IMG/VR virus record: IMGVR_UViG_3300020439_000004
Span: 32,001 to 96,000 of that record
DNA length: 64,000 bases
Reading direction: 5' to 3' (one strand)
Origin: a virus
Shown here: in pieces, positions 1 to 64,000 of the stretch
Numbering within the stretch: position 1 is the stretch's first letter
Layout: every line of letters starts with the position of its first letter
Position numbers and translations under genes: made by a program
Notes under the pieces: generated by a model
Told to the model about the DNA's origin: nothing
Databases searched by the model: none
The model's input: only the letters and a program-made list of their open reading frames with translations

Positions 1-227
1 CACCCCTCGGTGAGCGCGTCGAGGTGCAGATCAGGCTCATCCTGCTTTGCCCATTTTGCATCCATGTGAGCGCGAGCGTCATCCATGCGGCTGTCAAGCC
101 ACGCCTCGAATTCCTCGCGCTCCTGCGCCTCATTTAGAAGCTCGTTGATCGCGCGGTTGTCCACGCCGAACTCCGTGCCTTCGTTAGTAAGATCTCTGAT
201 GTCTGAAGTAGTAAGTGAATTTTTCAT
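1..227 (-). CDS. small acidic early protein, truncated by window edge (MKNSLTTSDIRDLTNEGTEFGVDNRAINELL...)
   Basis: ATG at 227 with an open frame to position 1; own sigma70 promoter 5 nt upstream; absent from the ORF track because there is no stop in the window. Confidence 0.75.
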   Translation of the reverse strand, partial: MKNSLTTSDIRDLTNEGTEFGVDNRAINELLNEAQEREEFEAWLDSRMDDARAHMDAKWAKQDEPDLHLDALTEG

Positions 228-232
228 GCCTG

Positions 233-261
233 ACTATACCACAGGCTAAAAGAAAAGTCAA
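233..261 (-). promoter_or_regulatory. sigma70 promoter TTGACT-17-TATAGT (extended -10 TGn), leaderless
   Basis: minus strand reads TTGACT TTTCTTTTAGCCTGTGG TATAGT CAGGC ATG. Confidence 0.8.
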
Positions 262-328
262 AACTTTTTTGTTATTTTTTTCACTTTTTTTGCTTTTTTT
301 ATTTGACAAGCTTTTGCGTAGGAACTTC

Positions 329-409
329 TGTAAGTGCTTGATTATCAACGAGTTACAGCCGCGGCGGCATTCCGCGCCCGCGTAACTCCTTGAGGCTCAA
401 CGAGTTACG
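329..409. repeat. two related 29-bp imperfect palindromes (329-357, 381-409) flanking a GC-rich spacer
   Basis: TGTAAGTGCTTGA-TTA-TCAACGAGTTACA and CGTAACTCCTTGA-GGC-TCAACGAGTTACG; shared 12-mer TCAACGAGTTAC. Confidence 0.8.
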
Positions 410-635
410 AAGATTTTTTGTCATTCCATTCTCGCCACTTTTGTAGTACAGTGTTAGGGTCTTTGTGATGTCCTAACATTATTTTAAAAGTCTCCCATGT
501 CGGTTTTGGTTCTGTTAGGGATTCCCAAGCTTGCTTTCTTTGTTTTGGTGTCATGTTAGAGTTTAGTGCTTCTGTTAGAAAGTTTTGAGCTGACTCGCGC
601 CAGCTCTTTAGTTTTTCTCTGCCTGATTTTGACAT
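405..635 (-). CDS. small basic hypothetical early protein
   Basis: 76-aa ORF starting 2 nt after the stop of 638-886 (coupled). Confidence 0.7.
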   Translation of the reverse strand: MSKSGREKLKSWRESAQNFLTEALNSNMTPKQRKQAWESLTEPKPTWETFKIMLGHHKDPNTVLQKWREWNDKKSS

Positions 636-637
636 TG

Positions 638-886
638 TTAGGAAACTCCGTTAAGTTTATTAACCGCTCTATTGAGCCACACCATAACGAAAGCCCACAC
701 TAACGGAAGCCCAAACATGATGAACAAGATTGTGCCACCAGTTAAACCGTGAACGCTTTTCCTAAGTGACAGCCAAGACTCTTCTCCTAATGAGATTGCG
801 AGCAGACAGATGAAAAGATTAAAGGCGTTTGTGATTAGACAAGTGATAGTGAACTGGTCGAACAATTGAGTAAAGAATTTTTTCAT
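638..886 (-). CDS. small membrane protein (2 predicted TM helices)
   Basis: two hydrophobic stretches; leaderless promoter upstream. Confidence 0.75.
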   Translation of the reverse strand: MKKFFTQLFDQFTITCLITNAFNLFICLLAISLGEESWLSLRKSVHGLTGGTILFIMFGLPLVWAFVMVWLNRAVNKLNGVS

Positions 887-892
887 GATGTA

Positions 893-920
893 AGTATAGT
901 TGAATTTAAAGTTAATGCAA
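893..920 (-). promoter_or_regulatory. sigma70 promoter TTGCAT-16-TATACT, leaderless
   Basis: -10 hexamer lies 6 nt before the ATG at 886. Confidence 0.7.
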
Positions 921-924
921 GTTT

Positions 925-1167
925 TTATTTTGTTATTTCTAGTTTTCTGACAGAGGCTATACTTGCGTTGAATTTTCTAGCAAAGAACCCAAGTTTTTCG
1001 TTTGTGTTTTTTGCTGTGGCTATGAGGGCATTGAGCTGTCTCATTTGCTTAAGTGTCGCCTCCTGCTTTTCCTTATCGGATAGTTGGTTGCTTTCAGAGA
1101 TCCACTGCACAAGGCTTTCAGTTGCTTTGATGGTGGCTTCAATTTTTAACATTTCTTTTGTTTTCAT
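925..1167 (-). CDS. small coiled-coil early protein
   Basis: 80-aa helical ORF with own promoter. Confidence 0.75.
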   Translation of the reverse strand: MKTKEMLKIEATIKATESLVQWISESNQLSDKEKQEATLKQMRQLNALIATAKNTNEKLGFFARKFNASIASVRKLEITK

Positions 1168-1173
1168 GTTTTA

Positions 1174-1202
1174 ACTATAGCACAGATTTTTATTTAACGC
1201 AA
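1174..1202 (-). promoter_or_regulatory. sigma70 promoter TTGCGT-17-TATAGT (TGn), leaderless
   Basis: 6 nt before the ATG at 1167. Confidence 0.8.
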
Positions 1203-1221
1203 GTATTTATTTTATTTTTTT

Positions 1222-1401
1222 TTAGAACCAAGCTTCTAAGATTTCTTCCTCTACTACTTCGAAGACCTCATCTAATTCTTTGACCTCAACGTGTACGCAG
1301 TTATCTTCAATGTGAAACACAACCCCAGTGTCAACGAACTCTAAGTTTTCGCCATGCTTGAAAGTTACATTGTCGTTTATATCTATATCAGTTATTTTCA
1401 T
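1222..1401 (-). CDS. small acidic beta-barrel-like (SH3/KOW-like) early protein, 59 aa
   Basis: start moved to ATG 1401 (MKITDIDIN) because the upstream in-frame codons are the promoter itself. Confidence 0.7.
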   Translation of the reverse strand: MKITDIDINDNVTFKHGENLEFVDTGVVFHIEDNCVHVEVKELDEVFEVVEEEILEAWF

Positions 1402-1407
1402 GTCTCT

Positions 1408-1436
1408 ACTATACCACAGGTTCAAGTTAAACGCAA
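1408..1436 (-). promoter_or_regulatory. sigma70 promoter TTGCGT-17-TATAGT (TGn), leaderless
   Basis: 6 nt before the ATG at 1401. Confidence 0.8.
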
Positions 1437-1449
1437 GATCTTTTTTGTT

Positions 1450-1650
1450 TTATTTTTCGCATCCTATGCGGGCGGCTTCACCTGTCACGGATGTGTTTTT
1501 ACCTTTATGCTCACCCTCCATGATTTCACCAGAGCAGATTGGCTCGCCATTGTGAAAGCCATAGGTGGAAGGAAAGCACTTGACCTTGTAGCCGTTAAAG
1601 GTGACAATGTAGCGAGTGCGGTTAAGGAGTTCTGGATTTATTACTAACAT
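1450..1650 (-). CDS. small hypothetical early protein
   Basis: 66-aa ORF with own promoter. Confidence 0.7.
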   Translation of the reverse strand: MLVINPELLNRTRYIVTFNGYKVKCFPSTYGFHNGEPICSGEIMEGEHKGKNTSVTGEAARIGCEK

Positions 1651-1656
1651 GTTTAT

Positions 1657-1685
1657 ACTATAGCACAGTTTAAGTTAAAAGTCAA
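1657..1685 (-). promoter_or_regulatory. sigma70 promoter TTGACT-17-TATAGT (TGn), leaderless
   Basis: 6 nt before the ATG at 1650. Confidence 0.8.
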
Positions 1686-1705
1686 GGATAAAAGTATATT
1701 TTTTT

Positions 1706-1942
1706 TTATTTTTTTATAGTCAACGTGTTGAGCATAGGCGACCAGTCACGGCTAACCATGTCAGCCAAGCTCTCGCTTATATCGTCTATAGAGTCTATAG
1801 CGATCTCCTGCTCGCCTCCGTCTTGATCGACACCCCACACAAACCCATTTTCGAAGTCTGTATCTACAACAACGAACCACTCACCGCGGGCAGTGATCTC
1901 AGTTCCATTTCCTAAACGACTAATTAATTCTTTGTTTTTCAT
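1706..1942 (-). CDS. small acidic early protein, 78 aa
   Basis: start moved to ATG 1942 (MKNKELISRL); the longer ORF-track version runs through the promoter. Confidence 0.7.
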   Translation of the reverse strand: MKNKELISRLGNGTEITARGEWFVVVDTDFENGFVWGVDQDGGEQEIAIDSIDDISESLADMVSRDWSPMLNTLTIKK

Positions 1943-1948
1943 GTGGTA

Positions 1949-1977
1949 AGTATACCATACATTTAGCAAAAAGTCAA
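1949..1977 (-). promoter_or_regulatory. sigma70 promoter TTGACT-17-TATACT (TGn), leaderless
   Basis: 6 nt before the ATG at 1942. Confidence 0.8.
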
Positions 1978-2133
1978 TGGCTAAAAGTAAAAAAATTAAA
2001 GTTTTTTTGCAGAGGGGAGGGTTTTTTGAGAATTTTTGACTTTTCAGTTGACAGTCGAAGCCGCGGGGGGTGGTGATTTCTATAAACATCTTGCCACCAA
2101 AAGCGTAATATGTGTAAAATTATTTAACTATAT

Positions 2134-2805
2134 ATGTCATATAAGCAAAACAGGTCTTTGGGCCACATTGAGTTAACAGAAAAGCAGTCAGAGTTTCATA
2201 AGATTATGAGAAGCCCACAAACGCGGGTTGCCTTTATAAGCGGGCCAGCAGGAACGGCGAAGACCTTTTTATCTATATATACAGCATTATATAAACACTA
2301 TGATGATAATCTGCTTAATATCTTATATCTGAGAAGTTTGGCAGAGAGTGCTGATAAGGGGATGGGTTTTCTGAAAGGTACGATGGATGATAAATTTGGA
2401 CCATACGTTGGGCCGTTAGAAGATAAATTGGAGGAGTTGCTGAGTCCCGCAGAAAAGAAACATATTGAAATGAAACAAGTCGTCCAAGCAGCTCCAATTA
2501 ACTTTATGAGAGGAGCTACATGGAGAAATAAAGTTGTGATTGTAGATGAGGCGCAGAATATGACTATAAAAGAACTTACTACAATACTAACAAGAATAAG
2601 CAGAAATAGTACATTGTTTATATGTGGAGATACGATGCAGAGTGATATTAAGAAAACGGGGTTTGCTAGATTTTGTGAAGTATTTGATGATGAGGAGAGT
2701 CGAAGTTATGGGATACATCATTTGGAGTTTACTAAGGATGATGTGATGAGGGATAAGATTATAGGCTATTTAGTAGAAAAAATTGAAAAAAGTAATTTAA
2801 ATTAA
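2134..2805 (+). CDS. phoH: PhoH-family ATPase
   Basis: GPAGTAKT Walker A, MGFLKG, FMRGAT, IVDEAQN, GDTMQSD motifs. Confidence 0.93.
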   Translation: MSYKQNRSLGHIELTEKQSEFHKIMRSPQTRVAFISGPAGTAKTFLSIYTALYKHYDDNLLNILYLRSLAESADKGMGFLKGTMDDKFGPYVGPLEDKLEELLSPAEKKHIEMKQVVQAAPINFMRGATWRNKVVIVDEAQNMTIKELTTILTRISRNSTLFICGDTMQSDIKKTGFARFCEVFDDEESRSYGIHHLEFTKDDVMRDKIIGYLVEKIEKSNLN

Positions 2806-2811
2806 TAAAAT
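2783..2811 (+). promoter_or_regulatory. sigma70 promoter TTGAAA-17-TAAAAT, leaderless for 2818
   Basis: 6 nt before the ATG at 2818. Confidence 0.6.
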
Positions 2812-2817
2812 AAAGCT

Positions 2818-3186
2818 ATGAATAAGATGTTTTGTGTGTCGTGCGGGTTTAAAATACTCTATGAAGTAAGTAAACCTAAGTTTTGTTCTAGTTGTGGGCA
2901 TAATTTAGCAGGAATAACTAAAGCTAAAGTGGCTGAAGAGCCAGAAGAGGAGTCATCTATTGATTCTATTGATGTTAATAAGTTAAAAAGGAATATTTCT
3001 GTTGATTATAGTTCAGCTAAAACAACTTTAAAAGATATAATAGCTAGCTCTACTGCCGCGGATGCTAATCCAGAGTATAAGAGTAGACCAGCTTCAACCA
3101 ATGCTGAAGGAGATGCCTTGCTTAAGCAGATTCAACAAGAATGTGCTTCATCAAGAATGCGAGATGTAGATGAAGGAGGCGTTTGA
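2818..3186 (+). CDS. zinc-ribbon protein
   Basis: N-terminal FCVSCG...FCSSCG. Confidence 0.75.
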   Translation: MNKMFCVSCGFKILYEVSKPKFCSSCGHNLAGITKAKVAEEPEEESSIDSIDVNKLKRNISVDYSSAKTTLKDIIASSTAADANPEYKSRPASTNAEGDALLKQIQQECASSRMRDVDEGGV

Positions 3187-3850
3187 AGATAAACGCGAAG
3201 ATCTAGATCAACTTTTATTAAAATATAGACCTAAGTGGCAATTAAGCGCATTAGCATGGTTAGACTATGATGACGTTTGTCAGATAATTCGCTTACACGT
3301 TTATAATAAGTGGCATCTTTGGGATCAGTCGCGCCCATTTAAACCTTGGGCTTCTATGATTATCTCTAATCAGATAAAGAATCTGATCAGGAATAATTAT
3401 ACTAGTTTTGCTAAACCATGTTTGCGCTGTCAGTACAACATGGGTGGAACATTGTGTGATTGGACAAAGAGCGGAGATCAGGATAGAACATGTGCTGATT
3501 TCAACAAATGGAAGAAAAAGAAAGAACGGGCGTATAATATTAAGCTTCCATTAACATTAGATGATGGAGTTGCTACTCAAAACACTTCATCTATTAAAGA
3601 TCAAGTAGATTACAAGTTATCATCTGGCAGGTTGCATGAGTTAGTGATGACTCAGCTTAGTGAGCGGCATAAAGCGATATATGCCATGCTTTATATTGAG
3701 CATAAGGATGAGAAAGAGGTTGCTAAGAAATTTGGCTTCAAAGGAGACTCTACTAAAAGAAAAACAATAAGATATAAGCAAATATCTAATTTAAAAAAGA
3801 AATTTTATAGAATCGCAATTAAAATAATAGAGGACAACGATATACTATGA
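3170..3850 (+). CDS. RNA polymerase sigma factor (sigma70/ECF-like) with Cys-rich insertion
   Basis: region-2-like DYDDVCQ...FKPWASMIISNQIKNLIR; region-4-like LSERHKAIYAMLY...EVAKKFG. Confidence 0.75.
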   Translation: MKEAFEDKREDLDQLLLKYRPKWQLSALAWLDYDDVCQIIRLHVYNKWHLWDQSRPFKPWASMIISNQIKNLIRNNYTSFAKPCLRCQYNMGGTLCDWTKSGDQDRTCADFNKWKKKKERAYNIKLPLTLDDGVATQNTSSIKDQVDYKLSSGRLHELVMTQLSERHKAIYAMLYIEHKDEKEVAKKFGFKGDSTKRKTIRYKQISNLKKKFYRIAIKIIEDNDIL

Positions 3851-4908
3851 GTGAAGTAACTTTGACAGAGGAACAAAAACAACAAATAGAAAAATTATTT
3901 AAATCAAACCCCGATTTAAGAGATATCACCCAAAAAGTGTTTGATGATGAGAGTTTGGATGGTAGGTCGAAGCAAGGTAGGGCTGTTAGAGCATTCTTGA
4001 TTAAAAGCGATTTAACCTACAAAACTACTTTGGTTGACAAAGCAGAAGAGATAGATTTAACAACAGAGCAAAAGCAATTTTTAATGAGCAACAATATAGA
4101 GCGCGGAATGAACGCGCTAGAAGTTGCTCGTTTGACTTTTAAGGATAGAGAGATACAACCGCTTAGTCAGCAGCATAGAGTGACTATGGACTTTCTGAGA
4201 AAGTATCGCCCAGAGATAGTTGATGATAATGAAATGCTAACAAATGATAAGTGGTCGCCGCCAAAGTCCTTATCTAGAGCTATCAAAAAAGTCAATGACT
4301 GGGCTGGACAAAACTTTGATGAAATAACAATACAAACAAAACATAAAAAAATGTGCGAAAAGCTCTTGTTGTATCTCAAGAGTCCAAGATTTGTACATTT
4401 TATCAATCAATATTCTACAATAGCAGATAGAGAATTATTTGAGAGTGAATATGTCAGGACTGTATGGGACAAACCTGATTTAACTAATGATGAGCTTAAC
4501 TTGTACATCACTGTATGTACAAACTATGTACGCCAAAAGCATATTCAACAGAGAATAGACAAACTCAATGCTATGCTCAACGATTCTGAGAATGAGCAGA
4601 ATATTACTATAAGACTAACAGAAATAATCAAAGCCACCAGTGAAGAACTCAACCAATGTGAGAAAAGAATAGAATCGCTCACAAAAGATCTTAACGGAAG
4701 TAGGCAAGCGCGACTGAAAGCGCGTGGTGAAGAAAACGGTAGCATCGCAGCGCTCGTCGAAGCGTTTCAAGAAAAAGAAGAGCGAGATCGTATGATTCTA
4801 ATGGCAGAGATGCAAAATAAGCTCGTTGAAGATGAAGCTAATAGACTTGAGACTATGGACGAGTACAAAGCTCGTATACTTGGAATATCTAAAAAAGAAT
4901 TACTCTAA
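3847..4908 (+). CDS. hypothetical helical protein (possible terminase small subunit/packaging factor)
   Basis: position upstream of TerL; duplicated LTxEQKQ helix; C-terminal coiled coil. Confidence 0.45.
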   Translation: MSEVTLTEEQKQQIEKLFKSNPDLRDITQKVFDDESLDGRSKQGRAVRAFLIKSDLTYKTTLVDKAEEIDLTTEQKQFLMSNNIERGMNALEVARLTFKDREIQPLSQQHRVTMDFLRKYRPEIVDDNEMLTNDKWSPPKSLSRAIKKVNDWAGQNFDEITIQTKHKKMCEKLLLYLKSPRFVHFINQYSTIADRELFESEYVRTVWDKPDLTNDELNLYITVCTNYVRQKHIQQRIDKLNAMLNDSENEQNITIRLTEIIKATSEELNQCEKRIESLTKDLNGSRQARLKARGEENGSIAALVEAFQEKEERDRMILMAEMQNKLVEDEANRLETMDEYKARILGISKKELL

Positions 4909-5858
4909 TGGAATACAAGTGCAAAGAATGTGATAGAGAATTTGATAGCCGAAGAGGTTTTCATCTTCATTTGAAGGCGCATGCTTTGACTATAGGTGAT
5001 TATTATGTAAAACATTTTGATAGAAGAGATTTATATACAAATGATAGAATTCCATTCAAAAATTATGACCAGTATTTTAGAGATAATTTTACTAGTTATG
5101 ATAATTTTATAAAATGGGTTAATTCTGCTCCTGACAAAGATGTTAAGACACTGCTTAAGTCAAAAGCACAAGATAAATTCTCTTATAAGGGGATCGGTCT
5201 ATCTCCACCGAATCTTTATTATGATTTATCAGAGATGGCTAATATCAACCTCTATAAGAAATTATGGGGAAGCTATTCTAATTTTCTACAAGAATTAGAA
5301 ATAGAGAACTTCTATACAAAATCTCTGCCCCGAAACTTCTGGGATGACCCACATGACGACATAGAGATCTTTGTAGACACAAGAGAGAAAGCCCCACTTA
5401 AATTTAAGAATGCTATACAAAACAAATTAGACTTTGGGGATTATACAGTTGGAGGAGAACTTTACTCTAAAACATTTGTAGATAGGAAAGCACAAGACGA
5501 TTTCAGACACACATTTGGCAAAGACATCAACCGCTTCAGGAGAGAGATGGATAGATGTGTGCAATTTGATTCTTATATGTTTGTTGTAGCAGAAACAAAT
5601 ATAGAAAAACTAGAAAACCATAATAAAAGATCTAAATTCAAATCCAACCTAAGCTATCTCTGGCACAATGTCAGAGGTTTAATGGTAGAATACCCTAGAA
5701 ACTTACAAATCATATTTGCCCACAATAGAGCAGGAGCAAAGAAGATAATACCAAAAATACTTTTTTACGGTAAGGATTTGTGGAATGTAGATTTACAATA
5801 TTTTATAGACGAGAAAGTACATGGCTTGGAACAAAGGAGAACAAGGATATCGGCTTGA
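4908..5858 (+). CDS. C2H2 zinc finger + ERCC4/XPF-type nuclease
   Basis: CKEC-x12-HLKAH; VDTRE...GDY...DRK ERCC4 signature. Confidence 0.75.
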   Translation: MEYKCKECDREFDSRRGFHLHLKAHALTIGDYYVKHFDRRDLYTNDRIPFKNYDQYFRDNFTSYDNFIKWVNSAPDKDVKTLLKSKAQDKFSYKGIGLSPPNLYYDLSEMANINLYKKLWGSYSNFLQELEIENFYTKSLPRNFWDDPHDDIEIFVDTREKAPLKFKNAIQNKLDFGDYTVGGELYSKTFVDRKAQDDFRHTFGKDINRFRREMDRCVQFDSYMFVVAETNIEKLENHNKRSKFKSNLSYLWHNVRGLMVEYPRNLQIIFAHNRAGAKKIIPKILFYGKDLWNVDLQYFIDEKVHGLEQRRTRISA

Positions 5859-7713
5859 CCATTCAGCTACAGAGTTAAATGAACAACTCAAAGCTATGGA
5901 AGGAAGCATCAAAGAAGAAGATGCTAGATACTACTTATATAAATTTCTAAGAAACAATATTTCATTCACCTCCGAAATGTTCTTAGGTGTTAGGTTATTC
6001 CCATTCCAAGCTATGGCTATTAAAGGAATGATGGTATCTGACTATTCTATGTTCGTATTCTCACGAGGAATGTCTAAGACCTTCTCTACAGCAATATATG
6101 TGCTGTTAGAGTGCCTCCTCAATCCTAAAGCAAATATAGGCGTTATAGCGGGTAGTTTCAGACAGTCTAAGCAAATCTTTCAGAAGATGGAAGATATATT
6201 GAGTAAACCAGAAGCTAGTTTACTTAAAGAATGTGGATTTAAAATACAAAAAGGAACTGACCAGTGGACATTGACTCTTGGCAGTAGCAGAGCTATAGCA
6301 CTGCCGCTGGCTAATGGAGAAAGGCTTCGGGGATTCCGATTTAATAGGATAGTGTTGGATGAGTTTTTAACTATACCAGAAAAGATTTTTAACGAAGTTA
6401 TTATTCCTTTTCTGGGTGTGGTGGAAAACCCTATCGAGCGCGAGGAATTATACAATCTCGAATCAAAATTAATCGAGAAAAATGAGATGAAGGAAGAAGA
6501 TCGGTATATTTGGCCCAATAACAAATTAATTATTCTTTCATCTCCATCCTTCAAATTTGAGTACATGTATAAACTTTATAAGAAGTATGAAGATTTAATA
6601 AATGGTTTGGGGGTAAAAGAGGGCGATGAAGAAGACGATTTTAAAGATGATGCTTATAGACTGATAATGCAGTTGAGTTATGATTGCGCTCCATCAAGAC
6701 TTTATGATCAGAACTTGCTTAAACAGGCAAAAGCTACAATGAGTGAAATGCAGTTTAAGAGGGAGTTTGGCGCACAATTTATAGATGAAAGTGATGGATA
6801 TTTTAGATTATCAAAAATGGCTGCTTGTACAATACCAGACGGTGAAATGCCAGCAGTTGAGATTGTTGGAAACCCTAGTGATGAATATATTTTGTCCTTT
6901 GACCCTAACTGGGCGGGAAACACAAGTGCTGACCATTTTGCTATGCATGTTTTCAAGATAGATAGAGATTCTCAGAAAGTTTGCTTAGTTCATAGCTATG
7001 CTATAGCAGGAGTATCTCTGAAACAGCATATGGAGTATTTTTTATATCTAATTAAATATTTTAACATAGTTGGTATATGCGGGGACTATAACGGTGGTGT
7101 CCAGTTTATAAACTCATGCAACGAGAGCGCTATCTTCAAAAACGAAAATATAAAGATTGGGGTTATAGATGTTGATTTAGAAAAACCAGAAAACTGGCAT
7201 TCAGACATAATGAGCTTCAAGAGTCAATACAATGTAAAGTCAAGAAACTATTGTATACTAAGAAAACCAACAGCAAACTGGAATAGGAATGCTAATGAGA
7301 TGCTACAGGCGGCAATAGACCATAAAAGAATATTATTTGCTTCTAGAGCGGTAGACACACACTTTGACGAGCAGAGAAAGAAAAATATACCCATAGACAA
7401 AATTAAATGGGATATGAAAATGTTGGGATCTTCAAAAGGAGCCTTAATGATTGATTTTATTGATCATCAGAAGTCAATAGTTGAATTAACTAAATCTGAA
7501 TGTGCAAACATAGAAGTTGTAGCTAATCCACAAGGCTCTCAGTCATTTAATCTACCACAAAACCTTAGAAGACAAAAAGGTCCAAATAGAGCTAGAAAAG
7601 ACTCATATTCTGCTTTGGTATTAGGAAACTGGTTTGCCAAAGTATTTTTTGATTCTGAAAATGCTACAGCAGAGAGACGAGTAGAAAGTACATTTGTGCC
7701 TTTTGCGATTTGA
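5821..7713 (+). CDS. terL: terminase large subunit
   Basis: LFPFQ Q-motif, SRGMSKT Walker A, IVLDE Walker B, LSFDP and RKDSYSAL RNase-H-like motifs. Confidence 0.9.
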   Translation: MAWNKGEQGYRLDHSATELNEQLKAMEGSIKEEDARYYLYKFLRNNISFTSEMFLGVRLFPFQAMAIKGMMVSDYSMFVFSRGMSKTFSTAIYVLLECLLNPKANIGVIAGSFRQSKQIFQKMEDILSKPEASLLKECGFKIQKGTDQWTLTLGSSRAIALPLANGERLRGFRFNRIVLDEFLTIPEKIFNEVIIPFLGVVENPIEREELYNLESKLIEKNEMKEEDRYIWPNNKLIILSSPSFKFEYMYKLYKKYEDLINGLGVKEGDEEDDFKDDAYRLIMQLSYDCAPSRLYDQNLLKQAKATMSEMQFKREFGAQFIDESDGYFRLSKMAACTIPDGEMPAVEIVGNPSDEYILSFDPNWAGNTSADHFAMHVFKIDRDSQKVCLVHSYAIAGVSLKQHMEYFLYLIKYFNIVGICGDYNGGVQFINSCNESAIFKNENIKIGVIDVDLEKPENWHSDIMSFKSQYNVKSRNYCILRKPTANWNRNANEMLQAAIDHKRILFASRAVDTHFDEQRKKNIPIDKIKWDMKMLGSSKGALMIDFIDHQKSIVELTKSECANIEVVANPQGSQSFNLPQNLRRQKGPNRARKDSYSALVLGNWFAKVFFDSENATAERRVESTFVPFAI

Positions 7714-7756
7714 AAAGTTTCAAAGTAACTTTTATAACTTTAGTGTAAACTTTTAT

Positions 7757-9721
7757 ATGCCACGAAAATATACCAAAAGATCTGATTATTGGAACAAATT
7801 TAGAAAATCTGAGCAACCTATAGAAAGTCTACTTTCTTCAGAAGCTGAGAACTTTAATCCTGAACTCATAGGAGATAGCATCTATGAAAGCGTAGAAGCT
7901 TCTAGACTTTCAGAGCCTACAAAAAGAACTTCTAAGAGAAATAATAGAATTACTATTAACCCAGCTAAAAACAGGTTCCAGAATATTAAAGATGGCCTTT
8001 TGCCATTTGAGTATTCAAAAGATTCTGTAAGCGTTAAAGAGGCTATAGAGCTTTGCCAAAAAGCTTATTTCAACATAGCTACATTTAGAAGCACAATAGA
8101 TCTTTTATCTGAATTTGCTGATTCAGACATTTATCTTGAAGGCGGCACACAAAAATCAAGAAATTTTATAGATGCGTGGTTTAAGAGAATCAAAATGCAC
8201 GATCTTAAATCTCAGTTCTTCAGAGAGTACTACAGATCAGGCAATGTTTTCTTGTATAGAGTTGACGGTGTACTACCTCTCAGAAATAGCCAAAAAGTTT
8301 TAGAGGCTTATGGAGCTAGCTCAAGATCAAAGGTTCCTATTAAGTATATGGTTATAAACCCAACTGATGTGGCAACAAAGGGTTCTGTTTCTTTTACTGA
8401 TTATAGTTATTTTAAAGTTTTGACTCCTTTTGAGATAGCAAGACTTAAAAACCCACAAACAGAACACGAACAAGAACTTTTCAACTCTTTACCAGAGGAT
8501 GTGCAAACAAGAATTAAGGTTGGTACTTCAGCAAACAGCGAGAGACTTTATATAGAATTAGATACAGATTATTTGCATCCTGTCTTTGCTAAGAAGCAAG
8601 ATTATGAGCCAATGGCTGTTCCAGCAGGTTTCTCTGTACTTGATGATTTAAACAAGAAAATAGAATTAAAGAAAATAGATCAAGCTATTAGCCGCTCTAT
8701 TGAAAATGTAGTTTTATTAGTAACCATGGGGGCTGAACCTGATAAGGGTGGTGTTAATCACAAAAACTTAGCTGCTATGCAACAAATATTTAGAAACCAG
8801 AGTGTTGGTAGAGTTCTTGTATCTGACTATACAACAAAAGCCGACTTTGTTATTCCTGATCTTAGGAAGGTTGTTGGCTCTGAGAAGTATGAGGTATTAA
8901 ACAAAGATATTGAAGAAGGTCTTCAGAATATTCTAATTGGTGATACTAAATACTCAGACGGCAAAATTAAAATGAAAGTATTTTTCCAGAGACTAGAAGA
9001 ATCTAGAAATTTATTTTTAAAAGAATTTATAAACCCTGAAATAAGAAGAATTTGTAAGAATGCAGGTTTGCGTTCTTGGCCAGAGGTAAAGTTTGTTAAG
9101 AATGACACATTAGATGATGACAACTTAACTAAGCTAGCTACAAGGCTTATGGAGCTTGGAGTAATTACTCCAGAGCAAGGAATGAAGGTTGTTGCAACTG
9201 GTACATTCCCAGATCCAGAAGAGATGGCTCCAGCTCAAGACAGGTTTAAAGAAGAAAGAGAAAAAGGTTATTACATGCCTCTAGTTAATACTATTAACTT
9301 ATATGATGACGATGATACTCCTGATAAACCTGCTCCAGCAGATACACCACAAGCTGTAGCTCCTTCAGGTGGCAGACCAGTAGGAGTATCTAATTCTAAA
9401 GTTTTCTCAAAGAAAAATATTATTGCTGCTACTAAACAAGTTAATGAATTTGAACTTAGAGCATTTAGAGAATTTGCCGCGAAATTCGGTCTTAAGAGAA
9501 TGTCTAAAGAAAAGAAAGAATTAGTATCTCGCGCTTGTGAGTCTATTATAGTAGCAAAAGATCACACTCAATGGGATGAGTCTCTTGCAGAGGTTGTAGA
9601 TAATTTAGATTCTCTAGCATCTCTTGGAGTGCATGATAAAGTGCTTGAGTTAGGTGCTGAACATCAGCTAGATGATTTATCTTCTGCAATTTTATATCAC
9701 TCTACGCAAATTTGCGTGTAA
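7757..9721 (+). CDS. portal protein
   Basis: directly follows TerL; FREYYRSGNVF and MVINPTDV portal-like motifs; start moved to ATG 7757 behind a GTGTAA motif. Confidence 0.82.
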   Translation: MPRKYTKRSDYWNKFRKSEQPIESLLSSEAENFNPELIGDSIYESVEASRLSEPTKRTSKRNNRITINPAKNRFQNIKDGLLPFEYSKDSVSVKEAIELCQKAYFNIATFRSTIDLLSEFADSDIYLEGGTQKSRNFIDAWFKRIKMHDLKSQFFREYYRSGNVFLYRVDGVLPLRNSQKVLEAYGASSRSKVPIKYMVINPTDVATKGSVSFTDYSYFKVLTPFEIARLKNPQTEHEQELFNSLPEDVQTRIKVGTSANSERLYIELDTDYLHPVFAKKQDYEPMAVPAGFSVLDDLNKKIELKKIDQAISRSIENVVLLVTMGAEPDKGGVNHKNLAAMQQIFRNQSVGRVLVSDYTTKADFVIPDLRKVVGSEKYEVLNKDIEEGLQNILIGDTKYSDGKIKMKVFFQRLEESRNLFLKEFINPEIRRICKNAGLRSWPEVKFVKNDTLDDDNLTKLATRLMELGVITPEQGMKVVATGTFPDPEEMAPAQDRFKEEREKGYYMPLVNTINLYDDDDTPDKPAPADTPQAVAPSGGRPVGVSNSKVFSKKNIIAATKQVNEFELRAFREFAAKFGLKRMSKEKKELVSRACESIIVAKDHTQWDESLAEVVDNLDSLASLGVHDKVLELGAEHQLDDLSSAILYHSTQICV

Positions 9722-9729
9722 AGGAGGTT

Positions 9730-11250
9730 ATGCAATTGGATGATTTTAATATTTGCCAATTTGAAGGCAAGATAAGAGAAATAAAAGAAGAGGAATTTGA
9801 GGCGTTCGGTTTATCAGAAGGTTCTATAGCAGAGGCGGCTCAATCATTGCTCCCAGAAGACTTTGATCCAGAACAGAATATAGATGTTCTGCCAGTTGTA
9901 TTTAATTTGGCGAAAGTTAACGAGTTTAATAAAAATGGTGATGGGATTGATTCCAAGACAGCCGTGGCTGCCGTAAAAAGATTTATCAACAAGCCAATAA
10001 ATATTGAACATAAAAAAGATAAAATAGTCGGCCATATGATTAATGCGTCCTTCTCTACACGAGAGTTTGACTTTAAAAATAACGACATTGAATCTTATGC
10101 CGACAAAACTGAGCCTTACTATATAAATGCAGCAGGTCTTATTTATAGACAAATATATCCAAAATTAGCTGACGCAATAATGGAAGCCTCTGATGATAAT
10201 GATGAGACGTATCAATCCATTTCTGCGAGTTGGGAATTAGCCTTTAAGCAATACGAAGTAACATATGGTTCAAACATTTTAGAAGATTCTAAGGTTTTAA
10301 CTGGTAGCGAAAAAGAAGAGAAAAAGCAGTATTTAAAGGGTCTTGGTGGAAAAGGGCAAGATGACGACGGAGTTCCCGTCAATAGATTAATTGTTGGTGA
10401 AACCTATCCTCTGGGTGCAGCCCTAACAAGAAATCCTGCCGCAGCAGTCAAGGGTGTTTACCCAGACGAAGCCAAAGATGAAAAAATGGAATCAGAAAAA
10501 ATTTCCCTAAATAGCAATAAAAATGTAAATGCAGACAAATTTAAATTTATTTTTAATAATATGGACAAAGAACAATTCGACGAACTTATGGCTAAAGTTG
10601 GCGAGAGTGTTGCTTCTGTAGTGAAGCAAGAGTCTGAAGCTTCAACTATTGGCGAAATCATGCGTGATGCACTCACGGACCACAGCGAATCTTGGAAATC
10701 CAAGGTTGAGCTTGAGCGGGAGGCTAAAGCCAAGGCTGAAGCCGATCTTTCTGAAGTTAAGGAAGCCCTTGACGCTACGAAAGAGGAATTAGAAACTCTT
10801 AAAGCTGAAGCTGAAGCTAAAGCAACTGCTGATCTTTTCAACGATAGAATGAATTTTATCGACAATGATTACGATCTTAATGAGCAGGAGCTTGAGTTAG
10901 TCACTGCTGAAGTCAAAGAATTGGAATCTACTGAAGAAGCCTTCGAAGCTTACAAAGGTAAATTGCAGGTAATCTTTGCTCACAAACTCAAAGCTAATAT
11001 TGAAGCCAAAGAAGCTGAGATAAAAGCAAGAATCGAGGAAGCTGTTGCTAGTAAGAGTGAAGATGCTGTTGAGGAAGAGGCTCCAAAAGCTGACCCTCAG
11101 CCTGAGCCTGAGCCAGAACCAGCAGAAGAGTTAGAAGTTGAAGAGGATGAAGAAGCTGAAGCTTCAATTCCAAACAACAACGCTGACGCTAGTGAAAAGA
11201 TTTCTTTAGTCGAAAGACTCAAGAAGAACTTCTCTGTAGAAGTATCCTAA
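9730..11250 (+). CDS. prohead protease / scaffold fusion
   Basis: NKNGD, PINIEH, SASWE protease-like motifs; acidic coiled-coil C-half with PQPEPEPEP; start moved to ATG 9730. Confidence 0.78.
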   Translation: MQLDDFNICQFEGKIREIKEEEFEAFGLSEGSIAEAAQSLLPEDFDPEQNIDVLPVVFNLAKVNEFNKNGDGIDSKTAVAAVKRFINKPINIEHKKDKIVGHMINASFSTREFDFKNNDIESYADKTEPYYINAAGLIYRQIYPKLADAIMEASDDNDETYQSISASWELAFKQYEVTYGSNILEDSKVLTGSEKEEKKQYLKGLGGKGQDDDGVPVNRLIVGETYPLGAALTRNPAAAVKGVYPDEAKDEKMESEKISLNSNKNVNADKFKFIFNNMDKEQFDELMAKVGESVASVVKQESEASTIGEIMRDALTDHSESWKSKVELEREAKAKAEADLSEVKEALDATKEELETLKAEAEAKATADLFNDRMNFIDNDYDLNEQELELVTAEVKELESTEEAFEAYKGKLQVIFAHKLKANIEAKEAEIKARIEEAVASKSEDAVEEEAPKADPQPEPEPEPAEELEVEEDEEAEASIPNNNADASEKISLVERLKKNFSVEVS

Positions 11251-11288
11251 TTAAACAATTAACTATTAACTATTAAATACTAATAATC

Positions 11289-11912
11289 ATGGCAAACGAA
11301 ATTACACGTTTATTGCCGTTTCGTCAATACGATGAGAATGATGTTGTAAACTTCTATTCTCTTGATGCCGAAACGGGCGAAGCGGGTTCTGTTGTTAGAG
11401 TTAGCGCTGCTAACTTAGACCAAGAACCTGTAAAGTATGTCGAAAGAGGCGATAGCAATTCTTACGACAATACGTTGGGCCACGGACTATCATTGTATCC
11501 TGAAGTACCGTACAAAGTTACTAAATGTACAGGCACTGGTGCAACTCAGATTCCGTTGGGTATTTTGTTACGGGATGTCCGTGCAAAAGATGAAAATGGT
11601 GAAAATCTTCTCTACTATCCAGAGAAGAAAGAAGAACTTCAGTGCGTTGTATCTGGAGAAGCTGTACCTATCGCAACTAAGGGTTTATTTACAATGAATG
11701 TAAATGCTCTTAAGGGTGGGTTAGCTCCTGCAATCAACTCTCTTGCTGTTTGTTCTACTAACGGAACTCTTACTGGTGTTGCTCGCTCTTCTGCGTCATC
11801 AAATCAGAAAGATGTTGCTGTTGGTAAGTTCATCGCCACAGGTCAGCGTGAGTCATCTAATACAACTGATGCTTTCGCTGGTTCATACGCAATCCTTAAA
11901 CTTGAACTGTAA
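11289..11912 (+). CDS. capsid decoration/cement protein
   Basis: lies between scaffold and major capsid protein; beta-rich, PLGILL...VPIATKG pattern. Confidence 0.6.
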   Translation: MANEITRLLPFRQYDENDVVNFYSLDAETGEAGSVVRVSAANLDQEPVKYVERGDSNSYDNTLGHGLSLYPEVPYKVTKCTGTGATQIPLGILLRDVRAKDENGENLLYYPEKKEELQCVVSGEAVPIATKGLFTMNVNALKGGLAPAINSLAVCSTNGTLTGVARSSASSNQKDVAVGKFIATGQRESSNTTDAFAGSYAILKLEL

Positions 11913-11931
11913 TTAGGAGGAAATATTACTT

Positions 11932-13077
11932 ATGAAAATTACAATCAAAAGAACCGAAGATCAATTGGCCCTTGTGAGAGCAATGGGTTCAAATAATCGT
12001 GAGGAAGCTTATGAGGCACAAGCAGCAGTAGCTGATCTTCTTGGACCAGTGGTCTCTGAAGTAATCAACAATGCTCCAACAGTTGGAAATCTCTACACCA
12101 GCCTTTCATATGGTGAAGATGATAACCCTTCTCTGCCTTTGGATCTTTTCCACGACATCACTGATGAGGACTACATTCAGGTGTATTCTCAGCAAGTAGC
12201 TGGTGGCCTTCCATATAGCCAAGTCTTTCCTGCTCACAACGAGCTTAAGTTCAGCACTTACACACTTGATAGCGCTCTTGCGTTTGACCGTAAGTATGTT
12301 CGTAAGGCTCGTCTTGATGTTGTCAGCAAGACTTTCACTAGGATGGCTCAAGAAGTTTTACTTAAGCAGACTAAAACTGCTTTTAATGTTCTTGCAACTG
12401 CATTGGTTAAAGGACAGGGAACTTCATCAACCGCTGGTAGCCAAATTATTGGCTCTACAACTGAAAACCGTTTCGTTCTTGACGACTTCAACCGCTTGAT
12501 CACAAAGAGCAAGCGTATCAACAGCTCCTTCAATGGAGGTACTCCTGTTGGTGGAGTTAAGTCTGGAATTACGGATCTTTTAGTTTCTCCAGAAATGGTT
12601 GAGCAACTCCGCTCTATGGCTTACAACCCAATCAACACAATTGATTCAGATGGTAACTCACCAGACTCTGGTGGAGACGGTCAAGTAGCTCCAGACGTTC
12701 TTCGTCAAGAGTTATTTAGCGCCGCTGGACTTCCATCTTTCTATGGTATTAATATCATGGAGATCAATCAGATGGGTATCAACCAAACCTTCAACAAGCT
12801 TTTCGCAGCAGTTGTTACTGCTGAGGGTGCTACTGTTGTTGGTGGAGGTAACACTGGAACCTTTAGTCAGACTGATGACGAAATCGTTATCGGTATTGAC
12901 CGCAGCAAAGACGCTCTTATACGTCCTGTTGTTATCGGTGAAGGATCACCTTCAGAGTTGCAAGTTCTCGTTGATGACCAGTTCTCAGTTCGCCAGAACA
13001 AGATTGGTTACTACGGTAAAGTTGAAGAGGGTCGCATCTGCATTGATGACCGCGCTCTTATCGGACTTGCTGTTTAA
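11932..13077 (+). CDS. major capsid protein (HK97 fold)
   Basis: size, position, AGGAGG RBS at 11915-11920, strong terminator immediately after. Confidence 0.82.
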   Translation: MKITIKRTEDQLALVRAMGSNNREEAYEAQAAVADLLGPVVSEVINNAPTVGNLYTSLSYGEDDNPSLPLDLFHDITDEDYIQVYSQQVAGGLPYSQVFPAHNELKFSTYTLDSALAFDRKYVRKARLDVVSKTFTRMAQEVLLKQTKTAFNVLATALVKGQGTSSTAGSQIIGSTTENRFVLDDFNRLITKSKRINSSFNGGTPVGGVKSGITDLLVSPEMVEQLRSMAYNPINTIDSDGNSPDSGGDGQVAPDVLRQELFSAAGLPSFYGINIMEINQMGINQTFNKLFAAVVTAEGATVVGGGNTGTFSQTDDEIVIGIDRSKDALIRPVVIGEGSPSELQVLVDDQFSVRQNKIGYYGKVEEGRICIDDRALIGLAV

Positions 13078-13102
13078 TCGACAGACACAATCTGACATTA
13101 TT

Positions 13103-13136
13103 AAGAGTCGCCTCGAAAGGGGCGGCTCTTTTTTTT
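13103..13136 (+). terminator. intrinsic terminator
   Basis: AAGAGTCGCCTC-GAAA-GGGGCGGCTCTT followed by a T-run. Confidence 0.9.
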
Positions 13137-13168
13137 GATATTTTAATTAAAATTGATATTATATATAT

Positions 13169-13591
13169 ATGAGTAAGAAAAAGTCTCCAAAGAAAATGAC
13201 GGTATCTAAAGGTGTAGAAAAGAAGAATTTAGAGGAGTTTGATGTAACAGATGGTAAAGAAAGAGATAAAAAAGAAAAAGCTCTAGAAGAAGTAAAAGAG
13301 CTTGAAGAGTTGCTTGGAATGCCTCAAATGAATCCTTATGGAACCTTAAATAGAGACATCTTCAGACAAAGATTAGAGTCTTCATCCGCTTCAGATCTTA
13401 CAGATTTAGCTGCCAGAGTAGGCGTTCCTAGAGAAAGAAATATGAATCTTTTGAGGAAATCATTACTTCAATCTTTTGATTTCTATGCTCAAAAGCATAA
13501 CGTCACTGTACAAGGAAACGCTAAACCAATTATAGACCCAAGTTCCCCAGACTATGAAAAAACTGTAAAGTTATTTAAAGATTTACTATAA
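13169..13591 (+). CDS. hypothetical protein
   Basis: 140-aa ORF; TTGATA-16-TATTAT promoter 6 nt upstream. Confidence 0.7.
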   Translation: MSKKKSPKKMTVSKGVEKKNLEEFDVTDGKERDKKEKALEEVKELEELLGMPQMNPYGTLNRDIFRQRLESSSASDLTDLAARVGVPRERNMNLLRKSLLQSFDFYAQKHNVTVQGNAKPIIDPSSPDYEKTVKLFKDLL

Positions 13592-13595
13592 CTTT

Positions 13596-14093
13596 ATGAA
13601 TGACTTTGGGCAATTAGCGAGTGATATAATAACATACGACTTTCCAAATGATACAGGTACTTATGGTACTGGGTATATTTCTGGCTGGTTGGAAGTTAAT
13701 TTAGGCGAGCTAAATGGTCTAACTCATGAGGAATTTTCTGGAAATGCTACAGGAGCTATAGAGTATACTTCTGGATCTGGTTTAATGCCTGTAGAGAAAA
13801 AGATTTTCAGAAGTTTATACGAAATTCATTACTATCAAAAATCAGCCAGAGAATCTCTTAGAGGGTTTACTTATGATTCTTCTGTTGATTGGATTACAAT
13901 CAAAGAGGGTGATACAACTCTACAAAGACAAAATAAAAATTCTGTTGCTAAAACATATCGGGATTTAGAAGAAATGGCTGTTGAAAAACTAGATAATCTT
14001 TTATATCAATATAATTCTACAAAATCTTCTCCACTTCAAGTTGCTGGTACAGATGGAACTTCCTCTATACTAGTTCCAGATGAAACAGACTAA
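13596..14093 (+). CDS. head-tail adaptor (neck) protein
   Basis: position; WITIKEGDT resembles the adaptor 'S-x-x-EGD' motif. Confidence 0.55.
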   Translation: MNDFGQLASDIITYDFPNDTGTYGTGYISGWLEVNLGELNGLTHEEFSGNATGAIEYTSGSGLMPVEKKIFRSLYEIHYYQKSARESLRGFTYDSSVDWITIKEGDTTLQRQNKNSVAKTYRDLEEMAVEKLDNLLYQYNSTKSSPLQVAGTDGTSSILVPDETD

Positions 14094-14542
14094 TGGCATC
14101 TTTACTCACAGATGCAGAAAAGACTGCAATAAATAGCGCCCTATCTGATGTCCATGATACATTTGCTAGAGATATTTATGTTTATGTTAAAGAGGCTTCT
14201 AGTGTTCCAGCGGAATTAAATTACAATCCTTTGTATGGTAGAACGAAAAATACAGCAAGTTTGCCATCTAATGATAATATACTTACAAAATACACCTTTG
14301 CTGCGCGTATATTCTACAATAACAGGCAGCCAGAGGAAATTGTGGATGCGAACGCCCAAATGAACTTGCTAGCCTCTGACGGCAAAATACGGATCAAAGT
14401 CAAGTCAGATGCTTATGAGAAAATTAAAATATGCTCCAGAATAGAAGTTGATGATGAGCTTTATGTTGTAGATGGTGATCCTAAAATTGTAGGCCCATTT
14501 GATTCTCAATTTTATTCTATATACTTAAAACGTGAAAACTAA
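14093..14542 (+). CDS. head closure protein
   Basis: position; RIEVDDELYVVDG beta-barrel pattern. Confidence 0.55.
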   Translation: MASLLTDAEKTAINSALSDVHDTFARDIYVYVKEASSVPAELNYNPLYGRTKNTASLPSNDNILTKYTFAARIFYNNRQPEEIVDANAQMNLLASDGKIRIKVKSDAYEKIKICSRIEVDDELYVVDGDPKIVGPFDSQFYSIYLKREN

Positions 14543-15174
14543 TGCCAAGACAAGGTTTTTTATCAGCAGGTAAATTCCAAGTCACAGTTAACGCAAAAGA
14601 GTTATTAAAAGAGTTAACTGTCGATAACGACAGGGCAATGGGGACAACTATAAGAAACTATATCGCTCCTAAGTTACAACAAAAGCAGGAAAGACTAGTT
14701 AAAAACTTTAAAACAAACAAAATAACTGTAGAGTTAAAAGCTGGCCCAACAGCTTCAAATACTAGTGGTGTTTTAGGAGGTTATGGTAACTTATTTTCAT
14801 TTATTGGTTTTGATGCTGGGACAGACCCGACTGATGTTATTGAAAAAATATTTGAGCAAAAATTTAGATTCAGGGTTAGAAGAATAAATAAAACAGGAAA
14901 ATATAAAATAACTTTTTTTATTCCTAGCATAGAAGAGATTTATGCCTTAACGCCTATGCCTTGGGCATCTGGATCTAGCTGGGTTGATGGTATAGAAAAA
15001 GGAATGAGTAATGTTGGTAGTTATTTGTATAGCTCTAGAGGTTTCGGACAATCTAGGGCTGGAACAGGTTTACAAGCCAAAAACAAGTCTTCTGGTGTAA
15101 CTTTTAGAAACACACCATACATAACAAGACTTTTAAATAATTTTAAAAGAACTTTAGTCAATTTTACTAAATGA
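14542..15174 (+). CDS. neck/tail completion protein
   Basis: basic protein in the neck module. Confidence 0.45.
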   Translation: MPRQGFLSAGKFQVTVNAKELLKELTVDNDRAMGTTIRNYIAPKLQQKQERLVKNFKTNKITVELKAGPTASNTSGVLGGYGNLFSFIGFDAGTDPTDVIEKIFEQKFRFRVRRINKTGKYKITFFIPSIEEIYALTPMPWASGSSWVDGIEKGMSNVGSYLYSSRGFGQSRAGTGLQAKNKSSGVTFRNTPYITRLLNNFKRTLVNFTK

Positions 15175-16046
15175 AGGCACAATTTGATCAGACATTACTA
15201 TCAAGTTTTTACTTGTGGTTTGAGAATTATTTATTAAAAGATAATTCGAAGGCTTATTCTACAGGAGCTAGCAATACATTTAAATATGTAGATTTTGCTG
15301 ATGTTCCGAGTAGTCATTATGGATATCAAGGGCAATTCAAACAACTTGTAGGAGAACATAGTGTAGATGTCCCTAACTCTGGCTTTTTCTCAGATGGAGG
15401 TTTTGTTACTGGCGATTATGATAATAATGGCGGTGTATTTACAGACTATGACAACGGAAGATTAATATTTCCCTCTGCCTCTGGTACTGGTCTAACTTTA
15501 ACAGCTAATTCTACTGTAAAAGAAGTAAATACTTATATTTCCTATGATGGTGATTTAGAGACTATTTTACATTCAGATTTCAAAGAAGCTGGAGCTAGTT
15601 ATCCTTATCAATACTCAAAAGATAGCGAGTTAGATGAGCAGATATTCTTTCTGCCAGCTTGTTTTATTTCTTTAGCTTCTTCTGATAATACAGAGTTTTC
15701 TTTTGGGGGTGAAGAAAATACAGAGTCTAGAGTAAGGGTTATGATTCTCAGTTCTGACAATTATATTATGGATTCTGTTATGTCGTTATTTAGAGATTCA
15801 GTTAGAAATGACTTTAAAAACGTACCTTACGAAAGTTTCCCATATGGCCCATTTTATTCTATAAAAAGCTATCCTTATACTTATGATGGATTAATTTCAG
15901 GGTTATCAAACCCAGAAACTACTCATATTGACAATGTAACTGTATCTAAAGTTGTTTCAGAACAACTAAGAGAAAACTTAAATAAGGGCATTTCTATTGG
16001 TTTTATAGACTTTGATTTATGCACTTACCGTTTCCCTAGGCTATAA
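15171..16046 (+). CDS. tail terminator-like protein
   Basis: LPACFIS...FSFGG motif; immediately precedes the tail tube gene. Confidence 0.5.
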   Translation: MKAQFDQTLLSSFYLWFENYLLKDNSKAYSTGASNTFKYVDFADVPSSHYGYQGQFKQLVGEHSVDVPNSGFFSDGGFVTGDYDNNGGVFTDYDNGRLIFPSASGTGLTLTANSTVKEVNTYISYDGDLETILHSDFKEAGASYPYQYSKDSELDEQIFFLPACFISLASSDNTEFSFGGEENTESRVRVMILSSDNYIMDSVMSLFRDSVRNDFKNVPYESFPYGPFYSIKSYPYTYDGLISGLSNPETTHIDNVTVSKVVSEQLRENLNKGISIGFIDFDLCTYRFPRL

Positions 16047-16087
16047 AATAGTGTAAAGATGGTTAAACATTTTTATTCTTAAATTTT

Positions 16088-17290
16088 ATGGCAACTTCTA
16101 GAACACGAGTAATTTCACAATCAAAAGCTGTATTTGTAGGCCCAACAGGCATAGAGCATGATACAGACTCAGGGTACATCCCTGATCAACTACACCGTAT
16201 CGACACTTTTTCCTTTGATATTGATATCGCTGGAGCAAGGCAAGATATTAGAGAATTTGGTCAATTAGCAAGAATTGACTCTTTAACAATGTCAGACATA
16301 AACCCAAGTATTTCTTTCGGGTATTATTTTACTGACGGAGAAAATGAAGCTAGACTTGGATTTAATGATGATGGTATTGATAACACTGGTCCGTTATCTC
16401 AGTTTATATCAGGAATCATCACTGAAGATCCTAAAAAGAGCGTTAAAAATCTTTATGTTCTTACTGCTAAGGAAGGTATTGATGCCTTTAATAGTGGGCA
16501 AATGATAACTCCAACAAACAGAGCGCTTTCTGATGTAGTTAGCTTCGGTAATGTTGTTATTAACAATTATTCTGCAAGTTTCGCAGTTGGAGATATTCCA
16601 AGAGTTGATATCGAGGCTGAAGCTTCAAATATTTTATTTACAACTGGAACATATAGTGGTTTCGACAACCCATCTATAAATTCAGTAGGTGAGAAACAAG
16701 CTGGAAAAGTTGCTGTTATTGCTGATCCTGATGACGGAACTGTTCCAAAAGCTCCTTCTACTGGAGATTCTACAATATCAGTTTTAAGACCAGAAGATAT
16801 TACAATTACATTTACTTCCCCTAGTTTTGATATGGGTGGAACTAACTTTAGTGATATGCATGTACAAAGTGCATCTATTGATGTACCTTTAGCAAGAGGA
16901 AACATAGAAGCCCTTGGTAAAGCAAGAGCTGTTGCTAAACCTCTTGAGTTTCCAATTGATGTAACTATGTCATTTAGCTCATTATTAAAGAACTTTGATG
17001 ATGGTGCTTTAGACTTAGTTCTTACTGGATCAGCAGGTGATCAAAAGACAGATATAACTCTTTCTATTACAAATAGAGAAGATTTAGAGATTAGTAGATT
17101 TACTCTAAAGAACGCTCAATTAGATAGTCAGGCGTTCAGTCAAGGGCTTGACGATAATGAGACTGTAGATCTTACATTCTCTGCACAGATCGGTGGACCT
17201 AATACAATAACTCAAGGGTTGTTTTACAGTGGTAAAGCTGATCCAACTGTAGATGCTACAGGTGCTACCAACAGTTACGATATAGCTTAA
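16088..17290 (+). CDS. major tail tube protein (internally duplicated)
   Basis: beta-rich, own promoter and terminator, two similar halves. Confidence 0.7.
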   Translation: MATSRTRVISQSKAVFVGPTGIEHDTDSGYIPDQLHRIDTFSFDIDIAGARQDIREFGQLARIDSLTMSDINPSISFGYYFTDGENEARLGFNDDGIDNTGPLSQFISGIITEDPKKSVKNLYVLTAKEGIDAFNSGQMITPTNRALSDVVSFGNVVINNYSASFAVGDIPRVDIEAEASNILFTTGTYSGFDNPSINSVGEKQAGKVAVIADPDDGTVPKAPSTGDSTISVLRPEDITITFTSPSFDMGGTNFSDMHVQSASIDVPLARGNIEALGKARAVAKPLEFPIDVTMSFSSLLKNFDDGALDLVLTGSAGDQKTDITLSITNREDLEISRFTLKNAQLDSQAFSQGLDDNETVDLTFSAQIGGPNTITQGLFYSGKADPTVDATGATNSYDIA

Positions 17291-17313
17291 CATTATAAAT
17301 ATATAAATAAAAC

Positions 17314-17340
17314 AGCCTCGCCTTCGGGCGGGGCTTTTTT
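17314..17340 (+). terminator. intrinsic terminator with cUUCGg loop
   Basis: AGCCTCGCC-TTCG-GGCGGGGCT-TTTTT. Confidence 0.9.
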
Positions 17341-17356
17341 ATGTGTAATATACAGT

Positions 17357-18220
17357 ATGGCATTAGATAGAGTTCATTCTAGCGAGACTCAGTTGTTTTA
17401 TACTGGAGTTAGAGTACCTGCTATACAGTCTATTAATTTTTCTACAGAAAAGCAGACTACTGATATCAGGCATTTAGGTCATTTGTCTTATGGAGAAAGA
17501 ATATTAAACTCTAACCAAACAGTTTCATTTAGTTACTCTAATGTCATTACTACAGGGGCTAGTGGACAAGATCCGTTTTACAATTACCAGCTATCAGATA
17601 GTGGATTTATGAATACCACAAGTTATGGATTTAACATAAAGGATTTTGCAGGTCAAAATACTATAACTGGAGCTTATCTAAGTTCATATTCACTGAGAGG
17701 CTCTGTAGGGTCTTTTGTTGAAGGTGAATCTTCTTATGTGGGAGAAGTAGTATCTTTTGACTCTTCAAATGCTATAGGATTTAGTGACATGTCTGATGAC
17801 ACTTTTGATGTATTCCAACCTAGAGATATATCAATTGTAACATCAGGCTCTATGGGTAGTGCTGGCACAGGAGTTATAAGTACAGCTAATTTAAGTATAC
17901 AAAGTTTTGACATTTCAGTAGCTACCTCAAGACAACCTATAAATAGACTAGGTTCAAGAACTCCAGAGTTTAGATATCCAAGTTTGCCTATTGATGGCAC
18001 TTTGAATGTAAGTTTTTTAAAGACTGCTGTTACTGGAATAGACATGGGGCCGCTCATAATAGATACAGGAACTATAACAGTAGAATTGAAAGATGATGCC
18101 GACGACACTATAATGAGATTTATAAATAGTGGATGTAGTTTAAAGTCTGTCTCAGAATCAGTAGATCTAGATGGAAATAATCTTTTAAACTTTTCTTACG
18201 TTATTTGTATAAAAAAATGA
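17357..18220 (+). CDS. tail-tube paralogue (minor tube/initiator)
   Basis: colinear motif similarity to 16088-17290. Confidence 0.6.
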   Translation: MALDRVHSSETQLFYTGVRVPAIQSINFSTEKQTTDIRHLGHLSYGERILNSNQTVSFSYSNVITTGASGQDPFYNYQLSDSGFMNTTSYGFNIKDFAGQNTITGAYLSSYSLRGSVGSFVEGESSYVGEVVSFDSSNAIGFSDMSDDTFDVFQPRDISIVTSGSMGSAGTGVISTANLSIQSFDISVATSRQPINRLGSRTPEFRYPSLPIDGTLNVSFLKTAVTGIDMGPLIIDTGTITVELKDDADDTIMRFINSGCSLKSVSESVDLDGNNLLNFSYVICIKK

Positions 18221-19479
18221 ATGTAACAGGAACTCTACCATCAGGATTTAAAAATTCAATTATAGATATTGAATTAATTGTGAATTCACCTCAAAGCGGA
18301 TTTGAAGTATCTTTAATGGAAAGCGGGAAATTTCACTCCTCTAAATTAATTACTTTTTCAGGCTCTGAGGGCGCTATGTTTGATCAAAGCGGTAATTTTT
18401 TTGGTGGCTACAAAAGTGGTTCAGCACTAGATTTAAAAGTTCACTATGATTATGCAAATTCTGGATTTTCTTATTATTTTGAAAATACTTTAATTGCTAA
18501 CAACTTACAACCTACAGGAGTTAGCGAGGGAGCCACAGATGCGAGTGTTAATGCTGTAAGTTTTAAAAAGTATGGTAATTCCTCTGTATCTGTAGTTGCA
18601 AATGGAGATGCTAGAACAACTTTAGCTAAAGATGCTACAGATCAAATAGAATCAGATATCACAGATTCCATGGATGTAGCCACTAATGGAAGCATGTTTA
18701 TAGGTTATACAGATCCTGCTGGAACTTTAGAAGGGGGTGGTTTTAATGCTTTGCGCTCTGACAACTTCTGGGGTAAAGATATTGATTTTACAGCAGTAAG
18801 CGTTTGGAATAATGAAGGTGACGGAAGTGCTGGTAGTGAAGATTTTAGGAAAAGAGCAGCAACCGCTATTACCAGAAGACACGTAGTAATGGCAAAACAT
18901 TTCCCAATAGCAGCATCTCAAGTAGTTTATTTTTCAGATTCTAATGGAACTTGGATCTCTAGAACAATTGAAGCTGTAGCAAACCACGCGAGCGCTGATA
19001 TTACAGTTGGCGTATTAGATGAGGATCTTCCTGAAACTGTAACCCCTGTTAAGGTTGTGCCTTCTAATATTAATACATACTTTAGAAGAAATACCTCAAC
19101 TCAGCTAATAAGTGATTTTTTTAGGCCAATAGTTGTTGGGTTTGATTTTGAGAAAAAAGGTTTATTGATGGAATTGAATAATGCAAATGATGCTTCAAAC
19201 TTGTTCCGATTCCTTGCAGCAGGTTCAATTCCCAGCCCTTTTAGTAATTTATCTGAAGCTTTGGGTTCTGGAGATTCAGGAAACCCATGTTTTTTAATAA
19301 TTGATGGTGAAGCAATATTAATTGGCACTTTCCACACTACAGCGTATGGGCCAGCTTTTGCTAATTATATTTCAGATATAAATACACTTATTGCCTCCGC
19401 TGATTCTTCTGCAAGTATTACTACAAATCTAGTAGTAACAGAGGCTAAGTTGCCGTTAACTACTTATTTCAGTTATTAA
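18217..19479 (+). CDS. tail-module protein with C-terminal trypsin-like serine protease
   Basis: ATAITRRHVVMAKH (His), ADITVG (Asp), GDSGNP (Ser); ATGA overlap start at 18217. Confidence 0.72.
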   Translation: MNVTGTLPSGFKNSIIDIELIVNSPQSGFEVSLMESGKFHSSKLITFSGSEGAMFDQSGNFFGGYKSGSALDLKVHYDYANSGFSYYFENTLIANNLQPTGVSEGATDASVNAVSFKKYGNSSVSVVANGDARTTLAKDATDQIESDITDSMDVATNGSMFIGYTDPAGTLEGGGFNALRSDNFWGKDIDFTAVSVWNNEGDGSAGSEDFRKRAATAITRRHVVMAKHFPIAASQVVYFSDSNGTWISRTIEAVANHASADITVGVLDEDLPETVTPVKVVPSNINTYFRRNTSTQLISDFFRPIVVGFDFEKKGLLMELNNANDASNLFRFLAAGSIPSPFSNLSEALGSGDSGNPCFLIIDGEAILIGTFHTTAYGPAFANYISDINTLIASADSSASITTNLVVTEAKLPLTTYFSY

Positions 19480-19486
19480 TATTTTT

Positions 19487-19515
19487 TTGATAAAAGCTTA
19501 GTTATTTTTTATAAT
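19487..19515 (+). promoter_or_regulatory. sigma70 promoter TTGATA-17-TATAAT
   Basis: 9 nt before the ATG at 19525. Confidence 0.65.
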
Positions 19516-19524
19516 AAAAAATAT

Positions 19525-20268
19525 ATGAGTGATTTATATACTTTTGATATCAAGAGGAAAGCTGGCGGAAAATCAAAAAAAACCATAAAAACTAAAGTTA
19601 TTATTAAAAGACCAACTTTAGCACAAACTGAAGATGGTGAATTTTTCTATGGTCAAAAATTTAATGAGTTTATTAATGCTGGCTTTCTAACTAAAGCCAT
19701 GCTATCCAAGAAAATGGAAGACATAGGTGAAGGAGTCTTTTCTAAGAAAGAAAGCGCTCAAATGCAAGAAATAATGAAGCAGAATGTAGAGGCGAGTAGA
19801 ATTATTGAGTTTTATGGAGAAGCAAAAGATTTAGATGAAGAGCAAGAACAAAAACTAGAGAATGCCAAAGATGATTTTGTTGCTACCCAATCTGCTCTAT
19901 ACCAGTATCAGAGCCAACTTAGGGATCAGTATTCACAAACAGCGGATTCAAAAGCAGAGCAAAAGTTAATAGAATGGTTTGTTTTTAACTTTTCTTTTTA
20001 TGAAGATAAAATAGATAATAAAAAAGAGTTATTTCCTATCTTTCAGGGAGAGAATTATGATGATAAAAGAAAATTTTATCTATACATCTCTGATGAAGCC
20101 ACTGAAATTAAAGATGACGATCTTAAAAAGGCTAAAGATATATTTCAAGAGTCTTACGATACTTTAATTAGAGTTATTAGCATTTGGTTTAATCAATTAG
20201 GTAGGGATCAAAAGTCTATTGATAAAGCTTTGAACGATTTGTTTACAGACGAAGAAGATGCAAAATGA
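19525..20268 (+). CDS. tail assembly chaperone-like protein
   Basis: helical, two genes upstream of the tape measure. Confidence 0.5.
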   Translation: MSDLYTFDIKRKAGGKSKKTIKTKVIIKRPTLAQTEDGEFFYGQKFNEFINAGFLTKAMLSKKMEDIGEGVFSKKESAQMQEIMKQNVEASRIIEFYGEAKDLDEEQEQKLENAKDDFVATQSALYQYQSQLRDQYSQTADSKAEQKLIEWFVFNFSFYEDKIDNKKELFPIFQGENYDDKRKFYLYISDEATEIKDDDLKKAKDIFQESYDTLIRVISIWFNQLGRDQKSIDKALNDLFTDEEDAK

Positions 20269-21124
20269 GATATCTCCATCTCAAATTTTATTAGAAATCT
20301 CCAGAGGTTATAGCGTTTTTGAAATAAACGAAAAAATATATTTCTTTAAGCATTTCTCTATAGAGGAAATGCTAACTCTAGATGAGTTTGAAAGAGATGA
20401 AGCTAAAAGGGCTAAAAAAATGGGCCTAAAAAATGAGGGTGAGCTTTTAAAAGATGCCATGAAATATGGCGCTTGGACTCAGCAAGAAGAAGATAAAATA
20501 AAATCTCTTGAATGGACAATTAATAACTCTTATAAGGTTTTAGAAAAATTCAGCGATCCTGTCACAAAAAGAAGCTTTGAGAATCAAATAAAAGATCAAG
20601 AAGAAGAATTAAAAATATTAAAAAATAAAAAATCTAAGATTAGTTCTTACAGCGCAGAAGCTTTAGCACAGCAAAAGAAGCTCTCGAAAATGATATTTAA
20701 CTCCTTATTTTACGATAAGGAGTTTACTAAAATTGTAAAAGATAAAGATGTTGAAGTTTTAGGTGCTTTAGTTTTTTCAAAATTTAGTGAATTGGCTAAT
20801 AAGGAAAATACTTTAAAGGCATGTTATTTAACTTATTTTTTTGAAGTCTTTATGGCTACTTCTAATTGCTTAGACTTATTCAAAACAGATTTTATGAATT
20901 TAACAATATTCCAAAAGGGTCTAATTTCTTACAGTCGCGCCCTTATGAACAAGATACAAAATACTAGCATCCCTGAGAAAATATACGGAGATCCTGTAAA
21001 AATGTTTGATTACAAGGAACCAAAGAAAGAAGAAAAAGAGAACACAACGCATGGTTTAGACGATTTAAAGAGAAGAATGTCTAGCAGAGGTGGAGAACTT
21101 AAAGCTGAGGACTTTTTAGGTTGA
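20258..21124 (+). CDS. tail assembly chaperone-like protein
   Basis: helical, immediately upstream of the tape measure. Confidence 0.5.
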   Translation: MQNEISPSQILLEISRGYSVFEINEKIYFFKHFSIEEMLTLDEFERDEAKRAKKMGLKNEGELLKDAMKYGAWTQQEEDKIKSLEWTINNSYKVLEKFSDPVTKRSFENQIKDQEEELKILKNKKSKISSYSAEALAQQKKLSKMIFNSLFYDKEFTKIVKDKDVEVLGALVFSKFSELANKENTLKACYLTYFFEVFMATSNCLDLFKTDFMNLTIFQKGLISYSRALMNKIQNTSIPEKIYGDPVKMFDYKEPKKEEKENTTHGLDDLKRRMSSRGGELKAEDFLG

Positions 21125-21143
21125 TTAGTGTAATTTACACTAT

Positions 21144-24100
21144 ATGCCATCTTCTTTTGACGTAACCGCTAATGTAAATCTTGATCCCAGAAGTTTAAAC
21201 GCTTCTGCGAAGAAGATTGAGCTTGCTTTAGGCCGTATTACGGGGCAAGCATCAGAATTTCAAAAATCACTTGATGCCTCTACTGCTCGTGTTTTTGCGT
21301 TCGGAGCTACAACAGCGGTTCTAAATGGAGTCAATCAGGCATTCAAAAAACTAGTAAGTACTACTATAGAAGTAGAAAAAAGATTAATAGAAATTAATTC
21401 TATATTCCAAGCTAATGAAAAAGTATTTAACCAGTTCAGAAACTCTATATTTCAAGTAGCAAAAGATACAGGACAAGCATTTGGAACAGTTGCAGAAGGT
21501 GCTGCGGAATTAGCTAGACAAGGTCTTAGTGCAGAAGAAACAGCTAAAAGACTAAAAGCTTCTTTGGTTTTAACAAGAATATCAGGGCTTGATGCAGAAA
21601 AGTCTGTAAAAGCTCTTACTGCTGCTATAAATGGATTTGCTTCTGCTGGACTTAGTGCAAATCAGATTGTTAATAAGTTGGTTGCTGTTGATACCGCCTT
21701 TGCTGTATCTGCTCAAGACTTGGCTGAAGCATTTAGTCGTGCTGGATCTACAGCGGAGGACGCTGGTGTTAGCTTTGACCAGCTTTTGGGTTTAGTTACA
21801 GCAGTTGAGCAGAAGACTGCTAGAGGTGGTGCTGTTATTGGTAACGCCTTTAAATCTATTTTTACAAGACTTTCTAGAGGGGACACCATAGAATCTTTAA
21901 GAGAATTAGGAGTTCAGATTGATGCAACTCAAAACGGAATACAAAAACTAAACGCACTTTCGGTTGCTTTAGAAAATATCTCAGACCCTACTGTCGCTTC
22001 TCAAATTAAAGAGCTAGCTGGTGGTGTTTTCCAGATAAACGTTGTTAGTGCAGCATTGAAAGATTTAAGCTCTGACACTTCTATATTTGCTGGAGCTGCC
22101 AAGACAGCATCTGAAGCTACTAATGAAGCTTTTGAAAAGAACGCAGATTTAAATAGGAGTTTAGCCGCTCAAATAAATGCTCTTATAGCAGGACTAACAT
22201 CTCTAGCAGAAAGAGTTGGTTCATTAACTTTTGGACCTCTTTTAGAAAACTTATTGGGTCTTACTACAAAATTTACAGAGTTTTTAGATAAAGCATTGGA
22301 CCCAGAAAAAGGTAGTGCTTTTGTAAAAGGATTATTTAAAACAATTGGTCAGTTTCTTGGTGGTCCTGCTGTAGTTATATTTACTGGTGCTTTTGTTAAG
22401 ATATTCGCGCTTGTTGCTAAGTTTGCTAAAGATGGATTAATGTCTGTCTTTGCTATTGGTTCTGAGACATCTAAAATTAGAAACATAGAAGCTGGTATTG
22501 TTGGTTTATTGCAGAAGGATAGTCAGCTAAGACAGTTAATTACAAGTTCTACTGCTTCACAAGCTCAAAAAGAGCAAGCAATTATAAGCGCTATAAAAGC
22601 TGAAAATGCTTTACTTGCACAACAGGCATCATTGATGAACTCTATAGCTTCTGCTGCTAGAGCTAGAGGTGTTGCATCTTTTAATGCCTCAACAGGTCAA
22701 TTTAAAGGTAAGAAGGGCTTTGCATCTGGCTTCATGCAAGAAGAAGCGACGGCTAGAGGGTTGGGAGCTACTGGATCAGTTAAAGCTCATTTTGGTCAAG
22801 GCACAATAGGTGGCCGCAGATTCATAATGAACAACCAAGAAGTGGAGATTCCTAACTTTGCTGGTGGTAGAGATTCTGCGGTTATACCAATGTACGCAAA
22901 AGGAGGTCCGTACAGAACAAACAAATTTTCTTCAAAATCAACAGGATCAGCCGTAGGAAGTGCGGCAGGAGGTGGCAAAACTTTATTTATGGATGGTTCT
23001 AAATTTGGATTACTTGCCGCCTTTTCAGGTAAAAGTATTCCAAGGGAATCAAAAACAAGCCTTGATAAGTTAAGCCCACCAAGCGTTCAAGGTCTTTCAC
23101 AAAGTGGTTATTCTATACAAGGTCTAAAAAGACAAGGATTTAGTCATGTTGGTGTAAGAGGACTCAAAGTTACTGCTTTAGATGCTGGTAGGCCAAATTT
23201 TAGAAAAAAGTTTCAACCAAGAATACAAAAAGCATTTGCACAACCGTTAGTTAACTTTGGCTCTCAAATTATTGGAGATACCTTCAAAGGTAACGATACC
23301 AAGTCAATAGGCCAAGGTTTAAAAAAGAGTTCAAAAGGTGTTAAGCTTTTCTCTGATGCCGCTGAAGGTGGTATAATAGAGTCTGCAATAAAAGCTGTTA
23401 TTGCGGGATCAAGAGCTGCCAGTGTTTTCAGTACTCCAAATAATGAAAGAGCGCCATTTGATTTTGAAGAAAATACAAATCTAAGACAAAAAGATAGCGT
23501 TGCTGGTACGTTTTTTAGAGGTCAAGGTGTCAAAAGGGCAGATGCTAAAAGAACAGCAGATAAAGATTCTGCAAGGTCTTTTATAGCAAAGATATTACAA
23601 GATAGTTCAGCTAGGTCTATGGCGCTGCCAAGGGGAAGAGGCAAGGCTGCTGGACATATTCCTAGATTTGCAAAAGGTAAAGTGCCAAAAGGTGATGGTG
23701 GTATGGGTGAAGGTGGAATGTTCTTAGCTTTATCAGGAGCATCAATGGCTTTGAATACCATGTCTGCATCTGGCGATGAGGCTGGAGGAGCGTTGAGTGG
23801 TTTAGCGGAAACTGCAAGTAAAGCTGTAAATGCTTTGCTGACATTTCAAACATTAAGTTTTATAACTGGTGGTAAATTGGGTGGTCTTGTAACAAAACCC
23901 ATGTCTACTCTTGGAAGAGGTATGAGAGCAGGATTTGCAGGTAAAGGTGCTGGAGCTTTAGGTGCAGGAAAAATTGGAGGATTAGGAGGATTTGGCGCAA
24001 AAGCTGGTGCATTAGGGGCTACAAAACTAGGAGCTTTTAAAGGTGCTGCCGCAATGGGTCCAGTTGGGGCTGCAATTGGAGCAGCATTTGTTGGACATGT

Positions 24101-25646
24101 TATAGGTTCTAAGATTGGTAATGCAATAGGAGATCAAATTATTCAAAAAGGAACGGCTAAAGCTGCCAAAGAAATGAATATTGCCAACATTGGAGGCATG
24201 AATGCGGAGAGGGTTAATCTTAAGCGTCAGTTGGCTGGAGTTGGAGGTAGAGAAGGTATTGATCTATTTAATCAAACATTTGCTGGAAATCAAGAAGAAG
24301 TAAATAAAGCTTTTAAATCATATGAGGCTGCGTTAAGAGCTTCTGCTGAAAAAACTAAACAAGGAATACCTACCGAAGAAGCTAGAACCCAAGCGACGGC
24401 GGATTTTAACAAAAGATTAAAAGAGCTTGGCGGCATCACCAAGGATACAATATTCCAACAGACAGATTTCAATAGAAGGCAACAGTTTTTAAATAACAAA
24501 ATTGCAGAATTAACAAGCAGAATCAATAGGGTAAAAGGCAGCTCTCAGATGAGAGATATCCAAAACAGCGCAATGATTTCTTCTAGTATGAAGGATAGAG
24601 CTGATATAATGGGAGCCTTAAAGTTTTCAGGACCAATGTCAGCATCTGTTGGTGCAGCAGTAAATGTTACTCAAAGAACATCAGCGGCATCTGATGCTCT
24701 AATGCAAAAAAGAGCATTACAAGCTCAAATGCTTACAGAGGTTGACCCTAAAAAGAGAGAAGATTTAGAAAAAAGTATAGAAGCCGCAGGAAAGAATTTT
24801 GCTAATATAGTTAAAGAGAGTTCTATAAATTTTGCGAACAATATTGTTGCTTTGCAGGATCAAATGAAAGCGGCGGAAGAAAAGAGATTGCAATCTAGAA
24901 CTGATGAGGTTGGTAGAGATATAGGTGCTTTACAAGCTTTAGCTGAAGGTGGTATTATGACACCCAAAGGTCAGAAAGATTTCCAAGAACAAGCTAGAAA
25001 GCAAAGAGAAAAATTTGAAAAAGCACAAGCAAAGTTAGAAGCTAAAAAACCAATATTTAGAGGTTTAGGTGAGAATGAAGATCAAATAAAAACTAGATTC
25101 CAATCTTTAGCAACGAGCGCAGCAGCATCAGCTCTTGAGTTAATAAGATCACAAGGTATTGAGCAGCTTGCCAAACTTAGAGGTGTTTCTCTTGAAACTC
25201 AACTTGCAAGCATGGGAGGTGATGTTGCTGGTCTTCTCGGCACAGTAAGGAAATCAGGATTTGAGGCTTATGGAGCTAAAGAAACTCAACGAAGTAAAGA
25301 TATCAGTGAAGCGGTAATAAATGCTGATAAAGAATATGAGTCTTTAAGTGAGGCTCTTTTTAGAAACACAAAAGCTTTAGATGCATTTGCTGAGAACTTT
25401 AGCACTGATGAAGCAGAAGGAATTCCTCAAAATGTTAAAAAATTAGCTGAAGGTGTGCAAGCGGCGGCTAAAGGTTTTGAAAATATAAAAAATATAACTG
25501 AACCTTTTGCAAAAGTTTCAGCCATGACGGTAACTGCTGCTGAAACTGCTCAACAAGTCATTGGAAAAACAGAAGCTTCACTAAAAAACATGTTAACAAG
25601 AGTAGAAGCTTTAGAAAGAGACTCAGCAGCACTTAGAGGTGAATAA
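21144..25646 (+). CDS. tape measure protein (TP901-like core)
   Basis: 1500 aa, Ala/Gly-rich helical; AAELARQGLS...GLDAEKSVKALTAAING core; hydrophobic segments. Confidence 0.9.
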   Translation: MPSSFDVTANVNLDPRSLNASAKKIELALGRITGQASEFQKSLDASTARVFAFGATTAVLNGVNQAFKKLVSTTIEVEKRLIEINSIFQANEKVFNQFRNSIFQVAKDTGQAFGTVAEGAAELARQGLSAEETAKRLKASLVLTRISGLDAEKSVKALTAAINGFASAGLSANQIVNKLVAVDTAFAVSAQDLAEAFSRAGSTAEDAGVSFDQLLGLVTAVEQKTARGGAVIGNAFKSIFTRLSRGDTIESLRELGVQIDATQNGIQKLNALSVALENISDPTVASQIKELAGGVFQINVVSAALKDLSSDTSIFAGAAKTASEATNEAFEKNADLNRSLAAQINALIAGLTSLAERVGSLTFGPLLENLLGLTTKFTEFLDKALDPEKGSAFVKGLFKTIGQFLGGPAVVIFTGAFVKIFALVAKFAKDGLMSVFAIGSETSKIRNIEAGIVGLLQKDSQLRQLITSSTASQAQKEQAIISAIKAENALLAQQASLMNSIASAARARGVASFNASTGQFKGKKGFASGFMQEEATARGLGATGSVKAHFGQGTIGGRRFIMNNQEVEIPNFAGGRDSAVIPMYAKGGPYRTNKFSSKSTGSAVGSAAGGGKTLFMDGSKFGLLAAFSGKSIPRESKTSLDKLSPPSVQGLSQSGYSIQGLKRQGFSHVGVRGLKVTALDAGRPNFRKKFQPRIQKAFAQPLVNFGSQIIGDTFKGNDTKSIGQGLKKSSKGVKLFSDAAEGGIIESAIKAVIAGSRAASVFSTPNNERAPFDFEENTNLRQKDSVAGTFFRGQGVKRADAKRTADKDSARSFIAKILQDSSARSMALPRGRGKAAGHIPRFAKGKVPKGDGGMGEGGMFLALSGASMALNTMSASGDEAGGALSGLAETASKAVNALLTFQTLSFITGGKLGGLVTKPMSTLGRGMRAGFAGKGAGALGAGKIGGLGGFGAKAGALGATKLGAFKGAAAMGPVGAAIGAAFVGHVIGSKIGNAIGDQIIQKGTAKAAKEMNIANIGGMNAERVNLKRQLAGVGGREGIDLFNQTFAGNQEEVNKAFKSYEAALRASAEKTKQGIPTEEARTQATADFNKRLKELGGITKDTIFQQTDFNRRQQFLNNKIAELTSRINRVKGSSQMRDIQNSAMISSSMKDRADIMGALKFSGPMSASVGAAVNVTQRTSAASDALMQKRALQAQMLTEVDPKKREDLEKSIEAAGKNFANIVKESSINFANNIVALQDQMKAAEEKRLQSRTDEVGRDIGALQALAEGGIMTPKGQKDFQEQARKQREKFEKAQAKLEAKKPIFRGLGENEDQIKTRFQSLATSAAASALELIRSQGIEQLAKLRGVSLETQLASMGGDVAGLLGTVRKSGFEAYGAKETQRSKDISEAVINADKEYESLSEALFRNTKALDAFAENFSTDEAEGIPQNVKKLAEGVQAAAKGFENIKNITEPFAKVSAMTVTAAETAQQVIGKTEASLKNMLTRVEALERDSAALRGE

Positions 25647-25651
25647 TTAAA

Positions 25652-27193
25652 ATGGCATCAATAATAGCAAACAATATAATAAGTTCCTCTTCCAATATTT
25701 CATATCAGTATAATGAAACGGAAGAAGTGTTTGGATATGTTATATCCGCGACTTATAATTTAAATGTTGCTGATGTCGCTTTTGAAAATGGTGATGGTTT
25801 TTTAATTGCAGGTAGAGAGGCTGTAAGAGCAGCATACGCAAAGCCAGAAATTGTAGCTAGGATAGGTGGAGATGAATTTTTAAAAGGTCAAATTCAAAGT
25901 GTCTCTTTCTCAGATGGAACTTTAGTTGGTTCTGAAACTGCAAACATAACTATTCAAGAATCTAGAAGATTAGATGACTACTCTTCTACAAACTTTTGCA
26001 AATATATTCCCAATCCGCATTTAGTAAGTTCTTTTGCTGAGACTTATAATTTTACTAGATCAGAGGATACATATAGCTATTCAAGAGATATAAATTTAAC
26101 ATACAAGCAAGGAGCTGGAGATAGGTTCTTAAATGACGCTAGAATTTTCCTTACTCAATATTATTTTGCTAACAGGCCATCATTCGGATTCCAATCAGAT
26201 GGTATATCTGAAGACGCTACATTTAATAAAGACTACAGGGGTTTACTCACAGAGAAATACGACCTCATAGGTCTGACAGTTGGATTAACAGAAAATTTTA
26301 ATTCTTCTTTTATAGATAATACTAATCATATTTCTAGAAAAGAAACCCAAACAACAACAGTTGATGAAAAGGGTTATCTTAAAAAGACATTTGCTTTTGA
26401 ATTAACGTCACTAAGATTTGATTCGCAGAACATATTGCAAGAGGCTATGAAGACAATCATAGCTGAAGTCATGACAGCTCAAGGGTCAACTCTTGGAGAT
26501 CCTTCATCAATATCTAAGGGTATTAAAAAAGATGGCAACTCTGCATCTTTAAGTATTAGTTTTTCTACAAACCCCACAGAAAGACAAGGCGACTTAGTAA
26601 CCTACTCTGTTGAAGAGAGAAAAAATCAAAAATTTAAAGACTATATATTATCCGCGACCTACAAGGCTAAAGGTAAAACCGATAGAGAAAAATTTAATAA
26701 AGCTAAAACTTTATGGATTTCAGACAAAGATAATAATATAACTAAAGTACAAAGTGTATTTGCTGGATTGCCCACAATATTTGAGAAAGATAGAAACTCT
26801 AACTTTCAAAAGACTGAAGGGATTATAACAGAAACTATAACTTTTACAGACGACCCAGCTTATAAAAATCAATCAGATGGGTTACTTAAATTAAAGATAA
26901 CATCTTCTAACACAAAAAAGATAAGAAGAAATGAATTGGTTTATGATCTTGGAGATTTAAAAGAGAAGCTTGTTGTGAGTGATTTAGAAAGTGTAGGTCA
27001 AGCATCAGTAACTGCTACAACGACTATAGATCCAAATAGAGATTTATTTGGAGGGAAAGATAAATTACTCAATAAGACTTCTGATATGCAAGAGTTTGTT
27101 ACAGGCTCAAAAGTTTTTACCACTTCAGATGTTGTAAATGTAAACTTAGGAGAAGGAACCTCGACTAGAACAATAAATTATTTATATATTTAA
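25652..27193 (+). CDS. tail tip / distal tail protein
   Basis: beta-rich, follows the tape measure. Confidence 0.55.
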   Translation: MASIIANNIISSSSNISYQYNETEEVFGYVISATYNLNVADVAFENGDGFLIAGREAVRAAYAKPEIVARIGGDEFLKGQIQSVSFSDGTLVGSETANITIQESRRLDDYSSTNFCKYIPNPHLVSSFAETYNFTRSEDTYSYSRDINLTYKQGAGDRFLNDARIFLTQYYFANRPSFGFQSDGISEDATFNKDYRGLLTEKYDLIGLTVGLTENFNSSFIDNTNHISRKETQTTTVDEKGYLKKTFAFELTSLRFDSQNILQEAMKTIIAEVMTAQGSTLGDPSSISKGIKKDGNSASLSISFSTNPTERQGDLVTYSVEERKNQKFKDYILSATYKAKGKTDREKFNKAKTLWISDKDNNITKVQSVFAGLPTIFEKDRNSNFQKTEGIITETITFTDDPAYKNQSDGLLKLKITSSNTKKIRRNELVYDLGDLKEKLVVSDLESVGQASVTATTTIDPNRDLFGGKDKLLNKTSDMQEFVTGSKVFTTSDVVNVNLGEGTSTRTINYLYI

Positions 27194-28806
27194 TGGCTGA
27201 TCCTACTATAACATACGGAAGTTACACATTTCCAACTCCAAGTCCTCTTGTAGCGGAAACATCAAATCCTATTGTTATAAGTGGACAATCTGATTTTTTC
27301 TTAGATGAAGTTAATTTAGTTGGAACTTTAACTGGCGCTAACCTTAGTGGATTGCATGTCAGAAAAATGCAAATGATTAGTGGTTTGCTGTCAGAATTTC
27401 AGACTCTTACTGTTACAGGAGATAATAAAGGAAAGTTTTATAGTGGAGCAAAACCAACATCAATAAGTTTTTCTGAGTCAGACTTAACAACAATTCTACC
27501 TTACTCTGTAACATTTGAGGCTTACTCGTCTGGTACTTTTAGTAAGTTTTTTGGTGTTGTAGATCCACAAGATAATTGGACTTTCTCAGAACAAGATGGA
27601 AGAGTTTCTAATGCTTCGCATACCGTTTCTGCAAGAGGATTAAATCTGGGTAATAGCGTAAGCGCATTAACAAACGCAAAGAATTTTGTATCTGGTAGAA
27701 TTACAGGAAGTAATGGAGGTTATAGAGATATTAGTTTATTCCAAACAGGCGCTAAAGCTTTCCTAAGATCAAGAACAGAAACTATAGATAATAAAGCAAG
27801 CTCATACACTATCACCGAGCAATATAATTATTCTACTAGCGATACTACAATTAATAATAATCCAAGTGGTATACTAGAATCAAACTCTCAGATATCCTTA
27901 GACTCTCAAGGAAAAGTTTCTGTAACTATAAATGGCAGCTTGAAAGGTTCTATAGATGCAAACTCTACTGGCGCTCTTCTAACAACAGGAAACTTCACTC
28001 CTACTCAGGCTCAAGAGCTAGCTGTAAATGCAGTAGCTTCTTCTCTTTCTGATTTTGAATCAGGAGCATATACTTTTTCAAACGTTGGTCCAAGTTCTTA
28101 TGAATACCAATTAAATACAGGAAGCAATACTTTAAATTTTTCTTTTACCTTCACCGATTCTTCTAACACCGAACAATCTGGGAATATATTGCATACCAAA
28201 TCAGCTTCAGTGAGTTGCTCCAAAGATGATGCTAATACAAAAGTCTCTATTAATGGTGAATTAAAGTATCACTCAAATGCTTCTGTCATAAATTCCACAG
28301 GTGACCCTACATCAAGTCAACAATGGTTAGAGTTAAGAAGAGAATTTAGTGGTATAAACTTTTTTAATTTGGCTGTAGAAGCGTTACAGGACTTTACTGG
28401 ATGTGCGACTGGTTACCAAATAAGCGGGTTAAATTTAAATGAAACACCAATAGAAAGTGGTGTTAATAAAAATCCATTTGAAGGAACTATATCTTATAAT
28501 GTTTCTTTTGATAATAAGCTTGATTTAAGTAATGGTGAGTTGACTGGTTTAAGAGTTTCTATAACTGATACTAGGCCAATACAGGTAAGTGGGATAAAGC
28601 CATCTATCGCGGGCTTCGCCACACAAAATGTTAAAGAAAGACAAATGGGCTTGTATGCGGTGTCTGCCACTTGCGAAGGAGACACTGGAACTTTGCCAAC
28701 TTTAGCAACCAACGTAAACAAATATATCACAGGTGTTTTTGACCAAGCTAAAAGCGAAAGTGTTGGAGAAAATACTATATCTTTTAACTTAAGTAGATAT
28801 TATTAA
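27193..28806 (+). CDS. tail tip protein
   Basis: Ser/Thr-rich beta protein in the tail module. Confidence 0.55.
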   Translation: MADPTITYGSYTFPTPSPLVAETSNPIVISGQSDFFLDEVNLVGTLTGANLSGLHVRKMQMISGLLSEFQTLTVTGDNKGKFYSGAKPTSISFSESDLTTILPYSVTFEAYSSGTFSKFFGVVDPQDNWTFSEQDGRVSNASHTVSARGLNLGNSVSALTNAKNFVSGRITGSNGGYRDISLFQTGAKAFLRSRTETIDNKASSYTITEQYNYSTSDTTINNNPSGILESNSQISLDSQGKVSVTINGSLKGSIDANSTGALLTTGNFTPTQAQELAVNAVASSLSDFESGAYTFSNVGPSSYEYQLNTGSNTLNFSFTFTDSSNTEQSGNILHTKSASVSCSKDDANTKVSINGELKYHSNASVINSTGDPTSSQQWLELRREFSGINFFNLAVEALQDFTGCATGYQISGLNLNETPIESGVNKNPFEGTISYNVSFDNKLDLSNGELTGLRVSITDTRPIQVSGIKPSIAGFATQNVKERQMGLYAVSATCEGDTGTLPTLATNVNKYITGVFDQAKSESVGENTISFNLSRYY

Positions 28807-28808
28807 TT

Positions 28809-30185
28809 ATGTCAACGAGCGGAGTACAATATGCAATAAATCATAATTTTACCAGCAATGACCCTTTGTTGATTTATTATGATTTTTCTAGTGGAACAGG
28901 AACAGCTCTTTCTTTTACAAGTGATGTAGACGCAAGAGTAGACAACCAAGAGCCAGCAGTAAATACAACTCCATACGCTGGAGTTATAATAAATTCTAGA
29001 GCTGGAACAGAAACAGCCGCAAAGACATATGCAACTGGAGCATTTTTAAGCGAAAATAAGGCTAGATTAAGTGCATCAAATATCAAAGTTGATGCATCTA
29101 ATTTAAACTTTAATTCATTAACTGCTATATTTGATTTTGAGTTTGATACTGCACATCCCGTAACTGGTGGAGTTTTATTTGGAGCCTTAGAAAAAACTCT
29201 TGAGACTATTAATGGAGAAATTATAACAGGATCTAAAGGGTATAATTTTGGAATAACTGATAGAGGTAAACTCTACTATCAAGGCTTTGATCGTCATGGA
29301 GATTTTATACATGTCGCATCAGAAATTGAGCTATCTAAAAGAAATTTAATATCTTTTTCTTTAGATTCTAATACTTTAGAAGTGGCTAGAGTTGATTATC
29401 TTAACGAAAAAATACATAGTCAAAACTATACTCTAGATACTTCTTTTATAGCTAACTCAGATAACTTTTACTTAGGAGGGTCAAATACCTTTTACAAAAC
29501 ATCAAGTCCAAGTGACACAACGTTTAGTGGTTTCATAAATGAGTTCGCTTTGATTTCAGGGTACATTTCTACTGATATTGTTAAAAGTATAGGCAGTGGA
29601 ATGATAGGGGAGTACTTCTTCAGCTCAGGAGCTGCAACTACTAAAGAACAAATCACAGGTTATTCAGAAACAATAATTTATAAAACTGGCATCACTGGAT
29701 ACGACTTCAATCAAACTGGTCTTCTTACAATAACCACAGGAAGAGATATGCAAACAGGATCGTTTGCTTCAGATTCTACAAGCTCTATTAACGAAGGGGA
29801 TAAATATTTTAAATTTTATACTTTAGATAATGGCGATGTAAAAACATTTTATAAAGAAGAGATTGGATTTTTAGATCCTGATTCTGGTTTTAATTATGCT
29901 CCAACAGGTTCTGGAGCGTTCGCTACTTTAGGTTTGAATAATATTACTGGAGTTATAAACACTTTTGCAGAAACAACTGGTGTTGATGATGCTGGCAATA
30001 TTACAATTAAACTTTACGAGAGTATAGTTCAAACAGGAACATTAAATGAAATAAGCGGTATAACTACAACAGCTCTAACAGAAACAATCAACGTGCCAGC
30101 TATTCCAGTATCAGGAATAACACTATCAGGAAACTCTGAAGACTTAAAGAAAGATTACATCTACTATATGGGACAAAGGCTATGA
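28809..30185 (+). CDS. tail protein with LamG/ConA-like N-terminal domain
   Basis: LLIYYDF...FYLGG...FSGFINEFALISG LamG-like pattern; many [ST]G dipeptides. Confidence 0.6.
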   Translation: MSTSGVQYAINHNFTSNDPLLIYYDFSSGTGTALSFTSDVDARVDNQEPAVNTTPYAGVIINSRAGTETAAKTYATGAFLSENKARLSASNIKVDASNLNFNSLTAIFDFEFDTAHPVTGGVLFGALEKTLETINGEIITGSKGYNFGITDRGKLYYQGFDRHGDFIHVASEIELSKRNLISFSLDSNTLEVARVDYLNEKIHSQNYTLDTSFIANSDNFYLGGSNTFYKTSSPSDTTFSGFINEFALISGYISTDIVKSIGSGMIGEYFFSSGAATTKEQITGYSETIIYKTGITGYDFNQTGLLTITTGRDMQTGSFASDSTSSINEGDKYFKFYTLDNGDVKTFYKEEIGFLDPDSGFNYAPTGSGAFATLGLNNITGVINTFAETTGVDDAGNITIKLYESIVQTGTLNEISGITTTALTETINVPAIPVSGITLSGNSEDLKKDYIYYMGQRL

Positions 30186-31003
30186 TATACAATTACATAT
30201 TTTCTACAGGTGATGCCACTATATCAGGATGCACTCTTTCTGGTTATAGCGGGCAGAAAGATAATTCATCAAGTTTTCAAGACAACTTCTATTATAACTC
30301 TGCACTAATAACAGGTTTAAAGAATATGAAGTTAGCCTCCAATGGACAAACTTTATATGAAGAAGGACCGATTGAAACTGAGGCAACAAATGAAACTGTA
30401 TATCAAATATTATCAGGAGATTTCTTTTTAAAGACTGGTGCTGTTGATCAGTTTGATAGGAATAAACTTTTTGGAGATTCTACAACTCCATTCAAGTCTA
30501 CATATAATGTTTCATATGAAAAATACACTGGCAAATCAGCCGTAGGTCTAGGAAGCGCTGCTGCTGAGCTTGGGCCAGCACTTAAATCAGGTATAAGTGG
30601 AATTGAAACAGCTTTGAATTTTGAAGATTATGAATATTTCTTGAATGGTCAAAAAGTATACTCTGGAGTAGGTGTTGGGGTTTCTGCTGGAGTTGGAACT
30701 CAGTTTATGTTGAATTTTGATAGCTCTAGTTATGGAGGAATAATTACAACAGCTAATAAATCAAATTTTAAAGGTTTTGCTTTTATAAAGCAGGGTAGAA
30801 CAAATGACATAACAGGGGAGAATCCTGATGTGTATGGGACAGGATTTGTAGAAGATCAAACATCTTTTTACTTAAATGGAGTAAAAGAGTCTGATGATAT
30901 GTATCTAGAAATGTATACAGGTGTAACTATTGTAAGAACAGGTGTGTCTGCTGGGGTTTTTGCCTTTGGAGTACCCACTGAAACAGCAAGTGTGAGCTTA
31001 TGA
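30182..31003 (+). CDS. tail protein
   Basis: repeated (Y/F)LNG(Q/V)K motifs; [ST]G-rich. Confidence 0.55.
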   Translation: MIYNYIFSTGDATISGCTLSGYSGQKDNSSSFQDNFYYNSALITGLKNMKLASNGQTLYEEGPIETEATNETVYQILSGDFFLKTGAVDQFDRNKLFGDSTTPFKSTYNVSYEKYTGKSAVGLGSAAAELGPALKSGISGIETALNFEDYEYFLNGQKVYSGVGVGVSAGVGTQFMLNFDSSSYGGIITTANKSNFKGFAFIKQGRTNDITGENPDVYGTGFVEDQTSFYLNGVKESDDMYLEMYTGVTIVRTGVSAGVFAFGVPTETASVSL

Positions 31004-33690
31004 GTTTAGAAACTATAAATAGCGTAGATATAAATTTTTCTAATGGTGCAGGTGGACACACTGCAACAGTAAACTCAACTGTTGATGTAAAAAACTCAGA
31101 CGGATCTCCTTCTTTGGGAGTTGTTGATGGAGAGATAGGGTCTAAGAATTATTTTTCTAAAGATGAGATAAATAATATTATGTCTAGATTCATATGTACA
31201 TCTCTTACTAAAAATCAAGGTCCAATAGGGTTAACCGTTTCTAGAAAATATTCAGACATAACATCTCTAACATTAAACTCTTACTTGGTAATGGTTCGAG
31301 GCGTGAATGCACCGCCAGATAACTCTGACTCTTTCGAGGGTATGTTTCCATTTTTCTCAGAGGTAAAGGGAAGTCCTTTAAAATCTTACCCATCTACTAG
31401 CGTTAGAGAAATTGAAGGTAAAAGAATTTTAGTTGTTGGTAGAATATACAACTATGAAAGCGCAACTGTACTAAATGGCTTGAAAGTTTCTTTGGTTTAT
31501 AATGATCAAGAATTGAAAAAAAATCTTTGCTTGAATCAAGATACTGTAACTCAACCGTATAAAGACTCGCCAAGTTTAGTTAATTACACTTTGAAGTTTG
31601 GATATACCTTGAATGAATATTTGGAGATGCTTGATCATGTAGGTATAGTTCATAAAGGTTTAGAAAATGTAGAAAACGGAGACACTATTTTATTTGAGAA
31701 TAGTGGCACTTTAGCAGATGTAACTTCCGCTATAGCAGCTTACTTTGGTTATTATTATTTTATTGATCCAAATACAGGGCATTTAAATTTCATTGATAGT
31801 AGAATAGCGTCTGATATAGAAATTACTGACTTCACGCAAACAACTGACGAAAATATTGTTTCTGCTACTTTCACTGAAGACAAGTTTACTCCAGAAATAG
31901 TTAATGCTTATGTAGGAAGTGCAGATAAACCTAGCATCAATACAGAACAAGGTAGATTTAAATTTGGTGATGGAGGAGATGGTAATGGACGTTCTACTAA
32001 ATTAAATTTTTTCCAACTTACAAAAGAGGACACTACAGCATCAAATGGGGATATTGCTCTAACTTCAGATGTAATAAGTCTTTATTACATGTTTTTCGCT
32101 TTGGGTTTTGAAGGTAGCAAACATTTATTTGATATATATACATATGCTTTGATGCTTAATAACTTTTTATATAGACCTAAATTTAGGATTCTTTTTCCAC
32201 AAGGCGGTGATAACGGTGGCTTGCAGTTTAATAACCTTGAAAACTTTCCAAAAAGATTAATAAAATTTGAAAGAAATTCTTTTTGTCGAGATGCAAAATC
32301 CCCCCAAAAACATGAATTAGGTATTATTGATACTTTTGCTATAAGAGGAGCGCAACTATCTTTAGATGGCCAGACGATAACAAAGTATTCCATACACAAT
32401 TCTCCTGAAGAATTTTTACAAAATAATGTTATAAAGGATGATGCAAATGTAAAAAGATTAGCGAAGGTGGGAAAATTACCTAACGCTTTTGATAATATCA
32501 ATGGGTTAACTGAAGCCGCTGCATACCCTATAAGTTATCAAGCAATAAAAGGAGCTGATGGAGAACCAATTCAAGTAGGAAAACCGTCAGAAAGCGACTT
32601 ATTTAGTTTTTTACAGGGTTACTTTGAATTTGCAGGAGGTCTTTATATAACTTCTGGAATGTCTGAAGATAAAGCTAGTAGACTTGTTAATATAGAAGAT
32701 AAAGGTTTTGAGCTTCTCGGACCCTTTGATAAAGATACAACATTTGCAGACGCAGCAGACGAGCAAGGTGTACAGGCTGAAGTTTTTCAATGGCTTATAA
32801 ACTATAGAGGTTTTACAAAAGCTTCAAAAATTAGAGAATTAACTGGAGCAGCGCTTTTTGGACAAAAGGACGTTGGAGATTTTCATTATATAGCTGTTAA
32901 AAAGTGGGCTAGAGCCGCTACAATACCAAGAGTCAGGGGTGGCGATCAAGCTGGTTTTATTAAAGAACAAACTGACAAATATAGATTTCTTCTAAATATG
33001 GCTGATATTGAAGAAAGTGATGCGGGTTCAAATACAATTTTGATAGAGTCACGGGATGAGGCCATTGGTAAAAAAGATTTATTTGATAGAGTTACTGAAT
33101 TAGCAACAGTTTCAAGATTCGGTTATAGAAGAGCTGTTAAAGAAGCCGCCAATCTTGATCGTAGACAATTTCAAATGAACGCAGAAATTCTTAAAAAGAG
33201 AATACGTGCCAATGACGATCAGGAGCAAGAAGATAAAGAAGAAAATAATCAGCTTGTAGGAGATCCTGTCGATAATGAAAAACTAAAAGAGTTGTTGCAA
33301 AGATACGACTTAAAATCTTTCAATTTTGATGCACCTAAAACTGATCAATATACACCCTTAAGTTTAGTAGTAGCTAATGGTTCTACTGTCGAGGTCAACG
33401 CATTAAGGGAAGCAACTCAAAAGAGTTATTTAGAAACCCCTCCAAAAAATTTAAAATCATCTTCAAAAACAATTTATGGATTAGAGATACCTTCAGAGTT
33501 TAAAATAACTACAAGTTCTTTTCAAATAAGGGTTGGTTCTGATGGTATAACAACAACTATTGGGGAATCAACACTTAAGCTAATACCGCCGACTAAAGAG
33601 TTTATTGTAAATCAAGCTATGGAAACTATAGGAACTCCTTCTATAAATCCAAGACTAAGATCTACTCAGAGAAATTACTTAGGTTTATAA
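31000..33690 (+). CDS. baseplate hub / central tail tip protein
   Basis: 896 aa; GTLADVTSAIAAYFGYYYFID hub-like motif; last gene of the tail operon. Confidence 0.55.
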   Translation: MSLETINSVDINFSNGAGGHTATVNSTVDVKNSDGSPSLGVVDGEIGSKNYFSKDEINNIMSRFICTSLTKNQGPIGLTVSRKYSDITSLTLNSYLVMVRGVNAPPDNSDSFEGMFPFFSEVKGSPLKSYPSTSVREIEGKRILVVGRIYNYESATVLNGLKVSLVYNDQELKKNLCLNQDTVTQPYKDSPSLVNYTLKFGYTLNEYLEMLDHVGIVHKGLENVENGDTILFENSGTLADVTSAIAAYFGYYYFIDPNTGHLNFIDSRIASDIEITDFTQTTDENIVSATFTEDKFTPEIVNAYVGSADKPSINTEQGRFKFGDGGDGNGRSTKLNFFQLTKEDTTASNGDIALTSDVISLYYMFFALGFEGSKHLFDIYTYALMLNNFLYRPKFRILFPQGGDNGGLQFNNLENFPKRLIKFERNSFCRDAKSPQKHELGIIDTFAIRGAQLSLDGQTITKYSIHNSPEEFLQNNVIKDDANVKRLAKVGKLPNAFDNINGLTEAAAYPISYQAIKGADGEPIQVGKPSESDLFSFLQGYFEFAGGLYITSGMSEDKASRLVNIEDKGFELLGPFDKDTTFADAADEQGVQAEVFQWLINYRGFTKASKIRELTGAALFGQKDVGDFHYIAVKKWARAATIPRVRGGDQAGFIKEQTDKYRFLLNMADIEESDAGSNTILIESRDEAIGKKDLFDRVTELATVSRFGYRRAVKEAANLDRRQFQMNAEILKKRIRANDDQEQEDKEENNQLVGDPVDNEKLKELLQRYDLKSFNFDAPKTDQYTPLSLVVANGSTVEVNALREATQKSYLETPPKNLKSSSKTIYGLEIPSEFKITTSSFQIRVGSDGITTTIGESTLKLIPPTKEFIVNQAMETIGTPSINPRLRSTQRNYLGL

Positions 33691-33692
33691 TA

Positions 33693-34466
33693 TCAACCTT
33701 GAGCTTTTCTAATAAGAGCTATAAGTATTCTGCACTCTTTGGCGGGAACATCATTAAAGCTGTTCCAGTCTTTTATGTCTTCATTCTTGTAGGTTTCACT
33801 CTTCCACAAAGTTCTTAGATAATTTTTAAAGTCATCAAAGTCAGTGATATTTAAAACTTCTGCTAAAGTTTTTTGTAATGTTCCAGTAGGTGTGATTGCA
33901 AAAATTTGAGAAGCTTGTCCTGATTTCTTTTGTATTGGGGTCTTGTTTTCAGATTTATCTATCTCATCTGCTCCAACAATATGAACGCCTAGATAATTTC
34001 TAACGCATCTTACAAAAGCTCTATTGCAAGCAATAGTTTCTAGGAATTTAGCGCAGAAAGAATCCGTGTTATCTAAGGTTGCATTTGCTGTATCTGAGTA
34101 AATTACAGAATATTCAGAGACAGACTCATAGTTATTACACCAAGTTATAGTACATTTAGCTACAACATATTCTTCTGTAACATTAGTTACATCAAAGTTG
34201 ACTGATGTATATCCTCTGAGTTTTGCTAATTCCTTTATACCTCCTAGCATTACTAAGAGTTGATTATCTTTCAATCCTTCAGTGCTAGTAGGAACATCCA
34301 TTTTCCTAGCCTCAAACCAATCTTTATTAGCATAAAGATATTCAGGCTTGATCATAGCCCGCCAATTTACAGATCCATCATCATTAAACTTGTAATCTAC
34401 ATTTTCTAATAAACCATGAATATCCCTCTTGTAGATATCGGGACCGTAAATCTTCTTTTTAGTCAT
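33693..34466 (-). CDS. single-strand annealing protein-like (Rad52/Sak-like)
   Basis: VVAKCTITW...ETIACNRAFVRCVRNYLGV...GADEI resembles the SSAP 'AETRAxxRA' core. Confidence 0.5.
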   Translation of the reverse strand: MTKKKIYGPDIYKRDIHGLLENVDYKFNDDGSVNWRAMIKPEYLYANKDWFEARKMDVPTSTEGLKDNQLLVMLGGIKELAKLRGYTSVNFDVTNVTEEYVVAKCTITWCNNYESVSEYSVIYSDTANATLDNTDSFCAKFLETIACNRAFVRCVRNYLGVHIVGADEIDKSENKTPIQKKSGQASQIFAITPTGTLQKTLAEVLNITDFDDFKNYLRTLWKSETYKNEDIKDWNSFNDVPAKECRILIALIRKAQG

Positions 34467-35583
34467 CAACGGTATTATAAATCATAAGCCAATCTAAGTC
34501 AACAAATAAATCATTCTCATTTTTTCTTTCATTCCTATCATAATGACTTTCATAAATATTATTGCCGCAAATAATCTTTTTTCTGCTTTTTATTTTTAAT
34601 GAATTTAAATTAACTCCTTCTAGTAATTTTTTATTGGTTTTTATGATTTCGGGTTTTTTATTTTGATGTATGAGATAATCAAAGAATTTTACTCTTTCTT
34701 TATCTATGTTTTTACTGTCTGTACATACTAGGGTTGTTTCTAGCCCAGATTTCTTAAGAAGATCTACAAAGTCTTTATCAAAAGAATCAGCTTCATAGGT
34801 AATCCTCTGTATTCTTTTTGACATTAATATGCTAGCATCTATTGGATTTTTTGTTGTAACTTCTGCGGGAGTAAATTGTAGAATTTTGCTTAGTGCATCC
34901 TCATTGTGAGCCAAGTCCATTCTTATTGAAACAGGGCCGCCTTGAAAATTAGTTGGCTGTGATGGAACAACTTCAATACAATTAAATATTGATCTTGGCC
35001 CCATATAAATAGTTTCTTCTTTTATATTTTTATCTATCTCTAAAACATCAAGAACTGCTTGAGCTATTTTTTCTGGTTTGATTAAATTAATTGTTTTTGG
35101 GTTTTCTTCTAAAGCAAAAGATGGCCTTCTACCATCTCTATCGGATTCTATTGTTATAGCTTTACTTTTTTTATTCCACAAAGGGTCGCAAGTATTTGCA
35201 TAAGTGTGTGAGTATATCCCAACAACAGGCTTATCAAAAGCAGAAGCTAGGTGAACTGGAACGCTATCAATCCCTACATGACCTAGTGATTTTTGAATAA
35301 TGTAGCTACTTTGTTTTAAAGAAAAAGTTGGAATATGTCTGTCTACACCTTCTATAGTTTCTTCTCCAAAAGCTCCTATTTGTATTATTTTTATATCTCC
35401 TAGATGCGGCTTTAATAGTTCAATAACTTCTGGCCAAAAATTATATTCTTTAGCTTGAACTTTTTTGTCATTGTGGATTGTAATGTATTTATCAAAGGGT
35501 ACAGGAAAGAAGTGAGGCTTTATTACAGGCTTTCCTATTCTAACTCCGCAAGATTTTGCATATTCTTCTGCTAAATGACTCAT
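34459..35583 (-). CDS. GT9 (heptosyltransferase-like) glycosyltransferase
   Basis: KEYNFWPEVI...HVGIDSVPVHLASAFDKPVVGIY. Confidence 0.78.
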   Translation of the reverse strand: MSHLAEEYAKSCGVRIGKPVIKPHFFPVPFDKYITIHNDKKVQAKEYNFWPEVIELLKPHLGDIKIIQIGAFGEETIEGVDRHIPTFSLKQSSYIIQKSLGHVGIDSVPVHLASAFDKPVVGIYSHTYANTCDPLWNKKSKAITIESDRDGRRPSFALEENPKTINLIKPEKIAQAVLDVLEIDKNIKEETIYMGPRSIFNCIEVVPSQPTNFQGGPVSIRMDLAHNEDALSKILQFTPAEVTTKNPIDASILMSKRIQRITYEADSFDKDFVDLLKKSGLETTLVCTDSKNIDKERVKFFDYLIHQNKKPEIIKTNKKLLEGVNLNSLKIKSRKKIICGNNIYESHYDRNERKNENDLFVDLDWLMIYNTVDD

Positions 35584-37301
35584 CTTAATTTAAATTGTGT
35601 TTTATCTTTTCCGTTGTGCGTATAGCTGTATGTTCTTTGAGTTGTTGCATGAGGAAAGAATGCTATATCAAAATATCCTTGATTATCCCCTCTGCCTTCA
35701 AGCACATAACAATTATCTATTTGTGGTTGATAGGGTAAAACCTTTTCTAAGTCAGGATTGTCATCAATCATGTGAAAATACTGAGGTTTAGTAAAGACAT
35801 AAATCTTTTTATCTGGGTAAAGTTTTTTTACATTATGTATTAGTGAGTTTATCATTAACACATCCCCAGCAGAGTCAGGCATTACAATAGCTAGTCTGTC
35901 TTCTTGTTTTGTATCTCCCAGTACATCCTCTAAGCTTGGAGTTTTTTGTTCTTCTTTTTTAACCTCATCTATTGCTAAAGGTTTCTTTAAGGAAAATAAA
36001 ATATGTTTTAGTTTGTTAGCTATAACTGGAATTGAGAATGTATTTTGTACATACCTAATTCCATTGGTTGTAATTTTATATTTAATAGCTTCATCCATCA
36101 TATAAACCTTTTTTAATTTTGCGGCTATATCAAAAGGACAAGTTGAAGCTTTTACAAATTGTGTTTGAGGTTCTCTATACTCATTCCATTTTAAAGGGAG
36201 TCCTCCTTGATCCTCGTAGCACGAATCAGTACCACAAGAATATTCAGTGACTAATGTAATTAAACCCGCAGCCTTTGCTTCTTGAATCGGCAGTTCTTGG
36301 CCTCCACTTGTAAAAGGATGACAATATACATCCATGCAGTTGTATATTTCATTTAGTTGAATTTCAGTAACACCCTTTCCGCTAGTCTTTGTCTTTAATT
36401 GTTTTTCAGCTCCACAAGCTGGACATTTTAATTCCTCGCCCTGATATGGCTGAACATGGTAATGATCACATTTATGACAAAGATAGGTTGCTAAGACATC
36501 TTCCTTGTCTACATTTTTCTCTTTTAAGTATCTTGGAATATCCCAACCTTGACCTACTTCAGACCAGTCGGTGTGAAGTAATAGCTTTGGTTTAGATTGA
36601 GGATTTTTTTCTTTAAACTTTCTAAAACCATCAAGTAAATTTGGTACTGATTTTCTAAGTTGATTTTTAAAAACAAACCCAATGACATAATTATCAGAAA
36701 GATTAAATCTTTTTCTTATATCGTCTCTATTATCAAGAGGTTTAAAGTTTGTATAATCAACAGCGCCATGAAGAGTCTCAACATTTTTATGACCAAGCTT
36801 TTTCATTTCTTGCTCTGCAAACGATGCCCATACTAGCATTTTATCGCAGTGAGGTTCCATTTGTAATGCTTGATCTAAAATTGGAACACTATCTAAAGTT
36901 GTCCAAAGAATTTTATTTATTTTATTCCACCAAGGTTTTTGTTCGTATTGAGGAAAAGCCCAGATATCTTCCACTCCAATATATACATCAGGCTTGCAGT
37001 CTTCTACAATTTCATCTATGGCATAACCTCCATAGGCATTGTATCTATCTTTTAAAGGGTCTCCTTGTATCTGTTGTAATATATTTGGATCTTGATTTAG
37101 AGTTCCATAAGATTTCCAAGGTGTTAAAAGTTCGGTTCCATATCTTATGCCGTTAGCAGCTTCAAAAACTTCTATCCTTGGATCTTCATGTAAGGCTAAT
37201 AGTATATTTCTGGCATTTTTGCCAAAACCTGTAACCATCCTAGAATGGTTAGAATGAAATAAAACTTTTAGTTTTTTAGAAGGGGACTTCTTCGTCATCA
37301 T
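35580..37301 (-). CDS. GT4 glycosyltransferase with zinc-ribbon insert and C-terminal GT9-like N-domain
   Basis: RKSVPNLL, GGQELPIQEAKAAG; CHKC...CPAC; AGDVLMINSLIHNVKKLYPD...DNPDLEKV. Confidence 0.8.
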   Translation of the reverse strand: MMTKKSPSKKLKVLFHSNHSRMVTGFGKNARNILLALHEDPRIEVFEAANGIRYGTELLTPWKSYGTLNQDPNILQQIQGDPLKDRYNAYGGYAIDEIVEDCKPDVYIGVEDIWAFPQYEQKPWWNKINKILWTTLDSVPILDQALQMEPHCDKMLVWASFAEQEMKKLGHKNVETLHGAVDYTNFKPLDNRDDIRKRFNLSDNYVIGFVFKNQLRKSVPNLLDGFRKFKEKNPQSKPKLLLHTDWSEVGQGWDIPRYLKEKNVDKEDVLATYLCHKCDHYHVQPYQGEELKCPACGAEKQLKTKTSGKGVTEIQLNEIYNCMDVYCHPFTSGGQELPIQEAKAAGLITLVTEYSCGTDSCYEDQGGLPLKWNEYREPQTQFVKASTCPFDIAAKLKKVYMMDEAIKYKITTNGIRYVQNTFSIPVIANKLKHILFSLKKPLAIDEVKKEEQKTPSLEDVLGDTKQEDRLAIVMPDSAGDVLMINSLIHNVKKLYPDKKIYVFTKPQYFHMIDDNPDLEKVLPYQPQIDNCYVLEGRGDNQGYFDIAFFPHATTQRTYSYTHNGKDKTQFKLR

Positions 37302-37839
37302 CTTCGTCTATTTGGGGTTCTTTTTGCGCTGGTTTTTTATACTCTTTTTTAGGCACTGTGGAAGATTCAAATGACTGTTTTATAAATTCTTTTAGTAGTT
37401 GAGCTAAAACTTCAACTTCTCCAGCCTCAAGAGGTATCCTAAATATTTGTGTAGAATTTCTAGTTATATTAATACCAAAGGCTGGTGTTTCATACCATTT
37501 GTCTCCATCTTTTTCTTTTACTTTTCGCTTTTTATCCCAAGGCGCGAATTTAATTATTGTTGTATCTTGATCTTTTTTATGGAATGCAACAAAAGGTATT
37601 CTATTTTTAAATGAAGATAAGATTTCACCTGCCTCTATAAGCGATAAAGCTGTAGTAGCAGATTTCTCAGGGTTTTTTGCATTCTCCTTGAAAGAGCCTG
37701 TTTTTCTGTCATCATTCCAGCTAAATTGCTGGATCATTGAAACAAAAAGTACAGGTTTGCCATTATTGCCTTTGTTGATGGAAAAGCTGAAAGCTGCACC
37801 TTGATTTTTAGAGTTTGGCTTATAAAGAGTAAAATTCAT
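37276..37839 (-). CDS. ssDNA-binding protein, Whirly/PC4-like fold with acidic tail
   Basis: Whirly-like motifs (see findings); C-terminus DEDDDEEVPF. Confidence 0.65.
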   Translation of the reverse strand: MNFTLYKPNSKNQGAAFSFSINKGNNGKPVLFVSMIQQFSWNDDRKTGSFKENAKNPEKSATTALSLIEAGEILSSFKNRIPFVAFHKKDQDTTIIKFAPWDKKRKVKEKDGDKWYETPAFGINITRNSTQIFRIPLEAGEVEVLAQLLKEFIKQSFESSTVPKKEYKKPAQKEPQIDEDDDEEVPF

Positions 37840-37877
37840 TGAATTAGTGTAAAGTTATTTAGATAATCTATTGTAGT

Positions 37878-38633
37878 ATGGCATTTAATAAAATTCAACC
37901 TGAACAGATACAATTAGCGACTTTTTTCAGTTCTTCTGGAGATATTTCTATAGATCAAACTGACACTGGGGTTGGTTTAAATTTATCTAGAGAAATTACT
38001 GGGGATTTTTACTTAACTGGACATACTTCTAATCCTCTTGTTATCAATAAGAGACCTGTATTTAGCATGCCTATAACTGGCACAAATACTATAGATGATT
38101 TTACTAGCGGCACTTTTGTTTTCAATGGGGCTGGCAATACTGTAAGTGGTACAAGAAATATGGTTATTAATGGTGCTAGTAATGTATTTACAGGAAATGG
38201 TGTTGATAATGTTGTTGTAAATGGAGCTTCTAGTGATTTTGGGTCAGGTACAAATAGTTGTACAAGTTTAGCTGGAGATGGGGCTGACTTTGCCAATCAA
38301 ATTACAGGAGCTGTAATAATAACTGATGTTACAACTAGCACTCCTGCTGCAATATCAAATCATTCAATGTTGATAGATTTTGATTCTGGAACCTTTTTCG
38401 CTGGCGGGGATGTAAGGTTTTCTACAGATATAAATGTAGCTAGCGCCTCTTCTGGAATGTTCTCTGGAGACTTGAATGTTATTGGAGATACGTTATTGGG
38501 AGAAAATTTTAGAATGCCTCTTTTTTCAGGTCAAACAGTAGTGGCTGATTCTGGGCAAATGATGTTTTCTGGAGGTAGACCGATTTTCCATGACGGAACT
38601 TCTTGGGTCGGAATAACTACAGAACCTATTTAA
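37878..38633 (+). CDS. virion structural protein, beta-helix-like, [ST]G-rich
   Basis: NGAGNTVSG/NGASNVFTG/NGASSDFG repeats; FHDGTSWVGI C-terminus; lone plus-strand gene with a GTGTAA motif upstream. Confidence 0.6.
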   Translation: MAFNKIQPEQIQLATFFSSSGDISIDQTDTGVGLNLSREITGDFYLTGHTSNPLVINKRPVFSMPITGTNTIDDFTSGTFVFNGAGNTVSGTRNMVINGASNVFTGNGVDNVVVNGASSDFGSGTNSCTSLAGDGADFANQITGAVIITDVTTSTPAAISNHSMLIDFDSGTFFAGGDVRFSTDINVASASSGMFSGDLNVIGDTLLGENFRMPLFSGQTVVADSGQMMFSGGRPIFHDGTSWVGITTEPI

Positions 38634-39019
38634 TCAAATTCAACCTTAACGTCTTTAGTCTCAAAGGTTTTCTTTTGACCAAGTTCTGATGTGTGTTTTT
38701 TGCCACCTGTAGCTTTTGAATAATTTTCAAGCGCTTTTTGCTTTACTGGATCTACGCCTCCATTAATTTCTGCTCTCCGTTCACTAAGTTCTGCTGAATA
38801 GTCCAATAGATCGCCTACAGTACCTTTCATATTGGCCGTCTTTTCAACATAGTTATTTGCACTAAAAGGATCATCACTGGCTGATATGGCCATATTTGGA
38901 GCAAAAAAGACCCTTTCCCACTCAACACCATCTTTGGAGTAAGTATGAGGGTCATTCATAGATTGAACAACTTCCTCATACTCCTCCTCGGTAGGGTGTT
39001 TGTAGATGTAAATAGGCAT
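38630..39019 (-). CDS. FmdB-like small protein (Cys-less)
   Basis: MPIYIYKH N-terminus. Confidence 0.5.
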   Translation of the reverse strand: MPIYIYKHPTEEEYEEVVQSMNDPHTYSKDGVEWERVFFAPNMAISASDDPFSANNYVEKTANMKGTVGDLLDYSAELSERRAEINGGVDPVKQKALENYSKATGGKKHTSELGQKKTFETKDVKVEFD

Positions 39020-39351
39020 TAATCAACAGAGATTTCTCTTCTCTCACTTACACATTTTTTAGGCAATGTGATTGTAAGTAGTCCGTCTTTTGTAGTTGAT
39101 TTGATATGATCAACTGAGACAGCTCCATATAAATTTAATTTTAATTCCTTTTCACGGCTATCATTTTTAGCTTTAACTTCTAAAACTTCGTTTGTAGCAG
39201 TGATAGTGATGTCATCTTTTGAAAATCCAGCAAGCTCTGCTTCAGCTACATAGACATCTCCAGATTCTTTCATTGTTATATAATTCTTCGTCGTATTTCC
39301 AAATACATCAAAGAGTGAGTCGTATAAATGGGTGTTTAATTTGTAATTCAT
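39019..39351 (-). CDS. small heat-shock protein (Hsp20/alpha-crystallin)
   Basis: AELAGFSKDDITI...DGLLTITLPK; start probably ATG 39351. Confidence 0.88.
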   Translation of the reverse strand: MNYKLNTHLYDSLFDVFGNTTKNYITMKESGDVYVAEAELAGFSKDDITITATNEVLEVKAKNDSREKELKLNLYGAVSVDHIKSTTKDGLLTITLPKKCVSERREISVD

Positions 39352-39386
39352 AATACTTATATTATTAACATAATTTGTGCCATAAC

Positions 39387-40475
39387 TCAAACACTGTATA
39401 TACAGTCTAAGATAGAATCTATGGTCTTTTTATAGGTAAATTTGTCACGCAATTTTGTCCCTTCTGTGTTAATTTGTCCCACTTTTTCTTCTGCTTTTTC
39501 CATAGCAGAGAGTATAGCTTTACCATCTAATTTGTAATATTGTCCTTGATTGAATGGAGCGCCCTCTTTGAAAAACAAGTTATCATAACAAGGTTGCTTT
39601 CCTATGGGATCTACAAGTATGGCGTTGTCTTTTGTGGCCCAATCTTTATGTGAACTACAGTTACTTACTAAAGACCATTTACCCAAAGCTGTAGCGTTAA
39701 ATGCGGGTAAATTCCAACCTTCGCCATTTGATAAGCCAGATAAATCAATATCAATATTGTTCATTAATATATTCACCTCTTCGTTTGTTTTAAGATGAGG
39801 TAAAAAATTAATATTACTCCAATGTTGATTCATTGTAGAGCTATTAATAGCCTGTTGCATTTGCTCTTGATTTAAAAAAGAATTATTTACCAAGCAACTC
39901 AACTGATATTTAGGATTATTGCCATATTTATTCAGCCATAATTGTATCAAAGCTTGAGTATTTTTTCTTCTTTCAAACTTTCCAATCAACCCAAAATGAA
40001 TAACTTCTTTATCAAATTCTTTTGGTATTTCTTTAAAGTCTGGGTCAAAACCAAGAGGTACTGCGGAGACGTTTGTGCAGCCTTTTTGCTTAAATGCATC
40101 GGCAGCTTCCGTTGAAGAAAAGAAAACGTGTTTCTGCATTTTAACAATGTTAACTTCCTCTGTTGTTGGAGAATCTAATTCATAAAAAGTATATAGATAT
40201 TGATTTTGACCTAATGTTTTTTCTGATCCATTTAAGTGCCAAAGTTTTAAAGTGGGAGTATCTTTATCAAGTTTTGCTAGCCTTTGTGCCGCGATTGAGG
40301 ATGTCCATTGTTTAAAATCATCATCAATAGTATTGAAAGCTGAAAAATCTCCTTGATCTCCTATAGGATGAAGACTGATATCAATATCTTGCTCCTTTAA
40401 AACTCTTAAAAAGTTTATAGAAACATTACCAAAGCTCAATGCATTTATAGGAGCTTCAAAGTTTAATTTTTTCAT
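39387..40475 (-). CDS. GT4 glycosyltransferase
   Basis: GKFERRKN, SNGEGWNLPAFNA. Confidence 0.8.
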   Translation of the reverse strand: MKKLNFEAPINALSFGNVSINFLRVLKEQDIDISLHPIGDQGDFSAFNTIDDDFKQWTSSIAAQRLAKLDKDTPTLKLWHLNGSEKTLGQNQYLYTFYELDSPTTEEVNIVKMQKHVFFSSTEAADAFKQKGCTNVSAVPLGFDPDFKEIPKEFDKEVIHFGLIGKFERRKNTQALIQLWLNKYGNNPKYQLSCLVNNSFLNQEQMQQAINSSTMNQHWSNINFLPHLKTNEEVNILMNNIDIDLSGLSNGEGWNLPAFNATALGKWSLVSNCSSHKDWATKDNAILVDPIGKQPCYDNLFFKEGAPFNQGQYYKLDGKAILSAMEKAEEKVGQINTEGTKLRDKFTYKKTIDSILDCIYSV

Positions 40476-41082
40476 TTTCTATTTTGTTTTTTAATTCTTT
40501 TATGGCTCTATCATGGATATTTATGCAACCTTGAGCTGAAAGATTTACTTTTTCTGCCACTAGTTTCCAAGGTTTTAATTTACATCCTTTGCCGTTAAAA
40601 TATCTTTCATTAAAGATTGTTTTAAGGCGTTCGTCTTTATGTTTAAAGATTAAGTTTAAAATTCTTTTAAATGAGTCGTTAAACAGACAACTTTCATCAG
40701 GGGTTTTGTGTTTATCTTTTTGGTTGTTCCTTTTTTGTTCTTCCCTTTCTTCAAAGCTGACTAGTCTTGAATTCTTTTTATTTTTAGTTTTTTGGGTTAA
40801 GCACATATACTTGGTTTTATTCGCCAAGTGTGTAGAAAATTTAGCTTTTTCAGGCTTATATTCTAAAGCAGCTTTATAAATAACATAATCTTTATCTTCC
40901 ATAATATCATTTATTTGATTGAAAGATAAGCCGTTATAGCCAAACTTTTTAAGCATGTCCACATAAATACCAGAATGCCTAGAAATTAACTCTTGGAGAG
41001 CTAATTCATCGTTTTTTTCTTGTATTAAAACCGCTAAGTCGGTGTCTGTCAGAGATTTAGTCAATAAACTACTATATTTCAT
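40456..41082 (-). CDS. second RNA polymerase sigma70-family factor
   Basis: ALQELISRH...KAALEYKPEKAKFSTH (region 2); VAEKVNLSAQGCINIHDRAIKELK (region 4); true start may be TTG 41064 behind TTGATT-16-TATAGT. Confidence 0.82.
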   Translation of the reverse strand: MKYSSLLTKSLTDTDLAVLIQEKNDELALQELISRHSGIYVDMLKKFGYNGLSFNQINDIMEDKDYVIYKAALEYKPEKAKFSTHLANKTKYMCLTQKTKNKKNSRLVSFEEREEQKRNNQKDKHKTPDESCLFNDSFKRILNLIFKHKDERLKTIFNERYFNGKGCKLKPWKLVAEKVNLSAQGCINIHDRAIKELKNKIENEKIKL

Positions 41083-41115
41083 AAATAAAAAAAATCAACT
41101 TTTTTTTGATTTTTG

Positions 41116-41290
41116 TTGACAGGGGTAAAAATTTTCCTATCATTACGTAATCCGTAAGGTTACGATATCCTTTACTTACCTTCACTGTAAGGTTACGATA
41201 TAACTATTACGTCACCCTCTTAACGTAAACCTTACGAAAAATATTTATATTACTTCGTAATATATAAATATTTTAAGCTTCGCTTTTTTT
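41116..41290 (+). other. promoter + direct/inverted repeats + AT hairpin (origin or ncRNA candidate)
   Basis: TTGACA-16-TATCAT; GTAAGGTTACGATAT x2; inverted CGTAAACCTTACG; AT-rich hairpin; T-run. Confidence 0.6.
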
Positions 41291-41348
41291 ATAAAAATAA
41301 TTAATTGACATACTTCTCTCGTCGTATAAGCTCGTGTAAATTTACGCA

Positions 41349-42320
41349 ATGATTTTTGAAGAACAAGTATCCAGAAAGCCAGATCACTACCCATGGGCGC
41401 AAGAGTTCATTGAAGCTATGCACAATGGGTTTTGGACTGATAAAGAGTTTAGTTTCACAAGTGATGTTCAAGATTTTAAAGTAAATCTGAATGAGACTGA
41501 AAAAGAGATGGTGATTAGAACACTATCTGCAATAGGTCAAATTGAGGTTGCTGTTAAAAAGTTCTGGAGCAAACTTGGAGACAATTTGCCACATCCTAGC
41601 TTAACAGACCTTGGCTATGTTATGGCAAACATAGAGGTCATTCACAACAATGCTTATGAGCGCTTGCTAAAAGTTTTAGGGCTTGAGGACATTTTTGAGC
41701 AGAACTTAAAATTAGATTTTATTGAGGGTCGTGTTAAATACTTAAGAAAGTACAATCACAAATTTTACAAAGATTCAAAGAAACAATATGTTTACTCAAT
41801 TATTCTTTTCACGCTTTTTGTAGAAAATGTTTCTTTGTTTTCTCAGTTCTATATTATCAACTGGTTCAATCGTTACCGCAATGTGCTTAAAGACACTGGC
41901 CAACAGGTTAAGTACACTAGAAATGAAGAAAATATTCATGCTTTAGCTGGCATAAAGATTGTAAATACAATCAGAGAAGAGCATCCTGAATTATTTGATG
42001 AAGAGTTAGAAGAGAGAATTCTACAAGAAGCTGAAGCCGCCTTTAAAGCGGAATCAAAAATTGTAGATTGGATGATCAATGGCTTTAATGAAAAAGGTTT
42101 GAGCGCTCCAGTTTTAAAAGAGTTCATAAAAAGTAGAATTAATGATTCTTTAGAACAAATTAACTTTAAAAAAGCTTTTGAGGTTGACAAGTCTTTGTTA
42201 GAAGATACAGTGTGGTTTGAAGAAGAATTATTAGGCAATAACGCTACTGATTTTTTCCATACTAGACCTGTGGAATATTCAAAAAATTCTCAAACATTTG
42301 ACGCTGACGATTTATTCTAA
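41349..42320 (+). CDS. nrdB: ribonucleotide reductase class I beta subunit
   Basis: EVIHNNAY, VENVSLFSQF, NEENIH, DFF motifs. Confidence 0.95.
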   Translation: MIFEEQVSRKPDHYPWAQEFIEAMHNGFWTDKEFSFTSDVQDFKVNLNETEKEMVIRTLSAIGQIEVAVKKFWSKLGDNLPHPSLTDLGYVMANIEVIHNNAYERLLKVLGLEDIFEQNLKLDFIEGRVKYLRKYNHKFYKDSKKQYVYSIILFTLFVENVSLFSQFYIINWFNRYRNVLKDTGQQVKYTRNEENIHALAGIKIVNTIREEHPELFDEELEERILQEAEAAFKAESKIVDWMINGFNEKGLSAPVLKEFIKSRINDSLEQINFKKAFEVDKSLLEDTVWFEEELLGNNATDFFHTRPVEYSKNSQTFDADDLF

Positions 42321-43966
42321 TGAAAGACTACTACTGGTTAAACGAAGATTCTATTAAGTTCCTTGAAAGAGGGTATCTCAAAGAAGGAGAAACCCCAGAG
42401 AAGAGGATAAGAGATATAGCAGAAGCTGCTGAAAAATACCTTAAACAAGGTGGATTTGCTGATAAATTTGAGGGGTATATAAAGCAAGGTTTTTATTCTC
42501 TTGCTAGCCCAGTTTGGTCAAATTTTGGAAGATCAAGAGGTTTGCCCATTTCTTGCAATGGTGTTTACATTGAAGACAAAATGCACTCTATTTTAGAGAA
42601 GCAAGCTGAAGTTGGCATGCAAACAAAACATGGGTCAGGCACTTCTGGTTATTTCGGTTCTCTCAGAGGCAGAGGCGTTCCAATTAGTGTTGGTGGAGTT
42701 TCTGCTGGAGCTGTATACTTTATGGAACTATTTGACAAAGTTGCATCTATTGTATCTCAAGGTCATGTCAGAAGAGGATCTTTTGCGGCATATCTTCCTG
42801 TTGATCATCCAGACATAGAAGAGTTTCTTAGAATTAGAAGTGAAGGTAATCCAATACAAGAAATGTCTTTTGCGGTTTGTATAAATGACGAGTGGATGCA
42901 ATCCATGGTTGATGGAGATAAAGATAAAAGAAAAGTTTGGGCTAACATTATAAAGAAAAGATTTGAAACTGGATATCCTTATATTTTCTTTACAGATAAT
43001 GCGAACAATCAAGCTCCAGAATGTTATAAAGATAAAGACTTAAAAATTCATGCATCAAATTTATGCAGTGAGATAGCATTGCATTCTTCTGAAGATGAAT
43101 CTTTTGTTTGTTGTCTATCTTCTCTTAACTTGTTGAGATGGGATGAAATAAAAGAAACTGATGCAGTGGAAACATTAGTTAAATTTTTGGATGCCGTTAT
43201 GGAGGAGTATATCTATAAAACAGAAAATATTCCCTTTATGAAATCTTGTCATAACTTTGCTAAAAGACAAAGAGCTTTAGGTATGGGTGTGCTTGGATGG
43301 CATTCTTTGTTGCAATCAAAAATGATTTCCTTCGAAAGCATGGAGGCTAAGTTTCTAAATCTTGAGATACATAACATAATAAAAGAAAGAGCTGACAGAG
43401 CAACTCATGAATTAGCTGAAGAATTTGGAGAGCCAGAATACCTTAAAGGTTACGGCAGAAGAAATGTAACTACCATGGCAATAGCTCCAACAACTTCTAG
43501 CTCATTTATACTTGGTCAAGTTTCTCCATCAATAGAGCCTCTTAATAGTAATTATTTCACCAAAGATTTAGCTAAAGGTAAGTTTACTTTTAAAAATCAA
43601 TTCTTAGAGCAACTCTTAGAAGAAAAAGGGAAAAATAATCAGACTACTTGGAAATCTATTTTAGTTAAAGGTGGTTCTGTACAACACTTAGATTTTCTAT
43701 CTGATGAAGAAAAAGCTGTATTTAAAACTTTTGGAGAAATTTCTCAAAAAGAAATAGTAATTCAAGCCGCACAAAGGCAAAGATATATTGACCAAGGGCA
43801 AAGTTTGAATGTTATGATTTCTCCGAAATGCCCGCCAAAGCAAGTCAGCGAGCTATTAATTTACGGTTGGGAGCAAGGCGTTAAGAGTTTTTACTATCAA
43901 AGAAGTGCTAATCCTAGCCAAGAATTAGCTAGATCTATACTTGATTGTAGTTCCTGCGAAGGATAA
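42320..43966 (+). CDS. nrdA: ribonucleotide reductase class I alpha subunit (compact, no ATP cone)
   Basis: PISC, SNLCSE, IAPTTSSS, DQGQS, YY and C-terminal CSSCEG. Confidence 0.95.
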   Translation: MKDYYWLNEDSIKFLERGYLKEGETPEKRIRDIAEAAEKYLKQGGFADKFEGYIKQGFYSLASPVWSNFGRSRGLPISCNGVYIEDKMHSILEKQAEVGMQTKHGSGTSGYFGSLRGRGVPISVGGVSAGAVYFMELFDKVASIVSQGHVRRGSFAAYLPVDHPDIEEFLRIRSEGNPIQEMSFAVCINDEWMQSMVDGDKDKRKVWANIIKKRFETGYPYIFFTDNANNQAPECYKDKDLKIHASNLCSEIALHSSEDESFVCCLSSLNLLRWDEIKETDAVETLVKFLDAVMEEYIYKTENIPFMKSCHNFAKRQRALGMGVLGWHSLLQSKMISFESMEAKFLNLEIHNIIKERADRATHELAEEFGEPEYLKGYGRRNVTTMAIAPTTSSSFILGQVSPSIEPLNSNYFTKDLAKGKFTFKNQFLEQLLEEKGKNNQTTWKSILVKGGSVQHLDFLSDEEKAVFKTFGEISQKEIVIQAAQRQRYIDQGQSLNVMISPKCPPKQVSELLIYGWEQGVKSFYYQRSANPSQELARSILDCSSCEG

Positions 43967-44003
43967 TTTCCCTTTCTAAAAGTGTAGTGTATATACAGTC
44001 ACT

Positions 44004-44123
44004 ATGGCTGAATTATACACAATACTAACAGAGGAGCAGGATACGCAAGATCCTGACTTTACGTCAGATGATACCTTAGCTTTTATTTTAGGTAAAATAG
44101 ACGAAGAAATCTCTGAAGATTAG
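44004..44123 (+). CDS. 39-aa acidic protein (MAELYTILTEEQDTQDPDFTSDDTLAFILGKIDEEISED)
   Basis: read by hand; preceded by a TTTCCCTT-12-GTGTAT promoter-like motif. Confidence 0.55.
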   Translation: MAELYTILTEEQDTQDPDFTSDDTLAFILGKIDEEISED

Positions 44124-44158
44124 TTGAAAAAAACAAAATTAATCTTAAAATAGAGAAG

Positions 44159-44224
44159 TCAGGGATTAAGCTCCTTGAGGTCATAGTATGCCTCTGGGTC
44201 AAATAATTTTTGGCTCAGAGGTTT
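44159..44224 (+). ncRNA. structured RNA / leader with two hairpins
   Basis: TCAGGGA/TCCTTGA and CCTCTGGGTCAAA/TTTGGCTCAGAGG stems after TTGAAA-16-TAAAAT. Confidence 0.4.
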
Positions 44225-44836
44225 ATGATTACTTTTGCTATAACTGTCGCAGATGAACTTTTTGAATTTAAAAGGCTTATAAATTCTTTACAGCCTTACG
44301 TTTATCCACAAGAAGAGATTGTTGTACTTGCAGATAAAAATAAAGTTACAAAAGAAATAGAGGAACATTGTGATTTATGTGGATTAAAAATTAATTTTTT
44401 TAATTTTCAAAATGACTTTTCTGAGTTTAAGAACGAGCTTTTTAATCTATCTACAAAGGATTATCTATTCCAAATTGATGCTGACGAACAAATACCCCCA
44501 TCTCTTATACATATATTAAGACAAGTAGCCTCTCAAAAGAAAGTTGATTTGCTTTGGATTCCTAGAATTAATATAGTTCAAGGCGCTACTGAAGAAGATA
44601 TAAAAAATTTCAACTGGAACATAAATGAGCTGGGATGGGAGGGCTTTCCAGATTTTCAATCTAGGTTTGTTTCAACTAAAGGTGATATCAGATGGAAGAA
44701 TAAAGTACATGAAATTTTAACTGGCGCTAAAAATCAAGCTAGGATAGAAGAAAAACCAATAGAACTTTATTCTATTCTTCATGTGAAGCATATAGATAAA
44801 CAAAAGAAACAAAATAATTATTATGACACAATCTAA
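44225..44836 (+). CDS. GT2 glycosyltransferase
   Basis: DFSEFKN, QIDADE (DxD), PDFQSR, KVHE; start ATG 44225. Confidence 0.82.
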   Translation: MITFAITVADELFEFKRLINSLQPYVYPQEEIVVLADKNKVTKEIEEHCDLCGLKINFFNFQNDFSEFKNELFNLSTKDYLFQIDADEQIPPSLIHILRQVASQKKVDLLWIPRINIVQGATEEDIKNFNWNINELGWEGFPDFQSRFVSTKGDIRWKNKVHEILTGAKNQARIEEKPIELYSILHVKHIDKQKKQNNYYDTI

Positions 44837-45641
44837 GATTTTAGTAAGGGCGGAAGGAGGATTAGGTGATTGTTTATTAGCAAATAGGTTTATACCTGCC
44901 ATAAGAGAGAAGCATCCAAACTCTGAAGTCACCTTTGCGTTAGATAACGATAGAGGTGAAACATTTCAGTTAGATGTTCTTTACCATTTCTACAAAAGAA
45001 TGAGTGATACTTACTCTTTTTTTGCTGATCATAATCCTGATGACTTTGATTATTTTTATGATCTACATATAGATAAAATGCTTTGGACTACTTATGACTT
45101 TGATTGGTTAAGTAGATTTTATTATTTTCCAAAACCAAAAGTAAAAATAGAAAAGCAAGATTATGTTTGTTTGCATTTAACTCATAATAAATGGCCTCCT
45201 AAAAATTTGCCTAAATATTATTTAGATCAAGTAGTCAAATCAATTAAACAGGTGGCCCCTTCGGTAAAAGCTATATGCACTGAATCTGAAATAGGTTCTT
45301 ACTGCAATATTCTTACTGAGGATGAGATAGTTTGTGGAGATATAGTTACGGCTTGTGAAACTGTTGCTGGCGCAAAGGCATTTGTAACAATAGACTCAGG
45401 ATTTAAATATATAGCTTATGCGTATGGTGTCCCAACAATAGAAACAGCAGACTACTATACAGATGTAGGGCAAATTCACCCAATGATAAAAGCTAGGTGG
45501 TTGCCATTTAATGAAAGAGGATTGCCTTTATTATGTAATGTTGATTTTTTTAAAGTGGCTCTATATAATATCTTCAATAATAAAATTTCTACAATTTTTC
45601 CATTCTTTAGCAAAAACGAAAATATTTTTAAACTATCATGA
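44823..45641 (+). CDS. GT9-like glycosyltransferase
   Basis: GGLGDCLL...AIREKHPNSEV; FVTIDSGFKYIAYAYGVPTI. Confidence 0.75.
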   Translation: MTQSKILVRAEGGLGDCLLANRFIPAIREKHPNSEVTFALDNDRGETFQLDVLYHFYKRMSDTYSFFADHNPDDFDYFYDLHIDKMLWTTYDFDWLSRFYYFPKPKVKIEKQDYVCLHLTHNKWPPKNLPKYYLDQVVKSIKQVAPSVKAICTESEIGSYCNILTEDEIVCGDIVTACETVAGAKAFVTIDSGFKYIAYAYGVPTIETADYYTDVGQIHPMIKARWLPFNERGLPLLCNVDFFKVALYNIFNNKISTIFPFFSKNENIFKLS

Positions 45642-46324
45642 CAGAGTCACAAAACTTAAAACTCCAGCAAATTGAAATGAATATAGGAGGAGTCGGAATT
45701 AGCTGCTTTGACTTTCCAACAAGTATGACTCCCTATGGAACAAAAGAAGTGATATTGGGAAATAAATTTAAATTTGATGAAGTGGATATAGGAGAAGGTG
45801 ACAATTATGTTGAAGTAGGCGCTCATAATGGACTGTTGGCTTTTTATGTAGCTAGAATTTTTCCTAAAGCGAATATACATATTTTTGAGTGTAACCCTGT
45901 TATGGTTACAGCAATCAACTATGGTATTGCAGTAAACGGGTTTAGTAATATCAGATGTTATCCATTTGGTTTAAGCAACTATAATGGAAATTGTGATTTT
46001 GGTGTCAACTTGGAGAATACAGGAGGGTCAAGTATGCTTATACATGATGGGCATCATGTAAAAAATCAGAAAGTTAAAGTTTTAGATTTTGAAACCGTGC
46101 TATCAACTTTTGATAATATTAAATATTTAAAAATAGACATTGAAGGAGAGGAATTTAAAATATTTAGTAGTTTAATTTCTAAAGATTCTAAATTTTTTGA
46201 TAGAGTTTCTACATTAAATTTAGAATTACATGATGAGATATATCCAGATCTAAATTTAGACAGAAAAGGTATAAAAGAATATCTATCAACATATGATGAT
46301 TTAAATATTATATATCAAGATTGA
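45638..46324 (+). CDS. FkbM-family methyltransferase
   Basis: VEVGAHNG, FECNP, LKIDIEGEE. Confidence 0.88.
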   Translation: MTESQNLKLQQIEMNIGGVGISCFDFPTSMTPYGTKEVILGNKFKFDEVDIGEGDNYVEVGAHNGLLAFYVARIFPKANIHIFECNPVMVTAINYGIAVNGFSNIRCYPFGLSNYNGNCDFGVNLENTGGSSMLIHDGHHVKNQKVKVLDFETVLSTFDNIKYLKIDIEGEEFKIFSSLISKDSKFFDRVSTLNLELHDEIYPDLNLDRKGIKEYLSTYDDLNIIYQD

Positions 46325-47391
46325 TGAAAAAAGTAATAGTTACAGGTGTTACAGGCCAAGATGGTAGTAATATGGTTGATTATCTCTTGAGAGAGACTGA
46401 TCACATTATAATTGGCGGAGTAAGAAGACTTAGTGTTAAAAATCATCAGAATATTGAACACTTAGAAAATGAAGATAGATTTTTCTTAATTGACTTAGAT
46501 GTAACTGATGCTCAAAACACTGATGAGGTAATAGCTGAACATAAGCCAGATTATTTTATTAATTTTGCCGCTAATTCTTTTGTTGGAACAAGTTGGAAAA
46601 TGCCAACTCAACACATGGAGACAAATGCTTTAGCTGTACTACATCAACTTGAAGCTATAAAAAGACATTGCCCTGATTGTAGATATTATAATGCAGGATC
46701 TTCTGAAGAGTTTGGAGATGTAATCTGCACACCTCAAAGTGAACTGCATCCATTAAGACCTCGTAGTCCATATGGAGCTTCTAAATGTTCAGCTAGACAT
46801 TTAGTAAAAGTTTACAGAGACTCTTATGACCTATACGCTGTTCAAGGTTGGCTTTTCAATCACGAAGGAACAAGGAGGGGTGAAGAATTTGTGACTCGAA
46901 AAATAACTAAAAATGTCGCTCGCATTTCTTTTGAGTACTCTAAAGAAAAAACCTTTAAACCTTTAGTTCTTGGAAATGTTGATTCAAAGCGAGATTGGAG
47001 TGATTCTGAAGATTTTATGGATGGTATATGGAGAATGTTAAATCAAGATGATTTTGATTCTTATATAGACAACAATTATAAACCAAAGGAATATGTGCTT
47101 TCTTCTGATGAAACTCACACAATAAGAGAGTTCGTTGAAGAGGCTTTTCATATAGCTGGCTTTCATAGATCCATGTGTCGCTGGGAAGGCAAAGGAGTGC
47201 ATGAAAAATATTATCATGGAGATGATCTACTAGTAGAAATTAGTGATAAATTTTACAGACCTGCTGAAGTTGACTTGCTTTATGGTGATTCTTCTAGAGC
47301 GAGAAAAGATTTAGAATGGCAGCCTAAAACAGATTTTACAGGTTTAGTGACTAAAATGGTAAAATATGATTTAGAGCTTGCAAAATCTTAA
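46324..47391 (+). CDS. gmd: GDP-mannose 4,6-dehydratase
   Basis: TGVTGQDGS, PRSPYGASK, FNHEG, FVTRKIT, RDW, YRPAEVDLL. Confidence 0.95.
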   Translation: MKKVIVTGVTGQDGSNMVDYLLRETDHIIIGGVRRLSVKNHQNIEHLENEDRFFLIDLDVTDAQNTDEVIAEHKPDYFINFAANSFVGTSWKMPTQHMETNALAVLHQLEAIKRHCPDCRYYNAGSSEEFGDVICTPQSELHPLRPRSPYGASKCSARHLVKVYRDSYDLYAVQGWLFNHEGTRRGEEFVTRKITKNVARISFEYSKEKTFKPLVLGNVDSKRDWSDSEDFMDGIWRMLNQDDFDSYIDNNYKPKEYVLSSDETHTIREFVEEAFHIAGFHRSMCRWEGKGVHEKYYHGDDLLVEISDKFYRPAEVDLLYGDSSRARKDLEWQPKTDFTGLVTKMVKYDLELAKS

Positions 47392-47406
47392 AATCTATTC
47401 TAACCT
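47378..47406 (+). promoter_or_regulatory. sigma70 promoter TTGCAA-17-TAACCT, leaderless for 47412
   Basis: 5 nt before the ATG. Confidence 0.55.
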
Positions 47407-47411
47407 CTGGC

Positions 47412-47873
47412 ATGCCTAGAGGTTATAAACTTTGTTCAAAATGTGGTGATAATATCCCTTCATTTTCAAAAAAATGTAAATGTGGAGAGGTTTTTTCTAC
47501 CAAAAAGAGGGTAAAAAAACCTGCAAATGAAGGTCATAAAAGGTTGGTAGATTTTATCTCTAGAAATCTTCCAAATAAGTTATCTTCAAAAGAAATGTCT
47601 AGAGAAATTCACGTAGCAAAAATTATGCTAAAAACTTGCTATGATGATTATGATTTCTTAGCTAAGTATAAAATACCTAGTTGGGTTAAAAAAAGAAATA
47701 CTTTGCTTTGGTTTAAAACTAAAGATGGCAAAAAGTATTTAAATTCTAAATATAATGAATATTTATTTCAACCTGAAGTAAAAGAAGATATTTTTGTTGA
47801 CGAGGGGGAAATTAAGGGTGAGAATGTAGAATATAAGAAGAAAAAGAGTTTAAGAGAATTTTTAGATGAGTAA
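47412..47873 (+). CDS. zinc-ribbon basic protein
   Basis: CSKC...CKC N-terminus. Confidence 0.65.
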   Translation: MPRGYKLCSKCGDNIPSFSKKCKCGEVFSTKKRVKKPANEGHKRLVDFISRNLPNKLSSKEMSREIHVAKIMLKTCYDDYDFLAKYKIPSWVKKRNTLLWFKTKDGKKYLNSKYNEYLFQPEVKEDIFVDEGEIKGENVEYKKKKSLREFLDE

Positions 47874-48993
47874 GAAAAAAGATAAAGGTAAAAGTGCTAG
47901 TGATTTTTCTAGCGAGTATTTTAAGTCAAACAAAGACGATCATTATAATTTTGCGAAAGCCGCAGAAGAGTATTTAGTTTCGAGTGGATCTATGTATATG
48001 GATCACGTTCTTGGTGGTGGATTTGGTGCAGGTCTACATAGATTTACAGGAGCAAACGAAGGTGGTAAAACTAACGCCGCATTACATGTAATGTTTAACA
48101 TGTTAAAAAGCGTAAATAAAGCTAAAGGTCTTTTTATAAAAGCAGAAGGTAGATTAAGTAAAGAAATAAAAGAGAGGTCTGGTCTTAAATTCGTCTATGA
48201 TCCAGCAAAATGGGTGAGCGGAACATGTTTAGTTTTTGAATGTAATGTTTTTGATACTGTAATAGATTATCTAAGAGGTCTTCTTCAGAATAATAGTGAA
48301 GATGAAAGGTTTTGCATAATCATAGATAGTATGGATGGAATGATAGCCAAAGATGACTTAGATAAAAGTACTCATGAAGCTAGAAAAGTCGCAGCAGGAG
48401 CTTTAATTACGTCAGACTTTTTAAAAAGAGTCAGCCTTGGAATGTCAAAGTTTGGACATATGTGTATTATGATATCTCAAGTGAGATCAGCTATCAAAGC
48501 TAGTCAATATACAAAAAGCGATCCCAATAATCAAACTAACAGTAGTGGTGGTAATGCTATTCTACATTATCCAGATTGGATTTTAGAATTTAAAAAAAGA
48601 AAACAAGCTGATCTTTTCTTACAAGACTCAGGAGCAACATTAAGTCTTACAAATAAACCAATAGGTCATATAGCAACAGTTCAAATACTAAAATCTACAA
48701 ATGAAACTACAGGTCAAACAGTTCAATATCCTATAAAGTACGGGAGAACAAACGGGCGGTCTATATGGGTAGAAAAAGAAGTTATAGATATGCTTCTCAT
48801 GTGGTCTTATTTGCAAAAGAGAAGCTCTTGGATTACAGTTGATTCAACGCTGCTTGAACACTGCAAATCTAATAAACTAGATATGCCTGAAAAATTCCAA
48901 GGTACAAATAAAATTTTAGAGAGCCTTGAGGAGAATCCTCAAATTAAAGATATCTTAAAAGATTTTGTACAGAAAGAAATAATGGCCCAATGA
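47866..48993 (+). CDS. RecA/UvsX-like recombinase
   Basis: SSGS..MDHVLGGG, GANEGGKT, IIIDS, ISQVR, SGGNA. Confidence 0.88.
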   Translation: MSKKKDKGKSASDFSSEYFKSNKDDHYNFAKAAEEYLVSSGSMYMDHVLGGGFGAGLHRFTGANEGGKTNAALHVMFNMLKSVNKAKGLFIKAEGRLSKEIKERSGLKFVYDPAKWVSGTCLVFECNVFDTVIDYLRGLLQNNSEDERFCIIIDSMDGMIAKDDLDKSTHEARKVAAGALITSDFLKRVSLGMSKFGHMCIMISQVRSAIKASQYTKSDPNNQTNSSGGNAILHYPDWILEFKKRKQADLFLQDSGATLSLTNKPIGHIATVQILKSTNETTGQTVQYPIKYGRTNGRSIWVEKEVIDMLLMWSYLQKRSSWITVDSTLLEHCKSNKLDMPEKFQGTNKILESLEENPQIKDILKDFVQKEIMAQ

Positions 48994-49403
48994 TTTTCCT
49001 TTGCACAAATGGCAGAAAGAAAAAAATAGCAAACTCAGTAAAATATCTAATAGACTGGGATGCTGACTGTAAAAGCGGTATTCAAAAAACAGTAAAAAAT
49101 GTTTTATACGATAATTGGTTTGCTGATGTAGTCTTTGAAGAATTTCCAGTTGCAGGTACTAGGTTGACTTTTGATTTTTTTAATGCTACAAGAAATATAG
49201 CAGTTGAAGTTGATGGAAATCAGCATTATAAGTATAACAAATTTTTTCACTCTAATTCTAGACAAAACTTTTTGTCCCAACTCCAAAGAGATGAAAAAAA
49301 AGAATACTTTTGTGAAATTAATAACATAGAACTTATTAGGATTTTAGAGTCTGAAATAGTTGAAGGCAAATTCCCTGATAAAATTTTTTTAAATAGTATA
49401 TAA
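48990..49403 (+). CDS. DUF559/Vsr-like endonuclease
   Basis: FDFF...AVEVDGNQH...RDEKK...IELIRI. Confidence 0.75.
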   Translation: MIFLCTNGRKKKIANSVKYLIDWDADCKSGIQKTVKNVLYDNWFADVVFEEFPVAGTRLTFDFFNATRNIAVEVDGNQHYKYNKFFHSNSRQNFLSQLQRDEKKEYFCEINNIELIRILESEIVEGKFPDKIFLNSI

Positions 49404-49404
49404 T

Positions 49405-49629
49405 ATGTCTCTTGTTGAAGAAGAAAGCGCGTTACCACAATCTCTACTACAAAAACTTTATGATTCAACAGGGTCATCTACAGGAGGTAATAAAGGCTTT
49501 TTGCTTGTTTATGTAAACTCTGAAGGTGAACCTGTTATAAGCGGTAAAACAGAAAATTCTTGTGTAGAAATGGCTTTGACAAAGCTGTTAGAATTAAGCC
49601 TTAAAAATGATGAAAGTTTAAGTAGATGA
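49405..49629 (+). CDS. hypothetical protein
   Basis: 74-aa ORF coupled to the helicase gene. Confidence 0.65.
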   Translation: MSLVEEESALPQSLLQKLYDSTGSSTGGNKGFLLVYVNSEGEPVISGKTENSCVEMALTKLLELSLKNDESLSR

Positions 49630-51176
49630 TTAGCTCCCAAAGTTTAGAGAAAAATGTTTTAAGTTGCATACTCCAACACCAACATAAGTGGGAGGAGGTG
49701 GCCACTTATCTGAATGAAGATGATTTTTATAGTGAAGACTCTAAAGTTAATTGTTCTATATTTAAGTTGCTGAAACATTCTCTAGATAGTGCAGAAAGAA
49801 TAGATGAGCATATTCTAATAGAAAGATTAAAATCTTTAGGTGTTTCTTTTCCTGATAGCATTGATGTAAGTGAATATATCAGACAAATGGCATTTATACC
49901 AATCTCTGAAGATTTGCTATTGCCTAATGTAAAAGAGTTAAAAAAATATTCGGCAAGAAGGCATATATATAATGCTTGTGTGAAAGTGAGCAAATATGTC
50001 AAAAATATAGACCCTAATTTTAAATACTCAGAGATTATAGATCAGTGTGATAAAATTTATAATACTGAGCTTCAAAATTTTGAGGGTGGAGAAACTGAAA
50101 CCCAAAACTTGTTTGAGTTAATGGTTCCTGTTATTGAAGAACGTGGAGAAAACCCAAAGCAAGAGTTTGGAATGATGGGTCCACATAAAAGAATAAATGA
50201 GATATATGGGTCTTTGCTTCTAGCAGGAAATATTTCAGTGATAGTGGCGAGATCAGGTGTTGGTAAAACTAATTTCTGCATGGATTTCACCACTAAAGTT
50301 TCCAAGCAATATAATGTTCCTGTAGTTCATTTTGACAATGGAGAGATGAGTGAAGAAGAGTTGATTTTTAGGCAAGCTTCAGCATTAACAGGATTACCTA
50401 TTTGGCTTTTTCAAACTGGTGACTGGAGAAGTCATTCATACAATGGTATACCTGCTGAAGAGATAACAAAAAAAGTCAGAGACACTCTTGATGAAGTTAA
50501 GAATATGAAATTCTACTATGAGAACGTTGCAGGAATGACCCCTGATGAAATGTGTTCTTTATTAAAGAGATTGTACTATACAAAAGTTGGAAGAGGCAAC
50601 CCTATGATTTTCAGCTTTGATTACATTAAAAGTGATTTTTCTAAGATGGGAGATAGCCCATGGCAACAAGTTTCTTACATGGTACATAGGTTCAAGCAAG
50701 CGATACATAGAGAATTATGTTTTGAAGGCAATCCTTGTGTATCTATGATTACTTCTGTTCAAGCAAATAGATTTGGAATTACAAATAACAGGGGTGCTGA
50801 TACTATAGTTGATGATGAAAGTGTTGTATCTCTTTCTGATGGCATTACGCAATTTTGTTCTCACTTATTTCTTCTTCGCAAAAAAGTTGTAGAGGAAATG
50901 AATCAAGATGGAGCTGATAGAGGAACTCATAAATTAATAAATTTAAAATCAAGACATTTAGGTAAAAATCCACTCAGAGCAATCAATGATGTTGAAATGC
51001 TTGATGGCTCTAAGCAAAGAAACTATATAAATTTAGAGTTTAGAAATTTTGCTGTTAAAGAGAAGGGTGATCTGCAAGACATTGTTGACGCACAATCAGG
51101 GGCTAATGTAAACGTCGTTACAAATAACGGAGAAGAAGTTCCAATGACATTAAGGGCTTCAAATCTTTTTGATTAA
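49626..51176 (+). CDS. dnaB: replicative DnaB-like helicase
   Basis: ARSGVGKT, DNGEMS, FDYI, QANR. Confidence 0.9.
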   Translation: MISSQSLEKNVLSCILQHQHKWEEVATYLNEDDFYSEDSKVNCSIFKLLKHSLDSAERIDEHILIERLKSLGVSFPDSIDVSEYIRQMAFIPISEDLLLPNVKELKKYSARRHIYNACVKVSKYVKNIDPNFKYSEIIDQCDKIYNTELQNFEGGETETQNLFELMVPVIEERGENPKQEFGMMGPHKRINEIYGSLLLAGNISVIVARSGVGKTNFCMDFTTKVSKQYNVPVVHFDNGEMSEEELIFRQASALTGLPIWLFQTGDWRSHSYNGIPAEEITKKVRDTLDEVKNMKFYYENVAGMTPDEMCSLLKRLYYTKVGRGNPMIFSFDYIKSDFSKMGDSPWQQVSYMVHRFKQAIHRELCFEGNPCVSMITSVQANRFGITNNRGADTIVDDESVVSLSDGITQFCSHLFLLRKKVVEEMNQDGADRGTHKLINLKSRHLGKNPLRAINDVEMLDGSKQRNYINLEFRNFAVKEKGDLQDIVDAQSGANVNVVTNNGEEVPMTLRASNLFD

Positions 51177-52213
51177 TGAGCTATAAAGATATCTTAGAAA
51201 ACTTAGGCTACAAACTCAGTGACCATGGAAGTTACTGGAGGACTAACGCTCTGTATAGATCTGGTGATAATTCTACAGCTTTGCAAATTTATAAGGATTC
51301 TGGAGTTTGGAAAGACTATGTTGAGGATAGTATGTTCCTACCATTTGAAGTTCTTGTTCAAAAAACAACAAAAACGTCTAATGTAAAATCTATCTTAAAA
51401 GACTTAAAAACAACAAGCTTAAGTGTAAAAACTGAGAAAAACCTATTGAAAGAAGAAAAAACATATGACCCTATCTGTCTTAAAAGGCTACTCCCTCATT
51501 ATGATTTTTATTTAAATAAAAATATCTCAAAACAGACACTTTTAGATTTTAAATGCGGATTAGCTCATTCTGGACCTATGTACCAAAGAATGGTTTTTCC
51601 AATATTTAGAGATGATAAAAGAATTCATGGGTTCTCTGGCAGGAAAATAACCAATGACGATAGGCCAAAATGGTTACACAAGGGCAAAACTGCAAATTGG
51701 TTTTATCCTTATTTTACTATTGATGAAGTTGAGGAACAAATAAATCTAAAAAAACAAGTTCATATAGTAGAGTCTATAGGAGATTGCATGGCTCTTTATA
51801 ATTGTGGGATAAAAAACGTTTTAGTTTCTTTTGGTTTGAATATGTCTCCTAAATTTATTGCAAGATTGGCAGCTTTAAATTTACAAAACATTTATATCTC
51901 TTATAATAATGATAGTGATTCAGAAAGGAACAGAGGTTTTGAAGGTGCAGTTAAATCCATCTTTAAACTTTCAGATGCTGTAGATTTTGACAGGATTTAT
52001 TTCTGTCCTCCTGACAGCAATGATTTTGGAGATATGACAAAAGAGCAAATATATTTTTACGAGGATAGGTGTTTTTCTGCCGATCATCAAACCTCTATGC
52101 ATAAAGTTATATCAATCGCAGAAGAGATGGATAAGAAAGGGATAAATAAATCTTTTTCTCAGTCTCTAAAGAAACTGAAGAAAAAATATAAATTTTATTA
52201 TGGGCGACTATGA
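51176..52213 (+). CDS. DNA primase (TOPRIM)
   Basis: RMVFPI..GFSGR, PKW, IVESIGD, YNND, DFGD. Confidence 0.85.
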   Translation: MSYKDILENLGYKLSDHGSYWRTNALYRSGDNSTALQIYKDSGVWKDYVEDSMFLPFEVLVQKTTKTSNVKSILKDLKTTSLSVKTEKNLLKEEKTYDPICLKRLLPHYDFYLNKNISKQTLLDFKCGLAHSGPMYQRMVFPIFRDDKRIHGFSGRKITNDDRPKWLHKGKTANWFYPYFTIDEVEEQINLKKQVHIVESIGDCMALYNCGIKNVLVSFGLNMSPKFIARLAALNLQNIYISYNNDSDSERNRGFEGAVKSIFKLSDAVDFDRIYFCPPDSNDFGDMTKEQIYFYEDRCFSADHQTSMHKVISIAEEMDKKGINKSFSQSLKKLKKKYKFYYGRL

Positions 52214-53240
52214 AAACAAACCGTTATCAGCGTCTAGAATAAAAACATTACAAACTTGTTCTTGGCAATACTGGTGCAAATATCACTTAAAACTTCCTGA
52301 TAGATCAAACGAAGGAAGTCTGCGAGGTACTATATGTCATGCCATTTTTGAAAATCTTGGCAACCCAAGACATAAAAAACACTATACAAGAATAATTAAA
52401 ACTCAAAACACTTACGCTTCTCCACCTATCAAAAGGATGGTTGAAGCTTATGCTAAAAAACATGGCATAGACGATTTTGAAAATATGGATCTTATTAACA
52501 GAATGACTGTTGAAGGGTTGAATTGTGATTTTTTTGGAGCTAAAGATGGGAAACCTACAGAGTCTATAAGTGAAAAAGATTTTGATATTTCTATAACAGA
52601 AGATGGTAAAAATTACAGAATCCTAGGATTTATAGATAAGTTGTTTCTTTTCAAGCGGAAAAGTTTAGCAATAATTAGAGACTTTAAAACATCTAAGCAA
52701 ATGTTTTCTGGCAAAGATTATACAGACAACATTCAAAACTTAATGTACTGCTTGGCTGTTAAACACCTTTATCCAGACTTTCTTAAAAGACAGATGGAGT
52801 TTTTGTTTTTAAAGTTTGATTGCAATAACGAAGGTATGATGAGGATGGAAAACTTAAATGAGGAGGAGTTAGAAGGGTTTGAATATTTTCTTACAGAGGT
52901 TCAAGAAATTATTAATAATTTTAATTCAGATTCTGCGACTAAAAATTTAGCATACAATAAAGGTTATCTAGGTAGAGATGATGGCTTTGCTGGTAGAGTT
53001 GTCTGCGGCAGAGCAGATTATGCAGGTCAATTAAAAAGGGATGGAACTTTAATGTGGCATTGCCCTTTTAAGTTTCCAAAGAAGTTTTATGTGCTTAAAG
53101 ATAAAGATGGGGAGGTGATATCTTCATCTGAGGATAAAAATGTATTGCAAGAGAAAAAGACAGATGAGCAGGATATAGAAATGAGAAATTATGATGGTTG
53201 TCCTGCTTTTTCTTTTGACAACACTGATGACTTACTTTAA
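52200..53240 (+). CDS. PD-(D/E)XK exonuclease (RecB/Cas4-like)
   Basis: LSASRI..C, GTICH, GFIDKL, DFKTSK, Q..MY. Confidence 0.82.
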   Translation: MGDYENKPLSASRIKTLQTCSWQYWCKYHLKLPDRSNEGSLRGTICHAIFENLGNPRHKKHYTRIIKTQNTYASPPIKRMVEAYAKKHGIDDFENMDLINRMTVEGLNCDFFGAKDGKPTESISEKDFDISITEDGKNYRILGFIDKLFLFKRKSLAIIRDFKTSKQMFSGKDYTDNIQNLMYCLAVKHLYPDFLKRQMEFLFLKFDCNNEGMMRMENLNEEELEGFEYFLTEVQEIINNFNSDSATKNLAYNKGYLGRDDGFAGRVVCGRADYAGQLKRDGTLMWHCPFKFPKKFYVLKDKDGEVISSSEDKNVLQEKKTDEQDIEMRNYDGCPAFSFDNTDDLL

Positions 53241-53243
53241 GAT
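53215..53243 (+). promoter_or_regulatory. sigma70 promoter TTGACA-17-TAAGAT, leaderless GTG 53250
   Basis: 6 nt before the GTG. Confidence 0.65.
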
Positions 53244-53249
53244 TTAAAA

Positions 53250-53951
53250 GTGATCATTCCACTTTTTAAAACTAGCTACAGCATAGGTAAATCTTTATTA
53301 AGAATTGAAGATATCATAACCATAGCTCAAGACAATAAACTAAAGAAAGTTACATTAGTTGAAGATAACTTCTATGGATTTAGAGCTGCTAATTCTGCCT
53401 TTCTTCATGCAGATATTCCTATGGTTTATGGAGTAAGAATCCCAGTCTTTCAAAGTGAATCAGAAAGATCAAGTAAACTTGTATTTTTTGCAAAAAACAA
53501 TAGAGGTTTAAATAATCTTAGAAATTTATATAGTAAATCAAAATTAAGTGCTTTAGAAGTTTTAAATATTTCTAATATAGAAGATTCAGAACTGGAAGAT
53601 ATAAAAATAGGAGTGCCTTTTTACGATTCCTATATTTATAATAACATTTTTCATTTTGGTTTGTGTGATCTAAATTTAGACGGCTATGATCATTTTTACA
53701 TGGAAGAGGATAATAATCATCCCTTTGATTTTCAAATTAAAGAAAAGCTTAAAAACTTAAATATCAAAACACAAAAAACAAAAACAATCTATTATAGAAA
53801 TAGAGAAGACTTTGAAGCTTTCCAAATGTACAAAGCTGTATGTGCAAGAAAGCAAGGAAAAGTCCCAACTTATAGTAAGCCAAATCTGAATGACTTTTGC
53901 TCAGATGATTTTTGCTTTGAATCATATTTAGAAAATAATGCTTCCATATAA
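53250..53951 (+). CDS. stand-alone PHP domain of DNA Pol III alpha (metal ligands degenerate)
   Basis: FKTSYSIGKSLL..., LVFFAKNNRGLNNL match the DnaE N-terminus but lack HxH. Confidence 0.78.
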   Translation: MIIPLFKTSYSIGKSLLRIEDIITIAQDNKLKKVTLVEDNFYGFRAANSAFLHADIPMVYGVRIPVFQSESERSSKLVFFAKNNRGLNNLRNLYSKSKLSALEVLNISNIEDSELEDIKIGVPFYDSYIYNNIFHFGLCDLNLDGYDHFYMEEDNNHPFDFQIKEKLKNLNIKTQKTKTIYYRNREDFEAFQMYKAVCARKQGKVPTYSKPNLNDFCSDDFCFESYLENNASI

Positions 53952-54552
53952 TCAAAAATATTTAGTTGTAGACACTGAGACTGAAGGTCTTAATTTACAT
54001 TCTTCTAAAGCTTGGCAACTCTCTTGGATTGTTTGTCAAGGCAATAAAATTTTAGAAGAACATGACGAGTTTATAGCACATAAAAATTTAAACATCCCAG
54101 AGGTTGTTAAAAAAATGACTGGATTTAATTGGGATAAGTATAATCAAAAATCTAAATCTCTTTCGAAGGTTTGGTCTAAATTTGAAAGCTATTTATATGA
54201 CCCAAAATATATTATAGTAGGTCAAAATTTATTGGGGTTTGATGTTTATATGTTGGCTCTTTTACAAAAAATGTTAGGTCAACAACCTGACTACTCTTAT
54301 TTACCTAGAATTTATGACACAAGAGCTTTGGCTAAAGCATATAGAGAAAACCTTGATAAACCAAAAGATAATTTCCTAAGTTGGCAGTATAAAATCATTA
54401 ACAATAGAAGCTTGAAAGCTAAAGTGTCTCAAGGCACTTTATTAAAATTCTTTGACATTGACCACGATGAGTCTAAATTACATGACGCTCTTTATGACAT
54501 AAAAAAATGTTTTGAAGTCTTTTGTGAGTTAAAAAGAAGAATGGATTTATGA
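53938..54552 (+). CDS. DEDDh 3'-5' exonuclease (DnaQ/epsilon-like)
   Basis: VDTETEG, GQNLLGFD, LHDALYD. Confidence 0.88.
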   Translation: MLPYNQKYLVVDTETEGLNLHSSKAWQLSWIVCQGNKILEEHDEFIAHKNLNIPEVVKKMTGFNWDKYNQKSKSLSKVWSKFESYLYDPKYIIVGQNLLGFDVYMLALLQKMLGQQPDYSYLPRIYDTRALAKAYRENLDKPKDNFLSWQYKIINNRSLKAKVSQGTLLKFFDIDHDESKLHDALYDIKKCFEVFCELKRRMDL

Positions 54553-57131
54553 TTTTTGATGACTGTACCATATACGATGACTGTGAACCAGCAGGAGTAG
54601 AGCTTCCAAAGACCATTGTTAAATCGAGCAAACTCAAAGAAATAGGCTTAAATGCTGATAGCTCGACAAAAGAGATTTTATACGAACTTGCTCGAAAGGG
54701 TTTAAGAGAAAAGGGTATTACTAAGTATAAAAATAAAGATGTTTACTTTGAAAGAACTAAACAGGAATTAGAAACATTTGAAGAGTTAGGATTCACTGAT
54801 TATATATTACTTAACTGGGATGTTTTAAATTTTTGCCACGATAATAAAATACCGACTGGAGCGGGTCGAGGTTCTGCGGCAGGTTCCCTTGTATTATACT
54901 TACTAGGAGTAACTAATATTGACCCTATTCCTAATAGTTTATTTTTTGAGAGATTTGTATCAAAATCTAGAGCTAAAAAAGTTACAGATAAAAAGGGTAA
55001 AGAATTTCTTGTGGGTAGTCTTTTGCCTGATGTTGACTCTGATATTTCATATGACCAAAGACATAAAGTTATATCTTATATAGAAAAACAACACGAAGGA
55101 AGGACAGCTAAAATATTAACATTTAATACTTTTAGTTCAAAACTTTGCATTAAAGAGGCGGCAAAATATTTTGATGAGGCTTCTGAGGAACGGGCGATGA
55201 GGATTTCAGATTCTATACCTAAACTTCATGGACAGGTCTTGCCTCTTGAAACTGCTTTTGTAGAAAGTGATAAATTTAGAGAGTGGGCGAGAGAGCATCA
55301 TCATACTTATAAAAATGCGCTGAAGGTACAAGGATTACCGAAAAATACTGGGGTTCATCCCTCTGGTATTGCAATTTGTTCTCAAAAAATATCAGATGTA
55401 GTTCCTCTTCAAAAAACTAAAGATGGAGATCTTGTCACTGGCTACAATATGGATGATGTCGCAGACCTGATGGTTAAGTTTGATATCTTGGGATTGAGAA
55501 CTTTAACAATCGCTCATAAATGCTGTGAAAAAGTTAATATAGATATAGATGACATTGACCCTAATGATGATTTTATATATGAAAAGCTTCAAGATTTTAA
55601 ACATCCAGCAGGTTTGTTTCAAATTTCTGCTGAGACAAACTATAGAGTTTGCAAGGATGTAAAGCCTGAAAATTTAACAGAGTTATCTGACGTTATAGCT
55701 TTAGCTAGACCTGCGGCATTAGAGCATGTGCAGACATATATACAGCAAAAAAGAGCTTTAACTGAGCTAAACTTACATCCAGAGCTAGATAAGATTCTTT
55801 CATGGTCTAAAAACGTAATCTTATTTCAAGAGCAGATTATGCAAATAGCTAATAAAGTTTTTGGGTTTACTTTAGAAGAAGCGGAAACGCTTAGAAGAAT
55901 AGTTGGAAAGAAAAAAGTTGATCAAATGCCTCAATGGCGACAAAAGATTTTTGATGCCGCAGAAGAAAAAGGTTTAGATGAAAGAGTAGCAGAGTTTTAT
56001 TGGGTGTCACTAGAAGCTTCTGCACACTATTCTTTTAATAAATCTCATAGCTTTGCTTATGCTGATTTGGCAGCTAAAACTATCTACCTTAAATATAAAT
56101 ATCCGCAAGAATTCTTTTTGTCTATACTAGAGTGTTCTGAATTTGAGCCAGATCCATTAGAAACCATTAGCTTAGTTAGCCAAGAATTAAAATCATTTAA
56201 AATAGATTTATTGCCACCATGTTTATATAAATCAGACTTTGATTTTAAAATAGAAGGCAGAAATATTAGATATGGGTTGAAATCTATAAAAGGTGTTTCA
56301 GATAAAAACTTAAAAAGCTTAATTGATTTTAGAGGTTTTCAATTTAATGACCGATATGAAATCTTTGTTGCCGCTAAAGAATGTGGTATTCCTATAAATG
56401 TTTTGTCTTCTTTGATACAAGCAGGATTAATGGACAATACGTCTGAGGACAATCCTATTTCAAGAAGCAAATTAGTTTTGCAAGCTCAGTCTTTTAATCT
56501 TTTAACTGACAGAGAAAAAAGAAACTTTTCTAGATTAGCGCCAAGATTGGGATTCAACATATTAAAAGCCATACAACAGGCTTTATTTAATAAAATTCTA
56601 GCTGATGACGGAAAAATATTAATAAAGGAAAGTAGATTCAATACCTTTCGCTCTAAATATGACAGGTATAGAGATATTTATTATAAAAATAAAGACCATG
56701 AAAAATTTGCGTCTTGGACTTTTGAGAATAGCCTTTTAGGGTTTTCATATTCATACGACTTAAAACAATGTTTTGAGGATGATGACGATGTAGATAATTT
56801 ACATTACTTGTCTGACATTGAAGATTTAGGAGACAGAACAAGGTTTTGTTCTATATGTTTAGTAAAGGACTTCTTCACAAAGGAATCTCAAGCTGGCAAT
56901 AAATATATGATCATGACTTTATCTGATAATACAGCCACAAAGAATATGATGTTTATAGATGGCAGAGATAATGAGAAGTTTAGTGACTTTATGAGTTCAA
57001 ATAAACTAAAGAAAAATGACGTAGTCCACTTGACTGCGAGTAAATCCAATAATACTATTTTCATTGACGAATTAAAAATAAAAGGCCCAGAGATATACAT
57101 GTATAAGAGGCAAGTTAAAAAGAAAAAATAG
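54549..57131 (+). CDS. dnaE: DNA polymerase III alpha catalytic subunit (lacks PHP)
   Basis: GRGSAAGS, FERF, PDVDSD, GVHPSG, KFDILGL, YSFNKSH, C-terminal OB fold. Confidence 0.93.
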   Translation: MIFDDCTIYDDCEPAGVELPKTIVKSSKLKEIGLNADSSTKEILYELARKGLREKGITKYKNKDVYFERTKQELETFEELGFTDYILLNWDVLNFCHDNKIPTGAGRGSAAGSLVLYLLGVTNIDPIPNSLFFERFVSKSRAKKVTDKKGKEFLVGSLLPDVDSDISYDQRHKVISYIEKQHEGRTAKILTFNTFSSKLCIKEAAKYFDEASEERAMRISDSIPKLHGQVLPLETAFVESDKFREWAREHHHTYKNALKVQGLPKNTGVHPSGIAICSQKISDVVPLQKTKDGDLVTGYNMDDVADLMVKFDILGLRTLTIAHKCCEKVNIDIDDIDPNDDFIYEKLQDFKHPAGLFQISAETNYRVCKDVKPENLTELSDVIALARPAALEHVQTYIQQKRALTELNLHPELDKILSWSKNVILFQEQIMQIANKVFGFTLEEAETLRRIVGKKKVDQMPQWRQKIFDAAEEKGLDERVAEFYWVSLEASAHYSFNKSHSFAYADLAAKTIYLKYKYPQEFFLSILECSEFEPDPLETISLVSQELKSFKIDLLPPCLYKSDFDFKIEGRNIRYGLKSIKGVSDKNLKSLIDFRGFQFNDRYEIFVAAKECGIPINVLSSLIQAGLMDNTSEDNPISRSKLVLQAQSFNLLTDREKRNFSRLAPRLGFNILKAIQQALFNKILADDGKILIKESRFNTFRSKYDRYRDIYYKNKDHEKFASWTFENSLLGFSYSYDLKQCFEDDDDVDNLHYLSDIEDLGDRTRFCSICLVKDFFTKESQAGNKYMIMTLSDNTATKNMMFIDGRDNEKFSDFMSSNKLKKNDVVHLTASKSNNTIFIDELKIKGPEIYMYKRQVKKKK

Positions 57132-59453
57132 ATGGTTCAATTACCCTTTACTCCACATATAGAAGGTGTTCTTCAGAAGTCTAAAGATTTATCTGTAATC
57201 TTAGAAAGAAACGGCGTTGATTTAGATATATTGTTTCACTGTTTTATTAGTGACTTGAGTTTATCTTGCATTTCTATATTTAAGAAAATTGGAGTGGATG
57301 GAGGTGAACTGATAAAAGACTCAAGAAATATTTTACATAAAAAGAGAAAAAACAAAAATATATCTGATAAGTTCAAAACAGATGCTAGAAAGTTTTTAAA
57401 GTTTTGCGAGAAGCTTTGTAAAGACACTTACTCTTTGGATTATATTCCGCCAGAGGTAATGTTGATGAATTTTTTTGATGAACAATTCACCCCTAAAGTT
57501 CTAAAAGAGTCTTTTCCAGAAGGAGTAGAAGCTGCTGATAGCGTAAGGTTTGGCATAGTTGCAGAATGTGCTTTAGTTATAAAAGACTTTGAAGCAGAAA
57601 AGATAGAATCAAGACTAAAAGAGCTTGAGGAGACTCCTGACAACTGGATAGACATGTTTGACAATAATGAAATATTGTCTCAGTTTGCAGAGAATCTTAA
57701 TGCAAAAGCGGCGGCTGGTGAATTTGATAAGATTGTAGACTATGATGGGAAGATTGATGAGCTTGCAACTATTTTGTGTCGCAAAAAGAAACCAAATGCG
57801 ATATTGGTTGGCCCTGCTGGCACTGGCAAAACTTCATTAGTAGAAGGGTTAGCAACAAAAATAGCAGCAGGAGATGCTCCAGAGCTTATAGCTAATAAAG
57901 TAATTTATTCTGTTAGTTTATCTAGCATGGTTGCTGGTACTGAGTACAGAGGTCAATTTGAAAAGCGGCTAGAAGATTTTGTAAATGAAGCTAAAAAATA
58001 TACAAACTTAATTTTATTTATAGATGAGATACACACTTTGATTGGAGCAGGGGGAGCTAATAACAATTCTCTTGAAGCTTCTAATATTCTAAAGCCAGAA
58101 TTGGCTAGAGGAACAATAAGTTGTATCGGTGCTACAACTATAAATGAGTATACAAACACAATAAAGAAAGATACTGCTCTTGATAGAAGATTTGAAAGGG
58201 TTGTAGTAAAAGAGCCTTCTAAGTTTCAGATGGAGGAGATTTTACCTACTATTGTTTCTTATTATGAAACATTTCATGGTGTGGAATATAGCGATGAATT
58301 TTTAAATAACATCATAAAATATTGTGAAAAATATACTCCAAATAAATATTACCCAGATAAAGCTATTGATGTTATAGATCATTGTGGCGCTCAAGCAAAA
58401 GTTACATATTGGGATGTAAAACCATCTATCAAAGAAATGCAGACAGAGATAGTTGAATCTGCACTTCATCCAGAAAAAGATCATTCTGCTTTAATAGAGA
58501 AGCTTAATAAAAGTTTGGAAAAATGGGTTGAGTCTGATGAAACTGCAAATAAACCAGAGGTAACCCGTTTTCACTTAAAAGAATTTTTTGATAGAAAGGT
58601 CAATCCTTTAAATAAAAAAAATAAAATAAATAAAGTGTTTGATTGTTTTTCTAAATCTTTTGTAGGTCAAGCAGATATCCTAGAAGAGTTAAAACATGAA
58701 ATTATTTTAAGTAGTATTGGTGTTAGAACTACTAGAAAATTTTCTACTCCAGAATGTTACGTTATCAGCGGTGAAGAATCTAGTGGTAAATCGCTGTTTT
58801 GTGAGCTATTAGAAGACTCTCTACAAAAGCATGGAGTAAATGTTTTATCTTATAATGGTATTCATTTTTCAGATAATTTTTCTCCACATAAAATTGCATC
58901 CTCCCAAGGTAACAACACTTCAATATGCGAAAAGATTGTTATAACTCCTAATAGTGTTTTAATTATAGATGACTTTCATAAGATAGATAAAACTGCTGTA
59001 CCTATTTTTAATCAGATACTTAAAGAGGGTAAGATTCAGATGAATAATGGAGATGTTGCAGATTTTTCAAATTGTAAAATCTTTTTAACAAGCTGCTTAT
59101 CTCACACTAGTCAACTTGGCTTCAATATAGAAAGATCCCGCAATGATGACCCCCTCATACATAAAGATATTTATTCTTTGGTTAAGAACTCTTTTATTTT
59201 AAATGAATTAAAAACAAAAGATTTGCGTAGAATTTTATGGAACAAACTTAGAAACATAAAGGCTAATTTAGAAGACAATGGGGTCTATTTAGATTTTACT
59301 GTTAAATATATTTCTAATAATGTAGAAAAGATAAAAGATGAAGCGTCTCCGATTAAAAGCTTGAATGAATTAGTAGCATCAAAGATTAAGCCATTCATCT
59401 CTGAATGTATCTCTAATGGTAATGATAAAATAAAACTTTTTGTTGAAAAATAA
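57132..59453 (+). CDS. ClpA/ClpC-like AAA+ chaperone with degenerate second ring
   Basis: GPAGTGKT, AGTEYRGQFEKR, FIDEIH, GATTINEY, PDKAIDVID; second domain GEESSGKS / IDDFHK. Confidence 0.9.
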   Translation: MVQLPFTPHIEGVLQKSKDLSVILERNGVDLDILFHCFISDLSLSCISIFKKIGVDGGELIKDSRNILHKKRKNKNISDKFKTDARKFLKFCEKLCKDTYSLDYIPPEVMLMNFFDEQFTPKVLKESFPEGVEAADSVRFGIVAECALVIKDFEAEKIESRLKELEETPDNWIDMFDNNEILSQFAENLNAKAAAGEFDKIVDYDGKIDELATILCRKKKPNAILVGPAGTGKTSLVEGLATKIAAGDAPELIANKVIYSVSLSSMVAGTEYRGQFEKRLEDFVNEAKKYTNLILFIDEIHTLIGAGGANNNSLEASNILKPELARGTISCIGATTINEYTNTIKKDTALDRRFERVVVKEPSKFQMEEILPTIVSYYETFHGVEYSDEFLNNIIKYCEKYTPNKYYPDKAIDVIDHCGAQAKVTYWDVKPSIKEMQTEIVESALHPEKDHSALIEKLNKSLEKWVESDETANKPEVTRFHLKEFFDRKVNPLNKKNKINKVFDCFSKSFVGQADILEELKHEIILSSIGVRTTRKFSTPECYVISGEESSGKSLFCELLEDSLQKHGVNVLSYNGIHFSDNFSPHKIASSQGNNTSICEKIVITPNSVLIIDDFHKIDKTAVPIFNQILKEGKIQMNNGDVADFSNCKIFLTSCLSHTSQLGFNIERSRNDDPLIHKDIYSLVKNSFILNELKTKDLRRILWNKLRNIKANLEDNGVYLDFTVKYISNNVEKIKDEASPIKSLNELVASKIKPFISECISNGNDKIKLFVEK

Positions 59454-59475
59454 AATTATTAGTAGATCATAAAGT

Positions 59476-59646
59476 ATGAGCGGCTCAGTAGCTAAGAAAA
59501 TAAGAAAATTAGTTGGGTATCATCCAAAAAATGAAAATCCAATGATAAAAAAACTTTACAAGAAACTAAAAGGGCGTTATTATGCCCTTGGACCTTCTGC
59601 CTTTTGGAAAAGTGTTGAAGGTAAATTTAATTCTAATAACTCATGA
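59476..59646 (+). CDS. 56-aa basic protein (MSGSVAKKIRKLVG...)
   Basis: read by hand; its TGA overlaps the ATG of 59643. Confidence 0.6.
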   Translation: MSGSVAKKIRKLVGYHPKNENPMIKKLYKKLKGRYYALGPSAFWKSVEGKFNSNNS

Positions 59647-59858
59647 GTGATACAAATACAAAAACTAACGACGAATGGAAAAAGCGCGAACTAGGCGCTC
59701 TTTGGCGAGTTGAAGGTAGAAACCAATCTTTCTATAGTGGAGAGATTGCTTTATCTGACGGTTCAAAGCAGAAAATCGTCATCTTTAAAAATAAATTCAA
59801 AGAGCAAGGCACTAAACAGCCTGATCTAAGAATTTATCAGAGCATGGATACTGAGTAA
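59643..59858 (+). CDS. DUF736-like small protein
   Basis: ELGALW...YSGEI...IVIFKN...KQPDLRIY. Confidence 0.55.
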   Translation: MSDTNTKTNDEWKKRELGALWRVEGRNQSFYSGEIALSDGSKQKIVIFKNKFKEQGTKQPDLRIYQSMDTE

Positions 59859-60079
59859 TGGATGCTGAAAAACAAGAAGAGTTAAAAGCTCTTTTAGTAT
59901 CTGAAATGGTATCTAGAATCACGGTAGCGGAGGCTGTCAATATAATGCACAACATCGCTATTTCGGAAGTCGATAAAAATATCGCAAAAATGTCTGATGA
60001 GGAGAAACTCTCAGCTTTGGAGGAACTTACAAAAAGAGTAAATCCTTCTGAAGAAAATGAGTCAAATTTGGAAATTTAA
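59858..60079 (+). CDS. hypothetical protein
   Basis: 73-aa coupled ORF. Confidence 0.65.
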   Translation: MDAEKQEELKALLVSEMVSRITVAEAVNIMHNIAISEVDKNIAKMSDEEKLSALEELTKRVNPSEENESNLEI

Positions 60080-60095
60080 GTGTAAGACACAGAGA

Positions 60096-60572
60096 ATGCC
60101 TTATACTCTTTCTTTTTTAGATCAAAAATTATATACCAGTTTATCTTTTGATGCTGATATAAAATTTCCTGAGTCCAGTGACTTTGTTAAGAGGTTTTGG
60201 ATTTTGAAGGAATATAAAAAAGTAAGTTCAGATTTGGAGCTTTCAGAGTCTAAAGATTCTGACAAACAAATGACAAGCTCTTCTTCTTATGAGATACACA
60301 AAAGGTTTCAAGGCGATGAACTTATCGTTGAGATAGTTCAAAGCCTTGCTTTTTGTGAAGAATTTGATTATTTTAGCAAGGCAGATTTTGATTTGCCTAC
60401 AGGAGATGAAGAATTAGATAAAATGCTTACCGATATAAAAGATTCTGATTTTGATGAATCAGTTATAAAAGCTTGTATCTTAGATAGTGTGCTTCAAGGC
60501 AACTATCCTCAAAATCCTGATGACGAACCAAAAGAGGAAGAAGAAGAGTCCTCTGAGGAACCAAGTGAATAG
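60096..60572 (+). CDS. acidic hypothetical protein
   Basis: start moved to ATG 60096, 10 nt after GTGTAA. Confidence 0.6.
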   Translation: MPYTLSFLDQKLYTSLSFDADIKFPESSDFVKRFWILKEYKKVSSDLELSESKDSDKQMTSSSSYEIHKRFQGDELIVEIVQSLAFCEEFDYFSKADFDLPTGDEELDKMLTDIKDSDFDESVIKACILDSVLQGNYPQNPDDEPKEEEEESSEEPSE

Positions 60573-61401
60573 AGTTTTAATAACTGGAGCTGGCGGTTTT
60601 ATAGGAGGTAACTTAGCCGCATATTTAGAAGCTTGTGGCTTTCAAGTTACAAGATTTGATATATCTTTAGGTAACACTGGTTATCCAGATATTTTTAATC
60701 AAGATTTTGTTATTCATCTTGGTGCAAATTCAAGCACTACAGAAACCGATCTAAAAAAAATATTAGATCAAAACTTTGAATACTCGGCCAACCTTTACAA
60801 GATGTGCGAGGCTTATGAGATAAAGTTTCAATATGCTAGTAGCGCATCTGTTTATGGCGCATCTAAAACTTTCAAAGAAGATGAGTTTTGTAAACCATTA
60901 AGTCCTTATGCTTTTAGCAAGTATATGTTTGACTGTTGGTTAATGAATCAAGAATATCCATACCAAGGTTTTAGATATTTTAATGTGTACGGTTTGGGTG
61001 AAGATAAAAAAGGAAAGCAAGCTAGTCCTGTTTCAAAATTTATAAAAGAAGCGCAGACAGGCGGTAAGATAAAAATCTTTGAGAAAAGCGAAAAATATAA
61101 AAGAGATTTTGTTTCTGTAGATGATGTGTGTGAAATGCACTACAAGCTTTTGGCAAATGACGCTTCAGGAATATTTAACATAGGTACAGGTGAGCCTATC
61201 TCTTTCAGAGATGTAGCAGAGATAATAAAAGAAAATTCTAACTCTGAGATAGAAGAAATACCAATGCCCAAAGAGCTAAAAGGGCAGTATCAAAAATTTA
61301 CAAAAGCTGATATATCAAAGCTAAATGAAATAATTGGTGATTATGAGTGGAAAAGTGTAAGTGAATATGTAGAAGAAAACATTGATGCTTTCCTTAATTA
61401 A
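60565..61401 (+). CDS. hldD: ADP-L-glycero-D-manno-heptose 6-epimerase
   Basis: ITGAGGFIG, HLGANSSTTE, YASSASVYG, PYAFSK, FRYFNVYG..E.KG.QAS, RDFV, YQKFTKAD; GTG start 60565. Confidence 0.85.
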   Translation: MNRVLITGAGGFIGGNLAAYLEACGFQVTRFDISLGNTGYPDIFNQDFVIHLGANSSTTETDLKKILDQNFEYSANLYKMCEAYEIKFQYASSASVYGASKTFKEDEFCKPLSPYAFSKYMFDCWLMNQEYPYQGFRYFNVYGLGEDKKGKQASPVSKFIKEAQTGGKIKIFEKSEKYKRDFVSVDDVCEMHYKLLANDASGIFNIGTGEPISFRDVAEIIKENSNSEIEEIPMPKELKGQYQKFTKADISKLNEIIGDYEWKSVSEYVEENIDAFLN

Positions 61402-61651
61402 AAGTGTTTTAAAATCAATTGAGCTATATTTATCTTTAAAAAATAAGCTCTTCTACATAGAATTAAGACATAACCATGAAAAAACACGCAAAAGAATTAT
61501 TCAAGAGCTTGAAGATATTAGGGCTAGTGGCGGTGATGCAGACCGTGCTGATCTCTTGCGAGACGAACTCATCCGTGAAGACGCAAGTTTTAAATATTTA
61601 TCAGCCTTCTACGCTGAGTCTAGAGAAGGGAAGTCCGATAAGGACAACTAA
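61385..61651 (+). CDS. i-spanin-like (Rz-like) helical protein
   Basis: overlapped in another frame by a lipoprotein ORF; coiled-coil; N-terminal anchor only weakly hydrophobic. Confidence 0.4.
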   Translation: MLSLIKSVLKSIELYLSLKNKLFYIELRHNHEKTRKRIIQELEDIRASGGDADRADLLRDELIREDASFKYLSAFYAESREGKSDKDN

Positions 61652-61745
61652 AGGTATTTACACTCCTCAAGCCGATGAGGTTTGGCACTCTGATGCGAGG
61701 TTCCGCAAACTTGAGCGCCAGTTATATTTTCCCAGCAATAAGTGA
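61476..61745 (+). CDS. lipoprotein, o-spanin-like (Rz1-like)
   Basis: basic N-terminus, hydrophobic stretch, lipobox VLIS-C. Confidence 0.6.
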   Translation: MKKHAKELFKSLKILGLVAVMQTVLISCETNSSVKTQVLNIYQPSTLSLEKGSPIRTTKGIYTPQADEVWHSDARFRKLERQLYFPSNK

Positions 61746-61767
61746 GCTTTTTGTGTAATTAAGACAA

Positions 61768-63318
61768 ATGGCTTTTATTACTGGAATTCCTATTAGAAAT
61801 AGTATACACACCGAAGAATCCACAAGTGTGGCTGATTGGGGTAAATACAGGTCAGAATTAACTGGTCTTTATATTACTGGTGAGGGTACTGGAGCGATGT
61901 ATGAACAATACGCGGCGCAAGATTTCAGAGAGTACAATAAAAAAATACATGATTTAGGTCTTAATGAATTTAACTCAGACCTTTATTTGAGGCCATTTGA
62001 TGCTGGGTTTAGATATACGCATGATCCATTATTAGGCAAATATAGCAACGCTGCTGGAGCTTATTCTACAAAAGATATAGGTTTTGGAGGTTATCTCATG
62101 AGCATCAGAACAAACGCTGATGCACTAAACAGGGAAGCTTATGTTTTAGGAGATACTACTGGCAATATTTCATTAGAAGCTATGGTAGCACCAACAGGAA
62201 CTGGATTTCCTAATTACACATATGAATTTGGTAATACTTTAGGAACAGGATCTCAAAACGGTCCGTATGAAGTTGAAACCTTTCAATCTAATATATCAGG
62301 AAGAGAATATGAACTAACTCGCGTCAAAACTGGTTGGTTTGAAGATTTAACTGGTTATATGAATACTTATGAGGCGTTTCCCGCTTATGAACTAAGCAGC
62401 GATGTTGAAGCGCAAAGTTTTGCTTTAAATATTCCAAAAGCTCCTGATGGAAGTGTATTAGTCTATCCGTATAGAGTTTTATATTTTGGCTTTTTAAATG
62501 TCTGGGTAGTAAATACTTGGAGACTTAAAGATGGGGATACTGAGGCAACTGAGGAAGCTTTCTATGTTTACAAAAGTGAAGCTGAAGCAGCAGGTGCAGG
62601 ATTACAATTCGGACCGCAAAATTTTGTTGTAAGCGCGAAGCCTGTCTATTCCACTTTAGGAGCTTTTGTAGGCCAAGCTAACGCATATGTCACAGACTGG
62701 TACGATCAGTCTCATACAGGGTCAGAGCGGAACAACCTCATACAAGAAACTGCGGCTGATCAACCTACTATTGTTAATGGCGGCTCTTTAGTGACAGATT
62801 CAAGTGGAAATACAGCTTTAGATTTTGACGGAAGCAATCATCACATGACATTAAATACTGGGTTTTCTAGTACTTTGAATATAAGTGGTTTAGCTTCTTA
62901 TACTGTTTTTGAAGCTGATACTACAGGGGCGAATCAAATGGTTGCCTGTTTAGGAAGTTTTGCTGATTCAACCAAGAGATGGTACTGTCCTTATTTATTT
63001 AACGGCACATTTAGTATGAATTATGGTGGAAGTGCTGCTTTTTCTACTACAGCTAACACAAATTTAAATTTAATTAGCATGACAGCCGATTCAACACAAG
63101 GTGCAATGAGAGGTTTCTTAAATGGATCTCAAGTAGGAGGAAATGGCACTTTGGAAAATAAAAGTGGAGGAACCTCTCTTGTAGGAGTTGGAGGCTTGGG
63201 TGACAGTTTACATTTTAACGGGAAGATTGGAGAGTTTCTTATTTATTCAGGCGAAGGCGTATCAACAAATAGAGAAGCTATAGAAGCTAATATAAACAAA
63301 AGGTTCGGTATTTATTAA
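61768..63318 (+). CDS. virion/receptor-binding protein with C-terminal LamG/ConA-like domain
   Basis: VTDWYDQS...LIQ..AADQPTIV...LDFDG...FNGKIGEFLIY; GTGTAA 9 nt upstream. Confidence 0.65.
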   Translation: MAFITGIPIRNSIHTEESTSVADWGKYRSELTGLYITGEGTGAMYEQYAAQDFREYNKKIHDLGLNEFNSDLYLRPFDAGFRYTHDPLLGKYSNAAGAYSTKDIGFGGYLMSIRTNADALNREAYVLGDTTGNISLEAMVAPTGTGFPNYTYEFGNTLGTGSQNGPYEVETFQSNISGREYELTRVKTGWFEDLTGYMNTYEAFPAYELSSDVEAQSFALNIPKAPDGSVLVYPYRVLYFGFLNVWVVNTWRLKDGDTEATEEAFYVYKSEAEAAGAGLQFGPQNFVVSAKPVYSTLGAFVGQANAYVTDWYDQSHTGSERNNLIQETAADQPTIVNGGSLVTDSSGNTALDFDGSNHHMTLNTGFSSTLNISGLASYTVFEADTTGANQMVACLGSFADSTKRWYCPYLFNGTFSMNYGGSAAFSTTANTNLNLISMTADSTQGAMRGFLNGSQVGGNGTLENKSGGTSLVGVGGLGDSLHFNGKIGEFLIYSGEGVSTNREAIEANINKRFGIY

Positions 63319-63321
63319 TAT

Positions 63322-63612
63322 ATGAAATATTTACTTTTTAATACAAAACAAGAAGCTCAAAACAGGAGCGCACAAGAAGCACAAGCAAGATGTTGTTCTG
63401 GCACTACAAAATATTGGTGGACAGTGAAACAAACTAAAGCGGGCAAATGGGCTTTATGTATTGATAATCCATATCCAAGGGTAACAGAAGAAACCATAGA
63501 ATTTGATGGTGAAGAAATGACAGTGCCGACTAACTCTTTAGCAGGATTAACTCCAACAGAAATATCAAATTTAAAAAATTCTGTCGTCTGGCCTGATGTT
63601 CCAACTCTTTAA
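63322..63612 (+). CDS. small protein downstream of RBP (fibre-chaperone-like)
   Basis: 96-aa ORF, TKYWW motif. Confidence 0.55.
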   Translation: MKYLLFNTKQEAQNRSAQEAQARCCSGTTKYWWTVKQTKAGKWALCIDNPYPRVTEETIEFDGEEMTVPTNSLAGLTPTEISNLKNSVVWPDVPTL

Positions 63613-63655
63613 AAAAAAGTTGATAAATATTATTTAGTGAATAATATGTATATAT

Positions 63656-63862
63656 ATGAAAACTATTGAATTCACTGATCAGGAATTGCAGGTTCTCACA
63701 CAACTTTTGGACATCGCAGTAAAAGCTGGCGGTCTCAATGTTGCTGAAGCTGCAAGCGTACTCGCAAGGAAAATTTCTCAAGAAATTGAGCAAACTCCTC
63801 AATTTGCAGAACCTTCAATCGCTCCCGTAGAGGATGACGAAGAAGAAAGCGGAGAGGAATAA
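63656..63862 (+). CDS. hypothetical protein
   Basis: LLDIAVKAGGLNVAEAA helix plus acidic tail. Confidence 0.65.
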   Translation: MKTIEFTDQELQVLTQLLDIAVKAGGLNVAEAASVLARKISQEIEQTPQFAEPSIAPVEDDEEESGEE

Positions 63863-63908
63863 AATATTTCCCTTGACGATTACAAAATTGTAATATAAAG
63901 TTAAGATT

Positions 63909-64000
63909 ATGAAGAAATTTATTCTTACACTACTATTGGGCGCTATTTTTGGTAGCGCAGCGCATGGGACAACTATTGCAGATTCTTCTGTAGGAGTTGG
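63909..64000 (+). CDS. secreted protein (Sec signal peptide), truncated
   Basis: MKKFILTLLLGAIFGSAAHG-TTIADSSVGV; TTGACG-17-TAAAGT promoter 7 nt upstream. Confidence 0.65.
   Translation, partial: MKKFILTLLLGAIFGSAAHGTTIADSSVGV

Follow-up and report, generated by a model that had tools for sequence, protein, structure and literature searches.

Introduction

The Thermus phages phiYS40 and P23-45 use promoters without a -35 element, and their middle and late mRNAs start at the start codon, i.e. they are leaderless. In phage phiEco32, the phage-encoded sigma factor gp36 reads a single element, tAATGTAtA, and transcription starts 6-8 bp downstream of it (PMC8948821). Salmonella phage 7-11 has a two-element phage-sigma promoter, GTAAtg-N16-aCTA, which is read by gp47, a sigma factor that keeps region 4; all late promoters of this phage are bipartite (PMC8948821). 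ECF (group 4) sigma factors normally need both a -35 and a -10 box (PMC7776599), and a CGT-type -10 box is found in an ECF promoter of Flavobacterium psychrophilum (PMC9723704). Private promoters of phage sigma factors have been described before, as have leaderless late genes, and the principle is not new.

Here we describe a box, GTGTA(A/T), that lies 8-11 bases ahead of many start codons in the 109-kb genome of an uncultured marine phage and in many of its relatives. The window analysed is a stretch of 64,000 nucleotides of this genome. With a probability of roughly 65%, we infer that GTGTA(A/T) forms the -10-type core of a promoter specific to the phage, at which the host core polymerase and one of two phage ECF-like sigma factors would start transcription about 9 nt past the box.

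A search for cultured relatives by blastn of the terminase-capsid region and by tblastn of the portal protein and of the phage sigma factor sigma1 against 50,697 phage records gave no match; nrdA matches were scattered over unrelated phages. Homologues of sigma1 form 356 clusters, many of them from Tara samples, and the phage clade is thus common in ocean metagenomes.

The GTGTA(A/T) box and its placement

The overall number of GTGTAA copies in the window is at chance level (28, compared with 27.1 in shuffled sequences). Across the genome, 18 of the 51 copies fall in the sense-strand 50-nt windows upstream of starts. This 12-fold enrichment (p 5e-14) over the genome-wide frequency is what a preliminary description of the window had made its promoter proposal depend on. 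In the upstream windows of this genome GTGTAA ranks first among the 4096 6-mers, low-complexity ones aside, and it is the top specific upstream 6-mer in five whole related genomes, this one and four others, with an enrichment of 9-15-fold in the latter. The upstream placement recurs in 134 related loci and the enrichment is 13-14-fold even in loci where the sigma1 identity is as low as 41-47%, many of the box counts being drawn from related sequences and therefore not independent. When a Staphylococcus phage was treated in the same way as a control, the Shine-Dalgarno sequence came out instead. A literature search for GTGTAA as a promoter returned nothing relevant, and tRNAs were not found in the window.

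All positions and spacings of GTGTAA and GTGTAT that had been described before were correct on re-examination. The GTGTAA sites, apart from the two-box ones described below, are:

2112-2117, plus strand: GTGTAA, 16 nt before the phoH ATG (2134), heading the phoH - w2818 - sigma1 operon; kept in G001 (N13) and G002 (N12) though the flanks differ
7743-7748, plus strand: GTGTAA, N8 before the portal ATG (7757)
9716-9721, plus strand: GTGTAA, N8 before the protease/scaffold ATG (9730); the TAA of the box doubles as the portal stop codon
17314-17348, plus strand: intrinsic terminator (17314-17335), T-run and GTGTAA (17343), N8 before the tube-paralogue ATG (17357)
21128-21133, plus strand: GTGTAA, N10 before the tape-measure ATG (21144), in a 13-nt palindrome with 21135-21140
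37847-37852, plus strand: GTGTAA, 25 nt before ATG 37878; N25 kept in G001 and G002
41334-41339, plus strand: GTGTAA, N9 before the nrdB ATG (41349), with a host-type TTGACA-N16-TAAGCT immediately upstream; same layout in G002
60080-60085, plus strand: GTGTAA, N10 before ATG 60096
61753-61758, plus strand: GTGTAA, N9 before ATG 61768 of a 516-aa, putatively receptor-binding protein

The identities of nrdB and nrdA were confirmed by Pfam. Without any gene calling, ATG is found 3-4-fold over background at offsets 8 and 9 past GTGTAW. The spacing between box and ATG never falls below 8, with a mode of 8-9, and a third of the sites stand 15-40 nt from the start. The box is thus a strand-specific element at a short, set distance upstream of transcription units, as expected of promoters of the sigma-70 family. 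The minimum and the mode support the earlier suggestion that it is placed like a -10-type element for leaderless or near-leaderless mRNAs. Furthermore, the TA of the box stands at the same distance from the ATG as the -10 TA in the phage's own host-type leaderless early promoters. An A is favoured at the ninth base past the box also where no start codon lies there (31 of 55 long-leader and 40 of 64 N9-13 site clusters, compared with a background of about 42%; significance per position is nominal only).

Among all genes, no more than 6-9% have a Shine-Dalgarno-like 4-mer upstream, and control windows placed within genes contain one more often. The lack of a Shine-Dalgarno sequence between box and AUG is therefore a genome-wide property and not specific to genes with a box. 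An exception is the protease site (9716), where AGGAGG is present. The clues to the host conflict: three of the five MAG-binned contigs with sigma1 are Flavobacteriales, in line with the Shine-Dalgarno depletion, whereas the enrichment of TTGACA ahead of genes suits a host with a canonical sigma-70.

Two further patterns were considered and not claimed. An apparent bimodal spacing, with an N12-14 gap in close relatives, vanished in the wider set. Inside genes, sense-strand GTGTAA is the second rarest of 90 hexamers of the same composition; avoidance is not claimed, since the count agrees with a Markov-4 model (61 vs 52) and the ban on in-frame TAA confounds the test.

Conservation and the genes that carry the box

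Across 54 related loci, retention of the box is gene-specific. It is kept before portal in 42 of 47 orthologous loci (at N8-11), before the tail tube gene in 53 of 54, before the tube paralogue in 31 of 32 and before the tape measure in 10 of 10; before the protease, GTGTA[AT] is kept in all 47 loci, even where the portal stop codon sits elsewhere. It was never found before terminase or capsid in these 54 loci. At a protein identity of about 50%, the box is kept gene by gene while the flanking bases and the preceding terminator hairpin change. At the tube paralogue the hairpin varies by compensatory substitutions and the box is invariant.

Palindromes at the tape-measure site (21128-21140) and at 43987 (GTGTATATACA), as well as tandem boxes 10 nt apart ahead of the tube gene in many relatives, would suit an operator half-site at which a phage regulator, binding as a dimer, represses or activates promoters nearby. 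We consider such a role most improbable, as the second half-site is missing at most sites, the orientation of the box is always that of the downstream gene and its distance to the ATG is fixed to the base. Most distinct sequences, though not all, have the tape-measure palindrome, and some relatives have lost it but retain the box. Palindromes, which occur at few sites and are not conserved where the box is, were therefore rejected as the underlying signal.

The early region is nearly free of the box (1 of 58 genes, compared with 19 of 85; Fisher p 3e-4). This agrees with the original view of late targets, mostly morphogenesis genes. The label "late" is nevertheless too narrow, because the nrdB replication operon and the phoH-sigma operon begin with the box as well, and several small genes are preceded by it. 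In addition, near-consensus host-type promoters are present at some structural genes, so that the temporal split is not a clean one.

Upstream TTCCC elements and terminators

At a minority of sites the box has an upstream partner:

10503-10528, plus strand: two-box TTCCC-N16-TGTAA within the protease/scaffold gene; the in-frame ATG 10561 follows after 32 nt
13543-13568, plus strand: two-box TTCCC-N16-TGTAA, 27 nt before ATG 13596; conserved in G001, G002 and G004
16031-16056, plus strand: two-box TTTCCC-N14-GTGTAA (GTGTAA at 16051), 31 nt before the tail tube ATG (16088)
43967-43992, plus strand: two-box TTTCCC-N14-GTGTAT (GTGTAT at 43987), N11 before ATG 44004 of a 39-aa acidic protein; similar site in G001
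63868-63893, plus strand: two-box TTCCC-N16-TGTAA, 15 nt before ATG 63909; conserved in G002

The layout within the protease gene is also present in G001, G002 and G004, with a variable spacer, and the nested product predicted from ATG 10561 is a scaffold-like protein of 229 aa.

The preliminary description had read TTTCCCT and GTGTAA as a -35/-10 pair. TTTCCCT does lie at 16031, 43967, 10502 and 63867, and its recurrence at a set spacing is significant: TTCCC is found 14-16 nt upstream of GTGTAW at 3 of 20 sites, compared with 0.03 expected (p 4e-6), and this was repeated in two more genomes. The partner is, however, restricted to 8 of 147 site clusters (about 5-8%). At the tail tube, TTCCC overlaps Phe-Pro codons, where TTC is used in all 34 distinct sequences as compared to 27% TTC genome-wide; the TTCCC partners also include non-coding cases. 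CTTCTCT (41313) and TATCACT (9695), which had been put forward as variants, do occur, but their support goes no further than a weak TTC peak at such a spacing. TATCACT sits within conserved portal coding sequence.

As a general rule the pair does not hold, since most sites are without a -35 element. About a quarter of the boxes adjoin a T-run, often that of an intrinsic terminator whose hairpin fills the place of a -35 element, so that no room is left for one.

Boxes directly after terminators fit a restart of transcription rather than a signal in RNA. The box might act in RNA as a processing site, or, 8-11 nt ahead of the AUG, as a binding site for setting up translation in a host without Shine-Dalgarno pairing. 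Its overlap with the usual ribosome-binding window, its strand specificity and the lack of Shine-Dalgarno motifs in the genome would agree with this. Nevertheless, little RNA would pass the strong terminators that precede many boxes, a third of the sites are too far from the start to share the 8-11 nt position, and the TTCCC partner keeps a fixed DNA spacing, sometimes within the upstream gene, for which there is no rationale in RNA. Rfam families were not found in the window either. We therefore regard an action in RNA as very unlikely.

Two phage sigma factors

Two candidates for a phage factor that would read the box are encoded in the window; they are listed here with a host-type promoter ahead of sigma1:

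3170-3850, plus strand: sigma1, a 226-aa ECF-like sigma factor with a Cys4 insert (C84, C87, C96, C108) between region 2 and a region-4-like helix-turn-helix
40456-41082, minus strand: sigma2, a second sigma-70-family protein of 208 aa with orthologues in G001-G005 and G007
2783-2811, plus strand: candidate host-type promoter TTGAAA-N17-TAAAAT; the ATG of w2818, the gene ahead of sigma1, lies 6 nt further on; kept in G002

Profile searches and AF2 models support the earlier statement that the phage encodes two sigma factors. Sigma1 matches Pfam Sigma70_r2 (E 8e-8), weakly Sigma70_r4_2, and TIGR02937 with 45 bits, above the cut-off, as expected of an ECF sigma with regions 2 and 4 only. Its AF2 model contains a confident C-terminal helix-turn-helix, and all Foldseek matches of the model are sigma factors, with the M. 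tuberculosis ECF sigma L complex at the top. For sigma2, the TIGR02937 match is full-length yet below the cut-off (32 bits, E 5e-9), and the AF2 model matches sigma factors only.

As in the one-box system of the phiEco32 type, phage-encoded sigma factors co-occur with the motif, which is enriched in all sigma1-bearing locus groups. Since sigma1 and sigma2 are both present in every sufficiently complete relative, presence or absence does not separate the two. In 53 of 55 sigma1 loci the 2.5 kb upstream contain a box on the same strand, in most cases ahead of phoH, an arrangement that would allow autoregulation as in an ECF regulon, where the cognate promoter lies upstream of the sigma operon.

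A model for the use of the box

We propose that the host core RNA polymerase with a phage-encoded ECF-like sigma factor binds GTGTA(A/T) and opens the DNA, and that transcription starts about 9 nt past the box. At N8 sites the mRNA would then begin at the AUG and be leaderless, at N9-11 sites it would have a leader of 1-3 nt, and at the remaining sites one of 12-40 nt. Most sites would be one-box promoters, often with a T-run just upstream, and a minority would add the -35-like TTCCC 15-17 nt before TGTA. In such a cascade, host-type promoters would drive the early genes and sigma1, the predicted promoter at 2783-2811 offering a box-free route to the first sigma1 expression; a phage sigma factor would subsequently switch on the replication, sigma-operon and virion genes.

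It is also conceivable, though unlikely, that the host primary sigma factor reads the box as an odd extended -10 with GTG beside TAA, perhaps with a phage factor, and that the phage sigmas serve a few other promoters. The early promoters use a TGTGnTA-type extended -10, which resembles GTGTAA minus one base, their TA-to-ATG distance equals that of the box sites, and in distant relatives the w13169 orthologue is preceded by a host-type promoter whose spacer contains a box. A precedent would be the Thermus phages, in which host sigma A reportedly serves middle and late promoters that have no -35. However, the base matching T-7, the sixth place of TAAnnT, is T in only 47% of short-leader sites as compared to nearly all early promoters. 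The box is therefore unlike a host-type -10, and GTG plus a canonical TAAnnT was rejected as its main reading. The near absence of the box from the early region, and k-mer scans that yield no other specific motif for two conserved sigma factors, likewise argue against the host factor.

What counts against a phage ECF-like sigma as the reader is that most sites lack the -35 box that ECF sigmas normally need at every promoter, though sigma1 keeps a region-4-like domain. A loss of region 4, as in the phiEco32 type, does not account for this, as the sigma2 match also spans the whole of TIGR02937. A more far-reaching version of the model, which we regard as doubtful, is that a region-4-bearing ECF-like sigma with a Cys4 insert starts at a one-box GTGTA without -35 contact, via the T-run or the insert. 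The two sigmas might then divide one-box (leaderless) and two-box (TTCCC, leadered) promoters that share a -10 core, and nearly the whole programme might run on leaderless mRNAs in a host without Shine-Dalgarno pairing. To our knowledge, initiation without -35 contact by a group-4 sigma has not been described.

If validated, such a promoter code would allow start codons to be called correctly and operons to be mapped on hundreds of contigs, and nested genes such as that of the scaffold start at 10561 could be detected. It would also provide a test case for a small sigma working without a -35 box and for leaderless expression in phages of hosts without Shine-Dalgarno pairing.

Comparison with known systems

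In the Thermus phages the promoters are said to be read by host sigma A together with phage-made modifiers, whereas two phage sigmas are encoded here and the box is not a canonical -10. The ECF systems resemble the present one in sigma factors with regions 2 and 4 only, a GT-core -10, a spacing of 15-17 nt and a promoter upstream of the sigma's own operon. They differ in that the -35 is missing at most sites here, the upstream element is a pyrimidine-rich TTCCC and not of the AAC type, and sigma1 has a Cys4 insert. Like the promoters of Salmonella phage 7-11, the two-box sites have two elements and a 16-nt spacer, and region 4 is retained by the sigma in both cases, although the sequences differ and bipartite sites are a minority here.

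Overall, the closest published analogue is the one-box promoter of phiEco32 gp36. Both systems have one TGTA-containing element without a -35, transcription that begins a few bp past it, a phage sigma on the host core and host-type early promoters (PMC8948821), which in our case is deduced from sequence. In the tblastn search of the 50,697 phage records sigma1 had no detectable sequence relation to gp36, and gp36 is without region 4, whereas sigma1 has a region-4-like domain. In contrast to phiEco32, the box described here has a position that suits leaderless starts, and a subclass of two-box sites is present beside the one-box ones.

Gene content and host signals

The window (bases 32001-96000 of the 108,942-bp IMG/VR virus record) has a G+C content of 35%. 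It carries phoH, a sigma factor gene and genes for terminase, portal, protease/scaffold, capsid, tail tube and a tape measure protein of 1500 aa, together with glycosyltransferases, nrdB, nrdA, a RecA-like protein, DnaB, primase, Pol III alpha and a ClpB-like ATPase. Among 50,697 phage records, no cultured relative was found by blastn of the terminase-capsid region or by tblastn of the portal protein or of sigma1, one of the two phage sigma factors. Of five MAG-binned contigs with sigma1, three belong to Flavobacteriales, and the genome as a whole is depleted in Shine-Dalgarno motifs; against these signs, the enrichment of TTGACA points to a host with a canonical sigma-70. AGGAGG nevertheless precedes the ATG of the capsid gene (11905-11931) and of the protease gene (9722-9729).

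A conserved box upstream of start codons

The preliminary description had proposed GTGTAA as part of a late promoter read by a phage sigma factor, and the positions and spacings it listed were all correct on recheck. The total number of GTGTAA copies in the window is at chance (28 versus 27.1 in dinucleotide shuffles). Across the whole genome, 18 of the 51 copies on both strands lie within the 50 nt before ORF starts on the sense strand, so that the expected enrichment upstream of starts was borne out (12 times expectation, binomial p 5e-14). GTGTAA ranks second among all 6-mers in these upstream windows, behind poly-A, and an identical scan of four further whole genomes of the clade (G001-G004), and of pooled loci with sigma1 identities of 65-74%, 53-61% or only 41-47%, likewise ranked it first or close to first. 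As a control, the same script returned the Shine-Dalgarno sequence, not GTGTAA, from an unrelated AT-rich Staphylococcus phage. Without any gene calling, 476 GTGTAW sites are followed by ATG at offset 8 in 32 cases and at offset 9 in 26, over a background of about 8. Judged from sequence, GTGTAW is a real, conserved promoter-like code.

The tail tube protein served as query to collect 54 related loci (46-84% identity), and GTGTAW was counted in the 60 nt before each orthologue.

Loci with GTGTAW in the 60 nt before the orthologue
Portal: 42 of 47
Protease/scaffold: 47 of 47
Tube: 53 of 54
Tube paralogue: 31 of 32
Tape measure: 10 of 10

Within the same 60 nt and the same 54 loci, the box precedes no orthologue of terminase, capsid, w11289, w14542, w15171, w19525, w20258 or w25652 (w denotes a gene by its window start coordinate). 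It is also retained in G001 and/or G002 before phoH, nrdB, w37878, w66241 and w68973. The surroundings of the box vary while the box itself stays constant. Before the tube paralogue, a terminator hairpin that differs between lineages with compensatory changes is followed by a T-run, the invariant box, 8-9 nt and the ATG; at the protease gene the box persists regardless of whether its TAA is the portal stop codon. That the box serves as an operator is unlikely, since its orientation is strict and palindromes are lost in places where the box persists.

Several individual sites deserve mention. In L005, L006, L011-L017 and other related loci, two GTGTAA boxes stand exactly 10 nt apart, about 35 nt before the tube ATG; the second tandem copy has decayed in the window. 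The tape-measure box (21128-21140) lies within a 13-nt palindrome, kept in most, not all, relatives, which creates a GTGTAA on the minus strand (21140-21135) directed into the upstream gene. Left of the window, the copies at genome positions 25557 (-), 28877 (+) and 30540 (-) belong to a repeated GC-rich palindromic early-region element and are not gene-proximal boxes.

Distance to the ATG, terminators and the putative start point

In the 54 loci, 238 of 525 GTGTAA copies lie upstream of starts (12.4 expected), at distances to the ATG of 8 (78 sites), 9 (20), 10 (28) and 11 nt (16), with none at 2-7. A wider set of 147 site clusters, from all 134 loci and three genomes, has its mode at 8-9, tails off towards about 40 and includes hardly any site below 8. 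Host-type promoters of the phage's own early genes read TTGnnn-N16-18-(TGn)TAnAnT with the ATG 5-7 nt after, and when GTGTAA and these -10 boxes are aligned on their TA, the ATG positions coincide. Moreover, A is preferred at the ninth base after the box in 31 of 55 long-leader clusters, where no start codon is near, and in 40 of 64 clusters with 9-13 nt to the ATG (background about 42%), a signal weak per position and consistent. From this preference and the alignment we infer a transcription start about 9 nt downstream of the box. Sites with 8 nt would then give truly leaderless mRNAs, and those with 9-11 nt leaders of 1-3 nt.

At 36 of the 147 clusters, a run of at least four T ends no more than 3 nt from the box. 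Eleven of these runs close a stable hairpin and are thus terminators, all 11 at short-leader sites; several other sites have a terminator slightly farther upstream, and about half have no hairpin. In the window, a terminator at 17314-17335 stands directly before the box at 17343. Where a T-run or terminator adjoins the box there is no room for a -35 element. A promoter restarting transcription makes sense right after a terminator, whereas a signal acting in the RNA does not; such an RNA-level role is unlikely also in view of the long-leader class and of a TTCCC element spaced as in DNA.

A two-box subclass

The TTTCCC-type -35 element of the preliminary description held up only in part: TTCCC is real, as a minority class mostly at longer leaders, not as the rule. 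Of 20 upstream sites in this genome, 3 have a TTCCC whose end lies 14-16 nt ahead of GTGTAW (0.03 expected, p 4e-6), a result repeated in G001 and G002, and 8 of the 14 TTCCC copies in the 147 clusters have this spacing. When the first G is not required, each genome has 8-10 copies of TTCCC-N14-18-TGTAW versus about 2.6 in shuffles. TTCCC is found in 8 of 75 long-leader and 3 of 68 short-leader clusters. Two-box sites are conserved gene by gene before tube, w13596, w63909, w66241, w68973 and the small ORF at 44004. The tube-gene TTCCC overlaps Phe-Pro codons, and TTC is used in 34 of 34 distinct sequences, compared with a share of only 27% of Phe codons genome-wide. For CTTCTCT and TATCACT, proposed as variants, there was no support beyond a mild TTC peak. 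One two-box site lies within a gene:

10503-10528: two-box site inside the protease/scaffold gene, with an in-frame ATG (10561) 32 nt downstream
10561-11250: nested ORF, 229 aa, with an acidic, helical, scaffold-like predicted product

G001, G002 and G004 all keep this site, with a spacer that varies, and separate expression of a scaffold protein and of the protease fusion is probable. A strongly acidic ORF of 39 aa (44004-44123) has its own two-box site, and the G001 record has a similar unit close to each of its ends.

Temporal class

Of 58 early-region genes, 1 has the box upstream, versus 19 of 85 elsewhere (p 3e-4), in keeping with the proposed late class. Besides virion genes, the nrdB replication operon and the operon of phoH and sigma1 also begin with a box, and near-consensus host-type promoters stand before w13169 and w19525; "middle and late" is therefore a better description than "late". 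A promoter swap is seen after the capsid terminator (13103-13171): in this phage and close relatives, a host-type TTGATA-N16-TATTAT lies 6 nt upstream of the ATG; more distant relatives have GTGTAA in that place, inside the spacer of a host-type promoter.

Two sigma factors

The presence of two phage sigma factors was confirmed, both matching the ECF model and, in predicted structure, sigma factors only.

3170-3850, plus strand: sigma1
40456-41082, minus strand: sigma2

Sigma1 matches Sigma70_r2 (E 8e-8) and scores above the cut-off of the ECF superfamily model. Its C-terminal helix-turn-helix is modelled with confidence, and four invariant cysteines lie between this helix-turn-helix and region 2; the best PDB match of its predicted model is the M. 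tuberculosis ECF sigma L complex. Sigma2 matches the full TIGR02937 model (32 bits, E 5e-9), with a score below the cut-off. Since both occur in every genome checked (G001, G002, the complete genomes G003 and G004, G005 and G007), presence or absence cannot tell which of them reads the box.

The strongest rival is that the box is an extended -10 read by the host sigma, as early promoters carry TGTGnTA; however, the equivalent of T-7 is poorly kept (47%), and this reading leaves no other motif for two conserved sigmas.

In 53 of 55 loci, sigma1 has a box upstream at a distance of 2.5 kb at most, and the sigma1 operon combines the box before phoH with a predicted host-type leaderless promoter before w2818. 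This arrangement fits a course in which the host enzyme expresses sigma1 early and positive feedback sets in afterwards. w2818 (2818-3186), just before and overlapping sigma1, encodes a 122-aa protein with weak zinc-ribbon matches only, a candidate partner or anti-sigma. Sigma2 and nrdB are divergent, and the 266-nt stretch that separates them (41083-41348) contains a tandem 33-nt repeat (41135-41167 and 41168-41200, 76%) and several CGTAA..TTACG dyads, with ACGTA-rich repeats at this position in G001 and G002; it is a candidate operator or iteron array.

Comparison with known systems

The -10 element of flavobacterial ECF promoters is of the CGT type, and leaderless transcripts make up only 5.5% of the mRNAs in F. 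psychrophilum (PMC9723704). Among phages, gp36 of phiEco32, which is without region 4, recognises one element, tAATGTAtA, and transcription begins 6-8 bp downstream of it; gp47 of phage 7-11, which retains region 4, reads a two-box promoter (PMC8948821). In the present phage, both architectures occur around a common TGTA core. By its sequence features, the promoter-like code is probably read by a phage sigma; it includes a two-box subclass, a nested scaffold start and the association with T-runs and terminators, and two sigma factors travel together with the motif.

Follow-up and report, generated by a model that had tools for sequence, protein, structure and literature searches.

The locus described here raises the question of why a phage would carry several sugar-transferase genes among tail proteins crowded with the dipeptide Ser/Thr-Gly ([ST]G), and whether the two features are connected. 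It belongs to an uncultured marine phage (IMG/VR virus record IMGVR_UViG_3300020439_000004, positions 32,001-96,000), and this whole stretch of 64,000 nt is referred to as the window. The region examined covers window positions 28,809-61,401, together with the flanking tail gene 27193 and genes past the window end. Genes are named by their start coordinate in the window (Table 1). The answer put forward here, tentatively and as a reading somewhat short of probable, is that the phage may glycosylate a portion of its tail tip at [ST]G sites.

Enrichment was assessed by shuffling the residues of each protein 2000 times and computing z for [ST]G and for the reverse pair, G[ST]. In 27193, 28809, 30182, and 37878, [ST]G occurs 2.2-2.5 times more often than composition predicts, with z values of 5.7 (28809) and, in the other three, 5.1, 4.0, and 3.7, and the observed count reached by 0 of 2000 shuffles, while the reverse pair is not enriched (z from -1.7 to 0). 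This bears out the asymmetry between the two orders that the preliminary description had noted in 30182, and its hand counts for 37878, 30182, 28809, and the capsid protein 11932 (only 3 [ST]G in 381 aa) are exact. When the four proteins are pooled, TG (41 observed, 17.2 expected) and SG (41 versus 18.1) are the two most deviant of all dipeptides, and 82 of 157 glycines are preceded by Ser or Thr. As had been claimed, the residue before the pair tends to be hydrophobic (52% of sites versus 31% in the background), with Ile 3.4-fold over-represented. The DNA pattern that encodes [ST]G is distributed over the reading frames as 64/0/4 and 18/0/3 with mixed codons, which places the signal at the level of the protein.

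The enrichment is narrower than the tail and neck at large, to which it had been ascribed: 25652 (z -2.5) and 31000 (z -2.2) are not enriched in the shuffle test, neither are the tape measure and the large fibres, and the proteins of the tube region reach a z of only about 2. Gene 27193, absent from the earlier list, is a fourth enriched protein, and its position downstream of the tape measure gene suggests a role in the virion. In 28809 the sites recur at a spacing of approximately 10 residues across residues 241-441. The densest gene, 37878, lies between two minus-strand gene groups, as previously described. Its product, probably a small fibre or spike, has an invariant N-terminus and a variable C-terminus, with versions of 473-915 aa in some relatives. 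In a low-confidence predicted model its middle part forms a beta-solenoid, the fold class of TibA, with the [ST]G sites at strand-loop boundaries. Beta-solenoids, among them the glycosylated TibA (103 aligned residues at an rmsd of 2.9 A, Z 7.0), match this model with middling Z values.

The motif is genuine: it is specific and conserved, and selection acts on its hydroxyl group. Across about 30 relatives the observed/expected ratio in the same four families is 2.2-2.8, compared with 0.64-0.83 in control families. The sites are conserved above average residues, about half of them at 80% or more, and Ser and Thr are retained at 60-77% when they precede Gly versus 33-56% elsewhere. At 34 conserved glycines the preceding residue is Thr in 57%, Ser in 34%, Asn in 1%, and Asp in about 0%, so that Ser or Thr accounts for 91%, and 16 of the 34 sites hold both. 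Given that Asn and Asp are almost absent, it is the hydroxyl group that selection keeps. The depletion of D-G (0.34-fold in the four proteins) likewise indicates that the motif is not a generic Asx/ST turn.

In more distant members of the clade, unrelated tail proteins are also enriched, including a family of 300 aa, and this family and the four families above are mutually unrelated (hhalign probability <1%). The signature acts in trans. At loci with the transferase block, 119 of 1061 proteins have a z of at least 4 for [ST]G and none for G[ST], while 0 of 216 proteins of lambda, T5, P-SS2, T4, and HTVC008M reach this value for [ST]G. A marine siphovirus and a pelagiphage are among the sources of these control proteins.

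Table 1. Genes of the locus in window coordinates; site counts refer to [ST]G.
Positions	Strand	Length (aa)	Description	Details
27193..28806	+	537	[ST]G-rich distal tail protein	26 sites, 11.5 expected
28809..30185	+	458	[ST]G-rich distal tail protein	25 sites, 9.9 expected; z 5.7
30182..31003	+	273	[ST]G-rich distal tail protein	15 sites, 6.7 expected; only 3 G[ST]
33693..34469	-	258	Last gene of transferase operon	
34459..35583	-	374	GT9 C-lobe (nucleotide-sugar side) and further domain	C-lobe at residues 1-185; further domain at 190-374
35580..37301	-	573	GT4-like GT-B module, Cys4 insert, linker, GT9 N-lobe	N-lobe at residues 465-573
37276..37839	-	187	First gene of transferase operon	
37878..38633	+	251	Densest [ST]G protein	16 sites
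39019..39390	-		Hsp20-family small heat-shock protein	Neighbouring minus-strand gene group
39387..40475	-	362	GT-B (GT4-like) transferase	Weak match; 47-73% identity across clade
44210..44836	+		GT2-like (GT-A) transferase	22.6 bits, cut-off 23.3; accessory, in some relatives only
44823..45641	+	272	Compact GT9-like	HMM below threshold (E 0.033); accessory
45638..46324	+		FkbM-family methyltransferase	Best family match
46321..47391	+		GDP-mannose 4,6-dehydratase (Gmd)	Best match 1.7e-90, under equivalog cut-off
60487..61401	+		HldD-like ADP-glycero-manno-heptose 6-epimerase	234 bits, cut-off 274.6

The core of the sugar genes is a GT9 transferase split over 34459 and 35580. The GT9 assignment of 34459 is confirmed by its match to Pfam PF01075 (32.8 bits, cut-off 22), and its C-lobe carries the invariant residues D106, S107, P109, and H111 of the D-S-x-P-x-H motif. 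In 35580, the GT4-like module matches phrog_2170 (7.5e-17), the cysteines C275, C278, C293, and C296 of the CHxC...CPxC insert are invariant, and the equally invariant S477-A478-G479-D480 lies in an N-lobe that matches TIGR02201 positions 10-54 and 3tov residues 9-66. The preliminary description had seen here a GT4 with a GT9-like C-terminal domain and a CxxC..CxxC insert, which is correct, the GT9 part being the N-lobe. The GT9 fold is thus supported by a match above a curated cut-off and by hallmark motifs in both lobes, and these Rossmann lobes sit on adjacent genes rather than on a single chain. A fused single-chain form was not seen among longer proteins, which is weak evidence. The two genes overlap by 4 bases in all of the approximately 115 loci examined. 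The 573-aa family is present at at least 317 IMG/VR loci. Over these the two core genes keep 45-70% identity, more than the tail proteins do.

The complex of the two GT9 lobes was predicted with an ipSAE of 0.72, versus 0.00 for the best control. The ipSAE mark applied recovers 58 of 80 solved complexes and lets through 2 of 110 mismatched pairs. The runs share at least 82% of contacts, with a partner pLDDT of at least 83. This result may nonetheless reflect no more than a likeness to solved single-chain GT9 enzymes. Lobes on separate polypeptides occur in the eukaryotic split GT-B UDP-GlcNAc transferase Alg13/Alg14, where the association of the two Rossmann lobes is needed for activity; the phage pair differs in belonging to another transferase family with another substrate, and in having each lobe fused to further domains.

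A profile search of the 374-aa and 573-aa families across the PDB returned WaaF (1psw, E 0.0064), the GT9 protein 3tov, and BshA, the last ranking first among solved proteins for the 573-aa family. TibC is absent among the matches listed, an absence that is not decisive at such distance. Between the two options that had been proposed for the GT9 genes, the matches listed fall to WaaF/WaaC-type models and not to TibC. Both phage lobes find their best sequence matches in WaaC/WaaF and keep the G-D of the N-lobe and the D-S-x-P-x-H of the C-lobe. However, WaaC and WaaF each consist of one chain and use Kdo2-lipid A as substrate, whereas the phage enzyme has two chains, with an N-lobe of about 110 aa fused to another transferase and a C-lobe that has an extra domain of about 190 aa.

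The precedent invoked for the locus was that of AAH and TibC, described as enzymes that modify Ser-Gly repeats. In the literature, Aah and TibC attach heptose to Ser or Thr where a strand-loop-strand of a beta-helical autotransporter begins (PMC3835316, PMC4358343), and the reported motif is this structural one, with no Ser-Gly sequence consensus (PMC3835316). As in Aah/TibC, which act on AIDA-I and TibA, the phage has a soluble cytoplasmic GT9-fold enzyme with ADP-heptose as its putative donor, a neighbouring gene (37878) for a beta-solenoid that is a putative substrate, many Ser and Thr as putative targets at the starts of loops between solenoid strands, and a Cys4 metal-finger insert within the enzyme complex. 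TibC itself carries a Cys4 iron-finger inserted in the C-lobe of its GT9 domain, together with a beta-barrel at the N-terminus and a thumb formed by a beta-hairpin (PMC4358343). In contrast, the phage GT9 is divided between two genes and joined to a GT4, its Cys4 lies in the GT4-like module of the 573-aa protein while the GT9 C-lobe is on the other polypeptide, and the barrel and thumb are not identified in the phage chains from sequence alone. The putative phage substrates also differ, being tail proteins with a clear [ST]G pattern, while no sequence consensus is reported for Aah. A second precedent is provided by mycobacteriophage transferases, reported to glycosylate capsid and tail tube as seen by mass spectrometry (Freeman et al. 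2023, via PMC10877033). As far as that secondary account goes, both cases involve glycosyltransferases that the phage encodes and that are put forward as acting on structural proteins of the same phage; in the present case the putative targets belong to the distal tail and the fibre, and the heptose would be phage-made.

The inventory of five glycosyltransferases given in the preliminary description is real, although 39387 is a weak match, 44210 falls just under its cut-off, and 44823 is below threshold with both hallmark motifs present (G-L-G-D near the N-terminus and D-S-G in the C-lobe). The FkbM, Gmd, and HldD assignments are borne out as best family matches, and the HldD-like protein matches the heptose epimerase family at 2.4e-69 and PDB 1eq2 at 3e-48. 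The case for heptose is strengthened by an operon of HldA-like, HldC-like, HAD, and cupin genes located 2.4-4.4 kb past the window end (L039 2468-4411), in which the HldA-like protein matches rfaE domain I (1.1e-31) and the HldC-like protein matches rfaE domain II (2.6e-39). For the HldA-, HldC-, and HldD-like proteins the heptose families are by far the best match, all below the equivalog cut-offs. The kinase, adenylyltransferase, and epimerase of the ADP-L-glycero-beta-D-manno-heptose pathway are thus all present, and both near-complete relatives tested carry the pathway and the operon as well. A SIS-fold GmhA isomerase and a canonical GmhB phosphatase were not found; the operon has a 124-aa cupin and a 112-aa HAD instead, which may substitute for them, unless the host supplies those steps. 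The promoter of the operon is of the host type, without the late GTGTAA motif, a point against the coating of the tail.

Taken as a mechanism, soluble phage transferases would O-glycosylate Ser or Thr at hydrophobic-[ST]-Gly sites, in which the hydroxyl residue would begin a tight loop that follows a beta-strand. Three distal tail proteins and one small beta-solenoid fibre would serve as targets. For the core enzyme we envisage a heterodimer of the GT9 N-lobe of the 573-aa protein and the GT9 C-lobe of the 374-aa protein, using ADP-heptose from the phage HldA/HldC/HAD/HldD-like enzymes, and the GT4 modules and the accessory GT2, GT9, FkbM, and Gmd would extend or vary the glycan. Whereas the motif with its conservation and hydroxyl specificity, the gene inventory, the split GT9 architecture, and the co-occurrence across the clade are observed, we infer the action of the transferases on these proteins, heptose as the sugar, and the motif as their recognition site. 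The complete proposal, in which a large marine clade of at least 317 IMG/VR contigs O-heptosylates its own tail tip at a hydrophobic-[ST]-Gly sequon with a heterodimeric split GT9-GT4 enzyme and phage ADP-heptose, the cupin and short HAD replacing GmhA and GmhB, is somewhat unlikely to hold in every part. The earlier reading of tail glycosylation is partly supported: the motif, the gene inventory, and the heptose supply favour it, while the WaaF/WaaC-type matches, the lack of a reported Ser-Gly consensus for Aah/TibC, and the operon context of the pair do not.

Transferases and motif may also have nothing to do with each other, which we consider possible though doubtful. The sugar genes would then act outside the virion, either on the host envelope, such as the inner core of the LPS or a different glycoconjugate, or on a soluble product. 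[ST]G would serve a structural purpose particular to this lineage, for example as a tight turn capped by a hydroxyl in beta-rich proteins of fibre and baseplate, or would mark the site of some other interaction. Marine phages commonly carry sugar genes for which a role in altering the host surface is proposed, and the WaaF/WaaC-type similarity to LPS heptosyltransferases fits this, as does the variation of the accessory cluster (GT2, compact GT9, FkbM, Gmd) among relatives, which resembles that of host-interaction genes. However, host-conversion genes do not usually show such identity as the core pair has over 317 loci, exceeding that of the tail proteins. Membrane segments are absent from all the sugar genes, and neither a membrane protein nor a flippase or ligase is encoded by the phage. 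In the low-confidence model of 37878 the motif sites sit where strands meet loops, and about half of the motif sites are conserved at 80% or more, which agrees with a structural device. Still, a purely structural turn should accept Asn or Asp before Gly, and at least five families unrelated at the profile level share the motif, which is absent from the 216 control proteins. A hydroxyl-specific structural role or another modification of Ser/Thr is a possible function for it. Some relatives (contig G001, loci L098 and L119-L121) keep the transferase pair without enrichment in their adjacent or distal tail proteins, which also favours separate functions. Conversely, every locus with enough flank carries the pair, and no relative without transferases was found; this co-occurrence may go back to one evolutionary event, so that as a correlation it carries little weight.

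The genetic context of the pair brings in DNA as an acceptor. The pair is translationally coupled to 37276, a weak lead for a Whirly-like ssDNA-binding protein, and to 33693, a lead for a Rad52/Sak/Red-beta-like single-strand annealing protein and no sugar enzyme. In distant relatives the pair comes last in the replication module and not in the tail module, on the strand of the primase and Pol III alpha genes, which suggests early or middle expression alongside DNA metabolism. A metagenomic phage cluster of kinase/HAD, cytidylyltransferase, and BshA/MshA-like GT-B genes makes mono- and di-heptosyl-5hmC in a reconstituted pathway (bioRxiv 10.1101/2023.12.21.572611), and this cluster and the T4 alpha/beta-glucosyltransferases resemble the present phage in having GT-B with kinase, HAD, and nucleotidyltransferase genes near DNA metabolism, in addition to the BshA match. 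That the GT-B transferases add heptose or hexose to a modified base, leaving the tail motif unrelated, is nevertheless quite improbable, given that a six-frame search of the whole genome for a TS-like hydroxymethylase (PF00303), C5 DNA methyltransferase (PF00145), or TET/JBP oxygenase (PF12851) and Pfam scans of the early genes gave no such enzyme, so that the hydroxymethyl or hydroxy pyrimidine route of those systems is lacking, and that extreme restriction-site avoidance (CCNGG 0 and CCGG 0 versus about 99 expected, many 6-mer palindromes absent, sites four-fold depleted in relatives and not in hypermodified T4) points to DNA exposed to restriction, which disfavours the DNA modification named earlier as an alternative.

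A hydroxyl-specific dipeptide conserved over unrelated tail proteins needs explaining even if glycosylation is wrong. If glycosylation of the tail tip is true, the enzyme would represent a new protein-glycosylating architecture with a short acceptor motif, useful for glyco-engineering. The complete heptosylation proposal, if true, would for the first time take protein heptosylation beyond bacterial autotransporters and tie the glycosylation of a phage virion to a defined sequon. Were the sites glycosylated, abundant ocean phages would decorate their host-recognition apparatus with a self-made sugar coat, which would matter for how they adsorb, which hosts they infect, how well they withstand proteases and grazers, and how readily they stick to marine particles.

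The parent contig, from which the window takes bases 32001-96000, has 108,942 bp and a G+C content of 35%, and its first 99 bases recur at its end. Given this terminal overlap, the contig is probably a complete circular assembly; the IMG/VR record lists it as linear, with a CheckV completeness estimate of 79%. Judged from its genes, the phage is a tailed phage, encoding ribonucleotide reductase, a RecA-like protein, DnaB, primase, Pol III alpha and a ClpB-like ATPase, together with PhoH and a sigma factor. Neither its DNA nor its capsid protein matches GenBank phages, and no cultured relative was found there with DNA, capsid or the 573-aa transferase of the table, which is no more than 24-25% identical to the group-1 transferases of Synechococcus phage S-EIVl and Pontimonas phage phiPsal1. 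The relatives found are uncultured marine contigs. In one of these (G002, the contig of locus L115, ~61245-64385), one ORF of ~1046 aa encodes the large terminase; ~430 aa, resembling an intein or homing-element insert, break its match to the window's 630-aa terminase after residue ~88.

Features of the phage, with observed and expected Ser-Gly or Thr-Gly ([ST]G) sites (window coordinates unless marked; tail proteins are named by gene start)
Feature	Position	Strand	[ST]G observed	[ST]G expected
Terminal repeat	genome 1-99 and 108844-108942
Fibre-like proteins, 868 and 1804 aa (before window; L040)	genome 431-11287		14, 27
Large terminase	5821-7713
Tape measure protein, 1500 aa	21144-25646
27193, distal tail	from 27193		26	11.5
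28809, distal tail	from 28809		25	9.9
30182, distal tail	from 30182		15	6.7
33693, block gene	33693-34469	minus
374-aa transferase (34459)	34459-35583	minus
573-aa transferase (35580)	35580-37301	minus
37276, block gene	37276-37839	minus
Spacer between divergent starts, 38 bases	37840-37877
37878, putative small fibre/spike, 251 aa	from 37878	plus	16	7.1
Heptose operon (past window end)	L039 2468-4411

The preliminary description had counted [ST]G dipeptides by hand and reported them as enriched in the tail and neck. Every one of these counts was exact on recount and the enrichment is real, but it is narrower than described, being found in four proteins only (27193, 28809, 30182 and 37878) and not in tail and neck proteins generally. 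In these four, the z scores from shuffles of each protein are 3.7-5.7, with none of 2000 shuffles matching the observed counts, and G[ST], the reverse dipeptide, does not exceed expectation. No such excess is seen in the tail proteins next to them (25652 and 31000), in the tape measure protein or in the large fibres, all of which are neutral or depleted. The two fibre-like proteins encoded before the window are biased the opposite way, with more G[ST] (28 and 52) than [ST]G, which means that the tag is not common to all fibres of the phage. When the four proteins are pooled, no dipeptides deviate more from expectation than TG and SG, Ser or Thr precedes 82 of the 157 glycines, and D-G, G-G and P-G are depleted. 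At position -1, just before the sites, hydrophobic residues make up 52% versus a background of 31%, with Ile 3.4-fold over-represented.

The DNA pattern that encodes [ST]G is nearly confined to the reading frame and its Ser and Thr codons are mixed, indicating selection at the protein level and ruling out a DNA-level motif as the cause. Given that the genome is devoid of CCNGG, without which Pro-Gly is unencodable, this dipeptide is missing from the whole proteome. Its replacement is nonetheless ruled out by size and spread as the main cause of the enrichment: Pro-Gly would explain a few percent of Gly, whereas the [ST]G excess amounts to ~30% of Gly and is limited to four proteins, while the avoidance of CCNGG is genome-wide.

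The motif is maintained in about 30 non-identical relatives (26-55% identity), where the same four families have 2.2-2.8 times the expected [ST]G, versus 0.64-0.83 times for control families of the same loci. Single sites are present in 61-78% of homologues, versus a mean identity of 42-63%, and Ser or Thr is retained as either of the two in 60-77% of cases when Gly is next, versus 33-56% for other Ser and Thr residues. At 34 conserved glycines (33-48 homologues), the preceding residue is T in 57%, S in 34%, N in 1% and D in ~0% of cases, and both S and T are seen at 16 of the 34. These alignments indicate that selection keeps a hydroxyl group before Gly, because a generic turn would take Asn or Asp there; with these two near absent and D-G depleted, a generic [DNST]-Gly turn is ruled out. 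A single common fold or repeat behind the motif is likewise ruled out, given that profile-profile comparison (hhalign) among the four families gave no relationship (probability <1%).

The two transferases lie within a block of four translationally coupled minus-strand genes (37276, 35580, 34459 and 33693), the order of which is kept across the clade. The 573-aa protein is a GT4-like GT-B protein (phrog_2170, 7.5e-17; best PDB match BshA). It carries an invariant CHxC...CPxC insert and ends in a GT9 N-lobe of 110 residues, in which S-A-G-D is invariant. The 374-aa protein passes the GT9 cut-off with the C-lobe only, in its first ~185 residues, and the two genes overlap by 4 bases in every relative, so that one GT9 enzyme is divided between the two proteins; as weak evidence, no fused single-chain form was found among longer proteins. 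The model of the two-lobe complex passes with an ipSAE of 0.72 versus 0.00 for the best control, a mark that 58 of 80 solved complexes attain, as do 2 of 110 mismatched pairs; at least 82% of contacts agree between runs, and the partner pLDDT is at least 83. Since the two halves of such an enzyme may pass because they resemble a single-chain GT9, the predicted complex indicates likeness to solved single-chain GT9 structures rather than proof of binding. Single-sequence PDB searches with the transferases and with 44823 gave nothing useful.

Three IMG/VR scans, with the families of 37878, the 573-aa protein and 27193, returned ~170 loci, all of one clade. Every locus whose flank is long enough contains the block, and these scans gave no relatives devoid of the transferases, the six loci without the pair being cut by contig ends. 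The 573-aa family comprises 317 IMG/VR loci and, at 45-70% identity, is conserved better than the tail proteins. In distant clade members, homologues of the four tail proteins are not detectable, and other strongly enriched structural proteins adjoin the same block (87 sites versus 35.7 expected in 2055 aa, 51 versus 23 in 996 aa, 16 versus 4.0 in 293 aa). The family of the last of these (~300 aa) is unrelated to the four families by hhalign, and the preference for Ile at position -1 is seen again in these members, but weaker. Among 1061 distinct proteins of at least 150 aa from the clade loci, 119 have a z of at least 4 for [ST]G and none for G[ST]; none of 216 proteins of lambda, T5, T4, the marine siphovirus P-SS2 and the pelagiphage HTVC008M reaches this value for [ST]G, the maximum being 3.4. 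The initial observation on [ST]G is confirmed and sharpened. The link between the block and the motif is not perfect, given that the block-adjoining proteins are unenriched in contig G001 and in loci L098 and L119-L121; G001 nonetheless has a 703-aa fibre elsewhere with a z of 6.6. That the transferases and the motif are unrelated is a lesser but serious possibility.

The AlphaFold model of 37878 is poor (pLDDT 56.6) and informative on fold class only. Beta-solenoids, among them phage tailspikes and the glycosylated TibA, align with its central part, but the model is of low confidence and the Z values are middling (7.0-8.7); a BFVD structure search with it gave nothing under E 0.03. Homologues of 37878 in L029, L030 and L031 (around 9998) have 473-915 aa, with an invariant N-terminus and long variable C-terminal extensions, a pattern as expected of an exchangeable receptor-binding fibre. 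In the spacer that separates 37878 from 37276, a late-type GTGTAA motif lies 25 nt upstream of the 37878 start.

A Ser-Gly acceptor pattern had been attributed to the bacterial autotransporter heptosyltransferases (BAHT family) Aah and TibC. This is not supported by the literature, where a strand-loop-strand structural motif is reported instead of a Ser-Gly consensus (PMC3835316). The hydrophobic-[ST]-G pattern of the phage fits that geometry, whereas the Cys4 insert is in the GT4 module of the phage protein and in the GT9 C-lobe of TibC (PMC4358343). Profiles of the 374-aa and 573-aa families gave no sequence match to TibC among PDB sequences, a weak negative at this distance. By the tests run, the phage system does not appear to be a member of the BAHT family; by analogy, it may work like one.

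Among the other sugar genes, family matches are clear for FkbM, Gmd and an HldD-like epimerase, 39387 has a weak GT-B match, 44210 a borderline GT2 match, and 44823 scores under the HMM threshold with both GT9 motifs present. Relatives differ in the cluster of GT2, compact GT9, FkbM and Gmd. The heptose operon, 2.4-4.4 kb beyond the window end, has a host-type promoter and encodes a cupin, an HldA-like heptose-7-phosphate kinase (1.1e-31), an HldC-like adenylyltransferase (2.6e-39) and a short HAD protein; promoter analysis is too uncertain for the expression timing of the transferase operon. The cupin (124 aa) and the HAD protein (112 aa) stand where GmhA and GmhB are expected, of which they may be non-orthologous replacements. 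Given the operon and the epimerase, and that kinase and epimerase are encoded in both large relatives examined, ADP-heptose is very probably made by the phage itself. In relative G005, the HldD homologue (95850-96656) has one in-frame TAG, which may represent a pseudogene, a sequencing error or recoding. No sugar gene has membrane segments, and no polytopic membrane proteins are encoded in the genome.

The genes that flank the transferase pair, 33693 and 37276, are probably not sugar genes. For the model of 33693 (pLDDT 77), Foldseek ranks RAD52, Mgm101 and Red-beta highest (E 5e-3 at best; VIA Z 5.8-6.5), and Sak/Rad52 clusters are indicated by a language-model search; 37276 has weak leads to Whirly-like ssDNA-binding proteins. 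In distant relatives, the block forms the end of the replication module, sharing the strand of primase and Pol III alpha and convergent with the structural genes. This placement beside replication- and recombination-like genes would suit a DNA-directed function, and a phage GT-B, partnered by a kinase/HAD and a cytidylyltransferase, is reported to make heptosyl-5hmC (bioRxiv 10.1101/2023.12.21.572611). Nonetheless, DNA glycosylation by the transferases, raised earlier as DNA modification, is improbable, given that the genome encodes no thymidylate-synthase-like enzyme, C5 methyltransferase or TET/JBP oxygenase for a hydroxymethyl route, and that its extreme avoidance of restriction sites points to DNA legible to restriction enzymes. 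CCNGG and CCGG occur 0 times in the genome versus ~99 expected, and many 6-mer palindromes do not occur at all (e.g., ATCGAT, with 36 expected by composition); relatives are four-fold depleted, and T4 is not depleted. This suggests that host restriction systems of ScrFI/HpaII-like specificity exert strong pressure.

The most likely single explanation, which we hold tentatively and at less than even confidence, is self-glycosylation of the tail tip, in which the conserved split transferase complex would modify the phage's own proteins at hydrophobic-[S/T]-Gly sites, the sugar added probably being heptose.
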